Virus record (IMG/VR): IMGVR_UViG_3300010354_000084
Location: 233-64,232 of that record
Direction: 5' to 3' (one strand)
DNA: 64,000 nucleotides
Origin: a virus
Taxonomy: Duplodnaviria > Caudoviricetes
Shown here piece by piece: positions 1 to 64,000 of this stretch; position 1 is the stretch's first letter; every line of letters starts with the position of its first letter. A program made the position numbers and the translations under genes. The notes below the pieces were generated by a model. It was given only the letters and a program-made list of their open reading frames with translations, was not told where the DNA came from and did no database searches.

Positions 1-1
1 G

Positions 2-508
2 TTTGATTATAAATTATCTGATATACAATCTAGATATGGATTAACAAACGCTGGATTTAATATAGGATTATATGACAATAATGCTTTTACTGGAAGTGGA
101 TCTTCTAATGTTTCGGGAGTTACTCTAGAAGAATTTGAATATTGGTATCCTAATGTAACTATAGAACAATTTGAGACTAGAAAATTATCTCATTATATGG
201 AAGCAGGAGAAATTTTTGATTTAGTTCCATCATCTGTTCAAGAATTTGGAACATATTTAGATGCTCCGCTATCAACGTCAACAACTGTTGTCTACGTTAC
301 AAGTACTAAAGGATTTCCTTCAAGTGGTTACTTATTAATTAATAAAGAGTTGGTGAGATATTCTGGAAAACAACTAGATAGATTTACAGGAGTTGATAGA
401 GGGTATATGAATACAGGAGGACAATTACATAATGCTGGAGATTATATTAGATCGATAGAAGTTTCCGATCCACCACTAGATTATATCTTAGATCCAGGTC
501 CTGGATAA
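2..508 (+). CDS. 3' end of baseplate wedge initiator (gp7-like), truncated by the window start
   Basis: The frame of the listed 197..508 ORF is open back to position 2 (FDYKLSDIQSRYG...). It lies immediately upstream of gp8, the g7 position in T4-like cyanophages. Confidence 0.6.
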   Translation, partial: FDYKLSDIQSRYGLTNAGFNIGLYDNNAFTGSGSSNVSGVTLEEFEYWYPNVTIEQFETRKLSHYMEAGEIFDLVPSSVQEFGTYLDAPLSTSTTVVYVTSTKGFPSSGYLLINKELVRYSGKQLDRFTGVDRGYMNTGGQLHNAGDYIRSIEVSDPPLDYILDPGPG

Positions 509-512
509 TCAA

Positions 513-526
513 TATAAATATAAATA
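513..526 (+). promoter_or_regulatory. T4-type late promoter, two overlapping TATAAATA boxes upstream of gp8
   Basis: TATAAATATAAATA; perfect gp55 consensus at 513-520 and 519-526, intergenic. Confidence 0.8.
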
Positions 527-553
527 ACTTAGAAAAATCGACAACCACACTAA

Positions 554-2377
554 ATGGCCGCTATAATTTCAGACAAATTTAGAATTTTTAATGCTCAGCA
601 ATTTTTAGAATCTTTGTCCGAAGGTTCTAGTGATGTTGGCGATGAACGTACAAGAATGTACTTCTTTGTTGGTCGCCCACAAAGATGGGATGCTTATTTA
701 GAAATATACAATCCAAACTCAACTGCTTTTGCTGTAGGAGAGACAGTTTTTGTTGGAGCAACATTTGCTGGTGCTACATTCAAAGGTATTATTAGAGAAG
801 TTCGTGAAAACAGCTTACTTCTATATGGTATTGGACCAACCGTTAATTCTGCTCCATCATTAGGATCAACATTAAAATGCTGGAATGGCACAACAACAAC
901 TGGAGCTCAAGCACTGACTGGTGTTTATCGTTATGCTACAGAAGATGTACCACCTCTTCCTTTAGATAATCTAAGAGAAAAATACCATTTATATGATGAT
1001 ATTATTGCTGCTAAAAGAATTACATCTGATTATGCTAGAAGCGTAATCAGAAGATATAACTGGGATTTGACCGTAAACCCCAAATTTGATATGTGGAGAC
1101 CAGACTATTTTGCTACTGCTAATGGTCTTGTAGGAAATTCTACAGCAACTGGCGAAACTTCAATTACTGATGCTAAGTTTTATGTTATTAATTCTCAGTA
1201 TGAAGTATTTAAGTGTTTATACAATGGAACAAAACCTGGATATGAAAATGGACAAACTGCTACCAGTGAACCAAAGACAACTCCTTCCCCAGGATCAGGA
1301 ACTTATGCTGATGGAATTTATACTGAGGAAAGTGGTACTGCTGGATATATTTGGAAATATATGTTTACAGTTCCTACTGATGATGTAATTAGATTTTTAT
1401 CGACCGATTTTATTCCAATTGTTCAAAAATCTAATGCTTCTAGAGCAGCAGTAGAAGCAGATGCTGTTCCTGGAGCGATTGATGTAGCTTTAATCAGGGA
1501 TTCTGGATCTAATTTACCAAATGGAACCTTTTATTCTCCTATTTTAGGTGATGGTGCTAATGGTGTTGTAAAATTAGTCATTGAAAGTGGATTACTTGCT
1601 AGTGTTGAAATTTATAATAGAGGTTCTGGATACACTTATGCTTCAGTTGCTTTGAAAACAGGAACTGGCGCTGGATCTACGGCGTATGGATTATTCACAG
1701 ATGCTGCTCTAACTTCATCACAAGTTGTTGGAGGAACTGCTACTGGTTCTGTTGTTCCTGTATTACCTCCTCAAGGTGGTCATGGAGGCGCTGACATGGA
1801 GCAAGAACTTAATGCTAAGCGTGTAATGACTAACATTCGTCTCACATATGCCGAAGGATCTGGAGATTTCCCAGTAGATAATGATTTCCGTAGAATTGGT
1901 ATTATTAGAGATCCATACACATATGGAACCACTACATATGCTACTGTAGATACACTGAATAATTTACATGCGGTAAAAATTGTAGGTGCTACTGCTGGAT
2001 ATCAACCAGATGAAATTATTTCACAAACAATTTCTGGAGTTACTTCTTACGGAACTGTTGTTTCGTGGACACTAGATAGTGGTTCAACTACTAGTGGTCT
2101 TTTAAAATATATACAGACTCCAGATCTTCATGCTTTTAATGGGGTTGTTAGAGACTTTGCTGTTGACGCATCTCCTATTGTAGGATCTTCATCTGGTGCC
2201 TCTGGTACAGTTGATGATTCCACAAATGGCGAAATATTAGGAATCACACTTTCTAATGGCGTTGGATTACCAGAAATTGAACCTAATACAGGAGAAATTA
2301 TCTATGTTGAAAATAGAAGATTAATTACAAGAGCTGCCGATCAAATTGAAGATATTAAGCTTGTAATAGAATTTTAA
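554..2377 (+). CDS. gp8: Baseplate wedge subunit gp8
   Basis: MAAIISDKFRIFNA start, FYVINSQYEVFKCLYN, GYIWKYMFT, FRRIGIIRDP and C-terminal YVENR..ITRAADQIEDIKLVIEF, typical of cyanophage gp8. Confidence 0.9.
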   Translation: MAAIISDKFRIFNAQQFLESLSEGSSDVGDERTRMYFFVGRPQRWDAYLEIYNPNSTAFAVGETVFVGATFAGATFKGIIREVRENSLLLYGIGPTVNSAPSLGSTLKCWNGTTTTGAQALTGVYRYATEDVPPLPLDNLREKYHLYDDIIAAKRITSDYARSVIRRYNWDLTVNPKFDMWRPDYFATANGLVGNSTATGETSITDAKFYVINSQYEVFKCLYNGTKPGYENGQTATSEPKTTPSPGSGTYADGIYTEESGTAGYIWKYMFTVPTDDVIRFLSTDFIPIVQKSNASRAAVEADAVPGAIDVALIRDSGSNLPNGTFYSPILGDGANGVVKLVIESGLLASVEIYNRGSGYTYASVALKTGTGAGSTAYGLFTDAALTSSQVVGGTATGSVVPVLPPQGGHGGADMEQELNAKRVMTNIRLTYAEGSGDFPVDNDFRRIGIIRDPYTYGTTTYATVDTLNNLHAVKIVGATAGYQPDEIISQTISGVTSYGTVVSWTLDSGSTTSGLLKYIQTPDLHAFNGVVRDFAVDASPIVGSSSGASGTVDDSTNGEILGITLSNGVGLPEIEPNTGEIIYVENRRLITRAADQIEDIKLVIEF

Positions 2378-2415
2378 TTATCAAGTTCCTCTTAATTTAC
2401 AGAGAATAATTTACA

Positions 2416-5400
2416 ATGCCACAGAAGACTAACCTTAACGTATCGCCATATTTTGACGATTTCGATCCATCTAAAAATTTTTATAAAGTTCTTTTTAGAC
2501 CTGGATATGCTGTACAGACTAGAGAGTTAACAACTCTCCAGTCTATTTTACAATCTCAGATTGAAAATTATGGTAAGTTTAATTTCAAGCAAGGTGAACA
2601 GGTCGTACCTGGAGAAGTTGGATTAAATACGAAAATAAATTATGTAAAATTATCTTCTGTTTCTGAAGTTGCTATAAATGAAAACGACGGTATTGTATAC
2701 AAAAAATATGACATCAAGCAAATTATTGGATCTAGATTAAGAGGAATTAATTCAAACGTAATAGCTACTGTCATAGAAGCAGATTATGCTACAACAACAG
2801 ATTCTGATACTTTATATGTAAATTATTTGTCAAGTGGAGATTCAAATAATGAAACTACATTTAGACAGGGTGAAACATTAGAAGTAGTTGATGGTATTAA
2901 TACTCCTTTATTGGTTGTAGGTACTGATGGAAGTGTTCTTCCCACTAGTATTTCTATTACAGATCCTATCACTGGTGACACTTCTTCTTTACAAAGTCCC
3001 GCTATGGGATATGCTTCGGCAGTAAAAGTTCAGGAAGGAATTTATTTTGTTAATGGATTTTTTGTAAGGAATGATTCTCAGCTTTTAATTATTGACAAGT
3101 ACTATGATAGACCATCAGCAAAAATTGGATTTACTATAATTGAAGATATAATAACACCAGAAGAAGATGCATCTTTATATGATATTGCTAGAGGTTATTC
3201 AAATTATTCTTCTCCTGGAGCACATAGATTAAAAATCTATCTAGAACTGAAAAAATTTGATTATAACGCAACGACTGATAAAAATTTTATTCAACTTTTA
3301 CAAATTAGATCAGGTGCTATTGAGTCTCTAATAAAACCAGCTGATTATACTTTGCTAGAAGAAACGCTGGCAAGAAGAACTTATGATGAATCTGGTGATT
3401 ATGTTGTTAATGATTTTTCTCTTGACATAAGAGAATATTATCAAAAAAATGGCAACAATGGTTTTTATCAATATAACCCAACAACAAAATTAGTAAATGG
3501 TCTTTCGGAGTCGGAAGCTTCCCAAAAAATGGTTCTTGGAATTGGACCAGGAAAGGCTTATGTTAAAGGATATGAAATTGTCAATAAAGAGACCAAGTAT
3601 TTAACAGTAAATAAAGCAAGAGATACTCTTACTAGAGATAATGTAACCTTAAAATCTAAGGGGTTATCAACTTTTAAAGTTACAAATGTTTATGGTAGCG
3701 TACCTTTAAATACAGTTGGAGATGAATTAACTGCTTACCCAAATGTATACTTAAATAATACTTTCAATGACGGCACTATAGGATTAAATAATACAGAAGA
3801 TTCCACATATTTTAAACAAACTAAAGATAGAAGATCTTTGAAGTTTGGTCTAAATGATGCTATCAAAACAATTTATATTCAGATTCAAGGAGATCTTCCA
3901 TCACAAGAATCTGAATATCCATCACAATTATGGTTTATTAAAACAAGAACTGGCACTGTTCCTTCTAGTGTGGACTATGTAACTGTTATTGGTCATTCCT
4001 TAGTTAATAGATTAGAAGTTTCTGAGTCATTAGATCAATATTATATTGAATTAACTGTTGTTGGTAATAAATCATACTTAGATACATATTTCAAAGAATA
4101 TGATGAGGCAGGAGCTGCTAAGTTTAGATATGTTTATTTAACTCAAGCAGAAGCTTTAGCAGCGGGAGAATCTTATTATGGTTGGATTGTCGATTATAAT
4201 CCGACTATAACTCCAGTTGTTGGTATAGCAAAACCAAAAGATTTTTCATTTAATCAAAGAGCTATAGGATTTAATGAAGATACAGATGTTGTTTTATCAA
4301 AAGGAAGAACAGGATCTGGATTTACTCCTTATACGGCATCGTTCAATTTCTCATATTTTAATCCAGTATTTTTCACAAGAATCACTACAGAAACAACTAT
4401 TGACACTGGGTTTGAAACTGGAAAATATATTACAGGAAAAACTAGTAGAGCATATGGAGTGATTGAAAACGATACGACAGAAAATTATAGTTTTGGTAAT
4501 ACTTTATTTGTATCAACATTATCTGGTAATTTCTTACCTGGGGAAACTATTTTTGATGAAGATGGAAATTCTGTGAGAATTGCCACAGATAATACTATTT
4601 CACACTTTATTGTTAATTACGGTGGTAATGCTTATTCAGATAATACAAAATTAATTATTAATGGATCTACTATAGACTCTGCTAATATTAGAGTAGATCA
4701 ATATGGAGGAAAGATTTACAGATGCTCTATATTGAATAGGAATGTTTTGACAGAACAATATGCTTCTCCACCTGTAGTAACACCATCTCCAGTACCATCT
4801 ATTCCAGCAAACATTGCTAGCATAACTCCAGTTCTGTTTAAAAATTCTGTTATTACATACAATCCACAAAATATTAAATCATTTGCTTCTGAGTATAATG
4901 GATACAAATATACTTCAGATGTAGATTTAACTAACACATCATACTCTTCTTATTATCAAATCACTAGTTTTACTTTTTCTGGAGAAAGAGGTAGAAAATA
5001 TTTGGAGTGTAGTGGATTTGGTGCCGATTTATCTAAAGATTTGATACAAGGAGATATTATACAGTTTAATGATGTATCGAATAATGTAGTTAAAACTGTA
5101 GTACAATATGTTACTAATCCTCAAGGTACTACTAAATCAAGAATTTATTTAGACTATGCTTTACAAGATAATGTTTCTAATACGAGTGTAATTAGAGTAA
5201 GGCCAAATATTGAGAATGTTTCAACATCTTCTTTGATTTACCCTACAGGAAGTAAGCAATTAAAATCTTTAATTAATGATAATAGTGATACCAAATTTAA
5301 ATATTATATTAGAAAAGACTTTACTACCGATTTATCTTCGAGTGGAGGAACTATTACTTTCTCCGCCCAACTTCCAGTTGGAACTCAAAGATTTGTAACT

Positions 5401-8400
5401 CCAACTGAAGGTAACTATATTTTAACAGTTTTGGATAAAGGATCCTCTACGGTTGTAGAGAATGGGGATATTGTTTATGTAGATTTTAATGATCCTTCTA
5501 TTGTTCAAATTGTTCAATCTGTCAGTACAAATAATCAGGTTACCGCTGGATCTTTTGTAATTAATTTACCAAATAATTATTTTGGAACGATTTTACAAGG
5601 AGGAATTTATCCAAAATTAAAATTAACTGCCACAGTAGAAGTTAATAAAGCAAAGGCAAGATTAAAAACATCTATAGAAAATAAAAGAATAATAATCGTT
5701 TCATCTGGGGATAAGATTATTCCTTTAAGAGGAAAAGATTATGATGCTGATACTATCGAAGTATTTTCATATTCAGATGTTTATAAATTGAGATATGTTT
5801 ACGAAGGTACTTCTACTAATCCACCAAAAGTAGATGCTAATGGCAATTTAATTAGTGGAACTGATGTCACTTATAAATTTACATTCGATGACGGACAAAG
5901 AGATACTTTCTATGATGTTTCTAGAGTTGTATTAAAACCAGGATTTGATGCTCCTTCAGGACAATTAGTTGTTGCTTTTGATTACTTTGAACATTCGAGT
6001 GGAGATTTTTGTACTGTAGATTCTTATTTACATGAAGCAGGAGTTGCTGCTGAAGAGATTCCAACTTTCAACTCGGCAGTTCATGGTGTGGTATCATTAA
6101 AAGATGTAATTGATTTTAGACCAAAAGTAGATTCTAATACTACCGTTACTGGATTCCAGGACGTATCTATTCTTTCAAATCCAAATAATTATGATTATGT
6201 AAATTTTGTTGGGAATGGTGGGGTAGTTGCTTTAACTCCAGCATCTGATTCTAATCTAGAATTTACAATGTCATTTAGTGAGACTCAATATCTGGATAGA
6301 ATAGATGGAGTATTTTTAACGAAGAAGGGAGATTTTCTGATTAAGGAAGGAAATTCTTCGTTGAATCCATCCAAACCAGAAGCAGTTGATGACGCTATTA
6401 GTTTGTGCTATATTCATATTCCATCATTCACTAATAGTAGCAAAGATATCAGAATCTTGCCAGTTGATAATAAGCGTTATACAATGAGGGATATTGGTAA
6501 ACTTGAGAAGAGAATCGAACGTCTTGAGTACTATACCACACTCAGTATTCTTGAGCAGCAAGCATTAAACATGCAGGTCAAGGATGAAATTGGAATGGAC
6601 CGCTTTAAGTCTGGATTTATAGTAGATAATTTTGAAGCACATAAAATTGGTAACTTACAGTCAATTGATTACAAGTGTGCTATTGATACACAACAATCTG
6701 TTTTAAGACCACAATCAAAAGAAGATAGCATCTTACTGAAAGAAATTAATTCTAGAGAAGATCAAAGAATTGTTTCTGGATATGTAAATAATAATGGAGT
6801 CATTACACTTCCATATACAGAAGTTAAATTATTAGCAAATGATAATGCCACTAAGACATTAAATCCAAATGAATTTGTAGTTCTACAATATGTTGGCGAT
6901 TGTTCTATATATCCAACAGTAGATCAATGGTACGATACATCTACTGCTCCTTTAGTTGTAGATAGTAATACTAAATTAAATTCAATTTTCTTAGCAAAAG
7001 AAAACATCAAAGAATCTTTCTCAAGTTTACACAATTCGTTTATTATTAACTGGACAGGAACTAATAAATCATTCTTTAATATCGAATCATTAGCAAATAT
7101 TAACAGTGAAGATGTCAAATCTTCTGTAAGTTCTGCTTCTATAGCAAGTAGCTCTAATATTAGTCCACAGAATAATGAATTAGCAAAAGGTGTTGGATCA
7201 AAAGTTGTAAATAATACTAAAGTGTCTACTGGATTACAATTTTTTGTAAGATCCATTCCAGTTAGATTTATTGTACGTAGATTAAAGCCAAATACAAAAA
7301 TTTATGTCTTTATGGAAGGTAGAGACATTAATAGATGGGTTGTTCCAGATACAAAGTTTACAGGCGTACCAGAAAATTCATTATCAACATTTAATTCTCC
7401 ATTAATTACAGATTCAAATGGAAATCTTAGTGGAATTATTTTAATACCAAATGGCAAAGCACCAGTTGAAAATACAAAATGGACTGGTGATATTAATACT
7501 GTATCATATGATGATTCTTCAGAAGAAGTTAAATTTACTTGTGGTGCTAAAACAATTAAATTTACATCTAGTTCTACAAATGATTCTACTGATGATGTAG
7601 ATACTTTTGCTGATGTTAAGTTTTATGCTACTGGCATTTTACCAGAAAATCCATCTAGTATTGTATCTACCGCTCCAGCATATTTTAAAGCAAATGAAGG
7701 TGTTCAATTAATTAATAATAATACACAATCTAAAATTAAACCAAATCCATTAGCACAAACTTTTAAAGTCGAAAATTATGAAGGTGGTGTTTTTGTAACA
7801 GGAGTAGATCTTTTCTTTGCTCAAAAGAGCTCTGCTATCCCAATTAGAGTTTATATTTCAAATATTGATAGTGACAAACCAGGAAAATATATTGTTCCTG
7901 GAACAGAAAGTACAATGTATCCAGATACTTATTTAAAAGTTTACTTGACTGGAGATGTAGAAACTATTAAGATTAAAAAGTCAGAATTAGTTTTAGGAAA
8001 AACATCAAATGCTGAAGGACCTATTTTAAAAGTATTTGATAAAAACAATATTCAAGTTGGAGATGATAATAGTACTGAGTTTGAATTAAATAAAGAACAA
8101 GTTTATACTTTAGTTTTAAATAATCATAATGGTAAATCTTTTGTACCAAATGAAGCATTAGTGATTCCATCAGTTACACTATATAATGCTACTAATAATA
8201 AAGCAGCTTTAATTAGCATTGCTAAAGATTCTGGAAGAGTTGTTGATTTAAAAGTCAATAATTTAGGAGAAAATTATGAAAGTGCTTCTATTGTTATTGA
8301 AAGTCCTCAATTACCTGGAGGAAGTACTGCTACTGGTTCTGTAGATGTCTCTAATGGATCTATCTATAATGCCAATATTTCATTATCTGGAAGAGGATAT

Positions 8401-10497
8401 ACTGAACCACCATCTGTTGTCATTAAAGGAATTGGAACTGGATCAGCAGGAGCTTCTATAGAATCAATTATAGAAATTGATACTCCTGCTGTTAGAATGG
8501 GAATATCGACAGATACCGAAGGAAAGAAAGAATCTACAACTCCAACAAGATTTGCTTTTGAATATCCAATATATTTACAGAATGATGTTAAATATGCTTT
8601 AAATATAGAAACAGATTCTATTGATTATTCCATATGGGCATCTAAATTAGGTGAAGTGGAAAAAGCAACAAGTTCCGTTGTTACTTCTCAACCACTATTA
8701 GGTTCTGTATATAAATCACAAAATACTGATAATTGGACAGAAGATCTATCCGAAGATATTAAATTCACATTATATAGAGCAGATTTTGACGTATCAAGAA
8801 ATGGCGAATTATTACTCACAAATAAACTTTTGGGATATGATCTTTTAGAAAAAGATCCATTTGAAACTAGCGTAAGATCAGCAACTAATGCTACTTCATC
8901 ATTGTTCAAAAACAATAATTCAATTGTTAAAATTAACCATAGAGATCATGGATTCGAAGATCAAGGAGAATCTTATGTCTTCTATAGAAATGTAGAAGAT
9001 GTTGGAGGTATTTCTTCTGTTTTATTAAACTCAGCATTATTTAAAGTTTACAATTCTGGTATTGATAGCTATACAATTATAGGTCCAAACAGAGCAGGAT
9101 CTAGCACTTTTGGTGGGGGTGGTAAAGTACTATCTACGTACAATAGAAAATTTGAAAAACTTTATGCTCAAATAGCATATCTTCAAGTTAATTCAACAAA
9201 GATTGATAGTTATGTAAGAACTACTAACATTATTCCAGTAGATTCAAAAACTATTAATTACCTATCATATTCCCAAACAGATTTCGAAAAAACATTTATT
9301 AATGATGAACATTTCTTCACCAATCAAAAAGTAATTGCTTCTAGGATAAACCAAACAATAAATCAGATAGACAATTCATTAACCTATAAACTATTGCTAT
9401 CTTCATCATCTAAAAATCTATCTCCAGTTATTGACCTAAGAACTTCCAGTGTTAAGACAATTACTAACCGAGTTGAAAATTCTACTGGACAAGAATCTAG
9501 ATTTGGAAAGAGAAATCAAATTTTAACATTCTTACCGATTTATAATATTTCTATCGCTATTTTAGGTCCATCTAATGCTGTGGAAGCAAATCAAACATTA
9601 ATTGGAAATACATCAAAAGCAGAAGGAACTATTATTTCTTTAAATGGTTCGACGGCTCAAGTAAAGTTAAAAACAAAAACTCCATTTATTAAAAATGAAA
9701 CTCTTACTGTAAAAAATACAGATGGTAGTTCTTTAACTACAGTTACAGTAACAATTACTGATATTAGTGAGTTGTCATTTACTTTCGATGAAAATTCAAA
9801 TATAGTATCATATTTCCCTCAAAACGCTACTATATCCTATGATAATAAGATCAATGGAAAAGTGCTATCTTGGGATTCGAAGGATAAAGAATTAATTGTT
9901 GAGAATTGCTATGAACCTATTAATGGAGATTATATTAGTGAGATTACGCTTAATAGTCCATTTACTAGATTAGAAAGTTCGGCAGAACAATCTTCAGATA
10001 TTTTTAGAGCGGGAGATGTTATTAAATCTGCTGATGGAAAATATGTAGAAATTAATACTATGGAATTTTCTAATGGCATAGATTATGTTGAAGAAACTAA
10101 TTCTAAAAATAGTTCTGCCTTAGCAAAATATGTAACTAAAGAAATTTCAATCAACAATCCAGGAACTTCTATTGACTTAAGAATGACAGCAAATATTAAA
10201 GATATAGAAAATATTAAAGTTTTGTATAAGATTAAATTATCTTCGGTTCAATCGAACTTTGATGATATTAATTGGGAATACTTTAATATTGATGGATCTC
10301 CAGATAATAAAGATCTAGCAAGACCAGCAAATTCTATTTCTGGTCAATTTGAAAAGCAAGATTTCTATCAAGAATTAAAATATAGCATTTCTAATGTATC
10401 AGAATTTACCTCATTTGCTATTAAAATTATAATGAAGACTGATGATCCAGCGTATGTTCCAAAAATACAAGACATAAGAGCCGTAGCTAGTTATTGA
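2416..10497 (+). CDS. Large virion structural protein, VrlC/DUF4815-like (2693 aa)
   Basis: MPQKTNLNVSPYFDDFD..KNFYKVLFRPG..VQTRELTTLQSILQ, LARRTYDESGDY, YTMRDIGKLEKRIERLEYYT, PLAQTF and C-terminal PKIQDIRAVA motifs; directly after g8. Confidence 0.8.
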   Translation: MPQKTNLNVSPYFDDFDPSKNFYKVLFRPGYAVQTRELTTLQSILQSQIENYGKFNFKQGEQVVPGEVGLNTKINYVKLSSVSEVAINENDGIVYKKYDIKQIIGSRLRGINSNVIATVIEADYATTTDSDTLYVNYLSSGDSNNETTFRQGETLEVVDGINTPLLVVGTDGSVLPTSISITDPITGDTSSLQSPAMGYASAVKVQEGIYFVNGFFVRNDSQLLIIDKYYDRPSAKIGFTIIEDIITPEEDASLYDIARGYSNYSSPGAHRLKIYLELKKFDYNATTDKNFIQLLQIRSGAIESLIKPADYTLLEETLARRTYDESGDYVVNDFSLDIREYYQKNGNNGFYQYNPTTKLVNGLSESEASQKMVLGIGPGKAYVKGYEIVNKETKYLTVNKARDTLTRDNVTLKSKGLSTFKVTNVYGSVPLNTVGDELTAYPNVYLNNTFNDGTIGLNNTEDSTYFKQTKDRRSLKFGLNDAIKTIYIQIQGDLPSQESEYPSQLWFIKTRTGTVPSSVDYVTVIGHSLVNRLEVSESLDQYYIELTVVGNKSYLDTYFKEYDEAGAAKFRYVYLTQAEALAAGESYYGWIVDYNPTITPVVGIAKPKDFSFNQRAIGFNEDTDVVLSKGRTGSGFTPYTASFNFSYFNPVFFTRITTETTIDTGFETGKYITGKTSRAYGVIENDTTENYSFGNTLFVSTLSGNFLPGETIFDEDGNSVRIATDNTISHFIVNYGGNAYSDNTKLIINGSTIDSANIRVDQYGGKIYRCSILNRNVLTEQYASPPVVTPSPVPSIPANIASITPVLFKNSVITYNPQNIKSFASEYNGYKYTSDVDLTNTSYSSYYQITSFTFSGERGRKYLECSGFGADLSKDLIQGDIIQFNDVSNNVVKTVVQYVTNPQGTTKSRIYLDYALQDNVSNTSVIRVRPNIENVSTSSLIYPTGSKQLKSLINDNSDTKFKYYIRKDFTTDLSSSGGTITFSAQLPVGTQRFVTPTEGNYILTVLDKGSSTVVENGDIVYVDFNDPSIVQIVQSVSTNNQVTAGSFVINLPNNYFGTILQGGIYPKLKLTATVEVNKAKARLKTSIENKRIIIVSSGDKIIPLRGKDYDADTIEVFSYSDVYKLRYVYEGTSTNPPKVDANGNLISGTDVTYKFTFDDGQRDTFYDVSRVVLKPGFDAPSGQLVVAFDYFEHSSGDFCTVDSYLHEAGVAAEEIPTFNSAVHGVVSLKDVIDFRPKVDSNTTVTGFQDVSILSNPNNYDYVNFVGNGGVVALTPASDSNLEFTMSFSETQYLDRIDGVFLTKKGDFLIKEGNSSLNPSKPEAVDDAISLCYIHIPSFTNSSKDIRILPVDNKRYTMRDIGKLEKRIERLEYYTTLSILEQQALNMQVKDEIGMDRFKSGFIVDNFEAHKIGNLQSIDYKCAIDTQQSVLRPQSKEDSILLKEINSREDQRIVSGYVNNNGVITLPYTEVKLLANDNATKTLNPNEFVVLQYVGDCSIYPTVDQWYDTSTAPLVVDSNTKLNSIFLAKENIKESFSSLHNSFIINWTGTNKSFFNIESLANINSEDVKSSVSSASIASSSNISPQNNELAKGVGSKVVNNTKVSTGLQFFVRSIPVRFIVRRLKPNTKIYVFMEGRDINRWVVPDTKFTGVPENSLSTFNSPLITDSNGNLSGIILIPNGKAPVENTKWTGDINTVSYDDSSEEVKFTCGAKTIKFTSSSTNDSTDDVDTFADVKFYATGILPENPSSIVSTAPAYFKANEGVQLINNNTQSKIKPNPLAQTFKVENYEGGVFVTGVDLFFAQKSSAIPIRVYISNIDSDKPGKYIVPGTESTMYPDTYLKVYLTGDVETIKIKKSELVLGKTSNAEGPILKVFDKNNIQVGDDNSTEFELNKEQVYTLVLNNHNGKSFVPNEALVIPSVTLYNATNNKAALISIAKDSGRVVDLKVNNLGENYESASIVIESPQLPGGSTATGSVDVSNGSIYNANISLSGRGYTEPPSVVIKGIGTGSAGASIESIIEIDTPAVRMGISTDTEGKKESTTPTRFAFEYPIYLQNDVKYALNIETDSIDYSIWASKLGEVEKATSSVVTSQPLLGSVYKSQNTDNWTEDLSEDIKFTLYRADFDVSRNGELLLTNKLLGYDLLEKDPFETSVRSATNATSSLFKNNNSIVKINHRDHGFEDQGESYVFYRNVEDVGGISSVLLNSALFKVYNSGIDSYTIIGPNRAGSSTFGGGGKVLSTYNRKFEKLYAQIAYLQVNSTKIDSYVRTTNIIPVDSKTINYLSYSQTDFEKTFINDEHFFTNQKVIASRINQTINQIDNSLTYKLLLSSSSKNLSPVIDLRTSSVKTITNRVENSTGQESRFGKRNQILTFLPIYNISIAILGPSNAVEANQTLIGNTSKAEGTIISLNGSTAQVKLKTKTPFIKNETLTVKNTDGSSLTTVTVTITDISELSFTFDENSNIVSYFPQNATISYDNKINGKVLSWDSKDKELIVENCYEPINGDYISEITLNSPFTRLESSAEQSSDIFRAGDVIKSADGKYVEINTMEFSNGIDYVEETNSKNSSALAKYVTKEISINNPGTSIDLRMTANIKDIENIKVLYKIKLSSVQSNFDDINWEYFNIDGSPDNKDLARPANSISGQFEKQDFYQELKYSISNVSEFTSFAIKIIMKTDDPAYVPKIQDIRAVASY

Positions 10498-10500
10498 TAA

Positions 10501-10716
10501 ATGGACTATTTGAAAGTTACTGGTCATGATGGTCTAGTAAGAGATAAGGATACTGGAGCCATTATAAATACTGATAAAAGCGTATTTGAAAGTGTTAAAA
10601 AAGCACGTCTAAATGCTTCTTCGTTTCATCAAATCCAACAGGATGTCCACCTTCTAAAAGAAGAACTTTCTGATATCAAAAATCTTCTACGAGAGTTATT
10701 AAAAAATGGCAGTTAG
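10501..10716 (+). CDS. Small conserved cyanophage protein with C-terminal coiled coil
   Basis: YLKVTGHDGLVRDKDTGAIINTD followed by a heptad-like tail; tightly packed between the neighbouring genes. Confidence 0.75.
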   Translation: MDYLKVTGHDGLVRDKDTGAIINTDKSVFESVKKARLNASSFHQIQQDVHLLKEELSDIKNLLRELLKNGS

Positions 10717-13700
10717 AATTGTACCTAAGAATTATACCTTAGAGCAGCAACGTCAAGAAATTAATTTGATAGGAGCTGATCTAGGCGATATCTCTTCGCT
10801 TAATACCCCATTACCTAATACTCTCTCTAGAGCTATTAATTATCTTGATCAAACAGTCTCTTCCTATGAAGGGACTGTTTGGTATGTAAGTACAGAAGGT
10901 GTTGATTCCATAGATGAAGATCCAGAATCTCCTGGGTATAGAAAAAATCCTGGTAGAACTAGAAATGTTGCTTTTCGAACAGTAAAGTATGCTTTATCAC
11001 AAGCATCTTTTGGTGATACTATTCATATCGGTCCTGGAGAATTTCAAGAAGAATTTCCTCTAACGGTTCCATCAGGTGTTACTGTAAAAGGTACTACAAT
11101 TCGCTCCACTAAAATTGTACCTACTCCAGCAACAAATACAAAAGATTGTTTCTTACTCAATGGTGATACAGGAGTAGAAGATCTCACAGTTGCTGATATG
11201 TTCTATGATCCCCTCCTAAACACAGGATGGGCGTTTAGATTTGCTCAAAATAGTATCACATTAGAAAGAAGTCCTTATCTACAAAGACTTACTGTATTAA
11301 ATAAAGGATCTGTTACTTCCACAACAGACCCATATGGATATGATGCCGATGATGCTGGATGTGGTATTTTGGTTGATGGTGCTGTAGTTCAATATAATAC
11401 ATTAGAACCAGCTATTCTTTGTAACGAAGTTACTCTTATTTGCCCTAATGCTACGGCAATTAAGATGACCAACGGAGCAAGAGTTGAATGGATCAACTGC
11501 TTCTCGTATTTTGCTGAATATGGTATTCTTGCTGAATCTGGTTCTGTAGGACTCGGCGGAGAAGGTAGAACTAGATTAAGGTTGTCTGGTGTAACTGGAA
11601 CCATTTCAGCTGGAGATATCATCAAATATTATGACGTTAATGGTAACTTAGTTGCTTCTGGTAATATTGAATCCACAGCAACTGGAAATTATGTAATTTT
11701 AGAAGATAAAGGAACTGGAACTTTTGCTGATCCTGCTGATAGAAGCGCAAAAATTTCTACTGTTGTTGGTAGTGCAGTATTGTCAACAGGACAATTTAAA
11801 TTTGGAACAGCATCGCTATTTTTACCAGGAACTACAGATTATATAACGTATGCTTCAGATCCTGATTTTGACTTCCAAGATGAAGATTTTACAGTAGATT
11901 TTTGGGTAAGAAGAACTGCTGCTGCTACTCAGGTATTATACGATCAAAGAACTCTCGCTGGAGATACTCAACCAGTAATTTATATTAATGGGGGTGTTGT
12001 ACGTTATTACACAGCAGGATCTGACAGGATTGTTGGTTCTACATCATTAGCAACAAACACTTGGTATCATATTGCACTTTCAAGAAAATCTGGAGTAACT
12101 AGATTATTCGTAAATGGTAATCTACAAGGATCTCCATATAGTGATACAAATGTTTATTCACAAAGCACGGTAAGGATTGGTGCTAATTATGCAGGAACAA
12201 CTGGTCTGACTGGTTACATCGATGAATTTAGAATAAGCAAAGGTATTGGAAGATACGACAGCACATTCACACCAGCTGTATTTGCTTACGCTAATGACGA
12301 TTTCAACGTATTACTTCTCCATTTAGATGGGTCAAATAATTCAACACTAATTAATGATGATTCAGTTGTTATTCAAGATATTAGAGTTAGGAATAGTGCT
12401 GATACATCTACGGTAGCAACTGCTGCTAGGATCATCCTTGCTGATTATCAACAATTTGGCGCTGAGATGAGATCAATCTCATCAGCGGCGGAGTTTGGAG
12501 AATATGGGGTAAAGGCAGATGGAATCGGAACAAAAATTCGACTAATCTCATTTAACTTAAATTTTGTTGGATCAGGTAAAGATTTTTCTCAGGATGAAAC
12601 TAATGCTATTTCAGCAAATGAAATTATAGAAGTTAATGGCGGAGATATTTCATACGTAACTATTGACCAAAAAGGTAATGTAAAAATTGGAGATGTTTTT
12701 GAAGTTGATCAAAGACAAGGAACATTAAATTTTGGTTCTCAAGCTTTTAGTGTATCTAGTCTTTCAAACTTAACTATAACAGATAATATAAATGCCGCTG
12801 TAATTACTCCTACTAATGTTACTGTAGGTAATCTAGATTTAAATGGAAACACCATTGAATCTACGACTGGAGATATAACAATTGCTCCTGCAGGATCTAG
12901 TGTCACTACAATAGATAGTGATTTATATGTAACTGGATTATTTAATGTTACGGGAACTCTAAGTACAAATAATGATGTAAATTTTGGATCCTCTGGCGAT
13001 AATTCAGTTGTTACTGTTGTTGGTCAATTTAATGCTGATAATTTAAGAATTGATGGTAACACTTTATCATCTACTAATACCAATGGAAATATTACCTTAA
13101 CTGCCAATGGTTCTGGAGTCGTAGAAACTGTAAATGATGTTAATTTTGGTGCTTCTGGAGATAATTCAACTTTAACTGTTGTTGGTCAATTTAATGCTGA
13201 TAATTTAAGAATTGATGGCAACACTTTATCATCTACTAATGCCAATGGAAATATTGTCTTAGATCCTAATGGAGCAGGAGATGTTGTAATTACTGGTGGA
13301 ACATCACAAGAGTTTAGCATTAATGATGGCACTACTACCAAGTTTAATGTTGCTTCGGTTAGTGGTGATACAACTATTGCTGGAGACTTAACAGTACAAG
13401 GTGGGGATATTACTGTATCAGCAGCTGCTACTAATATTTCTATCATCGACAATAATTCTTCTTCTTTAACTATCAAAGAAGGATCAAATTCATATATTAC
13501 TCTAGATACTACTAATGGATTAGAATCAATTACTCTCCACAAAAATACTAGTATTGGAGGTAATTTAATTGTTGATGGCGATATTACGTTTAGAGCAGGA
13601 AATGGATCTACAGGATCTATTACTTTAGGTGATGCTAATACTGATAGTATTACATTTAATGCCGAAGTTAGTTCAAATGTATTACCTTTAGTCACTAATA

Positions 13701-16700
13701 CATATGATCTTGGCAGTACATCACTTAAGTGGAAAGATATTTGGGCAGCATCTAATGCTTATATTGCCAATTTAAGAATTAATACCAATACTTTATCATC
13801 AACTAATACAAACGGAGATATTGTATTTGATCCTAATGGTACTGGAAATGTTCAAATTACTGGCGGAGCATCACAAAATGTTATTATTACAGATGGAGCA
13901 TTATCTAAAGTTACTATAGCAACATCCACTGGTGACATTACAACAGAAGGAGATTTGACAGTTAAAGGAGGAGATATTAATGTAACTAATGTAGCTACTA
14001 ATATTTCAATAATTGACAATAATTCTTCTGCTTTAACCTTTAAAGAAGGAACTAACTCTTATATCACTTTAAATACAACAGATGGTTCTGAGTCTGTTAC
14101 TCTACATAAAAATACATTTGTTAATGGAAACTTGACCGTAGATGGTGATATTACATTTAGAGCAGGAAGTTCCACTCCAGGTACTATTACTTTAGGTGAT
14201 CTTAATACAGATAATATTGTATTCAATGCTGATATTAATTCAAGTTTTATTCCAGATTCTAATAATAGTTATGATCTAGGTTCTTCTTCACAAAAATGGA
14301 GAACAGTATATGCTGGAACTAGTGGATATTTTGCTAATTTATTATTAAGCACAAATATTATTTCTTCCACAGATGCTAATGGAAATATTACTATTGATCC
14401 AAATGGTACTGGAGACTTTATTTTTAGAGGAGGTACATCTCAAGACTTTTTAATTAATGATGGATCAACAACTAAATTTAGTGTTGCTTCTACAACTGGC
14501 GATACAGTAATTGAAGGCGATCTTACGATTAAAGGTGGAGACATTACTCTATCAGCAGCTGCTACTAATATTGATATTATCGATAACAATGCTGCTGCTT
14601 TAACCATTAAAGAAGGAACAAATTCTTACGTAACTTTAACGTCCACAGATGCTACCGAAGCAATAACTTTACATAAAGATACGACATTTAGTACGAATGT
14701 CACTATTACTAATAATTTAACAGTAAATGGAAATACTCTACTAGGAGATATTGCTGCTACTGATACTTTGACAGTAACTGCTAGAGTTGCTAGTGATTTT
14801 GTGCCTTCTACAACTGGAACTAGAGATTTTGGTACATCATCTCTCAAATGGAAAGATCTATATCTTTCAAGTGGTGCTTACATTGGAAATTTAAATATTG
14901 ATGTCACAGATAATACCATCGCTTCTTCGAATACAAATGGAAATATTATATTCGATCCCAATGGAACGGGAGATGTTGTTATTACTGGAGGAGCATCTCA
15001 AGACTTCTTAATTAATGATGGCACCACAAATAAATTTACAGTTGCTTCTACAACTGGAGATACTGTAATTTCTGGAGATTTAACAGTACAGGGTGGAGAT
15101 ATTACAGTATCAGCAGCTGCTACTAATATTGCTATTATTGATAATAACGCTGCCGCTTTTACAATTAAAGAAGGAACTAATTCTTATGTAACTCTCACAA
15201 CCACAGATGCTGCTGAAGCAATTACCTTACATAAGAATACTACAGCAAGTGGTACTTTAACAGTAACTGGAGCAACAACTCTAAATGGTAATGTGACATT
15301 AGGAGATGCCACATCAGATACTTTAGCTGTAAATGCCCAGATCACAACCTCAGTAAATCCAAATTCTTCTGCTGCTTATGATTTAGGAACTAGTTCTCTC
15401 AAGTGGCGTGATTTATATTTAAGTCAAAAAGCTTATATCGGAAATGTTGGAATTACAGCAAACACTATTTCAACAGAAAATGTCAATGGAGATTTAACTA
15501 TTGATCCTAACGGAACTGGAGATGTTGTAATTAAAGGTGGAACATCACAAGACTTTTTAATTAATGATGGTGCCGTTACCCCAGTAACTAAATTTACTGT
15601 AGTTTCTACATCTGGAGATGTAACTACAGAAGGAGATCTTACTGTTAAAGGTGGAGACATTACTGTATCAGCAGCTGCTACTAATATTGCTATCATCGAT
15701 AACAATGCTGCTGCTTTAACCATTAAAGAAGGAACTAACTCTTATATCACTTTAAATACAACAAATGGTTCTGAATCTATAACATTACATAAAAATACTA
15801 CTGTTAGTGGTAATCTAACTGTAGATGGTGATATTACATTTAGAGCAGGAAGTTCCACTCCAGGTACTATTACTTTAGGTGATCTTAATACAGATAATAT
15901 TGTATTCAATGCTGATATTAATTCAACGATTATTCCAAATACCAGTGCTACGTATGATATCGGCACATCTTCACAAAAATGGAGAGATATTTATCTAAGT
16001 CAAAAAGCATATGTAGGTAATTTAGGTCTGACGGTAAATACAATTTCCTCAGAAAATACGGACGGAAATATTATAATTAGTCCTAATGGAAATGGATATG
16101 TTGAAATAGAAGGAACAAATGCTTTACTATTGCCAACAGGTTTAACTTCAGAACAACCAGAATCTAGTATTACTGGTATGGTTCGTTTTAATACAACTGG
16201 AGGTTATTTTGAAGGTTATAATGGTCTTTCATGGGGATCTCTAGGTGGAGTAAGATCTGTAGATAACTTAACTTACATTATACCAGAACAAACTCCAGGA
16301 GAAGCAAATAACACATTAGAGTTTTATACAAATAATACCAAACGATTAACAATTGGTAGAACAGATCCAGATAATCTAGCAAGTCCTTTATCAATAGAAA
16401 TTACAGATATTCCAATCGTAAGAATTAATTCCACCGATCAATCTACAAGTACAACAACAGGTGCTTTATATGTTGCTGGTGGGGTTGGCATAGCTAAAGA
16501 TGTTTATATTGGTGGAAATATTAATGTCGCTGGATCTACAGTATTTAACGGAACTAACACATCTACAGGAACTAGCAATTTTGGTGTATTGAATGCCACC
16601 ACAACTGCTTCAAATTTCGGAGAAACTATAACTTCGACAGCACAATCTGGAACAAATTATTTATTAATAGATTCATATACTTCTCTTGCTGCTGGATATA

Positions 16701-19700
16701 GAATTACAATTAATGGAAATTATTATGCTGATATTACTTCTATAATTTCTGGTTACATTTCTTCTGTATCTTCTTCAGCAGCAGATCCATCAAGAACTCC
16801 AGGAACATATTCAGTAACAAATATAAATGGTTCTAGTTTAGGAACAGCAGCATCCTTTACGATTACAATTGATTCTAATGGTGCTGCTTCATCTATTATA
16901 ATTGTTGATGGTGGCGCTTCATTTGTTTCCACAGAAACAATTACGATTCCAGCAAGTTCTATTGGTAATACTGGATCTGATTTAATCTTAACTATTTCTT
17001 CTATTACAAATAAAGTAGTAGCATCTTCTACGTTTAGTAATACACTTTCTGGATCATTCTTCTTCTATGATCCTCTAAAAATTACAGTATCTTCTTCAAC
17101 TGGAATTATTTCTGGACAAGATGTTCTTACATTCTTTAGTTCATTGATACCATCAGGAACAACTATATCTGCTATCAATGGTAATTTAGTAACACTAAGT
17201 CAGAATAGTTCTGGTTTACTTTTAAATGAAGAAGTAGTGTTTTTAAATATTGGTGATGTAAATTTATATGGAACATTTACTGCCGATTACTTAAGGTTGT
17301 ATGGTAATACTATTAGTACAACTAGAACAAATACTGATATTATTTTACAAGCAAATGGTACTGGAAAAGTAATAACTTACAATGATGTTACTATTGGAAT
17401 TTCCACCAATGAGTCTATCTTAAATGTAGTTGGTCAAACTAATTTAGATAATTTTAGATTAGATGGAAACACTATTAGCACAACAAATGAAAATGGTAAT
17501 ATCACTCTATCTGCCAATGGAACTGGAATAATTGAAACTTTAAACAATGTTAATTTTGGATCTTTGAGTGATGAATCAATTTTTACTGTAGTTGGTCAAA
17601 CTAATTTAGATAATTTTAGATTAGATGGAAACACTATTAGCACAACAAATGAAAATGGAGATTTAATTTTATCTGCTAATGGTACTGGTTCCATATATTC
17701 TAATAATAACGTTTATTTAGGAACATCTTTAGATGAGTCTCAAGTTTATATTGTTGGTGGATTTACAGTAGATACATTCAATTTAAATGGATCTACAATA
17801 TCAACTACAGGAGATTTTACTTTACTATCTGGAGCTAGCAACAAAATTATTTTAGGTAGTCCTACTCAAATAAACGCTAACACTACATATGGAAATACTA
17901 CAACTCCATTAGATATTACTGTAACTGTAAACGGAAATTTACAAGTAGATAATATTAATTTAAATGGCAATACGTTAAATTCCACAGATACAAATGGAGA
18001 TTTAATTATTGCTGGTAATGGAACTGGCGGTGTTTATATTGAATCATTGAGATTAGTAGATAATATTATTTCATCTCCTTTAAACACTACTATTGTAATT
18101 GACCCCGCCACAGTTGGAGATAACACAGGAACGGTACAAATTAATGGCGGTTTACAAGTCAATGGAACAAATACAACTTTACAAAACCTAAGCGTAACTA
18201 GCACCACTTCTGGAAATATTAAGATTGAAAATAATAGCATTATAGCTACAAATAACAATGGTAATATTTCCTTAGAACCAATAGGAACTGGTGTGGTACA
18301 AACCACATCTGATGTCAATTTCGGTACAAGTTTAGATTTATCAAAACTAACCGTTATTGGTGAAACTCAGATTGATAACATTAATCTTAATAATAATACG
18401 ATAGCATCGACAAATGGTATTGGTTTAACTATAGAAACTTTAACTATAACAAACAATGTTTTAGGTTCAAGTAATACTAATGCTAATATTGTTATTACCC
18501 CCAATGGATCTGGCAAGACAACTACAGCAAAGAATTTTGATGTTAATGCTACTCTAACCGTAGTTGGTCAATTCAATGCTGATAATCTAAGAATTGACGG
18601 TAACGTAATTAGTTCTACAAATACTAATGGAAATATAACTTTAACACCAGATGGTACTGGTGTAGTTGAGACTGTAAATGATGTTAACTTTGGTACGTTG
18701 TCAGACCTATCAACTTTAACTGTAATAGGACAGTTTAATGCCGATAATATCAGAATTGATGAAAACACAATATCATCAACAAACTCCGCTGGAGTAACTA
18801 TTGAGACATTAAAGATTTCTGGCAATATTCTATCATCAATTAACGCTAATGCTAATATTATTTTAACACCAAATGGTTCTGGAAAAGTTACTACAGTTAA
18901 TGATGTAGACTTTGGTACTTCTGGCGACAACTCAACTTTAACTGTATTGGGACAGTTTAATGCTGATAACTTGAGACTTGATGGTAATGTTTTAAGTTCA
19001 ACTAACACAAATGGAAATATTACATTAACTGCCAATGGAACTGGTGTTGTTGAAACTTTAAATGACGTGAACTTCGGATCTTTATCTGATTTATCAACTT
19101 TAACTGTAACTGGTCAATTTAATGCTGATAATATTAGAATTGATGGTAGTACAATTTCTTCAATTGATACAACTGGAGTCATAATTGAAACTCTACAAAT
19201 CACAGGAAATGTAATTTCTTCTGTAGCAACTAATGGTGATATTAATATCACTCCAAATGGAACTGGAAGAGTAGTAACTACAAAGCAAGTAAGTATTACT
19301 AATACATTAAATGTAGTTGGTCAATTTAATATTGACGATATTAGAATTGATGGTAATATTATTAGTTCCACAAATACAGATGGTAATATCACCTTAGCAC
19401 CAAATGGATTTGGAGTTGTCGAAACGATTAACAATGTAAACTTTGGTACATCAGTAGACTCATCGACTCTCACTGTTCTTGGTCAATTTAATGCTGATAA
19501 TATTAGAATTGATGGTAGTACAATTTCTTCAATTGATACAACTGGAGTCATAATCGAAACTCTACAAATCACAGGAAATGTACTTTCATCAGTTGATGCT
19601 AATGCTAATATTGTTTTAACACCTAATGGTTCAGGAAAAACATCTACAGCAAAACCAGTAGATATTAATTCCACACTAACAGTAGATGGCATATTTAATG

Positions 19701-21937
19701 CCGATAATCTAAGAATTAACGGTAACGTAATTAGTTCGACTAATTCGAATGGTAATATCACTTTAGAACCAAATGGCACTGGAGTGGTAGAAACAGTAAA
19801 TGATGTTAATATTGGATCTGTATCAGATCTATCAACTCTAACAGTAACTGGCGATCTACAAGTAGATAATATTAATATCAATGGAAATACAATAACAAAT
19901 ACAGATTCCAATGGCGAAATTATTATCAATACCGATGGTATTGGTGGGGTAGTTATTGAAGAAATTAGAATTGTATCCAATCAAATTACTTCGTCAAATA
20001 CATTAATTGTAATTGACCCAGGGGTTGTAGGAAATAATACAGGTGATGTACAGATCAAGGGCAACTTGATTGTAGATGGCGTAACAACAACTGTTAATTC
20101 AACAACAATTTCTGTCGATGATAAAAATATTGAATTAGGTAGTATTGATTCTCCATCAGATGCGTCAGCTAACGGTGGCGGTATTACATTACTAGCAGAT
20201 TCAAATAAAACCATTATCTGGAATGCTGCCACTAATTACTGGACTACAAACGTAGGACTAGAAGTTCAAGGTGATTTGTATGTAGATGGCGGATCTTTAT
20301 ACCACGACTCATCAACAAATAAATTAACTGTAAACAATCTAGAGTTTACAACAAATAGAATTAAGTCAAATAGTAATGATTTACATTTTGATTTAAATAA
20401 TTCATCATCAGATTTTATCTTTAATGGTGATATTTCTGGAAACAATGCTATTTTAACTAGAACTTCTGATTACACTCAAACATTAGGTATTGATATAGCA
20501 TCTGGTACTTTATCAACTATTGGTAATATATTCTCAACTAATTACAAAGCATTAAAAGGAATTACGGTATCAGGAAATCAAATAATCCAAGATTCTACAT
20601 ACAATTCAAATTCTTTTGGTGTTATTGCTAGATTATCAACCGCTGATACTGATGTTTCTTCTATTAGTGATGGAATATACTCTGGAATAACTTTATCAGG
20701 TGGATCTGGTTCTGGTGCTATAATTACTGTTGTTGTATTAGATTCGAAAATCTTACCAGAGAATATTACCATCACAACAGGTGGATATGGATATTTACGT
20801 GGAGATTCTTTAGAAGGTACTTTTGGAGGATATGATGTAATATTTGAAGTAACAGATATCACTGGATCTGGTATCAATATCATTCCATCCACAAATGGTA
20901 TTGTTAAAATTGATACTAATACTGGATTTAGAGTTCCTGTAGGAACACAAGCTGAAAGACCATCTACCGAAGCAGTAGCAGGATTAATCAGATTTAATAC
21001 TCAGCAATGGGGATTTGAAGGATATGATGGTTCACAGTGGGGATCTGTTGGTGGAGTAAGAGATGTAGATGGCAACACTTACTTAATTGCCGAAGCATCA
21101 CCAGCTGCTAATGATAATACATTCTATTTTTACAATGAAGGAACTAATTCCGTACAGTTAACATTATCTAAATTAGAATTAGAAACAGTTAGAACCATTT
21201 CATCTAAGTTTAGTTCAACAGAAAAATATGATTTAGTATTCAGTGAAGATAGTGGTTCTACTACGCTACAATTACAAGGTGATATTTTAGAGTTATCATC
21301 TTCACTTTCATCTGGATCATTATTTACTATCAAGAAAGATTCTGGAATAAATCCAGAATTATTACAAGTTACAAACACTCAGTTAATTTTAAATAATAAT
21401 ATTTTAACTGTTGATTATTCTTCTGCTCCAATTATTTCAACATCAGAAAATACATTAACACTAGATGTCAATTCATTAAGTTTTATCAGATTTGTAAATC
21501 AAGGATCTAATACTGGCGCTGTCGAAATAGATTATGACAATAATGGTCAATACGAAACATTTGTAGATAATACAGGAAAATTTGTAAACCTCGATGATTT
21601 TACATTAAAAGCTTCTAGTAATTCAAATGCTTATGATACTAACATTATCTTGTCTGTTTGTGATACTACCATTTATAGGTCTGGCAAGATTTTAATCCAA
21701 ACTTCTTCTGAACTATCAGAATTTGAAATTACTGAAATTACATTTATTGTAAATGACAGTGACAATGTATTTTTCTCGGAAAGCAGTGATGTATTCACTT
21801 CAGAAAAATTGGTTGAATATGAATTATCTGTAGTTAACGACAACCTAAATATAACTATAACAAAGATTCCTGGATATAGTAATGGTGCTTCCGTTGAATT
21901 TACTTCAAAGCTAACTAATACTTTAATTAAAAAATAA
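10706..21937 (+). CDS. Giant tail-fibre-like virion protein (3743 aa): pectin-lyase-like beta-helix, LamG/ConA-like domain and long beta-repeat shaft
   Basis: N-terminal YTLEQQRQEIN; WYVS..G.D / IHIGPGEFQEEFPL..P beta-helix start; LamG-like DFTVDFW...WYHIALSR...GYIDEFRISKG; many NLRIDGNTLSSTNTNGNITL repeats; two RFNT....FEGY.G..WGS.GGV motifs. Confidence 0.75.
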   Translation: MAVRIVPKNYTLEQQRQEINLIGADLGDISSLNTPLPNTLSRAINYLDQTVSSYEGTVWYVSTEGVDSIDEDPESPGYRKNPGRTRNVAFRTVKYALSQASFGDTIHIGPGEFQEEFPLTVPSGVTVKGTTIRSTKIVPTPATNTKDCFLLNGDTGVEDLTVADMFYDPLLNTGWAFRFAQNSITLERSPYLQRLTVLNKGSVTSTTDPYGYDADDAGCGILVDGAVVQYNTLEPAILCNEVTLICPNATAIKMTNGARVEWINCFSYFAEYGILAESGSVGLGGEGRTRLRLSGVTGTISAGDIIKYYDVNGNLVASGNIESTATGNYVILEDKGTGTFADPADRSAKISTVVGSAVLSTGQFKFGTASLFLPGTTDYITYASDPDFDFQDEDFTVDFWVRRTAAATQVLYDQRTLAGDTQPVIYINGGVVRYYTAGSDRIVGSTSLATNTWYHIALSRKSGVTRLFVNGNLQGSPYSDTNVYSQSTVRIGANYAGTTGLTGYIDEFRISKGIGRYDSTFTPAVFAYANDDFNVLLLHLDGSNNSTLINDDSVVIQDIRVRNSADTSTVATAARIILADYQQFGAEMRSISSAAEFGEYGVKADGIGTKIRLISFNLNFVGSGKDFSQDETNAISANEIIEVNGGDISYVTIDQKGNVKIGDVFEVDQRQGTLNFGSQAFSVSSLSNLTITDNINAAVITPTNVTVGNLDLNGNTIESTTGDITIAPAGSSVTTIDSDLYVTGLFNVTGTLSTNNDVNFGSSGDNSVVTVVGQFNADNLRIDGNTLSSTNTNGNITLTANGSGVVETVNDVNFGASGDNSTLTVVGQFNADNLRIDGNTLSSTNANGNIVLDPNGAGDVVITGGTSQEFSINDGTTTKFNVASVSGDTTIAGDLTVQGGDITVSAAATNISIIDNNSSSLTIKEGSNSYITLDTTNGLESITLHKNTSIGGNLIVDGDITFRAGNGSTGSITLGDANTDSITFNAEVSSNVLPLVTNTYDLGSTSLKWKDIWAASNAYIANLRINTNTLSSTNTNGDIVFDPNGTGNVQITGGASQNVIITDGALSKVTIATSTGDITTEGDLTVKGGDINVTNVATNISIIDNNSSALTFKEGTNSYITLNTTDGSESVTLHKNTFVNGNLTVDGDITFRAGSSTPGTITLGDLNTDNIVFNADINSSFIPDSNNSYDLGSSSQKWRTVYAGTSGYFANLLLSTNIISSTDANGNITIDPNGTGDFIFRGGTSQDFLINDGSTTKFSVASTTGDTVIEGDLTIKGGDITLSAAATNIDIIDNNAAALTIKEGTNSYVTLTSTDATEAITLHKDTTFSTNVTITNNLTVNGNTLLGDIAATDTLTVTARVASDFVPSTTGTRDFGTSSLKWKDLYLSSGAYIGNLNIDVTDNTIASSNTNGNIIFDPNGTGDVVITGGASQDFLINDGTTNKFTVASTTGDTVISGDLTVQGGDITVSAAATNIAIIDNNAAAFTIKEGTNSYVTLTTTDAAEAITLHKNTTASGTLTVTGATTLNGNVTLGDATSDTLAVNAQITTSVNPNSSAAYDLGTSSLKWRDLYLSQKAYIGNVGITANTISTENVNGDLTIDPNGTGDVVIKGGTSQDFLINDGAVTPVTKFTVVSTSGDVTTEGDLTVKGGDITVSAAATNIAIIDNNAAALTIKEGTNSYITLNTTNGSESITLHKNTTVSGNLTVDGDITFRAGSSTPGTITLGDLNTDNIVFNADINSTIIPNTSATYDIGTSSQKWRDIYLSQKAYVGNLGLTVNTISSENTDGNIIISPNGNGYVEIEGTNALLLPTGLTSEQPESSITGMVRFNTTGGYFEGYNGLSWGSLGGVRSVDNLTYIIPEQTPGEANNTLEFYTNNTKRLTIGRTDPDNLASPLSIEITDIPIVRINSTDQSTSTTTGALYVAGGVGIAKDVYIGGNINVAGSTVFNGTNTSTGTSNFGVLNATTTASNFGETITSTAQSGTNYLLIDSYTSLAAGYRITINGNYYADITSIISGYISSVSSSAADPSRTPGTYSVTNINGSSLGTAASFTITIDSNGAASSIIIVDGGASFVSTETITIPASSIGNTGSDLILTISSITNKVVASSTFSNTLSGSFFFYDPLKITVSSSTGIISGQDVLTFFSSLIPSGTTISAINGNLVTLSQNSSGLLLNEEVVFLNIGDVNLYGTFTADYLRLYGNTISTTRTNTDIILQANGTGKVITYNDVTIGISTNESILNVVGQTNLDNFRLDGNTISTTNENGNITLSANGTGIIETLNNVNFGSLSDESIFTVVGQTNLDNFRLDGNTISTTNENGDLILSANGTGSIYSNNNVYLGTSLDESQVYIVGGFTVDTFNLNGSTISTTGDFTLLSGASNKIILGSPTQINANTTYGNTTTPLDITVTVNGNLQVDNINLNGNTLNSTDTNGDLIIAGNGTGGVYIESLRLVDNIISSPLNTTIVIDPATVGDNTGTVQINGGLQVNGTNTTLQNLSVTSTTSGNIKIENNSIIATNNNGNISLEPIGTGVVQTTSDVNFGTSLDLSKLTVIGETQIDNINLNNNTIASTNGIGLTIETLTITNNVLGSSNTNANIVITPNGSGKTTTAKNFDVNATLTVVGQFNADNLRIDGNVISSTNTNGNITLTPDGTGVVETVNDVNFGTLSDLSTLTVIGQFNADNIRIDENTISSTNSAGVTIETLKISGNILSSINANANIILTPNGSGKVTTVNDVDFGTSGDNSTLTVLGQFNADNLRLDGNVLSSTNTNGNITLTANGTGVVETLNDVNFGSLSDLSTLTVTGQFNADNIRIDGSTISSIDTTGVIIETLQITGNVISSVATNGDINITPNGTGRVVTTKQVSITNTLNVVGQFNIDDIRIDGNIISSTNTDGNITLAPNGFGVVETINNVNFGTSVDSSTLTVLGQFNADNIRIDGSTISSIDTTGVIIETLQITGNVLSSVDANANIVLTPNGSGKTSTAKPVDINSTLTVDGIFNADNLRINGNVISSTNSNGNITLEPNGTGVVETVNDVNIGSVSDLSTLTVTGDLQVDNININGNTITNTDSNGEIIINTDGIGGVVIEEIRIVSNQITSSNTLIVIDPGVVGNNTGDVQIKGNLIVDGVTTTVNSTTISVDDKNIELGSIDSPSDASANGGGITLLADSNKTIIWNAATNYWTTNVGLEVQGDLYVDGGSLYHDSSTNKLTVNNLEFTTNRIKSNSNDLHFDLNNSSSDFIFNGDISGNNAILTRTSDYTQTLGIDIASGTLSTIGNIFSTNYKALKGITVSGNQIIQDSTYNSNSFGVIARLSTADTDVSSISDGIYSGITLSGGSGSGAIITVVVLDSKILPENITITTGGYGYLRGDSLEGTFGGYDVIFEVTDITGSGINIIPSTNGIVKIDTNTGFRVPVGTQAERPSTEAVAGLIRFNTQQWGFEGYDGSQWGSVGGVRDVDGNTYLIAEASPAANDNTFYFYNEGTNSVQLTLSKLELETVRTISSKFSSTEKYDLVFSEDSGSTTLQLQGDILELSSSLSSGSLFTIKKDSGINPELLQVTNTQLILNNNILTVDYSSAPIISTSENTLTLDVNSLSFIRFVNQGSNTGAVEIDYDNNGQYETFVDNTGKFVNLDDFTLKASSNSNAYDTNIILSVCDTTIYRSGKILIQTSSELSEFEITEITFIVNDSDNVFFSESSDVFTSEKLVEYELSVVNDNLNITITKIPGYSNGASVEFTSKLTNTLIKK
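14138..15926 (+). repeat. 106-bp identical direct repeat, copies at 14138-14243 and 15821-15926
   Basis: gtagatggtgatattacatttagagcaggaagttccactccaggtact...gctgatattaattcaa is present twice. Confidence 0.85.
19111..19582 (+). repeat. 103-bp near-identical direct repeat, copies at 19111-19213 and 19480-19582
   Basis: tggtcaatttaatgctgataatattagaattgatggtagt...cacaggaaatgta twice, with one synonymous mismatch seen. Confidence 0.85.
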
Positions 21938-22500
21938 TGTCAAAGCAGAATTTTATTGCTGGTAAAGGGTTCAGTGTAGAAAATGATGATGGAATAGTAA
22001 CTTCATTTTTAGAAGTAGATGATACTAATAATGTAGAACTAAAAAATATTACAAAAGTAAAACAGAATCATACTTTCCTGAAAGATCTGTCACAAAAAAA
22101 TAGTTATGTTTTAGTTGCCAGGACTGGTTTTACTAGCTCTATCCAGAATTTCACATTAGGTGATTATACTGTAACTTTAGGAGTATATCCAGAATTACCA
22201 AATAATTCAATTAATATAATAAAAACAAATATAGTAGCTACTAATACTAGTTCTTCGATATATAAGTATTCGTTAAATTACGATTTAAGCGTTTTATGTG
22301 AAAACAATACTATAACCGAAATTAGTGATACACAGACTGTATTTGTAGATGATTTTCCTACAAATATAACTTGGTCAGTGGAACCATATTATGCTGGAAG
22401 ATCTATATCTTTTACTGCTGAAGGAAATCCTGGAATTGTAGGACAGCAAGTAACTTGGATGTGCTACATGGAAATTATTTCATCTGTTTTTTCTTCATAA
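21937..22500 (+). CDS. Hypothetical virion/fibre-associated protein (187 aa)
   Basis: TAATG stop/start overlap with the 3743-aa gene; beta-rich composition. Confidence 0.7.
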   Translation: MSKQNFIAGKGFSVENDDGIVTSFLEVDDTNNVELKNITKVKQNHTFLKDLSQKNSYVLVARTGFTSSIQNFTLGDYTVTLGVYPELPNNSINIIKTNIVATNTSSSIYKYSLNYDLSVLCENNTITEISDTQTVFVDDFPTNITWSVEPYYAGRSISFTAEGNPGIVGQQVTWMCYMEIISSVFSS

Positions 22501-22503
22501 ATA
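22496..22503 (+). promoter_or_regulatory. Late promoter CATAAATA upstream of the 5499-aa gene
   Basis: One-base variant of TATAAATA about 50 nt upstream of the ATG. Confidence 0.65.
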
Positions 22504-22554
22504 CTTTCATATAAAGGGTTTTTACTTTTTAACAATAATCGGGGTTATTAAAAA

Positions 22555-25500
22555 ATGAGCTTAAAGTTCAATCCAAAAAAGCAATTTATTGAATCATCTG
22601 AACTTAACTTAAACGGAAAATCTTTTCTAACATTAAGTTCAGGTGAAGGAACTGAAAACAAAGAAATTGTTAGAGTTGTTCGTAAAAACGGAACTTCTAG
22701 GGTTGGTTTAAATAGAACTGGAGAGAAGATAGCAAAAGTAACTATCACAAATCCAGGTTCTGGTTATTTAATTACTCCAGCAATTACTGTAAGTTCTCCA
22801 GATGGAAATATAAACTCTAGAGTTGCTGTTTTAAGTGCTGTAAGAGACCCCGATACTGGCAGCATTATTTCTGTACTGATTACTGATCCTGGTAAAGGTT
22901 ACACTTCCCCACCTTCAATTTCATTTAGTGATGCCCCACAAGGAGGTGTTACAGCTAGAGCTACATGTGAATTAGATACTATTGATTATGAATTGGATGT
23001 TTTGGGTGCTATTAGAACATCTGCTTCTATTGTTAGTGACAGTGCTACTGTAACTAACTTAAATGTTCAAAATTTTGTAACTCCAGGTATTTCTCTAAGA
23101 GCACCTAGATTAGTACCATACACAAATTTAACTAATACTAATTTACCTTTTTACGGACAAACAGTATATCCAGAATCTGTTACTCCACCTCTACAAGATC
23201 AAAGTAATAGAATTGCCACAACTAAATTTGTATATGACGTTGCTACAAATGATGTTGGTGGTCGTATCTACGTTTCTTCCGAAATTGGTAGTGATACCAA
23301 CAATGGTAGATCTCCTGCTAAACCAGTAAAGACAATTAAAAAAGCTGCTCAATTAGCAGCTGCTACTCCAGTTAGAGAAACTTTAATTGTTGCTGGTGGA
23401 GAATATTATGAAGATAACCCAATTTCAATTCCACCCCTCTGTTCTGTAATTGGAGATAACTTAAGACTTGTAATTGTCAGACCATTAAATCCTGGTCGCC
23501 ATATGTTTAAGGCGAGTAACCAGAACTATATGAATGGTCTTACTTTCCGTGATGCTTTAGATACTGAAGGTAATCCAGTTTACACTCATAATTTTGCTTT
23601 TGTTTTTGACGATAAACAAAGATTTTATTTTGATGACGAAATTGGTGGAGATCCTACAAGAATTGATGGTTCGGATTCTTTCCAAAGAAGATTTCCAATC
23701 GGACATAAAATGTTCGGTCAAAGAAGTGCTATTCTAAAAATTAAAGAACATGACGGAGATATAACCACTCTACAGACATTAATATCTAATAATATTTCTA
23801 TTGTAGGTCAATCTTCATCTTGTTCTGCTAAAGTATCTTCTATTATATCAGCAACTCCAATTCCTGATTACGAATGGAGTGAAGAACAAGAATATGTTTT
23901 AGAGGATATTATTAGTGTTGAAGATTCTATATACAAAGTTACTACTGCTGGTACTAGTGGAACTATAGCATTTAGTGGTACACTAAGTACTCCAAAGCAA
24001 GCAACAAATGGAACGGCGGCATATATTTATCTTGGCGATAAAAAAGAAGCAATTTTAAATATCATTGTCAATGAAAACTCTCCTGCAGTTACATATACTG
24101 ATGATGAAGTAGTACAGTATACAATTAATAATAATTTTTATTCATTTAATGTAGCACTTTTTACTTCTACCAGAGCTGAGGGAGAAGTTGTTAAGTATGG
24201 AGAAACGGAAGTAAGAAATTATGTAGTACAATCAATAAATGCTTCTTCCTGGTCAACATACCCAACTCCTGGTGATGATGGACAACTAACAGTAGGAAGT
24301 GGTGGAGTTGTAATTACATTTGATGGTCTACATGACTTAAAAGAATTTGATATTGTCAATATTGCCAAACCAAATAATTCCCCATCTGCTTTATCATCTT
24401 TCTTTGGTTATCAAAGAGTTGATGAAGTTTTATATGATTCTGATGGATTTTCAAGAAGAATTGTAATTAAAAAACAGATAGCACCAAATTACAATTCTGT
24501 TTATGAACCACCTCCAGGACAGTGTACTGTTAGAGCAAAGACAAAATATGTTGAAATTAGTTTACTAAACTCTCCATACGGATTTACGGATTCAACATTT
24601 ACTTCATATAGATTTTTAGATGCTGTTACTTTTATTAGAAACAACAGAGATTTTATTGCTGAAGAAATAACTGGCGCAATAACTTCTAAGTATCCAGATT
24701 TTGTTTATCCAGGAACCGCTACATCAAGATATAGATTTAAAGATTCTAGAAACTTAATTTATAAAAATTTAGATTATATTGCTGATGAAGCAATTGGTTG
24801 GTTATACAATGAATCTAATTATGCTGTTTGGGGACAATCCAATTTAGATAAAAAAGATAAGTGTAGAAGAGATGTTAAATATTTCTTACGTGGTGTAGCA
24901 AACGATTTATATGATGGAGGAAATAAAAATAGTATTCTAGTTGCTAAATCATATTTTAACGCAGTAACTGGCGCTCCTATTACTGGAGGTATCGCTGGAG
25001 TAGAAGCACAATCTGTAGCAGTATTCAATAAAGCTAGAGATCTAGCAAAACTAGCTATCACAAATTCTCTTCCTGTAAAACCAACATATTCTCCTCTTTC
25101 TCCATATACAGATTTTTCTTTAACAGCAGATCCAACAACAAATACAAACCAACAAAATAGTAATAATTGTTCTGATGTACGAACTGCTATTGACAACTTA
25201 GCATTTATTGTAACTGATACAATAATTAATGGAGTTAATGTATTACCAGAACCAACATCAAATACTCAAGATGGAGAAAATTTCTGTAAGAGAGATATTA
25301 AGCATATTTTAAATGCTGTTATGGCGGATCTTCCATATGGCGGCAATGCTATTTCAGTTGAAGCTGCAAAATCGTATAGAAATAACTCAACATCTTCTAT
25401 TGAATATATTGCCAATCAACATAGACAATCTAGATTTGCTTTTAGATTAGCTAGAGATTATTCAATCTTAGCTATGAGAAATTGGCAAACAAAAATTAAT

Positions 25501-28500
25501 ATGACATTCTTTGAAGACAGTGACGTAGTTGAAGTTAACTCAACGGTTGGTCTCGTTCCTAAAATGAGATTGTATTATTACAATCTATCCGACCAGCAAG
25601 TTGCTACAGATTATTACATCAAAGAAGTACTTTCGCCAACTCAAGTAAGAATTTGGAAGCATTCTACAGGAACTTCTGGTTCTGATCATACTTTAGATGG
25701 ATCTGGAAGCACTGCTGGAAACACAAGACCAATTAATCTAAAATTAGAAGAAGGTCAAACTTCACTTTTATCTCAGTGGAGAGATGATTTAGTTCCAAGA
25801 ACAACTGATTATCCAGAATTTCCAGAATGTGCTGATGTTGCTAATACATTAATAAATTTATTTACATTAATTACAGATATCGTAACTAATAATACCGACG
25901 ATCGCTATTTTGATGCTACTGATTTAATAGATGCTAATAAAGAATTTATTGCTGAAGAAGTATCTGGATGGTTAAAAGAAACCTATGATGGATTTGCTTA
26001 TCCATTACCAGTATTCACTAAAATTGTTTTAGAACAATCTGTGGCGGATGTATATCCTTCTTATCTAAAAGTTAATAACTTATCTGACATAAAAGTTGGA
26101 CAACTAGTTTCCGTATCGGGTGATGCTATATCAGATAACACTTACATATCTTCTATAGATTATGATAACAATAGAATTTATTTAACTAAACCATTAAATG
26201 CTTTAGTTGGCGATGAAGTTACAATTCATCCTGATGTTTATCTAGATGAATCAATGAGATATAAGGATGCTTCAAACCTTATTCTCAAGAATAAAAACTA
26301 TATTGCCGATAGAGCTCTTGCTGAAGTTGCTGTAGAATATCCAGATTTTAATTTTCCAGGAAATTCAGTAACAGATGAATTTAGTAGATTTGCTGATGGT
26401 TATCGTTTGATTCAGCAAAATAAAAAAGAAATTATTGATTTTGCTTCTGCTGAAATTGCTGTTCAACATCCAGATTTTTATTTCCCTGGAGATACACAGA
26501 CTACACAAAGATCTAGATTTAAAGATTCGTATCGTTTAATTCAATTAAATCGTCAAGAAATTATCGATAGCGCCTATGCCGTTATGGCATCTGCTGGACT
26601 TCCTAACCCAGCCCCAACTGATCTAGAAAATAAGTGTAAGCGTGATATTGGGTTCTTAGTTGATTACATTTCTTTAGATATTTTTGTTGGTGGCAATACA
26701 TACGCTAGAAAATTTATTCTATCATATTTTGATGGAAATAATTTTATTTCGAATGGATTGGCAGGTGAAGTAACACAATCTATCACAGCATTTAATGCTG
26801 CTAGAGATCTGATGAAGCAAGCGATTGCTAATCAATTGACTATCAAAGATTTAACTATCACCGATGATCCATTAACTAATGATAACACAGATCCTAACTC
26901 ATGTGCTAATGTACAATCTGCCATCACATCATTAGTTGCTGTTGTAACAGATGTATTATCATCATTAGATTTGAATGACTTAGCAGTAGAAAATGATGGA
27001 AACAATAATAGATATGAAGATGCTGCTGATCTCATTTATAGTAACAAGCAGGAAATTATTGATCGTGCTGCTGCTCAGATTGGTGTAGATTATCCAGATT
27101 TTTATTATCCTGGAGATCCACAAACAACTCCAAGATCAAGATTTAAAGATTCTTATCGTCTAATTCAACAAAATAAAACTGAAATTGTTACTACTGCTTG
27201 GACTAATATGGTTACGCAGTACCCAGCAGTTGCTTCAACAGAAACAAAATGTAAGCGTGATTTAGGATATTTTGTTGATGCTATTTCTCTTGATCTTGCT
27301 CAAGGTGGTGGTAATAAGTACTCTCGTAAATTTGTGTTACAATATTTTAATAATGGAGTTCCTATTTCTAATGGTCTTGTTGGTGAAGTCACTGAAAGTG
27401 TTTATGCTTTTAATCAAGCAAAAAACTTAATGCAGGCAGCGATTACTAACCAATTAACTGTAAAAGATCTAACAATAACCGCAGATCCAAATCCAGGAAC
27501 TGGATCTTCGTCGAATACAAATATTACTTCTTGCTCTAATGTACAAACAACTATTTCAAATTTAACTGGTTTAGTTACTAGTGTATTACAAAACGGAAAT
27601 CTGTCTGGATTAGCGGAAGAAACAAATGGAATTATTCCAGATGGCGAAGCAAAATGTAAGAGAGATATAGGACATTTTGTAAATGCTATTGAAGCAGATT
27701 TAAGACAGTTAACTGATTACAATACAAGAACATTTTTATCATATTATTTTGAGGAAGATGGAACAGGTTGGGCAAGCACAACTCTAGAAGGAGAACAAAC
27801 TCAATCTATTGTTGCTTTTGAAAAGGCGAGGGATGTTATTATCTTAGCATTCACGAATCAGTTATATGAGAAAGATTTAACTATTACAGAAGATCCTTTA
27901 ACTGGAAGCAATATAGATCCAGATTCTTGTTCAGATGTTCAAACTCTTGTAGGAACTCTAACTACATTAGTGACAGACACTATTACCGCTGGATCTCTTG
28001 GATCTTCTAGACAGAATTTTATTTCTGCTGCTACATATAATATTCTTCGTGGGGAGATTAAATGTAAGAGAGATATCGGATACTTTGTTGATGCTGTTTC
28101 TTTGGATGTATTCACAAAAGGAAACATATACTCCAGAGAATTTACAAAGCAATATTTCACTAATGTTTCTTCCCCATTAACAAATGGTTTAGTAGGAGAA
28201 ACCGCTGAATCTATCACAGCTTTTAATAAAGCTCGTGACATGATGAAAAAAGCGGTAACAAATCAATTATTTGTGAAAGATTTAACTTTATCGGAAGGTC
28301 CTGCTACTTATGGTGGTGGCGGTGGAGATATTCCATTACTTCCTTCTGGAAATACAAACTCTTGTGTTGATGTACAATCTGCTATCACAACTGCTACACA
28401 AATTATTACAACAGTAATTTCCGATGGTGACTTAGCATCTCTAGATTCATTCACAGAATCTCAAGGAGAATTTGGTATTGGGGAAACTAAGTGCCGTAGA

Positions 28501-31500
28501 GATATTGGTTACATTATTGATTCTGTAGCAAAAGATCTTGCTGATGGCGGAAATTGGAGATCTGTAACTGCTGCTAGATATTATTTCACTGAAGGTCAAC
28601 CAATTTCAAATGGTTTGGTTGGTGAAGAAGCAGCTTCTATTGTTGCTTTTAATAAAGCAAAAGATTTAATGATTTCTGCTATCACAAATCAATTAAATTA
28701 TCATGATCTTTCTATTAGTATAGATCCAGAGAGATTATCAAACCTCGACAAATATTCATGTGCTAATGTTCAGTCAACTATTACAAATTTAGTATCAATC
28801 ATCACTACAATAATTGATGATGGTAACCTAAATTCATTGAATGGTATTACTGTTACCAAAGGATCTTATTCAACGAATGAAAGAAAGTGTGTAAGAGATA
28901 TCAAATATATGATTGATGCTGTCATTAATGACATCACTTTAAATGATTCAAATAAAAACAGTATTAATTATGCTAATTTCTACAAGCAACAAAATGGTAA
29001 TATTAAATTAATTGATAGTCAATTAATTCAGTCTGTTGCTGCTTTTAGAAAGACTAGAGATCTCTGTGTTCTTGCTATGAGAAATTGGACAGAGTTCCCA
29101 CAAAAACAATTATATAATAAGAAATACACAGATTTGAATTACATTAGAGATGAATTTGTAATTGTAGATGATGAAACGCCATACTGTTCTAATGTGGCAT
29201 CGGCAATTACTTCTAGATTTGATTTGATTATTAACATTTTAACTGGAGATGCTGATAATGAATACTTAGATACTGCCAATCAAATTGCTATTAATGAAAA
29301 CTTTATTATTGAGGAATCACTCGCTGCTGGCGAAGTCGCTTTCCCGAATACCACAATTCCAAATATTACTAAGTGTAAGAGGGATTTAAGATTTATTCTT
29401 CGTGCTATTCAACGTGATGTAATTTTAGGAGGAACTGTAGGAATTATTAGAGCTGCCGATTCTTATTTAACTGGCGCTAATTCAGGTGTAGATTTTGTTG
29501 GAGATCAATTAGGAAAAACTCTACACATTTATGAATATGCTAAGCATATGGCAATTGCTGCTACAAGAAATTGGCATTTTGAAATACAAAATTGCGCAAC
29601 TTCTGGTGGTTTTGCTACTGTATCAGTTCCAAATACTGATGGAATAGTTATTGGAATGAGAGTATCTGCTAATCAATTCAGATATACTGATTACACCCCA
29701 AATGCTTATGCTCACGTAATTGGAATTGACAGAGAAGATAATATAATTACCTTAGATCAAGTAGCAAATGTAACTACAACTACAGCAAAACTGTACTTCA
29801 CTTTCAGTGAAGTTGGTGCTCCTTGGTTCGATGCTGCTAATAGTATTTCTGCCAACAAGACTTTTATTGCTCAAGAAGCTGTAGGATATATTGAAGATAT
29901 CTATCCATATTTAACTACATTGAATGCCTCGCCAGGATATACTGAATTAGTATCAGATTATGATAATGCTACGTGTCAGCGAGATATCGGATATGTTTTA
30001 GATGCTTTCATTCATGATTTAAGATTTGGAGGAAACTCAGAAACAATTAGAGCAGCAGAATATTACCGAGATGCTTCTGGTCACTTAGATTATATTGGTA
30101 ATCAGTTAATTCAAAGTCTAGAGACATTTGAAAAAGTAAAGGATTTAGCAATTCTTTCTATAAGAAATTGGAAGACTGGTTCTAGCACAACATATACCAA
30201 AGAATATGCTACAGCAAATTATGTAGTAAATAATGATCTTTTAGATGATCCATCTGGTTATCCAGAATGTGCTTTCGTTGAATCTTCTATTGAATCACTG
30301 TTTGAACAATTTATTGATGTACTAACAAATAATTCTGGTGGCACTAAGATTGATGCTGCTAGATTAATCGCTAGAAATTTTGTATATATTGCTGAAGAAG
30401 CATTAGGTGCTGCTAACAATCAATATCCTTTAATTAACATACCAGATGAAACTAAGTGTAAGAGAGATATTCAGTTAGTATTAACAGCGATTATTAAAGA
30501 TATAATTACTGGAGGAAACTCTGGAATTCTACAGGCAACAGAAGCTTACTTAACACCAGTGGGAGCTGTAACATTCATTAATGATGAATTACAAAAGAGT
30601 CAGTATGCTTTTGAATATGCTAAGAATTTAGCAAAATTAGCAATTACAAATAACTTACCAGCAGGAACATATACTCTAGAAACTCCTTATACAGATCTTT
30701 CTATTTTACCAGATCCTATTACAAATGATAATACTGATCCAGATTCTTGTGCTAATATTCAAAGCACTATAGAATCTATCTGGGCAATTTTAGATAGTGT
30801 TTTAACTCAATCTGGTGCTCCATTACCATCTCCAAATTATGGTATTCAATATAATGTTATTAAATATTATCCACAAAACTTCCCTGGAAAGTTTGCTGGA
30901 ACATACTTTAAAGGATTACAACGTGCTTCTACAGATGAATTTATCACTGAAGATACTTCATATCCAGAATGTTCAACTGTTGTAACCACTCTAATAAATT
31001 TATTTGCTATTTTATCTTCTACATTAAATGGCAATCCTTTACCAGAAGTCACAAACGATAATCCATTCACACCTACATTAAACCAAGGTACTCTTTATAA
31101 CCCAACAGTTATACAAGGTTCTGGAACTATGACTGATGCTGGTAATAGACCAGTAATTCGTGGCAGAATGATTAATGCTAATGATGTAATTGAAGTATCT
31201 CCTTATATCCAAAACTGTTCTATTATTTCATTCTTAGGTGGCGGTGGATGTGAGGTTGATGGTTCTAAGATCAAGCAAATTAACGTACCTCGTCCTGGAT
31301 TAGACGAGAATGGTAAATCTATTTTAGCACCTCAGGGTAAATCAATGGTTGCTAATGCGTTTACCATTATTTCTCAAGGGGGTACTGGTTACTTAGTTAA
31401 AGAAGATGGTTACTGTCAGCTTGTGTCTGTGTTCTGTATCTTCTGTCAAGATGGTATTCTTGCTGAGACTGGTGGATATGCTTCTGTAACTAACTCTGCT

Positions 31501-34500
31501 TCAAACTTTGGTACATATGCTTTACGTGCCACTGGTTATAGAAGAGAACCATATTCTTTCGATATTGGAACCATTGGAGAAATTGGTGTTAGTTCTGCTG
31601 GTAAAACAATATTTAAACTTAATGGTTTAGGAAGAAAACCACAAGAAAACTTTATTATGAAAATTGATGGATATCAGAATGTCGTTTCTGATATCGAATA
31701 TTTTGTTACCGTAGTATCACAAACAACAGTTGGTGGTACAGGAGAAGTTTCTTCTCGAATTGAATTAAATGATGCTATTTTAGTTAAAAATATATCTTCA
31801 GGGTTAACTGTAAATCTGAACACTTCCGAATTAATTGGCAAGACTGTAAGATTATTCAGACCATCTATTATTAACTCATCTGGTCATTCATTTGAATATA
31901 TTGGTTCTGGTATTAATTATTATGGTCTACCAGAAAATGGTGGTCAGAAAAAAGAAGATAACGAACAAGTATCTCAAAGATATGGTAGAGTTTATGCTTC
32001 AGGTACTGATGAAGCGGGAGACTTCAAAGTAGGTCGTACAGTGAAGATGGAAAACCGTACAGGTAACATCTACTTCACTGGTCAGGTATCAATTTCTGAG
32101 ATTGAATTCTTACGTATTCGTGGTGGTGATCTTATAGTTACTGGTTTTGATCAATCACCAACCTTAGGTGGTGCTGCTGCTACAAATCAAAAACTACCTA
32201 CACAAAAAGCAGTTCGAGATTTTGTAACAAATAACCTTGGTCCTTTCTTCAATAAACCATATTCAACCAACCCAGTACCAAATGCTCTGGTAGAACTTGG
32301 AAATGATGGTAAGATTAACTTAGATCAAATTCCTCCCATCAGACCATTCAAAGTTTATACAGTTGCTAATAGCACAGAAAGATTAGCATTAGAAGGTTTA
32401 AATTCTGGTGATATTGCTGTTCAGGTAACTAGATTAAATGATGTTGTTAGTTATACTGATGTAGATGTAGCGAATAATAAAATCTATACACCAAAAACTG
32501 GATTTAGTAGTGGTCAAATTGTAAGTATCACAAATGTTACTGGTGATCCTATACTTACTGATGGTGGACCTGTAACTAGTGGAAATTTTTATTATATTAT
32601 TGTATTAGAAAATAATTACATTCAATTAGCATCTTCTCCAGAAAATGTTATTAATGAAATTCCATTAGTAATTACAGATGAAGGAAATGGAAACACTTCT
32701 ATTGAGATTGCTACAGGAACTGTATCTTATATTTTGAACAATGATTCAGATTCTCAATTCTTAGCATATGCTCCAGATTCCGATGTCACTTTCACAAATG
32801 GACAACTTGTAATTGGATCAGCAACTGGAGCAATCGGCACTGTAGACGATACTTTAGAAGGAACATTATATTCAATTTCTGTAGTTTCGGGAGGAAACGT
32901 TTATTTAAATGAGTCTCCATCTATTATAATTTCTGCTCCAGATCTTCCAGGTGGTGTTCAAGCAACAGCCACAGCTGATGTAGTTGGTCTTAGAATTTCT
33001 TCTATTAAAATTACAGAAAAAGGAAGTGGGTATAGCACACCTCCAACAATTCAATCTTCTATTGGAGAAATTGCCTGGTCTTCTGGACAATCATATGACG
33101 TTGATGACTTAATTTATGTTGGAACTAATTTATATACGGTAACAATTTCTGGAACTTCTGGAAATTCTGCTTTTAGTGGACAGTCTGTTACTCCACAACC
33201 AGCAGATGGTGGAACTTGCTTCTACTCGTATGTTGGAGAAAGAGCTGAAATAATAGGATTTGTTGAGAGTAGAGTTTACATTAACATTGAAAATGCCACA
33301 AAATTTATTGATACGGACAATATTGAAGATCATTCAACTCCACAAAACACAGTTAATATTTCTAGAGTAGTTAATACTTCAAGTACGAATGAATTCAATT
33401 GGGTTCCATTGACTACTGCTTCTATTGATGCTTCCAGTATTTCTACAGGAACAATTTCCACTTCAAGATTATCATTACCAAATAGTGGATCAGCAAACTC
33501 ATTTACATTTTTAAGAGGTGACCAATCTTATAAACCAGTTGTACAAGGATTGAAATTACCAGAAACTAAATTCTTACAGAAAGTACTAATTACTTCTGAG
33601 AGTGGATTAAGTTATTTAACTTTCCCACTAACTAGTTTAATACAAACTGGACAGAGAGTTGAAGGTAATGGCATTCCAGCGGATACAATTGTTAGTGATA
33701 CAGTAACAATTTCTGGAAACACTAGGGTAATTTTAAGTTCTTTAATAACAAATACTATAACAAAAAATAGTATTATTACTTTCTATAGAACAGAAACACC
33801 ATTACAATTTGATTCCACCTTCACTAAAGGTGCTTATGCTGCTAATATTTTTATAGAAAATCCTGGTAATTATTTCATATCTACTGGTTCTGGAAATAGT
33901 GGAGAAAATACTATTATTGTTGTTGATGGAACAGGAGTAATCTTAAATCAACAAGTAACTGGAACTGGTATAGGAACTAATGCTACTGTAACTGATGTTA
34001 CATTTACAACTGGAACAGAAGCAATTATTACACTATCCACAAATAATACTTCTTCTATTACTAACCAATCAATACAATTCGGCAGACCATTTACAACAGG
34101 AACATTCAACAATATTGAACTATTCGGTTCAAATACTGGATCTGGTGCTAAAGCTTCATTTACCATACAGAATGGTTTAATTTCAAACGCAGTAATTACT
34201 GATGGTGGAATTGGGTATACTGAAGATTTCTTCATAAGTCCAATTCCAGGAGCACTTGGTACTGGCACAGGTGCTATATTGAAAGTACTTGCTTCATCAC
34301 AACAAACTTATTTCTCAAATATTGAAGTCGATATTAAGAGAGTAAATAACCAGACAACATCATTAGATCCATATGGAACTGTAGGTGTTGCTAGATTCTT
34401 AAAATCTCAATTTAATTATGGACCAAATGGTGCTCTATCATTAAAAACTGGACCAGAATCTGGATTAGATTCTGACTTATTAGATGGTAAGCAAGGAGCA

Positions 34501-37500
34501 TTTTACCTAGATGCTTCAAACTTAGATTCTGGAACATTAAGATCAGATAGACTTTCTGGAACATATTCAATTGATATCACTGGTAAATCTGGTACTACTT
34601 CAAGACTCGAAACAAATACAGATTCTATTAATGCTATACCAGCACCTTCGGCTTATGCTTCTGGGTTATCTTTAGCTCTAAGAATTTCGGAAAATTATAG
34701 ATCTACAATATCTGACCGAACATTAGAAAATGAAGGTTCGAGAGTTACATTACTGACTGTAAGACCTTCTGGTATCGGCACCGATGCTGGTGGTGGTGGT
34801 CTTAAGCAGTTAGCATTTACTGATGGAACAGTAAACGTTGGTACAGGCGGTGGTGGTCCTAGTTCAGCAATTACTTCAGACGATGTTGTACCAAACCTTT
34901 ATATTCGTGGTACTGGCAACATTATCCCAACAGATCCAACTAATGCTTGGTCTCCATGGTATAAAGTATGGACATCTGGTAATGATGGCGTTAATTCTGG
35001 ATTAGACGCTGATAAGCTACAATCAAAAGATCTTAAATGGTTTACTAATGGATTTAACATTGATGGTGGATCTATTAATGATAGTAGATTACAACCAATT
35101 TTAACTACTAAGAAATTCTTAGAATCTTTAACGACAGTAAGATACATCGATAAACCACATTATGAAATTTATTTCTCTGGAAGACTTAACAACGGAGACT
35201 TGAATTTTGCTATTGGAAATACATATTCATTATATAATGACATTTTACAAGTTGTTGGTAATGTTACATTAAAACAGATTGAACAGAAATTCCCAATTGA
35301 AACAATAAAATCTGAACTGAATTATGTTGTATTGACAGTACAATTAGATAGTGGTTCAATTGGATCTGCTACAAAGATTGGATATACTGGATTCGAGCAA
35401 TCATGGAGTTCTTTGAGAATTTCTCCATTTGGAACTTACACATCATCTATTTTAGAAGATGATGGAACTGGTGCTAGATTAATTCTTGGAAGAAATGATG
35501 GTAATAACGTTGCTAATAACACTCCAGCAAATGGATCTATAATTGATTTCCATTCCAGTGGGGCATTTAATGATTTTGATGTAAGAATTAAAGTAACTGG
35601 TGGTAACAGCAGCAATGGCAATGGTGCTCTAAACATCACTGGTAATGGATTTACTTACAATAATAATACAGTATGGCATTCTGGAAATGACACTGATGAT
35701 TCTGGTCTAAACGCTAATACCTTACAGGGCATTACAAGATTCCAGGTAATGAGATCTGATCAGGATACTTCAACATCTGGCAACCTAACTGTTACTGGAA
35801 CTTCAACTCTAAACAGTTTAGTCGTTATTAACGATGCTGCTCAATTAGCAGATAATACAATCATCGACCCAGATAGCTATGCTAACAAGGTTGTTGCTGG
35901 TACTATCGCTGATGGCGGCGGTTTCTCTGCTCTAGGTATTGGTGGTCAGAATGGAACTGGTAAGTCATGGGCTATTGGACATAATGGAACTTCATTGTTC
36001 TTTGCTATTGGAAATGGAAGTGCTGCTAATACTTTATCGTCTTGGGCAAAAGTAGATTCAGATAGAACTATTAGATTATATGCTAAAGACAATAGTTCAA
36101 TTTTCTTCACATCAGGAAATACCGATTATAGAATTTGGAATGAAAATAATGATGGTTCTGGATCTGGATTAGATGCTGATTTACTTGATGATAAAGATTG
36201 GAATTCCAGAGATAAATCAATTCTAAGAAACTCTGGAGATCATATTGCTGGTGGTATTTACATTAATAATGGTACTAAGTATCAGTCATCTAATTACGGT
36301 TTCTTACTTAAGCATTCTGATGCTACTGGTGTTTCTACTGGTGGTGGTGGAAGATTAGATATTGTATTTGGTAACGATGCTTCAAGATCGGCAGATAACG
36401 TTGTAAATACTTTAGCAACATTCTCCTTCGATAAGTCTGGTCAGTTAATTATTCCAGCTTCTACTGGAACTGCTCCATTCTCAATTTCATCAACAACTAA
36501 AGTAACCAATCTAAATGCTGATTTACTTGACGATCAGACTGGTTCTTACTACACCAATATGGACAATGCTGATGCTGGGACTCTGGCAGCAGTACGTGGT
36601 GGCACTGGATTGAATTCATATTCTGTTGGCGATATTTTATATGCTACTGCCACAACTCCAACTCTAGGTAAGTTGACAATTGGTAGTGCCAATCAAATTC
36701 TAACTGTAAATTCTTCTTCTACTGCCCCTCAGTGGACAACTCCTTCAACTATCACTGTTGGATTTGCTACTAATATTGGAATCACATCAGACACAGCAAC
36801 AACATCTGCTTTAGCTGTAGGATTCTTTAGTACATCTAGTTCCACAGCACCAGTCAAGTATAGCACAGATTCAACAAACGGATTAACATTTATTCCAAGT
36901 ACAGGAACATTAAAAGCGTCAATTTTCTCGGGTGCTTTATCTGGTAATGCTACCAGTGCTACAAATGTTTCTGCTGGTGGTTCTGCTGGTTCTCTATTAT
37001 ATCAATCATCTCTCAACACTACAACAACACTTGGAATTGGAACAGCTGGACAAATTCTTGTTGTTAACTCTACAGGAAATGCTCCTCAATGGACAACTCA
37101 AAGTGCTCTCACTGCTGGTAATATTGCTGGCGGCGCTCAGGGAGAGATTTTATATCAATCTGGTCCTGGATTAACAGGAAAACTTGCTGTCGGTACTGCT
37201 GGATTTATTCTATCTACGAATGGAAGTAATCAAAATCCTTCATGGATTTCTCAGTCTTCGATTACAGCGGGCAATATTAATGCTGGTACTACTGGTGATT
37301 TACTTTATCAATCTGCTTCTAGTAGCACTTCTAAATTAAATATTGGAACTGCTGGACAAGTTCTAGTTGTTAATGCTGGTGCTACCGCTCCTTCGTGGAC
37401 TGACCAAAGCAATATAACTGCTGGCAATATTGCTTCAGTTGCTGGAGACAATTTCAAACTTCTCTACCAATCTGCTGCCAATACGACATCAAAACTATCA

Positions 37501-39054
37501 ACAGGAACTGCTAACCAAGTTCTTCTTTCTGGAGGTTCTGCTGCTGCTCCAACATGGGTCAATCAATCTTCAGTTACAGCGGGCAATATTAGTGCTGGTA
37601 CTACTGGTGATTTACTTTATCAATCTGGTGCTGGTGCTACCGCTAAGTTAAATATTGGAACTGCTGGACAAGTTCTAGTTGTTAATGCTGGTGCTACCGC
37701 TCCTTCATGGGTTGCTCAAAATACACTCACTGCTGGCAATATTTCTGGTGGAGCTAACGGAGAACTTCTATATCAATCAGCATCTGGAACTACAACTAAG
37801 TTGGCAGTATCAACTGCTGGATATATTTTACAAACCAACGGAGGTGGATCAGCACCTTCATGGGTTGCTCAAAATACACTCACTGCTGGCAATATTTCTG
37901 GAGGAAGTGCTGGAGAACTTCTATATCAATCTGCTTCAAATACTACAGCAAAATTATCAGTAACCGCTGCTGTTGCTGGACAAGTATTAATATTAAATGC
38001 TAGTAAGATCCCATCATATACAGATCAATCAAATATAACTGCTGGCAATATTGCTTCAGTTGCTGGAGACAATTTCAAACTTCTCTACCAATCTGCTGCC
38101 AATACAACATCAAAACTATCAACAGGAACTGCTAATCAAGTTCTACTTTCTGGTGGTTCTTCTGCTGCTCCAGCATGGACAAACCAAAGTTCACTTTCTG
38201 TTGGATCTGCTGGCAATATTACTGGAGGTAATCAAGGTGAACTTCTTTATCAATCCGCTGCTGGTACAACATCTAAACTTGCTGCTGGGGCATCAACCCA
38301 AGTATTGATTGGTGGAACAACATCACCAGCTTGGTCAAACATTAGTGGATTAAATGTATTATCTGCCGTCAATTTAAGATTGGCAGCTAATAATACTACT
38401 GGCGCCATTCATTATCAAACTGGAGCTGATGCTACCACTGGTTTAGCAATCGGAACTGCTGGTCAAGTTCTAATTGTTAATGCTGGTGCTACTGCTCCTT
38501 CATGGACTGCTCAAAGTACGTTATCCGTGGGATCAGCTACTACAGCAACCAACGTTACCGCTGGTATGGTTGATAATGCTGATAATTACATGAACTTCCG
38601 TGTAATGAGAAACAGCAATACCACAACTAATAATGATGGTATGTTCATTGGTTATGGAAATAGCAATAGTGGAATTACAAGATTATATGGTGGTGGATCC
38701 ACAACCAATAACGTAACTATTAACTCTGCTGGCGATATAACTGCTTCTGGTCAAATTACAGCATCTTCTGATGTTAAACTTAAGGAAAATATCACTACAA
38801 TTGAAAATGCTCTTCATAAAGTTTCTAAACTTCGTGGTGTAGAATTTGATAGAATTGATATTAAGACTCATCAAATTGGTTTAATTGCTCAAGAAGTTGA
38901 AGAGATAATTCCTGAGGTTGTTCAGGAAAATGAAAATGGTTATAAGACTGTTGCTTATGGCAACGTAGTCGCTCTACTCATTGAAGCAATCAAGGATCAG
39001 CAAAATCAAATTAATGCTCTTCAAGAAGAAATTAAATCTTTAAAGAACAATTAA
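22555..39054 (+). CDS. Giant tail-fibre-like protein (5499 aa): split beta-helix, 11 phycobiliprotein-like domains, fibre repeats and C-terminal intramolecular chaperone (peptidase S74)
   Basis: IYVS...G.D.NNG beta-helix start; 11 CxRD repeats; SGLDADLLD-type fibre motifs; about 50-aa LLYQS repeats; C-terminal SDVKLKENI...IGLIAQEVE..IPEVV...LLIEAIK S74 signature. Confidence 0.8.
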   Translation: MSLKFNPKKQFIESSELNLNGKSFLTLSSGEGTENKEIVRVVRKNGTSRVGLNRTGEKIAKVTITNPGSGYLITPAITVSSPDGNINSRVAVLSAVRDPDTGSIISVLITDPGKGYTSPPSISFSDAPQGGVTARATCELDTIDYELDVLGAIRTSASIVSDSATVTNLNVQNFVTPGISLRAPRLVPYTNLTNTNLPFYGQTVYPESVTPPLQDQSNRIATTKFVYDVATNDVGGRIYVSSEIGSDTNNGRSPAKPVKTIKKAAQLAAATPVRETLIVAGGEYYEDNPISIPPLCSVIGDNLRLVIVRPLNPGRHMFKASNQNYMNGLTFRDALDTEGNPVYTHNFAFVFDDKQRFYFDDEIGGDPTRIDGSDSFQRRFPIGHKMFGQRSAILKIKEHDGDITTLQTLISNNISIVGQSSSCSAKVSSIISATPIPDYEWSEEQEYVLEDIISVEDSIYKVTTAGTSGTIAFSGTLSTPKQATNGTAAYIYLGDKKEAILNIIVNENSPAVTYTDDEVVQYTINNNFYSFNVALFTSTRAEGEVVKYGETEVRNYVVQSINASSWSTYPTPGDDGQLTVGSGGVVITFDGLHDLKEFDIVNIAKPNNSPSALSSFFGYQRVDEVLYDSDGFSRRIVIKKQIAPNYNSVYEPPPGQCTVRAKTKYVEISLLNSPYGFTDSTFTSYRFLDAVTFIRNNRDFIAEEITGAITSKYPDFVYPGTATSRYRFKDSRNLIYKNLDYIADEAIGWLYNESNYAVWGQSNLDKKDKCRRDVKYFLRGVANDLYDGGNKNSILVAKSYFNAVTGAPITGGIAGVEAQSVAVFNKARDLAKLAITNSLPVKPTYSPLSPYTDFSLTADPTTNTNQQNSNNCSDVRTAIDNLAFIVTDTIINGVNVLPEPTSNTQDGENFCKRDIKHILNAVMADLPYGGNAISVEAAKSYRNNSTSSIEYIANQHRQSRFAFRLARDYSILAMRNWQTKINMTFFEDSDVVEVNSTVGLVPKMRLYYYNLSDQQVATDYYIKEVLSPTQVRIWKHSTGTSGSDHTLDGSGSTAGNTRPINLKLEEGQTSLLSQWRDDLVPRTTDYPEFPECADVANTLINLFTLITDIVTNNTDDRYFDATDLIDANKEFIAEEVSGWLKETYDGFAYPLPVFTKIVLEQSVADVYPSYLKVNNLSDIKVGQLVSVSGDAISDNTYISSIDYDNNRIYLTKPLNALVGDEVTIHPDVYLDESMRYKDASNLILKNKNYIADRALAEVAVEYPDFNFPGNSVTDEFSRFADGYRLIQQNKKEIIDFASAEIAVQHPDFYFPGDTQTTQRSRFKDSYRLIQLNRQEIIDSAYAVMASAGLPNPAPTDLENKCKRDIGFLVDYISLDIFVGGNTYARKFILSYFDGNNFISNGLAGEVTQSITAFNAARDLMKQAIANQLTIKDLTITDDPLTNDNTDPNSCANVQSAITSLVAVVTDVLSSLDLNDLAVENDGNNNRYEDAADLIYSNKQEIIDRAAAQIGVDYPDFYYPGDPQTTPRSRFKDSYRLIQQNKTEIVTTAWTNMVTQYPAVASTETKCKRDLGYFVDAISLDLAQGGGNKYSRKFVLQYFNNGVPISNGLVGEVTESVYAFNQAKNLMQAAITNQLTVKDLTITADPNPGTGSSSNTNITSCSNVQTTISNLTGLVTSVLQNGNLSGLAEETNGIIPDGEAKCKRDIGHFVNAIEADLRQLTDYNTRTFLSYYFEEDGTGWASTTLEGEQTQSIVAFEKARDVIILAFTNQLYEKDLTITEDPLTGSNIDPDSCSDVQTLVGTLTTLVTDTITAGSLGSSRQNFISAATYNILRGEIKCKRDIGYFVDAVSLDVFTKGNIYSREFTKQYFTNVSSPLTNGLVGETAESITAFNKARDMMKKAVTNQLFVKDLTLSEGPATYGGGGGDIPLLPSGNTNSCVDVQSAITTATQIITTVISDGDLASLDSFTESQGEFGIGETKCRRDIGYIIDSVAKDLADGGNWRSVTAARYYFTEGQPISNGLVGEEAASIVAFNKAKDLMISAITNQLNYHDLSISIDPERLSNLDKYSCANVQSTITNLVSIITTIIDDGNLNSLNGITVTKGSYSTNERKCVRDIKYMIDAVINDITLNDSNKNSINYANFYKQQNGNIKLIDSQLIQSVAAFRKTRDLCVLAMRNWTEFPQKQLYNKKYTDLNYIRDEFVIVDDETPYCSNVASAITSRFDLIINILTGDADNEYLDTANQIAINENFIIEESLAAGEVAFPNTTIPNITKCKRDLRFILRAIQRDVILGGTVGIIRAADSYLTGANSGVDFVGDQLGKTLHIYEYAKHMAIAATRNWHFEIQNCATSGGFATVSVPNTDGIVIGMRVSANQFRYTDYTPNAYAHVIGIDREDNIITLDQVANVTTTTAKLYFTFSEVGAPWFDAANSISANKTFIAQEAVGYIEDIYPYLTTLNASPGYTELVSDYDNATCQRDIGYVLDAFIHDLRFGGNSETIRAAEYYRDASGHLDYIGNQLIQSLETFEKVKDLAILSIRNWKTGSSTTYTKEYATANYVVNNDLLDDPSGYPECAFVESSIESLFEQFIDVLTNNSGGTKIDAARLIARNFVYIAEEALGAANNQYPLINIPDETKCKRDIQLVLTAIIKDIITGGNSGILQATEAYLTPVGAVTFINDELQKSQYAFEYAKNLAKLAITNNLPAGTYTLETPYTDLSILPDPITNDNTDPDSCANIQSTIESIWAILDSVLTQSGAPLPSPNYGIQYNVIKYYPQNFPGKFAGTYFKGLQRASTDEFITEDTSYPECSTVVTTLINLFAILSSTLNGNPLPEVTNDNPFTPTLNQGTLYNPTVIQGSGTMTDAGNRPVIRGRMINANDVIEVSPYIQNCSIISFLGGGGCEVDGSKIKQINVPRPGLDENGKSILAPQGKSMVANAFTIISQGGTGYLVKEDGYCQLVSVFCIFCQDGILAETGGYASVTNSASNFGTYALRATGYRREPYSFDIGTIGEIGVSSAGKTIFKLNGLGRKPQENFIMKIDGYQNVVSDIEYFVTVVSQTTVGGTGEVSSRIELNDAILVKNISSGLTVNLNTSELIGKTVRLFRPSIINSSGHSFEYIGSGINYYGLPENGGQKKEDNEQVSQRYGRVYASGTDEAGDFKVGRTVKMENRTGNIYFTGQVSISEIEFLRIRGGDLIVTGFDQSPTLGGAAATNQKLPTQKAVRDFVTNNLGPFFNKPYSTNPVPNALVELGNDGKINLDQIPPIRPFKVYTVANSTERLALEGLNSGDIAVQVTRLNDVVSYTDVDVANNKIYTPKTGFSSGQIVSITNVTGDPILTDGGPVTSGNFYYIIVLENNYIQLASSPENVINEIPLVITDEGNGNTSIEIATGTVSYILNNDSDSQFLAYAPDSDVTFTNGQLVIGSATGAIGTVDDTLEGTLYSISVVSGGNVYLNESPSIIISAPDLPGGVQATATADVVGLRISSIKITEKGSGYSTPPTIQSSIGEIAWSSGQSYDVDDLIYVGTNLYTVTISGTSGNSAFSGQSVTPQPADGGTCFYSYVGERAEIIGFVESRVYINIENATKFIDTDNIEDHSTPQNTVNISRVVNTSSTNEFNWVPLTTASIDASSISTGTISTSRLSLPNSGSANSFTFLRGDQSYKPVVQGLKLPETKFLQKVLITSESGLSYLTFPLTSLIQTGQRVEGNGIPADTIVSDTVTISGNTRVILSSLITNTITKNSIITFYRTETPLQFDSTFTKGAYAANIFIENPGNYFISTGSGNSGENTIIVVDGTGVILNQQVTGTGIGTNATVTDVTFTTGTEAIITLSTNNTSSITNQSIQFGRPFTTGTFNNIELFGSNTGSGAKASFTIQNGLISNAVITDGGIGYTEDFFISPIPGALGTGTGAILKVLASSQQTYFSNIEVDIKRVNNQTTSLDPYGTVGVARFLKSQFNYGPNGALSLKTGPESGLDSDLLDGKQGAFYLDASNLDSGTLRSDRLSGTYSIDITGKSGTTSRLETNTDSINAIPAPSAYASGLSLALRISENYRSTISDRTLENEGSRVTLLTVRPSGIGTDAGGGGLKQLAFTDGTVNVGTGGGGPSSAITSDDVVPNLYIRGTGNIIPTDPTNAWSPWYKVWTSGNDGVNSGLDADKLQSKDLKWFTNGFNIDGGSINDSRLQPILTTKKFLESLTTVRYIDKPHYEIYFSGRLNNGDLNFAIGNTYSLYNDILQVVGNVTLKQIEQKFPIETIKSELNYVVLTVQLDSGSIGSATKIGYTGFEQSWSSLRISPFGTYTSSILEDDGTGARLILGRNDGNNVANNTPANGSIIDFHSSGAFNDFDVRIKVTGGNSSNGNGALNITGNGFTYNNNTVWHSGNDTDDSGLNANTLQGITRFQVMRSDQDTSTSGNLTVTGTSTLNSLVVINDAAQLADNTIIDPDSYANKVVAGTIADGGGFSALGIGGQNGTGKSWAIGHNGTSLFFAIGNGSAANTLSSWAKVDSDRTIRLYAKDNSSIFFTSGNTDYRIWNENNDGSGSGLDADLLDDKDWNSRDKSILRNSGDHIAGGIYINNGTKYQSSNYGFLLKHSDATGVSTGGGGRLDIVFGNDASRSADNVVNTLATFSFDKSGQLIIPASTGTAPFSISSTTKVTNLNADLLDDQTGSYYTNMDNADAGTLAAVRGGTGLNSYSVGDILYATATTPTLGKLTIGSANQILTVNSSSTAPQWTTPSTITVGFATNIGITSDTATTSALAVGFFSTSSSTAPVKYSTDSTNGLTFIPSTGTLKASIFSGALSGNATSATNVSAGGSAGSLLYQSSLNTTTTLGIGTAGQILVVNSTGNAPQWTTQSALTAGNIAGGAQGEILYQSGPGLTGKLAVGTAGFILSTNGSNQNPSWISQSSITAGNINAGTTGDLLYQSASSSTSKLNIGTAGQVLVVNAGATAPSWTDQSNITAGNIASVAGDNFKLLYQSAANTTSKLSTGTANQVLLSGGSAAAPTWVNQSSVTAGNISAGTTGDLLYQSGAGATAKLNIGTAGQVLVVNAGATAPSWVAQNTLTAGNISGGANGELLYQSASGTTTKLAVSTAGYILQTNGGGSAPSWVAQNTLTAGNISGGSAGELLYQSASNTTAKLSVTAAVAGQVLILNASKIPSYTDQSNITAGNIASVAGDNFKLLYQSAANTTSKLSTGTANQVLLSGGSSAAPAWTNQSSLSVGSAGNITGGNQGELLYQSAAGTTSKLAAGASTQVLIGGTTSPAWSNISGLNVLSAVNLRLAANNTTGAIHYQTGADATTGLAIGTAGQVLIVNAGATAPSWTAQSTLSVGSATTATNVTAGMVDNADNYMNFRVMRNSNTTTNNDGMFIGYGNSNSGITRLYGGGSTTNNVTINSAGDITASGQITASSDVKLKENITTIENALHKVSKLRGVEFDRIDIKTHQIGLIAQEVEEIIPEVVQENENGYKTVAYGNVVALLIEAIKDQQNQINALQEEIKSLKNN
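24610..31030 (+). repeat. Array of 11 phycobiliprotein-like (globin-fold) protein repeats within the 5499-aa gene
   Basis: CxRD Cys codons at 24862, 25285, 26635, 27250, 27655, 28063, 28492, 28888, 29374, 29974 and 30457; 11 second-Cys motifs; 11 helix-A-like xxDA motifs. Confidence 0.75.
36620..38540 (+). repeat. About 11 copies of a roughly 50-aa G/A/T/S-rich fibre repeat (AGNI..G..G.LLYQS....T.KL..GTAGQVL..N....PSW)
   Basis: Read from the translation; near-identical DNA blocks at about 37411-37515 and 38032-38136. Confidence 0.85.
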
Positions 39055-39072
39055 TACGGAAAACCCCACAAC

Positions 39073-39101
39073 TTGACTATAATAAATAACTATGTTACAA
39101 T
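39073..39101 (+). promoter_or_regulatory. Composite promoter: sigma70-like TTGACT-17-TACAAT (with extended TG) and a late box AATAAATA inside the spacer
   Basis: -35 at 39073-39078, -10 at 39096-39101, AATAAATA at 39081-39088. Confidence 0.6.
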
Positions 39102-39139
39102 ATCCACCATTCAGTATTATTAGGCAGGAGATTCGACAA

Positions 39140-39352
39140 ATGACAACTGATACAGCTTCTCTACGTGAGAACTTTAATAATCAACTCGCTAACGTTAATG
39201 AGCAGATTACCAAACTCGAAAAAGATTTGGAAAGAGCTAAAGAATATAAAATTAAACTACAAGGTGGTCTAGAAACTCTACAGATTCTAGATCCCCAAGA
39301 AGAAACATCAGCAGAAGAAACTCCAGTTTCTGAAACTGAAGTTGTAGAATGA
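39140..39352 (+). CDS. Small coiled-coil protein with acidic tail (70 aa)
   Basis: ATG 39140 is preceded by the SD-like CAGGAG and is preferred over the listed 39092 start, which overlaps the promoter; heptad pattern. Confidence 0.75.
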   Translation: MTTDTASLRENFNNQLANVNEQITKLEKDLERAKEYKIKLQGGLETLQILDPQEETSAEETPVSETEVVE

Positions 39353-39357
39353 TTCTT

Positions 39358-39378
39358 GCCCCCGAAAGGGGGTTTTTT
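39358..39378 (+). terminator. Intrinsic terminator GCCCCC-GAAA-GGGGGT-TTTTT
   Basis: GC stem, GNRA loop and U-tract just after the stop at 39352. Confidence 0.8.
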
Positions 39379-39381
39379 AAT

Positions 39382-39825
39382 ATGAAATTTGAATCTATTA
39401 TAGGACAATACTTAAATAAGAAGCAAGCGTTTTCTTATCCATCCCAGTATGCAATGATCAGAATTGTATACAAAGATCTGGGTAACAACAAATTACATTC
39501 TCAAAATTGGTATGAATATCAATATCCAAAAGGAAAACCATACCGACAAGAGTATCACAAGTATGAATACATATCACAAAATGAAGTGGCATTTCAATCA
39601 TATAATATGAATTGGGAGCATAATTGTGATTATATTTTTAATTATACAAATGGTTTCTGGGTAGCTACAGCATGTAAGGAATGTATTGTGAAAGACATAA
39701 GAATTGTCAGCGAAGTAAAGTTCAATGAATATCAGTATATTGCCAAGGATGCTGGTTATAATTCTGATGGAAAATTAGTGTTTGGTAAAGATACTGGAAG
39801 TCCCTTCATGTTTGACAGACTATAA
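39382..39825 (+). CDS. cpeT: Phage CpeT/CpcT-like (T-type) phycobiliprotein bilin lyase
   Basis: T-type lyase motifs G.Y.NKKQAF..P..Y..I, Q.WY......PYRQ, C.Y.F and D.GY..DG..VFG...PF.F. Length (147 aa) fits the short phage form. The alternative start at 39349 would translate through the terminator. Confidence 0.8.
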   Translation: MKFESIIGQYLNKKQAFSYPSQYAMIRIVYKDLGNNKLHSQNWYEYQYPKGKPYRQEYHKYEYISQNEVAFQSYNMNWEHNCDYIFNYTNGFWVATACKECIVKDIRIVSEVKFNEYQYIAKDAGYNSDGKLVFGKDTGSPFMFDRL

Positions 39826-39828
39826 ATA
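39821..39828 (+). promoter_or_regulatory. Late promoter TATAAATA upstream of g13
   Basis: Perfect consensus overlapping the cpeT stop codon. Confidence 0.75.
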
Positions 39829-39849
39829 TATAAAAGAGTCTGTGTATAA

Positions 39850-40674
39850 ATGGCAAGACCATCTAGTAGAGCAGAACTAATTGCTTATTGTAAACGCCAA
39901 TTAGGATCTCCAGTATTACAAATTAATATCGATGATGATCAAGTTGATGACATCATCGATACTGCCATTCAGTTTTATCAAGAGTGGCATTATGATGGTG
40001 TTGAAACCATGTATCTAAAACATGAAATTACAGAAGAAGATCAGAATCGATTTACTGGATCTGATGAATCAGAAGAAGCACCGAATGATGATATTTGGGT
40101 AAATAGAAATAATTATATAGAAGTTCCAGATCATGTTCTTGGAGTCACAAAAGTATTTGGAGTTTCTTCTAATTGGGTTCGTAATGATTTGTTTGGTTTG
40201 AGTAATCAATATTTCCTGATGGATATTTTTTCATTCTCATCTGGTTTTGCTTTTGGTAATTTTGACATGACAAATTACTACATGATTCGCCAGTATTTCG
40301 AAACTCTTGATATGGTTGTAAATACTGGAGCTTTAGTTCAATTCAGATTTAATAAACGTCAAGACCGATTGTACCTTGATGTTGACAAATCTAGAATAGT
40401 TCCAGGAAATTATTTACTAATTGAATGTCATAGAGCTTTAGATCCAGAAGATTGGTCTCAAGTATATAATGACAGTTTCTTGAAAAAATATGCCACTGCT
40501 TTAATGAAGAAGCAGTGGGGACAAAACTTAATTAAGTATAATAATGTGACTCTTCCTGGAGGGTTATCATTGAATGGTAGGCAACTTTACGAAGATGCTC
40601 TAGGAGAGATAGAGCAACTAGAAAATGATATGCCTACCAAGTATACACTTCCACCAATAGACATGATCGGATAA
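39850..40674 (+). CDS. gp13: Neck protein gp13
   Basis: MARPSSR.ELI.YC.RQLG.PVLQINID.DQ; YND.FLKKY.TAL.K.QWGQNL.KY..V.LPGG..LNG. Confidence 0.93.
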   Translation: MARPSSRAELIAYCKRQLGSPVLQINIDDDQVDDIIDTAIQFYQEWHYDGVETMYLKHEITEEDQNRFTGSDESEEAPNDDIWVNRNNYIEVPDHVLGVTKVFGVSSNWVRNDLFGLSNQYFLMDIFSFSSGFAFGNFDMTNYYMIRQYFETLDMVVNTGALVQFRFNKRQDRLYLDVDKSRIVPGNYLLIECHRALDPEDWSQVYNDSFLKKYATALMKKQWGQNLIKYNNVTLPGGLSLNGRQLYEDALGEIEQLENDMPTKYTLPPIDMIG

Positions 40675-40675
40675 G

Positions 40676-41557
40676 ATGCCTACAAGTCCTTATTTCCCCA
40701 CATACTATGGTGGTTATTCTGGGGAACAAAACCTACTACAAGATCTAACAGACGAACAAATTAAAATATTTGGTTCGGATATCTATTATCTACCTAGGAC
40801 TTTATTAATTGAAAACGGTCCTTTAGATGATATTATCTATTCAAAATATAAAAATCAATTTCAAGTCGAAATGCTTCTACAGAATGTAGAAGGTTTTGGA
40901 AACCAATCAGAATTTATCAGTAAATTTGGATTAAGAATTACTGACGAAATTAGATTTGTTGTATCAGAAAGAAGATGGTTAGAAGCTTCTGCTGGTTATA
41001 CTTTAGAGATTCCAGAAAGACCTAACGAAGGTGATCTTTTATATGTTCCTCTCACAAAAGCTTTGTATGAAATTAAGTTTGTACAGAGAATTAGTCCTTT
41101 CTTCCAGTTAGGAAAGATTTACTTCTTCACCATTACGGCAGAAATTTATGAAATTGGTAGTGATGATATTGACACTGGTGTAGGAGAAATTGATGAAATT
41201 GAATTGTTATTCAGTTCTGCTATAGGATTAATTATGAATGCTGGCGGCATTGGAGATTTTGAACCTGGAGAATTGGTAACCAGTAATCCAGGTAACTTTA
41301 CCGCTAAAGTAAAATCATGGAATCCCGACACAAGAGTATTACAACTAGTTGATAGAACTGGTAACTTCCAAGAAGGGGATACCATTACTGGAGATGATAG
41401 TGAATCTATTTGGGAGGTAGGAACCTTTGACACTCTAAATAATACTAATAGCGCATACGATAAGAATAGAGATTTTGAAGATGCTGGTGACGATATAGTT
41501 GACTGGGCAGAAAGAAATCCTTTCGGTGAATATGGTAATTTTACAGGTAGTATCTGA
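40676..41557 (+). CDS. gp14: Neck protein gp14
   Basis: EQ.L..DL..EQIKIFG.DIYYLPR, SKFGL...DE, RPNEGDLLY.P, PFFQLGK, NPFGE. Confidence 0.92.
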   Translation: MPTSPYFPTYYGGYSGEQNLLQDLTDEQIKIFGSDIYYLPRTLLIENGPLDDIIYSKYKNQFQVEMLLQNVEGFGNQSEFISKFGLRITDEIRFVVSERRWLEASAGYTLEIPERPNEGDLLYVPLTKALYEIKFVQRISPFFQLGKIYFFTITAEIYEIGSDDIDTGVGEIDEIELLFSSAIGLIMNAGGIGDFEPGELVTSNPGNFTAKVKSWNPDTRVLQLVDRTGNFQEGDTITGDDSESIWEVGTFDTLNNTNSAYDKNRDFEDAGDDIVDWAERNPFGEYGNFTGSI

Positions 41558-42366
41558 TGTTAGGACAACATTTTTATAACGAAGCAATAAAGAAAACCGT
41601 TGTCGGTTTTGGAACTTTATTTAATAATATTGAGATAAGAAAGATAGATCCTAGTACAGGAGATGTTTTAGAAGTAGAAAAAGTTCCAATTGCTTATGGT
41701 CCAAAGCAAAAGTTCTTAACTCGCCTTGAACAAAATTTAGACACCACCTCAAAAAGAAGAGTAGCAATTGTGCTACCAAGAATTTATTTTGAACTTTCTA
41801 ATGTTTCTTATGATTCTTCTAGGAAGACAAGTCCTGTACAAAAGTACAGATCAATTATCGATGATAATGGCAATGAAGTAAGAGTTCAATATGTTCCAGT
41901 TCCTTATAATTTAGATTTTGAATTAGGTATCATTGCTAAGAATCAGGATGATGGATTACAAATTCTGGAACAAATTCTACCATTCTTCCAACCAAATTTC
42001 AACATCACTCTCAATATGATTCCTGATATGAATGAAAAGAAAGATGTTCAGATTTGTTTAAACAATATTAATTATGAAGATGATTGGGATGATGATTTCC
42101 TATCTAGAAGAACAATTGTTTGGACTTTAAACTTTACTGCTAAATCTTATATCTATGGTCCATTCAATCAAGCTGATATTATTCGTAAGGCAATGGTTTA
42201 TGAAACTGTCGGTGACTTAGATCAAAACAAACGTAATGCCAAATTTACATATACACCAAAAGCATTAGAAGATAATAATGAGGATGGTGTGATAAATGAG
42301 GATGATGATTTACTAGTAATGCCAGATGATGATTTTGGTTTTAATGAAGGTATCGAACTATTGTAA
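41557..42366 (+). CDS. gp15: Tail terminator / sheath stabiliser gp15
   Basis: FY.E...KTVVGFGTLFNNI, VPIAYGPKQKFL.RL, PVPYN..FEL, QILEQILPFFQP, F.AKSY.YGP. Confidence 0.93.
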   Translation: MLGQHFYNEAIKKTVVGFGTLFNNIEIRKIDPSTGDVLEVEKVPIAYGPKQKFLTRLEQNLDTTSKRRVAIVLPRIYFELSNVSYDSSRKTSPVQKYRSIIDDNGNEVRVQYVPVPYNLDFELGIIAKNQDDGLQILEQILPFFQPNFNITLNMIPDMNEKKDVQICLNNINYEDDWDDDFLSRRTIVWTLNFTAKSYIYGPFNQADIIRKAMVYETVGDLDQNKRNAKFTYTPKALEDNNEDGVINEDDDLLVMPDDDFGFNEGIELL

Positions 42367-42369
42367 AAT

Positions 42370-42783
42370 ATGAACGAGTTTGAAAAAAATATGGAACAAA
42401 TATTTGATATCGAGATTGAACAATCTCAAGAATCTCCTATCGTAGAGTTACCAAAAAATAAACAAGACCCAGAAAAAGATTATGAATATACCAGAGGTCA
42501 ATTATATGACCTCATAGAGAAGGGTCAGGAGGCGGTACAAGGCGCTTTAGAGGTGGCACAGGAGTCAGGGCACCCTAGAGCGTATGAGGTCGCTGTGAAC
42601 GCTATGAAGCAGGTCTCAGACATGACTGATAAACTTATTGATCTTCAAAAGAAGATGAAGGATCTTGATGCTCCCGTAAAAGGTAATGGACCTACTACAG
42701 TTAATAATACTATGTTTGTTGGGTCAACTGCTGATCTTCAGAAGATGCTCAAAGACATGAGCAAGAAAGAGTCAGAAGAATAA
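42370..42783 (+). CDS. gp16: Terminase small subunit gp16
   Basis: DYEYTRGQLY.LIEKGQEA, HPRAYEV, NNTMFVGSTADLQKML. Confidence 0.92.
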   Translation: MNEFEKNMEQIFDIEIEQSQESPIVELPKNKQDPEKDYEYTRGQLYDLIEKGQEAVQGALEVAQESGHPRAYEVAVNAMKQVSDMTDKLIDLQKKMKDLDAPVKGNGPTTVNNTMFVGSTADLQKMLKDMSKKESEE

Positions 42784-42807
42784 ATATAAAATAAACGGTA
42801 AATAAAA

Positions 42808-43083
42808 ATGAGATTGAAAATTTTAGGGCAAGAAGCTGCTCTTCCCACAACTGCTAATACTGCCACAACTGTAAACGGAGCGACAGAAGTTCGTATTTTA
42901 CATGATGCTGGTGGTAATGAGACACATCTAGTTACTATAACTGATGGAGAGGCAACTCCAGCAACTGTAGCATCTTTTAGTATGACTCCTGGAACAACTC
43001 TAGTGATTAGGAAATTACCTACCCAAAAAATATATGCAGCAAATAATGATGTAAGAGCTGTTTCGGTTTCATATCAAGCATGA
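42808..43083 (+). CDS. Small conserved cyanophage hypothetical protein (possibly virion)
   Basis: Preceded by AATAAATA (42779-42786); ATGA overlap with the next gene. Confidence 0.7.
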   Translation: MRLKILGQEAALPTTANTATTVNGATEVRILHDAGGNETHLVTITDGEATPATVASFSMTPGTTLVIRKLPTQKIYAANNDVRAVSVSYQA

Positions 43084-43709
43084 AAAAGAAAGTTTCTACA
43101 GAGAAAGAAATTGCCAAGAAACATGGTGTTGATGTTAAATATATTGTAACACAAGCGGAAATTGGTTCTACTGTAGAACGAGAGCATGTGACTACACACG
43201 AAGAAGCGTATGGCATTGCTCTTCAGCATCTAGACGAATTTCCAGATTACTACAAGCACTTACTCAAGATGGAAAAGCAACTTAAAAAAGAATGGAAGAA
43301 CGGTAAGAAAAAAACTTACAAGGATATTAAAGAGTCCATTAAACTTCATGAAAATCATATTGCTGTTGCCATGGGTAGAGAGTTAGATGATGAAGGTGGT
43401 ATGATCATGAGTCAACTAGATACGATTGAACGTTCTGTTAATCGTTTACGTGAAGTTGTAAAAGATCCTAAGATGCAACTTCCAGGTTGGGTACAATCTA
43501 AAGTAACTCTTGCTTGTGATTATATTGATACCGCTTCAGAATATATGAGCGGCAAAAATGAAGAGGTTGTTTACGAAGAAGAAAAGAAAGAAAAGGAAGA
43601 AAAAAAGTTTTGTAGACTCTGCCAAAAACCAGAAACACAAAAAGAATGTTCTTATGGACCTAAAGCTTGGGAAAGATTTAGTGTTCCTATTCCAAGTGTT
43701 AAGAAGTAA
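43080..43709 (+). CDS. Hypothetical composite protein: DUF5661-like VE.EH...IALQHL.E.PDYY module, LPGWVQSK module and Cys-rich tail
   Basis: Motifs read from the translation; ATGA coupling. Confidence 0.65.
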   Translation: MKKKVSTEKEIAKKHGVDVKYIVTQAEIGSTVEREHVTTHEEAYGIALQHLDEFPDYYKHLLKMEKQLKKEWKNGKKKTYKDIKESIKLHENHIAVAMGRELDDEGGMIMSQLDTIERSVNRLREVVKDPKMQLPGWVQSKVTLACDYIDTASEYMSGKNEEVVYEEEKKEKEEKKFCRLCQKPETQKECSYGPKAWERFSVPIPSVKK

Positions 43710-43781
43710 ATATGTGTAAACGGTAACTTGACGTTACACAATTCACATATATAATAAGATTACCGTCTTAAGGTAAGACTT

Positions 43782-44018
43782 ATGAATACTAAAAACTGCC
43801 CCAAGTGTGGAGCAACCTGGATCGATGGACAACATTATTGGAACGGAACCAATAAAAAAGGAGATGAAACTGAACTCGCTTCTTTAGTCTGTGATAGGTT
43901 TGGTGATGATACTTGTATCAATCAAATGAAAGGTACAACGAAAGGTGATGGATGGCAGAAGAGATTAGAAAATATGGAAGATTTAAAGTACGATCATTAT
44001 AAACGAAATTATGGCTGA
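43782..44018 (+). CDS. Small Cys-rich hypothetical protein (CPKCGA.W.DG..YW)
   Basis: Four Cys; overlaps the start of g17. Confidence 0.7.
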   Translation: MNTKNCPKCGATWIDGQHYWNGTNKKGDETELASLVCDRFGDDTCINQMKGTTKGDGWQKRLENMEDLKYDHYKRNYG

Positions 44019-45660
44019 TACTGGTGTATATCTTGGTAATCCTTTATTAAAAAAAGCAAACGTTCCTCATGATTGGACAAAGGAACAAATTCACGAATAC
44101 TTAAAATGTAAAGAAGATCCTGTTTACTTTGCTCTTAACTACGTAAAAATCGTTTCTGTCGATGAAGGATTAATTCCTTTTAGAATGTATGACTTCCAGA
44201 AAGAACTAGTTAATAGATTTCACAACAACAGATTCAACATCGCTAAATTACCAAGACAGACAGGAAAATCTACAGTTGTGGTTTCCTATTTGCTTCACTA
44301 TGCATTGTTTAATGATAGTGCCAATATTGGTATTCTAGCAAACAAAGCATCAACTGCTAGAGACCTATTGGGAAGATTACAAACAGCATACGAGAATCTT
44401 CCTAAGTGGTTACAGCAAGGTGTTCTTGTTTGGAACAAAGGATCTATGGAACTAGAAAATGGTTCCAAAATTATGGCGGCATCCACTTCAGCATCTGCTG
44501 TACGAGGCATGTCATTTAATATTATCTTCTTGGACGAATTTGCTTTCGTTCCAAATCATATTGCGGATGACTTTTTCTCATCTGTATATCCTACCATTTC
44601 ATCAGGTCAGAAAACAAAAGTTATTATTATTTCTACACCTTATGGTATGAACCACTTCTATAAGTTGTGGGTTGATGCTCAAAATAAAAGAAACAATTAT
44701 ATTTGGACGGAAGTTCACTGGTCAGAAGTTCCTGGTCGTGATGCTAAATGGAAAGAAGAAACAATCAAGAATACTTCCGAACGACAGTTCACTCAGGAAT
44801 TTGAATGTGAATTTTTAGGTTCGGTTGACACTCTCATTGCTGCTTCTAAACTAAGATCACTTGTATTTGACACTCCAATTAGTACTAATAAAGGTTTAGA
44901 TATTTACGAAAAACCACAAGAAAAATCTGAGTATATTATTACTGCTGATGTCAGTAGAGGTATCGGTGGAGATTATTCGGCATTTATTGTTTTCGATATT
45001 ACTACAGTACCATATAAAGTTGTAGCAAAATATAGAAATAATGAAATAAAACCTATGTTGTTTCCAAACATCATTAATGATTTGGCAAGAGCATATAATA
45101 ATGCTTATGTATTATGTGAGGTTAATGATATTGGAGATCAAGTAGCATCTATTCTTAACTATGATTTAGAATATCCTAATGTATTAATGTGCTCAATGAG
45201 GGGTAGAGCAGGTCAAATTGTTGGACAAGGATTTTCTGGAACTAAAACTCAACTTGGATTGAAAATGTCTATTACCGTTAAAAAAGTTGGGTGTGCTAAT
45301 TTAAAAACAATGGTAGAAGATGACAAGCTATTGTTTAGAGATTATGAAATTATATCTGAGCTTACCACATTTATTCAGAAAAAGCAATCTTTCGAAGCTG
45401 ATGAAGGATTCCACGACGATCTTGTAATGTGTCTTGTAATATTTGCTTGGTTAGCAGTACAAGATTATTTTAAGGAGATGACTGATAATGATATACGTCA
45501 AAGAATTTATGAAGAGCAAAAGAATCAAATTGAGCAGGATATGTCTCCATTTGGATTTATTGTTACAGGTCTTGAGGGTGACGAAGGTATTGTAACTAAT
45601 GGAAGTTTATGGGAGTATGGAGAAACTCAAGAAGATGTATCTTATATGTGGAATTATTAA
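44011..45660 (+). CDS. gp17: Terminase large subunit gp17
   Basis: Walker A PRQTGKST, Walker B IIFLDEFAF, STPYG, nuclease ADVSRG.G.DYS, HDDLVM. Confidence 0.96.
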   Translation: MADTGVYLGNPLLKKANVPHDWTKEQIHEYLKCKEDPVYFALNYVKIVSVDEGLIPFRMYDFQKELVNRFHNNRFNIAKLPRQTGKSTVVVSYLLHYALFNDSANIGILANKASTARDLLGRLQTAYENLPKWLQQGVLVWNKGSMELENGSKIMAASTSASAVRGMSFNIIFLDEFAFVPNHIADDFFSSVYPTISSGQKTKVIIISTPYGMNHFYKLWVDAQNKRNNYIWTEVHWSEVPGRDAKWKEETIKNTSERQFTQEFECEFLGSVDTLIAASKLRSLVFDTPISTNKGLDIYEKPQEKSEYIITADVSRGIGGDYSAFIVFDITTVPYKVVAKYRNNEIKPMLFPNIINDLARAYNNAYVLCEVNDIGDQVASILNYDLEYPNVLMCSMRGRAGQIVGQGFSGTKTQLGLKMSITVKKVGCANLKTMVEDDKLLFRDYEIISELTTFIQKKQSFEADEGFHDDLVMCLVIFAWLAVQDYFKEMTDNDIRQRIYEEQKNQIEQDMSPFGFIVTGLEGDEGIVTNGSLWEYGETQEDVSYMWNY

Positions 45661-45890
45661 TGGATATAGAAGATCAATTCTCTTTGGGTCATCTTCTTTT
45701 TAAAGAAAGGAAGTGTAGAGCATGTGGTAAAATAAAAGATTTGTTATCTGATTTTTATTTAACTCGTAAAGATAGAGCAACTGCTTTATCTGCTTATTCA
45801 TATGAATGTAAAGAGTGTACTATAAAGCGGGTAATTATTAGTAGAATGACTACAGCAGTATTTGATAAGTGGGAATATCCTGACTGGTAA
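45660..45890 (+). CDS. Small zinc-finger-like protein (CRAC...CKEC)
   Basis: TAATG overlap with the g17 stop favours ATG 45660 over the listed 45609; two CxxC pairs; ends WEYPDW. Confidence 0.7.
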   Translation: MDIEDQFSLGHLLFKERKCRACGKIKDLLSDFYLTRKDRATALSAYSYECKECTIKRVIISRMTTAVFDKWEYPDW

Positions 45891-45930
45891 ATTGTTCATG
45901 TAGTGTTTCCCCACTGAAAAGAATCAAAAT

Positions 45931-45938
45931 CATAAATA
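45931..45938 (+). promoter_or_regulatory. Late promoter CATAAATA upstream of g18
   Basis: Intergenic; followed by SD GAGGAG. Confidence 0.7.
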
Positions 45939-45977
45939 ATTTTAGTTAAAAAATGACATCTTTTAGAGGAGAAAAAC

Positions 45978-47951
45978 ATGGCAAGTCAAGTCTCGCCTGG
46001 AATTATATTAAAGGAGCGTGATTTATCTAATGCCGTAATTGTTGGTGCTCAGCAGATTACAGCTGGTTTTGCTTCGACCTTCAAAAAAGGTCCTATCGAT
46101 CAGATTGTAAATATCAGTTCACAAAAACAATTTATTGATGTTTTCGGAAAACCATCAGATTCAAACGCCGAAGATTGGTTTGTTGCTTCTGAATTTTTAA
46201 GCTATGGTGGTAGATTAGCAGTAATTCGTGCTACCACTAATGTATTAAATGCTGCTTCAGATGGTGGTGTTTTAGTTAAAAATGATTTAGATTGGATGTC
46301 GGGTGGAACAGTATCCGACTACGTTATCGCCAGATCAGCGGGGCAGTGGGGTAATTCACTTTTAGTTGCTTTTATTGATAGAGGTGCCGATCAAGTTTTA
46401 ACCCTAGCAGCTGCTCCAACAGATATTAATCTAAGTATAGGATCAACAATTGAGATTGCTGTAAATTCTATAGAAGATACTGTATCTGCTAGAGTTTATC
46501 AATGGGATGCTACGACTTTAAAATTATCTATTATTTTAGATGATCCAACAGTTTTAGTTGCTAGTGGTGATACGCTAAATGATGACGGTACTCCAAGATC
46601 AATTACTGCTGTTGCCGATTGGTATTCACAAGCAGAAATTACATATGGAATGGGACAAACAACTGGAATCAAATTATCTTCCGTTGCTCCACGCCCAGGA
46701 ACATCTGATTATGCCGCGGCAAATGGATTAAATTACGATGAAGTCCACGTTGCTGTTGTAGATTTAACTGGAGTTATTTCAGGATCTCCAAATACAATTT
46801 TGGAAAAATACGCCTATCTATCAAAACTTTCTGATGGAAAGAGTACTGAAGGTGCTAATACATATTACAGATCTGTAATTAATGAGCAGTCATCATATGT
46901 ATTTACTGGTCTTCATCCACAACCACAACTTTCAGGTTTAAATTGTGGAGAATCAGTAGAATCTTTAGATGGAGATACAGGTAATTTTGAATTACTTTTT
47001 GCCACAAGTTATTCTCTGTATGGTGGCACCGACGATTATCAGTATGATGCTGATGAAATTGGTTCGGCATATGATATTTTCTTAGATACCGAAGAAACCA
47101 ATATTGACTTTGTTCTTATGGGCGGATCAATGGCATTAGAAAGTGCTACCAAACAAAAGGCTGCTAAAGTTATTGCTATTGCTGCTTCTAGAAAAGATTG
47201 TGTGGCATTTGTATCGCCACACAAAGGAAATCAAATTGGTGCTAATGGAGCATTAACTTCATCTCAGCAAAAGTTAAATACAATTAATTTCTTTAATGGT
47301 TTAACTTCAACATCATATGCTGTATTTGATAGTGGTTACAAGTATATGTACGATAGATTTAATGATAAGTATCGTTACATTCCATGTAATGGTGATATCG
47401 CTGGTCTATGTGTTGCCACTTCAGCATCTTTAGATGATTGGTATTCACCAGCTGGTCTAAACAGAGGTTCATTACGTAACGCTGTTAAACTTGCTTACAA
47501 TCCAAATAAAGCTGACAGAGATGAATTATATCAGGTAAGAATTAATCCTATTGTTTCTTTCCCTGGTTCTGGTGTAACATTGTTTGGAGACAAGACTGCT
47601 CTTGCTTCTCCAAGTGCTTTTGATCGTATTAACGTTCGCCGCCTCTTCCTCAATATTGAGAAGAGAGTAGAAGGACTTGCTAAGCAAGTTCTATTTGAAC
47701 AGAATGATGAGATCACAAGATCTTCATTCTCAAGTGCCGTTAATTCCTACATGGCAGAAATTCAAGCAAGAAGAGGCGTGACCGACTTCTTGGTTGTTTG
47801 TGATGAATCAAACAATACACCTGATGTTATTGATCGTAACGAATTTGTTGCTGAAGTTTATATCAAGCCAACTCGTTCCATCAACTACGTAACAGTAACC
47901 TTTACTGCTACTAAGACTGGTGTTTCGTTTGCTGAAGTAATTGGTCAATAA
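45978..47951 (+). CDS. gp18: Tail sheath protein gp18
   Basis: SPGI..KE.DL, W.SPAG.NRG, RDELY...INP, GDKT....SAFDRINVRRLF, IKPTRSINY. Confidence 0.96.
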   Translation: MASQVSPGIILKERDLSNAVIVGAQQITAGFASTFKKGPIDQIVNISSQKQFIDVFGKPSDSNAEDWFVASEFLSYGGRLAVIRATTNVLNAASDGGVLVKNDLDWMSGGTVSDYVIARSAGQWGNSLLVAFIDRGADQVLTLAAAPTDINLSIGSTIEIAVNSIEDTVSARVYQWDATTLKLSIILDDPTVLVASGDTLNDDGTPRSITAVADWYSQAEITYGMGQTTGIKLSSVAPRPGTSDYAAANGLNYDEVHVAVVDLTGVISGSPNTILEKYAYLSKLSDGKSTEGANTYYRSVINEQSSYVFTGLHPQPQLSGLNCGESVESLDGDTGNFELLFATSYSLYGGTDDYQYDADEIGSAYDIFLDTEETNIDFVLMGGSMALESATKQKAAKVIAIAASRKDCVAFVSPHKGNQIGANGALTSSQQKLNTINFFNGLTSTSYAVFDSGYKYMYDRFNDKYRYIPCNGDIAGLCVATSASLDDWYSPAGLNRGSLRNAVKLAYNPNKADRDELYQVRINPIVSFPGSGVTLFGDKTALASPSAFDRINVRRLFLNIEKRVEGLAKQVLFEQNDEITRSSFSSAVNSYMAEIQARRGVTDFLVVCDESNNTPDVIDRNEFVAEVYIKPTRSINYVTVTFTATKTGVSFAEVIGQ

Positions 47952-47982
47952 TTTCATCACGAACTTTACGAGGTAAAAGACA

Positions 47983-48606
47983 ATGGCAACAAAAATTTCT
48001 AACTTTATAGCAGAAATCGGACAAGGCGTAAAGCCTAATATGTTCTATGTGGAGATTCCTTTCCCAACTGCTTCAAATGGTCTAAAGCAAGGAACAGTTA
48101 GCACTGCTGATCAAACTACAGTTAATCTTCTTTGTAAATCTGCTGCTCTTCCAGCATCAAACTTAGGTGTTATTGAAGTTCCTTTCCGTGGAAGAACTGT
48201 AAAAATTGCTGGAGACAGAACATTTGATACTTGGACTGCTACGTTCTTTAACGATAAGAACATGATTATTCGTGGTTTATTTGAGCAATGGTTAGAGGCT
48301 ATTAACACTCATGATGGCAACACTGCTCCACTATTCACACCTTCTGTGGATGGAACCACTGGTTATGCTCAACTTCTAAAAGTTAAGCAACTCGAAAAGA
48401 ATTCAGCTGCTGAACCAACAACTGCTTCCATTCTTAGAGAGTATCAGTTACACTATGCTTTCCCAACTAATGTTTCTCAAATTGATCTTGCTTATGATAG
48501 CAACGATCAGATTGAAGAATTTACAGTTGAATTCCAGTATTCATACTGGACAGTGGAAGCTGCTGGCACAAGATCAGGTTCTTCAAACCGTATTGTAAAT
48601 CAGTAA
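47983..48606 (+). CDS. gp19: Tail tube protein gp19
   Basis: LCK.A.LP.S..G.IEVPFRGR..KIAGDRTFD.W; FPT.VS.IDL.YD..D.IEEFTVEFQY.YW. Confidence 0.96.
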   Translation: MATKISNFIAEIGQGVKPNMFYVEIPFPTASNGLKQGTVSTADQTTVNLLCKSAALPASNLGVIEVPFRGRTVKIAGDRTFDTWTATFFNDKNMIIRGLFEQWLEAINTHDGNTAPLFTPSVDGTTGYAQLLKVKQLEKNSAAEPTTASILREYQLHYAFPTNVSQIDLAYDSNDQIEEFTVEFQYSYWTVEAAGTRSGSSNRIVNQ

Positions 48607-48639
48607 TAAATAGTTTATACGCTGATATAACCCAATACC

Positions 48640-50370
48640 ATGAGTCAATTATTTGGTTTCCTAATTAATAAAAAGGGGGAGCAAAGAGGTCAATCTCCTG
48701 TTCCCCCCAATGCTGATGATAACGTAGCCACCGTAGCAGGTGGCTATTTTGGCACATATGTTGATACGGAAGCTGTTGCAAAAAATGAGTATGAGTTAAT
48801 TAAAAGATATAGAGACATGTCTCTACATCCAGAATGTGATTCTGCTGTCGATGAAATTGTCAATGAGTTTGTTGTTAGTGATGCAGATGATTCCCCAGTA
48901 GAAATAGAACTATCTAATTTAGAAATTAGTGATACTCTCAAATCAAAAATTATTGCTGAGTTTAATTATATTAAAAGACTTTTAAAATTTGACAAAAAAT
49001 GTCATCAGATTATTCGTAATTGGTATGTGGATGGAAGGATATATTACCACAAAGTTATAGATTTAGACAACCCAAAAAAAGGTATCTTAGAATTGAGGTA
49101 TGTAGATCCTCTAAAATTAAGAAAAGTAAGACAGCAAATTAAGGATCCAAAAGCAGATTCTCATACAGTTAGAGGCACTGCTCTTGAATATGATTGGGGA
49201 GATTACATTGAATATTATCTTTACAATCCAAAAGGATTTGCTACATCTTTACCATCAAATTCACCATCAGATTTTTCAACTGCCAATGGAATCAAGATTG
49301 CTTTAGATTCTATTGCTTATGCTGATTGTGGTGTAAAAGATTTAAATAAAAAGATGACCTTGAGCTTTATGCATAAAGCAATCAAGGCACTCAATCAGTT
49401 AAGAATGATTGAGGACTCTCTTGTTATCTACAGACTTTCTCGTGCTCCAGAGCGTAGAATTTTTTATATTGATGTAGGTAATCTTCCGAAGGTTAAGGCA
49501 GAGCAATACCTTCGTGAAGTTATGGCTCGTTATAGAAATAAACTTGTTTATGATGCTGGGACAGGAGAGATTCGTGATGATAAAAAGCATATGTCTATGC
49601 TTGAAGATTTCTGGTTACCTCGCCGTGAAGGTGGTAGAGGAACTGAGATCACTACACTGCCAGGCGGTCAGAACCTTGGTGAACTCAAGGATGTTGAGTA
49701 TTTCAGAAAGAAACTTTACAACTCACTCAACTTACCACCTTCCCGCCTTACGGATGACAACAAAGGGTTTAATCTTGGTAAGACCACTGAGGTTCTCAGG
49801 GATGAACTTAAGTTCACTAAATTCATCGGTCGTCTCCGTAAGCGTTTCAGCGAACTATTTCACGATATTCTCAAGACCCAATTAATTCTCAAAGGTATTA
49901 TTACCCCAGAAGATTGGGAAGATATGGAAGAGCATATTCAATATGACTATCTCTTCGATAATCACTTCAACGAATTAAAAGAACAAGAATTAAATCTCCA
50001 AAGGATCTCACTTGTTACACAAATGGATCCGTTTGTTGGTAAATATTTTTCTGTTGAATATATCCGTCGCCAAGTATTGATGCAAACTGAGCAGGAATAT
50101 AAGGAAATGGATAAGCAGATGAAGAAAGAAATTAATAAAGGATTGGCAATTAGTCCAATTGATACAAATAATCTTGATCTTATGGATCGCCAAAACAGTG
50201 CTATGGCACCAGAACTGGCAGATATTCAAGCACAAGATTCATTTGCTAGAGAGCAAGATTCTGCAGATAAAGCATTCGATAGGAATGAAAAGTCAGCTGA
50301 TGCTGCTCATAGTAGAGAAATGAAATCTATGAGAGCTCAACCAAAACCAAAATCTAGTTCTAATAAATAA
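48640..50370 (+). CDS. gp20: Portal vertex protein gp20
   Basis: YRLSRAPERRIFYIDVGNLPKVKAEQYL, MLEDFWLPRREGGRGTEITTLPGGQNLGE; preceded by AATAAATA (48605-48612). Confidence 0.97.
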   Translation: MSQLFGFLINKKGEQRGQSPVPPNADDNVATVAGGYFGTYVDTEAVAKNEYELIKRYRDMSLHPECDSAVDEIVNEFVVSDADDSPVEIELSNLEISDTLKSKIIAEFNYIKRLLKFDKKCHQIIRNWYVDGRIYYHKVIDLDNPKKGILELRYVDPLKLRKVRQQIKDPKADSHTVRGTALEYDWGDYIEYYLYNPKGFATSLPSNSPSDFSTANGIKIALDSIAYADCGVKDLNKKMTLSFMHKAIKALNQLRMIEDSLVIYRLSRAPERRIFYIDVGNLPKVKAEQYLREVMARYRNKLVYDAGTGEIRDDKKHMSMLEDFWLPRREGGRGTEITTLPGGQNLGELKDVEYFRKKLYNSLNLPPSRLTDDNKGFNLGKTTEVLRDELKFTKFIGRLRKRFSELFHDILKTQLILKGIITPEDWEDMEEHIQYDYLFDNHFNELKEQELNLQRISLVTQMDPFVGKYFSVEYIRRQVLMQTEQEYKEMDKQMKKEINKGLAISPIDTNNLDLMDRQNSAMAPELADIQAQDSFAREQDSADKAFDRNEKSADAAHSREMKSMRAQPKPKSSSNK

Positions 50371-50390
50371 AACATAACATCAACGTAATT

Positions 50391-50564
50391 ATGGAAACCT
50401 CATTAGATATTGTAAATTTAATTCATGACAATAAAAGGTCAGATGCTCTTGACAAGATCGAAGATCTTTTATACAAGAGAGCTGCCGAAGTGATTGATGA
50501 TTATAAAAAGGTAGTTGCTTCAACTTACTTTGATGAACCAACGGAACAATCAGAAGAACAATGA
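50391..50564 (+). CDS. Small prohead core protein (gp67 position), 57 aa, below the ORF-track cut-off
   Basis: METSLDIVNLIHDNKRSDALDKIEDLLYKRAAEVIDDYKKVVASTYFDEPTEQSEEQ; late box AATAAATA at 50362-50369; ATGA overlap with g21. Confidence 0.75.
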   Translation: METSLDIVNLIHDNKRSDALDKIEDLLYKRAAEVIDDYKKVVASTYFDEPTEQSEEQ

Positions 50565-51205
50565 AACTTATTACGGAAAATATCGAGAGCGTTAGTGTTC
50601 TTGTAGAAGAAAAGAATGGTAAGAAAAATCTTTACATCGAAGGCGTGTTTCTACAATCAGAAACAAAGAATCGTAATGGAAGAATTTATCCATTTGATAT
50701 TCTAAACCGTGAAGTTCAAAGATATAATGAAGAGTATGTTCTATCTGGTCGTGCCCTCGGAGAACTTGGACACCCAGATGGTCCATCAGTTAATCTAGAT
50801 CGTGTCTCCCATAAAATTATAGAACTTCGTGCCGAAGGTACAAACTTCTACGGTAAGGCAAGAATTCTAGATACTCCAATGGGCAAGATTGCCAAGTCAC
50901 TTCTTGATGAAGGAGTAAAGCTTGGCGTTTCTTCAAGAGGCATGGGTTCTCTAGAAGAAAAAAATGGCGTGAAATATGTTCGTGATGATTTCATGCTAGC
51001 AACTGCTGCTGATATTGTAGCAGATCCTTCCGCTCCTGATGCTTTTGTTCAAGGAATTATGGAAGGAAAAGAATGGGTTTGGGATAACGGTATTCTAAAA
51101 GAATATCGTGTTTCTGAATATAAGCGTTATATTTCAGAAGCCACCCGCAGAAATTTAGAAGAAAGAAAGTTAAAAGCTTTTAACCATTTCCTTTCAAATC
51201 TATAA
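50561..51205 (+). CDS. gp21: Prohead protease gp21
   Basis: MKLITE, NRNGRIYP, ALGELGHP, GVSSRG.GS, DIVADPSAPDAFV. Confidence 0.96.
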   Translation: MKLITENIESVSVLVEEKNGKKNLYIEGVFLQSETKNRNGRIYPFDILNREVQRYNEEYVLSGRALGELGHPDGPSVNLDRVSHKIIELRAEGTNFYGKARILDTPMGKIAKSLLDEGVKLGVSSRGMGSLEEKNGVKYVRDDFMLATAADIVADPSAPDAFVQGIMEGKEWVWDNGILKEYRVSEYKRYISEATRRNLEERKLKAFNHFLSNL

Positions 51206-51260
51206 TTTCATAAATACTTTATAGAATAATCATATATAGGTAATTACGAGGAAAACTCAA

Positions 51261-52427
51261 ATGTCAGATAAGTTAAACGAAAAGTTTGAGGAGCTTGTAA
51301 CTGAATCAGGAATTATTGTTGAAGCGGGCGATCCTATGCCAACCGTTTCTGCTGCTGTAATTCCTGGTGGAGGTTCATCTGCTGCTCCTGGTCAAGTTAG
51401 TGATGCTCAAACTAGAGGTGGCGGACAAGATCCACAACCTAAAGTAACAACACAAGCTGTCGCTCCTTACCATCAATCAATCACTGATCTCGGAGGAACA
51501 TCAACAACTCCTCACGAACATGATGAGGATGGTGAAGAGAATCCTGGTGCTAAAGCCGCTGCTCCAGTTGGTGCTAAAGCTGCTCAAAGTGATGGCACTG
51601 CTCAAACTGCTCACATCCACGATGCTGGCGAAATGGGCAAAACTCCTTCAGTTGGAGTTGAAGTTGCTTACGGAACACACACTGGTCCTAATGTAACTTA
51701 CCCAATTAAGCCATCTTTCGAAGGACTTGATTTGTCGGGAGATGTTGCTGCTCTGACAGAGGGTGAAGATCTATCAGAAGATTTCAAATCAAAAGCAAAA
51801 ACTATTCTAGAAGCTGCTGTAACTTCGAAGTTACAAGAAGAGCACGCTAAACTAGTAGAACATTTTGAGTCACGTCTTGCTGAGCAAGTAGAAGCTGTAA
51901 AGAAAGAACTTGCTGAGGAAGTAACTGGCACAATTAATTACGCTATCAATAATTGGCTAGAAGAAAATCAAGTCAATATTGATCGTGGAGTTCGTAACGA
52001 AATCACAGAAGATTTCATTGCTGGACTCAAGAATCTATTCCAAGAGCATTACATCAGCGTTCCTGATGACAAAGTTGATGTTCTTGAAGGAATGGCTGAC
52101 GAGCTTCGTGAAATGGAGACCCGCCTCAATGAGCAAATTGAGCGTAATGTGGAATTAAATAATCGTCTTGCTGAGTCAACTAAAGTCGTAATCCTAAACC
52201 AAGTTTCGGAAGGACTTGCTGACACACAAAAAGAAAAACTTGCTTCGCTTGCTGAGGGAGTAACATTCGAATCAGTAGAGAAATTCGCTGAGGCTGTTAA
52301 GACTCTTAAAGAGTCATACTTCCCACATTCAGTTGCTAAAGAAGTAAGTGACGAAACACCAGTAGAAAGCGAAGCGGTTACGCCTGCCATGGCAGCGTAT
52401 CTACACGCTATTCAACGCTGGAAGTGA
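51261..52427 (+). CDS. gp22: Prohead scaffold/core protein gp22
   Basis: LSEDFK.KA.TI.EAAV, W.EEN, F..GLK.LF.EH.I.VP, L..TQKEKL.SLAEG; late box CATAAATA at 51209-51216. Confidence 0.92.
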   Translation: MSDKLNEKFEELVTESGIIVEAGDPMPTVSAAVIPGGGSSAAPGQVSDAQTRGGGQDPQPKVTTQAVAPYHQSITDLGGTSTTPHEHDEDGEENPGAKAAAPVGAKAAQSDGTAQTAHIHDAGEMGKTPSVGVEVAYGTHTGPNVTYPIKPSFEGLDLSGDVAALTEGEDLSEDFKSKAKTILEAAVTSKLQEEHAKLVEHFESRLAEQVEAVKKELAEEVTGTINYAINNWLEENQVNIDRGVRNEITEDFIAGLKNLFQEHYISVPDDKVDVLEGMADELREMETRLNEQIERNVELNNRLAESTKVVILNQVSEGLADTQKEKLASLAEGVTFESVEKFAEAVKTLKESYFPHSVAKEVSDETPVESEAVTPAMAAYLHAIQRWK

Positions 52428-52433
52428 TCATTT

Positions 52434-52441
52434 TATAAATA
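52434..52441 (+). promoter_or_regulatory. Late promoter TATAAATA upstream of g23
   Basis: Perfect consensus, intergenic; SD GGAG follows. Confidence 0.8.
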
Positions 52442-52482
52442 TTAACAAACCATAACTTTTCCAATTTTTAACGGAGTAAAAA

Positions 52483-53898
52483 ATGTTAAACGCATCAATG
52501 CTCCAGGAAAAGTGGGCTCCTGTTTTAAATGCTTCGGAAGCTCCCGCTATCCAAGATCGTTACAAGCAGGCTGTTACCGCTGTTCTCCTGGAAAACCAAG
52601 AAAGAGCTCTTCGTGAAGAGCGTGGTATCCTCAATGAGGTTGCTGTAAACTCACTAGGCGCTGGCACCATTGATCCTGCTGGTTCCGCCCTATCATCAGC
52701 TAATACTGCTGGTCTTGCTGGTTTCGATCCTATCCTAATCAGCCTAGTTCGTCGTTCAATGCCTAACCTAATGGCATATGACGTTTGTGGTGTTCAACCA
52801 ATGAGCGGTCCTAACGGACTTATCTTCGCTATGAGATCACGTTACGATGATCAAGCTGGCGAAGAGGCACTATTCAACGAGCCTGATACTGGATTCACTG
52901 CTGGTTGGAACGAAACTGGCGAGACTCCATATGGTGTACGTACTGGCGCTGGTGTCGGTGGCGATTCAGAAGGCAACAATCCTGCTCTACTCAACGACGC
53001 TTCACCTGCTGCTAATGCTTACGAAGTTGCTCGTGGTTTCGAGCGTGAAGATCTAGAGCGTATGGGCGATGCTGATCGTCTATTCCGTGAGATGTCATTC
53101 AGCATCGAGAAGACTTCGGTTACCGCCAAGTCAAGAGCTCTCAAGGCTGAGTACACTCTAGAACTCGCTCAAGACCTCAAGGCTATTCATGGTCTTGACG
53201 CTGAGCAAGAACTCGCCAACATTCTCTCAAGCGAAGTTCTCGCTGAGATCAACCGTGAAGTTGTTCGTACCGTTTACAGAGTTGCTAAGAAAGGCGCTCA
53301 GAACAACGTTGCTAACGCTGGTATCTTCGACCTTGATGTTGATTCAAACGGTCGTTGGTCGGTTGAAAAGTGGAAGGGTCTTCTCTTCCAAATCGAGAGA
53401 GATTGTAACGCTATTGCCCAAGACACTCGTAGAGGCAAGGGTAACTTCCTCATCTGCTCAGCTGACGTTGCTTCAGCTCTAGCGATGGCTGGTGTACTCG
53501 ATTACTCCTCAGGTCTAGGCGGCGCGGGCGGTCCTTCAATCGGTGCTGTAGACGATACTGGTAATCTTGCTGTTGGTACTATCAACGGTCGTATTAAGGT
53601 CTTTGTTGATCCTTATTCTGCTAACGTTTCCAACAAGCACTACTACCTCGTTGGTTATAAGGGAACCTCACCTTATGATGCTGGTTTCTTCTATTGCCCA
53701 TACGTACCTCTCCAGATGCTACGTTCGATCGATCCTAACACCTTCCAGCCTAAGATTGGCTTCAAGACTCGTTACGGTATGGTTTCGAACCCATTCGTTA
53801 CCACTAACGGTGCTTACAATGGTACACCAGACGGCGAGAACCTCACCGCTAATGCCAACATGTACTACAGAAGAGTACAAGTTACCAACCTCATGTGA
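52483..53898 (+). CDS. gp23: Major capsid protein gp23
   Basis: EKWAPVL, LLENQE, GVQPM.GP.GLIFAMR, AKSRALKAEYTLELAQDLKAIHGLDAE.EL, YCPYVPL, FQPKIGFKTRYG. Confidence 0.98.
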   Translation: MLNASMLQEKWAPVLNASEAPAIQDRYKQAVTAVLLENQERALREERGILNEVAVNSLGAGTIDPAGSALSSANTAGLAGFDPILISLVRRSMPNLMAYDVCGVQPMSGPNGLIFAMRSRYDDQAGEEALFNEPDTGFTAGWNETGETPYGVRTGAGVGGDSEGNNPALLNDASPAANAYEVARGFEREDLERMGDADRLFREMSFSIEKTSVTAKSRALKAEYTLELAQDLKAIHGLDAEQELANILSSEVLAEINREVVRTVYRVAKKGAQNNVANAGIFDLDVDSNGRWSVEKWKGLLFQIERDCNAIAQDTRRGKGNFLICSADVASALAMAGVLDYSSGLGGAGGPSIGAVDDTGNLAVGTINGRIKVFVDPYSANVSNKHYYLVGYKGTSPYDAGFFYCPYVPLQMLRSIDPNTFQPKIGFKTRYGMVSNPFVTTNGAYNGTPDGENLTANANMYYRRVQVTNLM

Positions 53899-53916
53899 TC
53901 CATCACTGAGTTTATT

Positions 53917-53942
53917 AGACCTCCTTCGGGGGGTCTTTTTTT
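53917..53942 (+). terminator. Intrinsic terminator AGACCTCC-TTCG-GGGGGTCT-T-tract
   Basis: C(UUCG)G tetraloop hairpin typical of T4-like phages, directly after g23. Confidence 0.9.
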
Positions 53943-53976
53943 ATGCAAATAAATAGTAGTAGCTTGGGAAGTTGAC

Positions 53977-54489
53977 ATGCCTGCTGAATGGTTAAAGACA
54001 CAACCTACTAATAGGAATTTTTTAACTCCTATAGGTTTTAAATTAAATTTAGAATTATTTGATGGAGTAGATTTCTTTTGTCAGTCTATTAATTTACCTG
54101 ACATCAGTATGCCATTTACTAGTGTACCAACTCGTTTTAGAGATTTTCCTATTGTTCCTGGTGGTGGTTTAGAATTTGGAGATTTGAGAATTAATTTTAT
54201 TGTTGATGAGGATCTTCATAATTATATGTCTGTACACAATTGGATTAAAACAAATGCTGGTGCCAACGAAATGACAGTTGGCGATCCAGAATATTCAAAT
54301 GGACAGTTGTTTATTCTTACTTCAAACTTTAATACAAATCGTATCATTGATTTTGAAAAATTATTCCCGATCAGCATAACAGATTTATCTTTTGATGCTA
54401 CCAATAATGATGTAGAATATTTAACCGCCAGTGTTACATTTAAATTTGTAGATTATACTTTTAGAAATAAGAACTTTAAACCTTTATGA
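53977..54489 (+). CDS. gp3: Tail completion / tube terminator protein gp3
   Basis: NRNFL.P.GFK, FFCQ..NLP, F.VDEDL.NY...HNW, F..LFP.S, A.VTFK; late box AATAAATA at 53948-53955. Confidence 0.88.
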   Translation: MPAEWLKTQPTNRNFLTPIGFKLNLELFDGVDFFCQSINLPDISMPFTSVPTRFRDFPIVPGGGLEFGDLRINFIVDEDLHNYMSVHNWIKTNAGANEMTVGDPEYSNGQLFILTSNFNTNRIIDFEKLFPISITDLSFDATNNDVEYLTASVTFKFVDYTFRNKNFKPL

Positions 54490-54962
54490 AATTTGATGAC
54501 TTGAGAACTCTCTTTAATCATGTTAGATCAGAATGGGAAGCAGATTCAAGAGTAGACTTTGAATTTAAAAATAAACAGTACTCAGAAGATTTAGCAAAGT
54601 TATCTTTAGAGATCCCATACCAACACAATAAATACTTAAACCATTACACAGATCTTAGTGGTATCAAACTTAGTCTAGAATTTGAACTCAGAAAATTAGT
54701 AAAAGAAAAAAGAGAATATTACGGTGGTGAAGCAGACGCTAAAGTATACGCCGAAAAACCATTTGGATCTAGTATCAAAACAGCTGACAAGATGAGAGTT
54801 TATCTTGAATCAGATGAAGAGATTATTAATCTAGAGGCAAAAATTAAATATATTGATCAAGCGTTACAATTTCTAGACCATGTTTTGAGGATGATTTCCC
54901 AAAGAAATTATCATATTAAGAATGCTATTGAATGGGAAAAATTCATTAATGGAAGTACATAA
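54486..54962 (+). CDS. uvsY: Recombination mediator UvsY
   Basis: W..DS, IP..H.KY, YY.G.A...VY...PF, R.Y.IKNAIEW.KF..G. Confidence 0.88.
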   Translation: MKFDDLRTLFNHVRSEWEADSRVDFEFKNKQYSEDLAKLSLEIPYQHNKYLNHYTDLSGIKLSLEFELRKLVKEKREYYGGEADAKVYAEKPFGSSIKTADKMRVYLESDEEIINLEAKIKYIDQALQFLDHVLRMISQRNYHIKNAIEWEKFINGST

Positions 54963-56425
54963 TGTCTCAAATTACAATCCGTAAGAAGAACGAAGTTTAC
55001 TTAAAGTTAGAGTCCGAACCTCATGTACATCGTGAGTTGTCGGACTATTTTTCTTTTGAGATGCCAGAAGCAAAATTCTTAAAAAGAAATCCAAGGTATC
55101 GTTATTGGGATGGTGTAATCCATTTATATTCTCCTGGCACTGGAGAACTGTATAGTGGTCTACTCAACCATTTAAAAGAATGGTGTACTGAAAGAAATTA
55201 TTCTTTGTCATATGAAACTGACAAATGGTATGGCGATGTAGAAGAAACTAATGGAATGGTTTCTCCTGCAGGCGTTAAAATATACATGGATAAAATTTGT
55301 AAATATCCTCCGAGAGACTATCAATATGCTACTGTTTATAAAGCATTAAAAAATAATCGAGGACTATTTCTTTCTCCTACTGGATCTGGAAAATCTTTGA
55401 TGATTTATAGCATCGTAAGATATTACGTTGCAACTGGTAAAAAAATTCTACTGGTAGTTCCTACTACATCTCTCGTAGAGCAAATGATTAAAGATTTTAA
55501 AGATTATGGATGGAATTCTGAGGAACACTGTCATACAATATATTCGGGCAAAGATAAGAATACAGACAAGTCTGTTATCATTTCGACCTGGCAATCAATC
55601 TACAAATTCCCGAAAAGATACTTTGATGATATTGACTGTGTTATCGGTGATGAAGCACACTTATTTAAATCTAAATCGTTAACAGGTATTATGACAAAGC
55701 TTCATAATGCTAAGTATCGTTTTGGATTTACTGGAACACTTGACGGTAGTAAGACACACAAGTGGGTACTGGAAGGATTGTTTGGTGCCTGTGAAAAAGT
55801 AACTAAGACAGATGATCTAATTAAGAAAGGTCACTTGTCTAATTTTCGTATCAAGATTCTTGTCTGTAAGCATGAGTATCAGTACTTTGAAGATTACCAC
55901 TCGGAAATCGAGTATCTGGTAAATAATCGGAAACGTAATAATTTGATTAAAAATCTTGTAAAAGATTTAGAAGGTAACACTCTAGTATTGTTCAACTATG
56001 TCGAGAAGCATGGGGAACCACTTTATGAATTAATAAATAATAGCATCGGAGAAGATAGAAAAGTTTTCTTCGTACATGGTTCTATTGATGTTGAAAATAG
56101 AGAAGAAGTAAGGATAATTACTGAGCAAGAAAATGATGCTGTAATTATTGCTTCCTACGGAACATTCAGTACTGGTATTAATATTAAAAGATTACATAAT
56201 ATCGTATTTGCTTCTCCTTCTAAATCTAGAATCAGAAATCTACAATCAATAGGAAGGGTTCTCCGTAAAGGAGAAGGAAAAGATATAGCAACTCTCTACG
56301 ATATTGCCGACGATATATCAAATAAGTACAAACAAAATTATACTTTAAATCATTTAGCAGAGAGAATTAAAATATATCAAGAAGAAAATTTTAAATACGA
56401 AACTATAACAATAAATTTAAAATAA
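54962..56425 (+). CDS. uvsW: DNA helicase UvsW
   Basis: PRDYQ, SPTGSGKS, DEAH, G.TGT, ASYGTFSTGINI, QSIGRVLR SF2 motifs. Confidence 0.95.
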   Translation: MSQITIRKKNEVYLKLESEPHVHRELSDYFSFEMPEAKFLKRNPRYRYWDGVIHLYSPGTGELYSGLLNHLKEWCTERNYSLSYETDKWYGDVEETNGMVSPAGVKIYMDKICKYPPRDYQYATVYKALKNNRGLFLSPTGSGKSLMIYSIVRYYVATGKKILLVVPTTSLVEQMIKDFKDYGWNSEEHCHTIYSGKDKNTDKSVIISTWQSIYKFPKRYFDDIDCVIGDEAHLFKSKSLTGIMTKLHNAKYRFGFTGTLDGSKTHKWVLEGLFGACEKVTKTDDLIKKGHLSNFRIKILVCKHEYQYFEDYHSEIEYLVNNRKRNNLIKNLVKDLEGNTLVLFNYVEKHGEPLYELINNSIGEDRKVFFVHGSIDVENREEVRIITEQENDAVIIASYGTFSTGINIKRLHNIVFASPSKSRIRNLQSIGRVLRKGEGKDIATLYDIADDISNKYKQNYTLNHLAERIKIYQEENFKYETITINLK

Positions 56426-56820
56426 TGGAAGAAGAATTTTATTCAACTATAAAATTAGTTTCTGGTGAAGAACTTATTTCTAAAGTATGTTATCTTCCAG
56501 AAGAGGATAGCGTTTTATTAGATCATCCATTAATGGTAGAAAGAATATCTCAGAAAAAATCTGGTAATTCTGACGGATTTACCCTAACTGAATGGATACA
56601 TGCAACATATGAAACTATGTTTGTCATTCCTAGATCATCAATCATTACTATGACTGAACTAGATAAAAGAATCGAAGGATATTATGTAAGAATGATCAAT
56701 CAAGAAGAAGAAGATCTAGATATTAATATTAAACCCCATAACCTTACTGGAAGGATGGGGTACTTAGGATCAGTAAATAATACTAAAAAGTATCTAGAAG
56801 ATATATTTAAAAGAAGCTAA
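56425..56820 (+). CDS. Conserved hypothetical protein (Sm-like fold candidate)
   Basis: EFY.TIKL.SGEE...V; usual position between uvsW and g55; TAATG overlap. Confidence 0.75.
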   Translation: MEEEFYSTIKLVSGEELISKVCYLPEEDSVLLDHPLMVERISQKKSGNSDGFTLTEWIHATYETMFVIPRSSIITMTELDKRIEGYYVRMINQEEEDLDINIKPHNLTGRMGYLGSVNNTKKYLEDIFKRS

Positions 56821-56852
56821 TAGCTATTAATCTTCTGAACCCTGACAGAGTT

Positions 56853-56881
56853 ATTGTACTAAGTTTCTGAGGTCTTGTCAA
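56853..56881 (-). promoter_or_regulatory. Antisense sigma70-like promoter TTGACA-17-TACAAT
   Basis: Reverse complement: -35 at 56881-56876, -10 at 56858-56853, 17-bp spacer. Confidence 0.6.
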
Positions 56882-56894
56882 GCTCTGTTAGGGG

Positions 56895-56923
56895 TTGACA
56901 ACAAAAATATTTTAGGGTATACT
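56895..56923 (+). promoter_or_regulatory. Sigma70-like promoter of g55, TTGACA-17-TATACT
   Basis: -35 at 56895-56900, -10 at 56918-56923. Confidence 0.8.
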
Positions 56924-56953
56924 GTGAAGACAAAGAATATGTGATCATGTGGT

Positions 56954-57445
56954 ATGAGCAAAAAAAATACAGAATATTATGTAAATAATAAAGATTTTCT
57001 TCTAGCAATTTCTGTTTACAAAAAACAAGTAAACGAAGCGAAGAAAAATGGTGCTGCTCGTCCCAGGATCCCTCGGTATATTGGTGATTGCTTTTTAAAG
57101 ATTGCTACTCACTTATCATACAAACCTAATTTTGTTAACTATACTTTTAGAGATGATATGATCTCAGATGGTGTAGAGAACTGTGTTCAGTACATTGATA
57201 ATTTTGACCCAGAGAAATCACAAAATCCCTTTGCTTATTTCACTCAAATTATTTACTATGCTTTTCTAAGACGTATTCAAAAAGAAAAGAAACAATTAGA
57301 AATTAAAAATAAAATACTGGAGAAGTCTGGATACGATCATGTGATGTATACAGAAAGTTACGATGGAGACATGGCAGGAATGAATTCAAGTTATTCTGAT
57401 ATGTCTGGTATTAAAGAAAATCTTGAGATGAGGAACAAGCGATGA
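56954..57445 (+). CDS. gp55: Late-transcription sigma factor gp55
   Basis: YVNNK.F, YIG.CFLKIA.HLSYKPNFVNY.FR.DMI.DG.ENC..YI.NFDPEKS.NPFAYFTQI. Confidence 0.95.
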   Translation: MSKKNTEYYVNNKDFLLAISVYKKQVNEAKKNGAARPRIPRYIGDCFLKIATHLSYKPNFVNYTFRDDMISDGVENCVQYIDNFDPEKSQNPFAYFTQIIYYAFLRRIQKEKKQLEIKNKILEKSGYDHVMYTESYDGDMAGMNSSYSDMSGIKENLEMRNKR

Positions 57446-58488
57446 CGATTGCTCTTATTACAGATCAACATTTAGATGGAAGAAAGGGTAGTCTAGTTTT
57501 CTGGGAATACTTTAAAAAGTTTTACGATGAAATCTTTTTCCCCACCCTTGAAAAAAACAATATCAAAACTGTTATCGATCTTGGAGACACATTTGATAAT
57601 AGAAAGAGTATTGATTTTAATGTTTGGAATCGTATTCGTAACTATTATTTTGATCGTCTCAGGGATTCTGGCATTTTTGTTCATATGATTCTTGGCAATC
57701 ATTGCACTTACTATAAAAATACCAACGAGATTAATTCTCCAGAATTACTTCTAAAAGAATATGATAATATTGAAATCTATTCTGAACCAGAGACAGTAAT
57801 GATTGATGGTTCCAAGATTCTAATGCTGCCTTGGATTAACTCTTCCAACTATGAAGAGACTATGAGGCACATTGAAGATACCAGTGCTGAGATTGCTATG
57901 GGTCACCTTGAACTATCTGGTTTTGAAGTAACTCCTGGCAACAAACAGGAGCATGGCATGGATCCTTCCATCTTCAAAAAGTTTAAACAAGTATTCTCTG
58001 GTCACTACCATCACAAATCATCCAGAGGTAACATCACCTATCTGGGCAATCCCTACCAGTTGTTTTGGAATGATTATAAAGACGAGCGAGGATTTCATCT
58101 GTATGAACCAACAACAAATAAACTCCAGCGGGTCAAGAACCCTTTTGAGATTTTCCAAAAAGTATACTATAATGATACTACTGGTTCTCATCTCAGCATC
58201 AATCCCAGTGAGTGTACAAATTCTTTTGTCAAGATTATTGTAGAAGATAAAAAAGATTATCAAGCATTCGAGGATTATGTTGAGAAATTGTATCAATCAA
58301 ATGTTATTGATATCAAAATTGTCGAGACATTAGTTGAAGATAATAGTATTGAAAATTCTGATCTTGAAATTAAAGACACTCTTACGCTTCTTAACGAATA
58401 CATTGACGAAGTAGAAATTTCCGTAGACAAGAATAAATTAAAACAGTTGATGAAAACGCTATATATTGAAAGTTGTGAAGTAGCGTAA
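57442..58488 (+). CDS. gp47: Recombination endonuclease subunit gp47 (Mre11/SbcD-like)
   Basis: TDQH, LGDTFD, GNH, GHLE, SGHYH, YLGNPY phosphoesterase motifs. Confidence 0.94.
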   Translation: MTIALITDQHLDGRKGSLVFWEYFKKFYDEIFFPTLEKNNIKTVIDLGDTFDNRKSIDFNVWNRIRNYYFDRLRDSGIFVHMILGNHCTYYKNTNEINSPELLLKEYDNIEIYSEPETVMIDGSKILMLPWINSSNYEETMRHIEDTSAEIAMGHLELSGFEVTPGNKQEHGMDPSIFKKFKQVFSGHYHHKSSRGNITYLGNPYQLFWNDYKDERGFHLYEPTTNKLQRVKNPFEIFQKVYYNDTTGSHLSINPSECTNSFVKIIVEDKKDYQAFEDYVEKLYQSNVIDIKIVETLVEDNSIENSDLEIKDTLTLLNEYIDEVEISVDKNKLKQLMKTLYIESCEVA

Positions 58489-58492
58489 CCAT

Positions 58493-58759
58493 ATGTTCAT
58501 CATCACATTACGAAGCAAAGAAGATGGTGTATACTCAGTTCTTTCTGAAAGTGGAGATCATATTATTCCTTTGTTTGAAGATGAAGATGATGCTGACAGA
58601 TATCTGGATCTTTTAGAAATTGAAGATCCTAGTTATCCTCCAATGAAAGTCACACCTATTGACGAGGATGTTATAATAAAAGCATGTACTGATCGTTCTC
58701 AAAAATATTCTATTATAACTTCTGACGATTTTATCATTCCTCCTAAATCAAGAACATGA
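58493..58759 (+). CDS. Small conserved protein (DUF3110-like)
   Basis: DGVYSV...FEDEDDA.RY...LE; usual position between g47 and g46. Confidence 0.65.
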   Translation: MFIITLRSKEDGVYSVLSESGDHIIPLFEDEDDADRYLDLLEIEDPSYPPMKVTPIDEDVIIKACTDRSQKYSIITSDDFIIPPKSRT

Positions 58760-60486
58760 TTATTTTTAAAACTATACGATGGAAGAACTTCCTTTCTACG
58801 GGAAATGTTTTTACTGAAATTGATTTATCATCTAATAAAACTAATTTGATTGTTGGTGCTAATGGCGCTGGAAAAAGTACAATTTTAGATGCCCTTACAT
58901 TTTCTTTATTTGGCAAACCTTTTCGTAAGATTAATAAACCAATGCTGGTTAACAGCATTAACGAAAAAGATTGTTTGACTGAGATTGAATTCTCTATTGG
59001 AAAAAATGAATTTAAAATTCGTAGAGGTATTAAACCAAACATCTTTGAAATTTATCAGAATGGTGTTATGCTGGATCAAGCATCATCTGTAATTGATTCT
59101 CAAAATCAATTAGAACAAAATATTCTCAAGATGAATTATAGATCTTTTACACAAATTGTTGTGTTAGGATCTTCTACTTTTGTTCCTTTTATGCGTTTGC
59201 CTGTAGCACAACGTAGAGAAATCATCGAAGACATTCTTGATATCCAAGTGTTCTCTGTGATGAATCAAGGATTAAAAGAAAAGGTTAGAGTAATCAATGA
59301 TGAATTGAAAGATCATGTTTATCGTTACGATCTTCTTAAAGAAAAGATAAACATGCAGAAGCAGTTTATGCTTGATATCGAAAAGAAAAATAATGAAGAC
59401 ATTCAAGAAAAAGAGAGCAAGAAAGAATCTCTACTACAAGAAGCTCTAAACTATGAGACACAAATCATCGATAACGACAAGGAAATCGACACTAAGACCA
59501 CTGCCGTTTCAGACACGTCGAAAGTTAAAGCAACGATTGCTAAGGTCGATTCGTTACGAAACAAAATATCGTCCAAACAAAAGTCACATCATAAAGAAAA
59601 AATATTCTTTGAGCAGAATGACACATGCCCGACCTGTGGGCAGAGTATTGAAGAGCATTTTAAACAAGAGAAGATCCAAGTTCTCTCGGATAAACTTGTT
59701 GAGGTGGAAAAAGCTATGTCTGATTTGGGACAACAACTTTCCAATCTCCAAAGTCAAGAAGATACCTTTATTCTTTTGATTGATGAAATAAACGAACTCA
59801 ATCTAAAGAATCGACAACTCAATAATGAAATTAAATCACTTCATAAACGAATTGAAGAAATAGATGAAGAGATTAAAAAACTTAAAGACAATAATGTAAA
59901 TCAAAAAGAACAATTTGTTATATTAAAAAATTTAGATACAGAAAGCAAAGTAGTTCAAAAAACTATTTCTGATACTAAAGAAGAAAAGGATTGTCTTTCT
60001 GCTGCCGCTCTTCTTTTAAAAGATAATGGAATTAAAACCAGAATCATTAAAAAGTATTTGCCAGTAATGAACAAGTTGTTGAATCAACATCTTCAAAGTA
60101 TGGACTTCTATGTTAACTTTACATTGAATGAAAACTTTGAAGAAACAATCAAGTCACGTTACAGGGATGTGTTTTCTTATGAATCTTTTTCTGAAGGAGA
60201 AAAAGCTAGAATTGATATTTCTCTTTTGCTTACTTGGAGAGCTATTGCTAAACTTAAGAATAGTGTGGATACTAACCTCCTCATCTTAGATGAAATCTTT
60301 GATGGATCTCTAGATCAAAATGGCACTGGTGAACTTGGATGGATTTTGAGAAACTTTGATAAGAATACAAATGTTTTTGTCATATCACACAAAGAGCAAA
60401 TGAGTGACAAATTTAATAGAACTATAACTTTTGAAAAAATTAAAAATTATAGTGTCCCTACTGTGACACTTTCGGAACTGTCCTAA
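58756..60486 (+). CDS. gp46: Recombination endonuclease ATPase subunit gp46 (Rad50/SbcC-like)
   Basis: KNFLSTGN, GANGAGKST, zinc hook CPTCGQ, signature FSEGEK, LILDE.FDGSLD, VISH. Confidence 0.95.
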   Translation: MIIFKTIRWKNFLSTGNVFTEIDLSSNKTNLIVGANGAGKSTILDALTFSLFGKPFRKINKPMLVNSINEKDCLTEIEFSIGKNEFKIRRGIKPNIFEIYQNGVMLDQASSVIDSQNQLEQNILKMNYRSFTQIVVLGSSTFVPFMRLPVAQRREIIEDILDIQVFSVMNQGLKEKVRVINDELKDHVYRYDLLKEKINMQKQFMLDIEKKNNEDIQEKESKKESLLQEALNYETQIIDNDKEIDTKTTAVSDTSKVKATIAKVDSLRNKISSKQKSHHKEKIFFEQNDTCPTCGQSIEEHFKQEKIQVLSDKLVEVEKAMSDLGQQLSNLQSQEDTFILLIDEINELNLKNRQLNNEIKSLHKRIEEIDEEIKKLKDNNVNQKEQFVILKNLDTESKVVQKTISDTKEEKDCLSAAALLLKDNGIKTRIIKKYLPVMNKLLNQHLQSMDFYVNFTLNENFEETIKSRYRDVFSYESFSEGEKARIDISLLLTWRAIAKLKNSVDTNLLILDEIFDGSLDQNGTGELGWILRNFDKNTNVFVISHKEQMSDKFNRTITFEKIKNYSVPTVTLSELS

Positions 60487-60523
60487 GGGGGTGAGCGATC
60501 ACCCCTTTTTCTTGTACAATACT
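60467..60523 (+). promoter_or_regulatory. Putative phage early/middle promoter, CACTTTnnnAACTGTCC-N31-TACAATACT
   Basis: The same box and spacing recur at 63299-63355. Confidence 0.55.
60485..60510 (+). terminator. Hairpin GGGGTGA-GCGA-TCACCCC plus T-tract after g46
   Basis: Perfect 7-bp stem, GNRA loop, TTTTT. Confidence 0.75.
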
Positions 60524-60543
60524 TTCAGTTCAGAAGACCCGCC

Positions 60544-62718
60544 ATGCCCGTCAATCAAGAAGTAAAAGGTTCTCTCGCCAAACTACTGGCAACTGAAAAT
60601 CTTGTGATTGAGCACAAAAAAGTTTCTACTGCTTGCTTTGATGTTCTTAATCGTGTACTGACTCTTCCTATTTGGGATCGAGCGTCTTCTGTTGTCTATG
60701 ATCTTTTGGTGGGGCATGAAGTTGGTCATGCTTTGTATACTCCCACTGAAGATTGGAGTCAGACTCATCATCTTCCCAAAGACTTTGTGAATGTTGTTGA
60801 AGATGCCCGTGTAGAAAAACTGATGAAGAGACGGTATCCTGGTCTCGCTAAAAGTTTTTATAATGGTTATAAAGAACTGAATGAAGATGATTTCTTTGGA
60901 ATCTCTGGGACCGATATGGGTCGGGTTTCTTTGATTGATCGTATCAACCTTCACTTTAAAATTGGTGCTTATGCTTTTGTTCCTTTCTCTACGGAGGAAC
61001 AAATCTTTGTTGATATGACTGCTAATGCAGAAACCTTTGATGAGGTGCTGGAAGTTTGTCAACGTATTCTTGAGTATGTAAAAAATAAAAAGCAAGAAGA
61101 ACAACCTACTATTGAGCAAACTTCTTCTGTTAACCTTGGAGAAGGTGGAGAACAACTTCAGAAAGAAGAATCTGATGATACTTCTGACGATACTTCTGAT
61201 GAATCGATGAATGAAGATAATCAATCTAGTGAAGAAGAAGGAAACAACAATCCTTCTCAAACTTATAATGATCCTGTAGACGAAACAGTTTCTGAAACTC
61301 AACGTACCTTTAATGAAGAAGCAGAAAAACTGACTAATAAATCTAGGTTTGAAGATCCAATTTATGTAGAGGTTCCTAAAATTAATCTAGAAACTGTAGT
61401 ACTAAACAATACAGATGTTCGTGATTACCTGACAAAATCTTTTTGGGGGGTTGGTAAAGATAAAGAAAAGCATTATGGCGACATCTATGCTGAGGCAGAT
61501 AAACAATTTAATAATTATAAAAAAGAATCTCAAAAAGAAGTTAATTATCTCGTCAAAGAATTTGAGATGAAAAAATCAGCTGATAGCTATCAGCGTTTGT
61601 CTGTTTCTAAGTCTGGAGTTCTTGACACAAGTAAGCTTCATACTTACAAATATAGTGAAGATCTGTTCAAGAAAATTTCTGTGATTTCTGATGGAAAGAA
61701 TCATGGTCTGATTTTCATTATTGATTGGTCTGGATCTATGGGAAACTATCTTCTCGATACAGTTAAACAACTGCTCAATCTTTTGTGGTTCTGTAAGAAA
61801 GCACAGATTCCTTTTGAAGTCTATGGATTTACTCAAGAGTGGAATCCTAGGTATCTCGATAATGATATGTACTACGATCTTCCAGAGCATTATTCAAAAC
61901 AGCATGGCACTATCTCTGTGTGTAAGTACTTTCATCTTTTAAATTTCTTTTCATCTCAAGTAAGCACAAAAGATTTCCAAACTGATTGTATTAATCTTTG
62001 GAGACTTGCTTATAAGATGTCTGATAGTTATGGGACACAGTATCCAATTCCATATGGATTTGATTTGAGTTCTACGCCACTCAATGAAAGCATTATTGCT
62101 CTTCACCAATTAATTCCACAATTTAAAACAAAATATAAAGTTCAAAAAACAAATGTTGTTCTTCTAACTGATGGGGAAGCAAATAATATTCAATATGATG
62201 TAAACCTAAGCAAGCGATATCCTGATGGACCTGATCGTTTGGGATCTCATATCCTTCACAATCAAGTTCTTCGTGATCGGAAACTTGGCAGGATCTATCG
62301 TCCTTTCTCAAGTGAAATGCCTGATTGGGTAACTACAATTCTGCTCGAAAATTTGAAAGATAATTTCCCAGAGATTAATCTGATCGGGTTTAGAATTCTT
62401 AATGGCACTGCTGCTTCTTCTCTGGTACGGGAATCTCAGTGTGTTAGTAGGTATAATTATGAAAATGATCCTAAAGCTATTAAGAAAGTTGAAAACCTGA
62501 TGACGATTTGGAAAAAAGAACGAGCAGTTGAACTGAATGAAGGTGTAGGTTATCAAGCACTTTATGCTATTTCTTCCACTAATCTTTCTGTTAATACATC
62601 GTTTGATGTTTCTGAAACTGCTTCTACTAAAGAAATTGGCAAAGCATTTCGTGGAATGTTAAAGAAAAAAACAGTCAACAAAAAAATTCTGTCTTCTTTC
62701 AGTTCTTTGATTTCTTGA
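60544..62718 (+). CDS. HExxH metallopeptidase-like plus vWA domain protein (CobT-like partner of the CobS AAA+)
   Basis: GHEVGHAL, NVVEDARVE, acidic linker, MIDAS-like DWSGS, TPLNE, LTDGE. Confidence 0.8.
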   Translation: MPVNQEVKGSLAKLLATENLVIEHKKVSTACFDVLNRVLTLPIWDRASSVVYDLLVGHEVGHALYTPTEDWSQTHHLPKDFVNVVEDARVEKLMKRRYPGLAKSFYNGYKELNEDDFFGISGTDMGRVSLIDRINLHFKIGAYAFVPFSTEEQIFVDMTANAETFDEVLEVCQRILEYVKNKKQEEQPTIEQTSSVNLGEGGEQLQKEESDDTSDDTSDESMNEDNQSSEEEGNNNPSQTYNDPVDETVSETQRTFNEEAEKLTNKSRFEDPIYVEVPKINLETVVLNNTDVRDYLTKSFWGVGKDKEKHYGDIYAEADKQFNNYKKESQKEVNYLVKEFEMKKSADSYQRLSVSKSGVLDTSKLHTYKYSEDLFKKISVISDGKNHGLIFIIDWSGSMGNYLLDTVKQLLNLLWFCKKAQIPFEVYGFTQEWNPRYLDNDMYYDLPEHYSKQHGTISVCKYFHLLNFFSSQVSTKDFQTDCINLWRLAYKMSDSYGTQYPIPYGFDLSSTPLNESIIALHQLIPQFKTKYKVQKTNVVLLTDGEANNIQYDVNLSKRYPDGPDRLGSHILHNQVLRDRKLGRIYRPFSSEMPDWVTTILLENLKDNFPEINLIGFRILNGTAASSLVRESQCVSRYNYENDPKAIKKVENLMTIWKKERAVELNEGVGYQALYAISSTNLSVNTSFDVSETASTKEIGKAFRGMLKKKTVNKKILSSFSSLIS

Positions 62719-62737
62719 TTTGGTTGTGGATTTGGGG

Positions 62738-62766
62738 TTGACGAATCCCAAATCCTATGCTAGTAT
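62738..62766 (+). promoter_or_regulatory. Sigma70-like promoter TTGACG-17-TAGTAT (extended TG) overlapping a 12-bp hairpin (62728-62755)
   Basis: -35 at 62738-62743, -10 at 62761-62766. Confidence 0.6.
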
Positions 62767-62795
62767 TTTTTTATGAATTATATTTTAAAATAAAA

Positions 62796-63296
62796 ATGAA
62801 TCTTGTAAAACTTTGGGAAACTTATAGCGAGTCCGACCTACAGAAATGTGCTTTATTAACTTTAGATTATTTTCCTTTATGGATACAACAAAATAGATGG
62901 GCGTGGAAACATAATAAACATGGCGTTATGGCAACTTCATTTGCTAATGCCAAGCAGATTGTTGGTATGAAAAATTTCTTTGAATATCATTTTGACGACG
63001 AAAAAATAGCAACCAAGTATAAAAAAGCAACTCTAAATTATCTTTCTAATCATCCAGAAGATGTTGAAAAAAATTGTCCTAATTTTAAATCAACTTTCCC
63101 TACTATCTTAAATAGTAAATTAAAAAAATCTATAAACATACAAACTTTAAATGTCCCTGAAGTTCAAGATTCGTCTATTTTAATTACAGTTTCTGATCTA
63201 GATAAACTTAAAGATTTGATTATCTGTGGACAGAACAACAAAGTAAAAACAATGAAGTTAACTAAGGAAGGAGACTTGGAATTAGATTACAAGTGA
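62796..63296 (+). CDS. Hypothetical protein (166 aa), AT-rich
   Basis: ATG 62796 is preferred because the listed 62757 start lies inside the promoter; no recognised motif. Confidence 0.65.
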   Translation: MNLVKLWETYSESDLQKCALLTLDYFPLWIQQNRWAWKHNKHGVMATSFANAKQIVGMKNFFEYHFDDEKIATKYKKATLNYLSNHPEDVEKNCPNFKSTFPTILNSKLKKSINIQTLNVPEVQDSSILITVSDLDKLKDLIICGQNNKVKTMKLTKEGDLELDYK

Positions 63297-63298
63297 TC

Positions 63299-63355
63299 CA
63301 CTTTTAAAACTGTCCACCGCCCCTTCTCACGGAGGGGTTTTTGCTTTATAATACT
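63299..63355 (+). promoter_or_regulatory. Putative phage early/middle promoter, CACTTTnnnAACTGTCC-N31-TATAATACT, with an internal terminator-like hairpin (63319-63342)
   Basis: Second copy of the 60467 architecture; SD GAGG at 63369-63372. Confidence 0.6.
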
Positions 63356-63376
63356 TACATCAACACAAGAGGTTTT

Positions 63377-64000
63377 ATGCCCCGACTCGCCAACATTGAT
63401 CAAACTGCTTTGGTTGAATTTCTTTCTAAAAATTATGGTGATGAGTTTGGTAGCAATGCTGTGATTGCTGCTAGTGATCACTTTGGTGTTTCTTATCCTA
63501 CTCTTACTAAACGTCTTACTCAATACAAATCTGGCCACGGCCGTTGGAATTTGACTGTTCAAGAAAAACTTGAAAACACTTACAATGCTCCTGCTGCTGC
63601 TCCAGTAATTTCTGTGGAGCAACATATTGTACACAATCTTGTTCCTGTTAAAGATGATAACTTCGTCAGCTTTGGTAATTTCAGTGACGTTAAGAAAATT
63701 ATTTCTTCTGGCCTTTTCTACCCTGTGTTCATTACTGGTCTTTCTGGTAATGGTAAAACTTTCAGTGTAGAGCAAGCTTGTGCTCAACTGAAGCGTGAAC
63801 TGATTCGTGTTAACATCACTATTGAAACCGATGAGGATGATCTGATCGGTGGTTTCCGTCTGGTGGATGGTTCTACCGTGTGGCATAATGGTCCTGTGAT
63901 TGAAGCACTTGAACGTGGCGCTGTTCTTCTTCTAGATGAGATTGATTTGGCATCTAATAAGATTCTGTGTCTTCAATCTATCCTTGAAGGTAAAGGTGTC
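63377..64000 (+). CDS. cobS: CobS-like / MoxR-family AAA+ ATPase, 3' truncated by the window end (absent from the ORF track)
   Basis: MPRLANID...; Walker A GLSGNGKT, VNITIETDEDDLIGG, GPVIEALERGAVLLLDEIDL (Walker B); open to the end of the window. Confidence 0.9.
   Translation, partial: MPRLANIDQTALVEFLSKNYGDEFGSNAVIAASDHFGVSYPTLTKRLTQYKSGHGRWNLTVQEKLENTYNAPAAAPVISVEQHIVHNLVPVKDDNFVSFGNFSDVKKIISSGLFYPVFITGLSGNGKTFSVEQACAQLKRELIRVNITIETDEDDLIGGFRLVDGSTVWHNGPVIEALERGAVLLLDEIDLASNKILCLQSILEGKGV

Follow-up and report, generated by a model that had tools for sequence, protein, structure and literature searches.

Does a marine cyanobacterial virus, in which the gene of a pigment-attaching enzyme adjoins that of a giant tail fibre made of pigment-protein-like units, pigment its own fibre? 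The adjacency of the two genes and the pigment-binding residues kept in the fibre suggest, as far as sequence can tell, that it may, and we regard chromophorylation of the fibre by CpeT as a plausible reading that falls somewhat short of an even chance. The window, the whole analysed stretch of 64,000 nucleotides of IMG/VR record IMGVR_UViG_3300010354_000084, reads in a PHROGs scan as a structural module of the T4-like type, from gp6 to gp46. Among its 30 ORFs scanned against PHROGs, cpeT is the sole member of the auxiliary-metabolic category, in agreement with the earlier note, which had seen no photosynthesis auxiliary genes in the window and had correctly placed cpeT within the structural module, about 330 bp 3' of the fibre gene (327 nt in our count) and followed by g13 (Table 1).

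Table 1. Features of the fibre-cpeT-g13 region, in positions of the window.
Feature	Position	Strand	Evidence
Giant fibre gene, 5499 aa	22555..39054	+	ORF; PF00502 match
Array of 11 phycobiliprotein-beta-like units	24637..30834	+	CxRD motifs, PF00502
Modelled unit, fibre aa 1491-1695 (Asp1532, Cys1566-Lys-Arg-Asp, Cys1660)	27025..27639	+	AlphaFold2
C-terminal Peptidase_S74, intramolecular chaperone of trimeric fibres and spikes	38767..38922	+	PF13884, E 2.1e-14, 54 bits
Sigma70-like promoter: TTGACT, 17-nt spacer, TACAAT, with TG	39073..39101	+	consensus match, 10/12
Small conserved ORF, phrog_580, putative coiled-coil, acidic tail	39140..39352	+	PHROGs, E 5.6e-16
Terminator-like hairpin GCCCCCGAAAGGGGG (39358-39373) and T-run, ending at cpeT ATG	39358..39381	+	hairpin scan
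cpeT, phage T-type bilin lyase homologue, 147 aa, fibre-adjacent paralogue	39382..39825	+	PF06206, phrog_488 and 5hi8_A matches
TATAAATA, T4-type late-promoter-like box, overlapping cpeT end, 22 nt before g13	39821..39828	+	exact copies
g13, neck / head-tail adaptor	39850..40674	+	phrog_211, E 2.1e-44

The assignment of the cpeT ORF to the CpeT/CpcT family is confirmed by matches to PF06206 (CpeT/CpcT, Pfam; 33.6 bits, where the cut-off is 21), phrog_488 ‘CpeT-like antenna protein’ (PHROGs; E 3.1e-33), the solved phage CpeT 5hi8_A (E 3.3e-4, residues 18-141) and Nostoc CpcT 4o4o_A (E 0.014), with the invariant Pro-Tyr-Arg, Asp and Cys pair all present. The ORF call runs from an upstream ATG at 39349, with the ATG at 39382 coming after the terminator-like hairpin. 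T-type lyases serve beta-Cys153, as given in the available text of PMC10452541.

The first 5000 aa of the fibre match PF00502 (Phycobilisome, Pfam) with E 1.8e-22 and 80.4 bits, and its relatives in isolates carry the annotation short tail fibre, tail protein or virion structural protein. CxRD motifs lie at fibre aa 770, 911, 1361, 1566, 1701, 1837, 1980, 2112, 2274, 2474 and 2635; taken singly, five of the 11 units match PF00502 at E<=1 (14.8-24.7 bits), one of them above the cut-off of 22.2. The earlier note overstated the case in giving all repeats both residues, the Cys155-like and the Asp39-like, with a second Cys (C..V/I, 89-102 residues after CxRD) in 9/11 units, units 2 and 9 being those without, and the Asp39-like helix segment, as read from alignment A1, in 6/11 (units 1, 3, 4, 9, 10 and 11), the Asp39-type helix being absent from the compact units 2 and 5-8. 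Cysteine placement is not by chance, because 20 of the 23 cysteines between fibre residues 770 and 2732 fall in one of the two motifs.

An AlphaFold2 model of the unit at aa 1491-1695 (alignment A2; pLDDT 91.8, pTM 0.90) superposes on phycobiliprotein beta chains in VIA with Z 16-17 and an rmsd of 2.1-2.2 Å over 131-139 residues, where helical bundles can reach Z ~13 through arrangement alone. As modelled, the unit has the beta-phycobiliprotein fold, bearing out the description of the fibre as phycobiliprotein-like, at an overall identity to phycobiliproteins of just 11-21%. Foldseek with the same model returned phycobiliproteins throughout the top rows except 8u0f_C, a ‘bacterial fluorescent protein’ that is also the best VIA row (Z 16.8), and the A2 profile matched 94 PDB sequences at E<=1, the 60 matches listed being phycobiliproteins except, again, 8u0f_C; the C-terminal half of a unit, used as the query of a sequence search, gave chance matches only. 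The CxRD Cys of the A2 profile aligns on ‘KCARDIGYYLR’ of C-phycocyanin alpha. By aligned ranges (model 35..189 to PC-beta 32..172, and 34..189 to PE-beta 31..177), model Asp42 falls at beta-39 and Cys170, one residue ahead of the last helix (171-190), at beta-153 (PC) or beta-158 (PE), the Cys155 equivalence being one of ranges and not of a residue-level alignment.

The residues at these sites are conserved well beyond the window, with a non-redundant set of 77 units, drawn from IMG/VR loci and the window, keeping the Cys84-like Cys in 76, the Arg in 65, the Asp in 76, and the second, Cys155-like Cys in 75, and with the Asp39-like Asp kept in all 50 units having that helix. Placed by position, the site of T-type lyases would thus be kept in the fibre units. 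Asp39 of phycobiliproteins is known to hold the bilin, and the unit cysteines occupy what we take to be the positions of two well-separated beta-subunit pockets, which speaks against a disulfide within the domain. According to the available text of PMC10151467, each of the three named CXRD residues, Cys, Arg and Asp, contacts bilin.

Action of CpeT on the fibre could proceed as follows. The fibre would be a trimeric virion protein ending C-terminally in Peptidase_S74, with its N-terminal third a chain of beta-phycobiliprotein globin units carrying both beta-subunit bilin sites, the Cys84-type C-x-R-D and a Cys155-type site with its Asp39-type partner. Phage CpeT, as a presumed T-type lyase of the class serving the beta-Cys153/155 site, would load bilin (phycoerythrobilin or phycocyanobilin, from host or phage) onto the second cysteine of the units in the infected cell during fibre assembly, and loading of the CxRD cysteine would need either no lyase or an S-type lyase of the host. 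The families of the two genes, the fold, the conserved site residues, the co-occurrence, the partial synteny and the cpeT duplication are observed, and any bilin on the fibre, any contact between CpeT and fibre and any effect on the virion are inferred from them; a literature search for bilin on a phage fibre protein found nothing for or against. The lyase family, the beta-like units and the concordance of the two features across genomes speak for the proposal made in the earlier note, however the limitation of close synteny to one clade and the two state changes behind the concordance, both described below, weigh against it.

Both features, cpeT and the units, are present in 23 of the 30 complete cyanomyovirus genomes compared and absent from the other seven, with no discordant genome, whereas psbD, another common host-derived gene used as a control, is discordant in 7/30. 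The presence of cpeT is not independent of CxRD-unit fibres by this count, although the 30/30 concordance rests on two state changes, which suffice for the distribution of both features on the portal tree, where S-CAM7 and ACG-2014f (both features) nest within the clade having neither (SH-aLRT 99). Independent contrasts on this tree are concordant in 2/2 cases (sign test p 0.5), and with only two state changes the sign test cannot reach significance; the co-occurrence is suggestive, not significant. Unit arrays homologous to that of the window give tblastn matches in 349 phage records, and the A2 profile finds them in 23/30 complete genomes. One IMG/VR record (83% complete) has units and no cpeT, the expected place of cpeT, 50-58 kb upstream, lying at or beyond the contig end.

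Synteny follows in some isolates and fails in most, with a unit-bearing giant gene within ~3 kb of cpeT in only 5/23, all of the window's clade. In these five (S-PM2, Syn1, S-CAM1, ACG-2014e and S-RSM4), cpeT precedes by 1.1-3.1 kb the first unit match in an ORF of 3700-4500 aa on the same strand, and in five IMG/VR contigs cpeT is likewise upstream of the giant unit ORF, at 3.3-4.9 kb. The cpeT of the remaining 18 isolates is found among metabolic genes at a distance of 28-58 kb from the units, with CP12 adjoining it in several of them and, in P-SSM7, a bilin reductase directly downstream. Being limited to one clade, close synteny may have been inherited once. Additionally, cpeT is duplicated in the window's lineage, one copy beside each giant gene: in the relative G001, copy 1 precedes by ~1 kb an ORF of 3662 aa that contains four CxRD motifs, and copy 2 immediately follows the other giant gene, with the window cpeT and both G001 copies forming one clade (SH-aLRT 99).

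The 327-nt gap between the fibre gene and cpeT is itself occupied, holding a promoter-like site that is a consensus match only (nine sites in the region against a shuffle mean of 7.5), the small conserved ORF, and the terminator-like hairpin, one of two sites found against a shuffle mean of 0.4. The small ORF, of which the likely start at 39140 has AGGAG ahead of it, is at the same location in 6/6 close relatives, and a 151-nt metatranscriptome contig is identical to window 39111-39261 in this region. Exact copies of TATAAATA number four on the + strand and none on the - strand of the window, and the g13 region shares 71.5% DNA identity with S-PM2 gp13-gp14. With the terminator-like hairpin separating the fibre/small-ORF unit from cpeT, and a site of the host sigma70 type as the closest promoter-like sequence, joint expression of cpeT and the late fibre gene does not necessarily follow.

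These observations bear on the possibility, which we consider rather unlikely, that cpeT is an auxiliary gene for host phycobiliprotein beta subunits or host bilin traffic, with variable islands at the fibre border gathering host-derived genes and co-occurrence reflecting common descent in one large cyanomyovirus clade. The distant cpeT of 18/23 isolates, in the company of CP12 or the P-SSM7 bilin reductase, is consistent with this, as are the few state changes on the portal tree and the framing of the window cpeT by a terminator-like hairpin and the g13 late-promoter box, like an inserted gene; in S-PM2 the interval from gp5 to the giant gene contains a 2OG-Fe(II) oxygenase and small hypothetical ORFs as well. 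The full concordance, set against that of psbD, is harder to reconcile with it, as is the lineage-specific duplicate of cpeT that landed beside a second unit-bearing gene. Furthermore, the Prochlorococcus MED4 phages P-HM1 and P-HM2 carry cpeT, and to our knowledge MED4 phycoerythrin has no Cys155-type site, which we also count against a role in the host antenna. S-PM2 infection is reported to raise phycoerythrin per cell, an effect tied to cpeT in the available text of a review (PMC2984593), however Sullivan 2010 termed the role of phage cpeT unresolved (PMC3037559, available text).

A second alternative, which we think improbable, is that the units bind bilin without phage CpeT, either spontaneously, as the CXRD-bearing bilin-biosynthesis-associated globins do, or via host lyases, with CpeT having another task. 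The globins BBAG-1 and BBAG-3 self-assemble with bilins without a lyase in the available text of PMC10151467, the rank of 8u0f_C in VIA points the same way, and the S-type lyase PF09367 was found in 0/25 phage genomes, so that the CxRD site at least would be served without a phage lyase; however, the second Cys, at the T-type site, is conserved like the first (75/77 against 76/77), and cpeT tracks the units in all 30 genomes. A virion role for phage bilin-synthesis genes, as the earlier note had ventured, is not supported by the distribution of bilin reductase (PF05996), which does not track the fibre: it occurs in 8/25 phage genomes, two of which (P-SSM2 and S-SSM7) have neither cpeT nor units, and is absent from 15/21 unit-bearing genomes, with neither bilin reductase nor haem oxygenase found in an 81%-complete relative of the window's phage. 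That the units are bilin-free blocks of the fibre shaft, with the conserved Cys, Arg and Asp needed for folding, for binding metal or for linking chains and with cpeT having no connection to them, would fit the 5/11 compact units without the A/B helix bearing the Asp39-type residue and the lack of any coloured cyanophage particle on record in the literature searched, but it sits poorly with five residues kept at 84-100% despite 11-21% identity of the rest with phycobiliproteins, all five being residues that hold bilin in phycobiliproteins (for CXRD, PMC10151467, available text), and we think it no less doubtful.

For a CpeT acting on the phage's own fibre, cyanobacterial CpcT/CpeT and its beta Cys153/155 substrate offer the nearest parallel, with an enzyme of the same family (PF06206) and a substrate of the same fold as the modelled unit, having Cys at the beta-153/158 and Asp at the beta-39 positions. 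The cyanobacterial substrate is an antenna protein, whereas the phage candidate is a repeat array in a 5499-aa fibre with a Peptidase_S74 end and, unlike cyanobacterial phycobiliproteins, no evident alpha partner; the window CpeT is a short phage form of 147 aa, compared with 207 aa for 4o4o_A. PhiCpeT of Prochlorococcus phage P-HM1 (PDB 5hi8; Gasper et al. 2017, J Biol Chem 292:3089) is the best solved match of the window CpeT, both matching phrog_488, but identity is just 26-28% and P-HM1 cpeT lies 35 kb from that phage's own units. Gasper et al. in 2017 reportedly found that PhiCpeT tightly binds phycoerythrobilin, with a clear host substrate said not to be established.

Giant virion proteins of T4-like cyanophages (e.g. 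S-PM2 YP_195253, 3779 aa) have unit arrays homologous to those of the window fibre, and no annotation or paper naming these units as phycobiliprotein-like was found in the literature searched. The annotations given to these giant proteins of T4-like cyanophages read ‘short tail fiber’, ‘tail protein’ or ‘baseplate wedge initiator’. BBAG-1/-3 and the light-harvesting phycobiliproteins (Rockwell et al. 2023) share with the phage units a globin fold with CXRD, of which, in the available text of PMC10151467, the Cys binds ring A and both Arg and Asp form hydrogen bonds with the bilin, phages entering that text only for PcyX and PcyA. These proteins are free-standing, at ~150-180 aa, whereas in the phage a structural protein contains the units as a head-to-tail fusion.

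The 5499-aa fibre protein of the window (ORF 22555-39054) carries 11 CxRD motifs from residue 770 to residue 2635, with the C-x-R-D site present in 11/11 of its phycobiliprotein-beta-like repeats (units), and ends in a Peptidase_S74 intramolecular chaperone (E 2.1e-14), a domain typical of trimeric fibres. The first 5000 residues of the fibre match PF00502 (Phycobilisome protein) at 80.4 bits (E 1.8e-22, cut-off 22.2), with single units matching the profile weakly, five of 11 at E<=1 (14.8-24.7 bits) and one of 11 over the cut-off. The model of one unit (fibre residues 1491-1695; pLDDT 91.8, pTM 0.90) superposes on phycobiliproteins in VIA-align with Z 16-17 and an rmsd of 2.1-2.2 A over 131-139 residues, and, 8u0f_C aside, all 50 matches listed are phycobiliprotein chains, given as beta in those entries that name the subunit. 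The top Foldseek matches of the model also comprise only phycobiliprotein chains and 8u0f_C, at weak E-values of 5.6e-3 and above.

Related units were drawn from 77 IMG/VR loci (374 domain matches, 169 of them spanning most of the query), and the unit alignment holds the 75 units left after removal of rows more than 80% alike, together with two units of the window (77 in total). The profile of this alignment puts the CxRD cysteine onto the Cys84 motif ('KCARDIGYYLR') in C-phycocyanin alpha. Residues 35..189 of the unit model align with 32..172 of PC-beta and residues 34..189 with 31..177 of PE-beta, with a second cysteine (Cys170 of the model) lying one residue ahead of the last helix. Judged from these aligned ranges and secondary structure only, Asp42 of the model would be the equivalent of beta-39, and Cys170 that of beta-153 in phycocyanin or beta-158 in phycoerythrin; beta-Cys153 is described in the relevant part of a review (PMC10452541) as the site served by T-type lyases. 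The first Cys is kept in 76, the Arg in 65, the Asp in 76 and the second Cys in 75 of the 77 units, and an Asp39-like Asp is present in 50/50 units that have the helix in question. The earlier note held that every repeat keeps a Cys155-like and an Asp39-like residue, which is overstated, since in the fibre of the window nine of 11 units have the second Cys, and six have the Asp39-type helix with its Asp. A disulfide between the two cysteines of a unit seems unlikely on fold grounds.

Five units of the window, units 5-8 (27655-29265) and unit 2 (25285), are compact, measuring ~135 aa without the A/B helix, and in these the last helix, which bears the second Cys, appears to pass without a break into the CxRD helix of the unit that follows. 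A tandem of two compact units, modelled from an alignment of 12 rows, reached a mean pLDDT of 55.1, too poor to be read beyond helix order. When the PDB was searched with the sequence of a unit's C-terminal half, only chance matches were obtained (RPB7 and a xylanase, E 0.11-0.18), and a search of 5.8 billion proteins for free-standing relatives of 72-380 aa returned 25 matches, mostly short metagenome fragments, with no named phycobiliprotein at E<=1e-3. As the units are fused in tandem, we class them as domains homologous to phycobiliproteins and not as phycobiliproteins proper. They occur in 349 phage records, and in the literature searched we found no paper describing or naming phycobiliprotein-like units in phage fibres, which is no proof of absence.

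The earlier note had also placed a cpeT-like gene just after the fibre gene and before g13, and the family assignment of this ORF is confirmed by its matches to PF06206 (CpeT/CpcT; 33.6 bits, cut-off 21 bits), phrog_488 (E 3.1e-33, 143/153 positions covered) and, among solved structures, 5hi8_A, a phage CpeT (E 3.3e-4), and 4o4o_A, the CpcT of Nostoc (E 0.014). By sequence, the window cpeT is a member of the CpeT/CpcT family of T-type bilin lyases, and its product a candidate lyase. The protein retains the family-invariant Pro-Tyr-Arg, Asp and Cys pair, with P53, Y54 and C82 invariant and R55, C101 and D123 near-invariant in an alignment of 14 CpeT sequences, and likewise in a second alignment of 27. 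Their counterparts in 4o4o_A, by alignment of the window CpeT, are Tyr65, Arg66, Asp163 and Cys116/Cys137, residues which we take to have a catalytic role.

Features of the window around the fibre gene and cpeT
Feature	Position	Location	Remarks
Giant ORF, 2693 aa (phrog_358)	2416-10497	upstream of fibre gene	no CxRD motif
Giant ORF, 3743 aa, baseplate-wedge-like	10706-21937	upstream of fibre gene	no CxRD motif
Sigma70-like promoter	39073-39101	between fibre gene and cpeT	
Small conserved ORF, phrog_580	39140-39352	between fibre gene and cpeT	likely start 39140 behind AGGAG
Terminator-like hairpin and T-run	39358-39373	between small ORF and cpeT	T-run reaching cpeT ATG
cpeT, 147 aa	39382-39825	starts 327 nt downstream of fibre ORF	profile and structure-sequence matches
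Late-promoter-like box, exact TATAAATA	39821	ahead of g13	
g13	from 39850	follows cpeT	

Flanked on its 5' side by the terminator-like hairpin and on its 3' side by the next late promoter, cpeT stands in a position from which co-expression with the fibre gene is not evident. Metatranscriptome contigs (one run, 10% of sampled words present) cover only 38871-38903 and 39111-39280, the first a short stretch near the end of the fibre gene, the second lying over the small ORF; cpeT is not covered, and such contigs cannot show absence. The small phrog_580 ORF, predicted to form a coiled-coil with an acidic tail, holds its place after the fibre gene and ahead of cpeT in six of six relatives, and its region has an exact match in a metatranscriptome contig of 151 nt.

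The window is a 34% complete fragment (64 kb) of a T4-like cyanomyovirus with the gp6-to-gp46 structural module, and groups with S-CAM1, S-PM2, Syn1, S-RSM4 and ACG-2014e in the portal tree (SH-aLRT 100). Its G+C content reaches 0.46 in 52001-54000, where the major head protein gene lies, and is ~0.31-0.39 elsewhere. All six close IMG/VR relatives have the giant gene, small ORF, cpeT, g13 and g14 in this same order. In the five isolates named, cpeT lies on the same strand upstream of the first unit match, at 1.7 kb in S-PM2, 1.1 kb in Syn1, 1.3 kb in S-CAM1, 2.3 kb in ACG-2014e and 3.1 kb in S-RSM4; each has one cpeT, of the long, host-like form (Pfam E 1e-32 to 1e-43), and a unit-bearing ORF of 3700-4500 aa, which in S-PM2 begins 1.45 kb after cpeT. 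The upstream arrangement is also found in five IMG/VR contigs (3.3-4.9 kb), with cpeT 60 and 90 kb off in two others. Synteny, proposed in the earlier note as a check, is thus seen within ~3 kb in five of the 23 isolates having both features and in the lineage of the window, but not in the remaining 18 isolates, where 28-58 kb lie between cpeT and the units. Because all five such isolates belong to the clade of the window, close synteny may have arisen once. The lineage of the window adds a second event, with two cpeT copies, each beside a giant gene: in G001, an 81%-complete IMG/VR relative, copy 1 precedes by ~1 kb a 3662-aa ORF bearing four CxRD motifs, copy 2 immediately follows the other giant gene, the place that cpeT has in the window, and both form one clade with the window cpeT (quick tree, SH-aLRT 99).

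Several further features of these neighbourhoods were observed. S-PM2 (NC_006820) has a 2OG-Fe(II) oxygenase gene (165307-165888) in the stretch from cpeT to the giant ORF with the units, and two ORFs, 1563-2189 (209 aa) and 2868-3458 (197 aa), flank copy 1 in the same neighbourhood of G001 (L216). The RefSeq entry of S-PM2 also places 16 tRNA features (168556-173383) under one locus tag within the 3779-aa 'short tail fiber' CDS, which looks like an annotation artefact.

The co-occurrence of cpeT and units was assessed in 30 complete genomes, comprising the 17 of the 2010 comparison set, eight taken from the cpeT and unit match lists and therefore biased towards carriers, and five from other branches obtained by a portal search, which matched ~470 cyanomyovirus records. 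Units were sought with the profile of the unit alignment and cpeT with phrog_488, which detected the cpeT of P-SSM7 and S-ShM2 missed by PF06206 alone. Both features are present in 23 genomes and neither in seven (P-SSM2, S-SM2, S-SSM7, S-CRM01, SynMITS9220M01, MC09 and S-B68), with none discordant, and independence of cpeT from such fibres, which the earlier note had named as evidence against its proposal, is not what the 30/30 concordant genomes indicate, on two evolutionary contrasts. As a control, psbD and units are concordant in 23 and discordant in seven of the 30. Units without a cpeT occur in one IMG/VR record, 83% complete; in the usual layout the gene would fall at or past the end of that contig. 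An IMG/VR sample collected by major capsid protein, with 80 loci kept of at least 600, consisted almost only of short fragments with one complete genome, and was left out of the presence/absence counts.

Fisher's test, which takes no account of descent, gives p 5e-7 for the 30 genomes and 1.5e-3 for the neutral subset of 17. On the portal tree the co-occurrence pattern requires only two changes, with two carriers of both features, S-CAM7 and ACG-2014f, nesting among genomes with neither (SH-aLRT 99). The independent contrasts are concordant in two of two cases, and as there are only two, the coupling cannot reach significance. The main rival explanation draws on this point, holding that cpeT is an auxiliary gene aimed at the host, lodged where giant genes have variable borders, and that its co-occurrence with units comes from descent. 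We consider this rather unlikely, with the few changes on the tree and the distant cpeT of the 18 isolates on its side, and the complete concordance on the other. In the best-supported reading, held tentatively, CpeT would place bilin on the Cys155-type site in the units while the fibre is being assembled. The interpretation put forward in the earlier note, that CpeT chromophorylates the phage's own fibre, survives the tests run here as a hypothesis, with the evidence for coupling thin once shared descent is counted.

Two further explanations concern the units themselves. Binding of bilin by the units without the phage lyase appears improbable. On its side are the globins that take up bilin with no lyase, which Rockwell 2023 (PMC10151467) treats along with the CXRD motif, mentioning phages in the sections concerned only for reductases, and the finding of no S-type lyase in the 25 phage genomes searched; on the other, all unit-bearing isolates among the 30 genomes have cpeT. 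That the units are bilin-free is an equally poor prospect beside their conserved cysteines.

Light requirement and bilin supply bear on what a pigmented fibre would do. In darkness, adsorption fails for P-HM1 and P-HM2 but not for P-SSM2, according to Liu 2019 (PMC6628666), which also cites adsorption of S-PM2 as light-dependent and photosynthesis-independent, ascribed to light-sensitive receptors or tail fibres. The light-requiring P-HM1, P-HM2 and S-PM2 carry units and cpeT and the dark-adsorbing P-SSM2 neither, amounting to four data points only. Bilin reductase (PF05996) is present in eight of 25 genomes, and two of these, P-SSM2 and S-SSM7, lack cpeT and units. The reductase is absent from 15 of 21 unit-bearing genomes, and among unit-bearing phages it is found in 6/6 Prochlorococcus and 0/15 Synechococcus isolates; neither bilin reductase nor haem oxygenase was found in the 81%-complete G001. 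As the reductase does not track the units, the virion role that the earlier note envisaged for phage bilin-synthesis genes is unsupported as a general rule. In P-SSM7 (NC_015290) cpeT (13407-13835) is followed directly by the bilin reductase gene (13936-14535), a pair absent from the other genomes listed.

Taken together, these parts could form a joint reading, in our judgement an unlikely one, in which most marine T4-like cyanophages have fibres that are light-sensing biliproteins, loaded by CpeT, with phage bilin genes supplying the chromophore. If it were true, each unit would hold covalent bilins, the Cys155-type one being added by phage CpeT, the pigmented fibre would act as the light sensor in cyanomyovirus adsorption, long known to depend on light, and the bilin-synthesis genes of Prochlorococcus phages would provide the chromophore where the host makes little. 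One testable answer would then serve three old cyanophage puzzles: the purpose of phage cpeT, whose role is called 'unresolved' in the pertinent passages of Sullivan 2010 (PMC3037559); the bilin-synthesis genes in phages of phycobilisome-less Prochlorococcus, with the role of pcyA and pebS termed 'a mystery' in the same passages; and the adsorption of cyanomyoviruses, light-dependent without host photosynthesis in the account of PMC6628666.

The link between CpeT and the fibre is thus a strong, cheaply testable hypothesis rather than a result, and the units merit description even should the lyase link fail. If the link holds, cpeT, a textbook 'auxiliary metabolic gene', becomes a morphogenesis gene, and the fibre, if pigmented, would to our knowledge be the first light-absorbing structural part of any virus particle.
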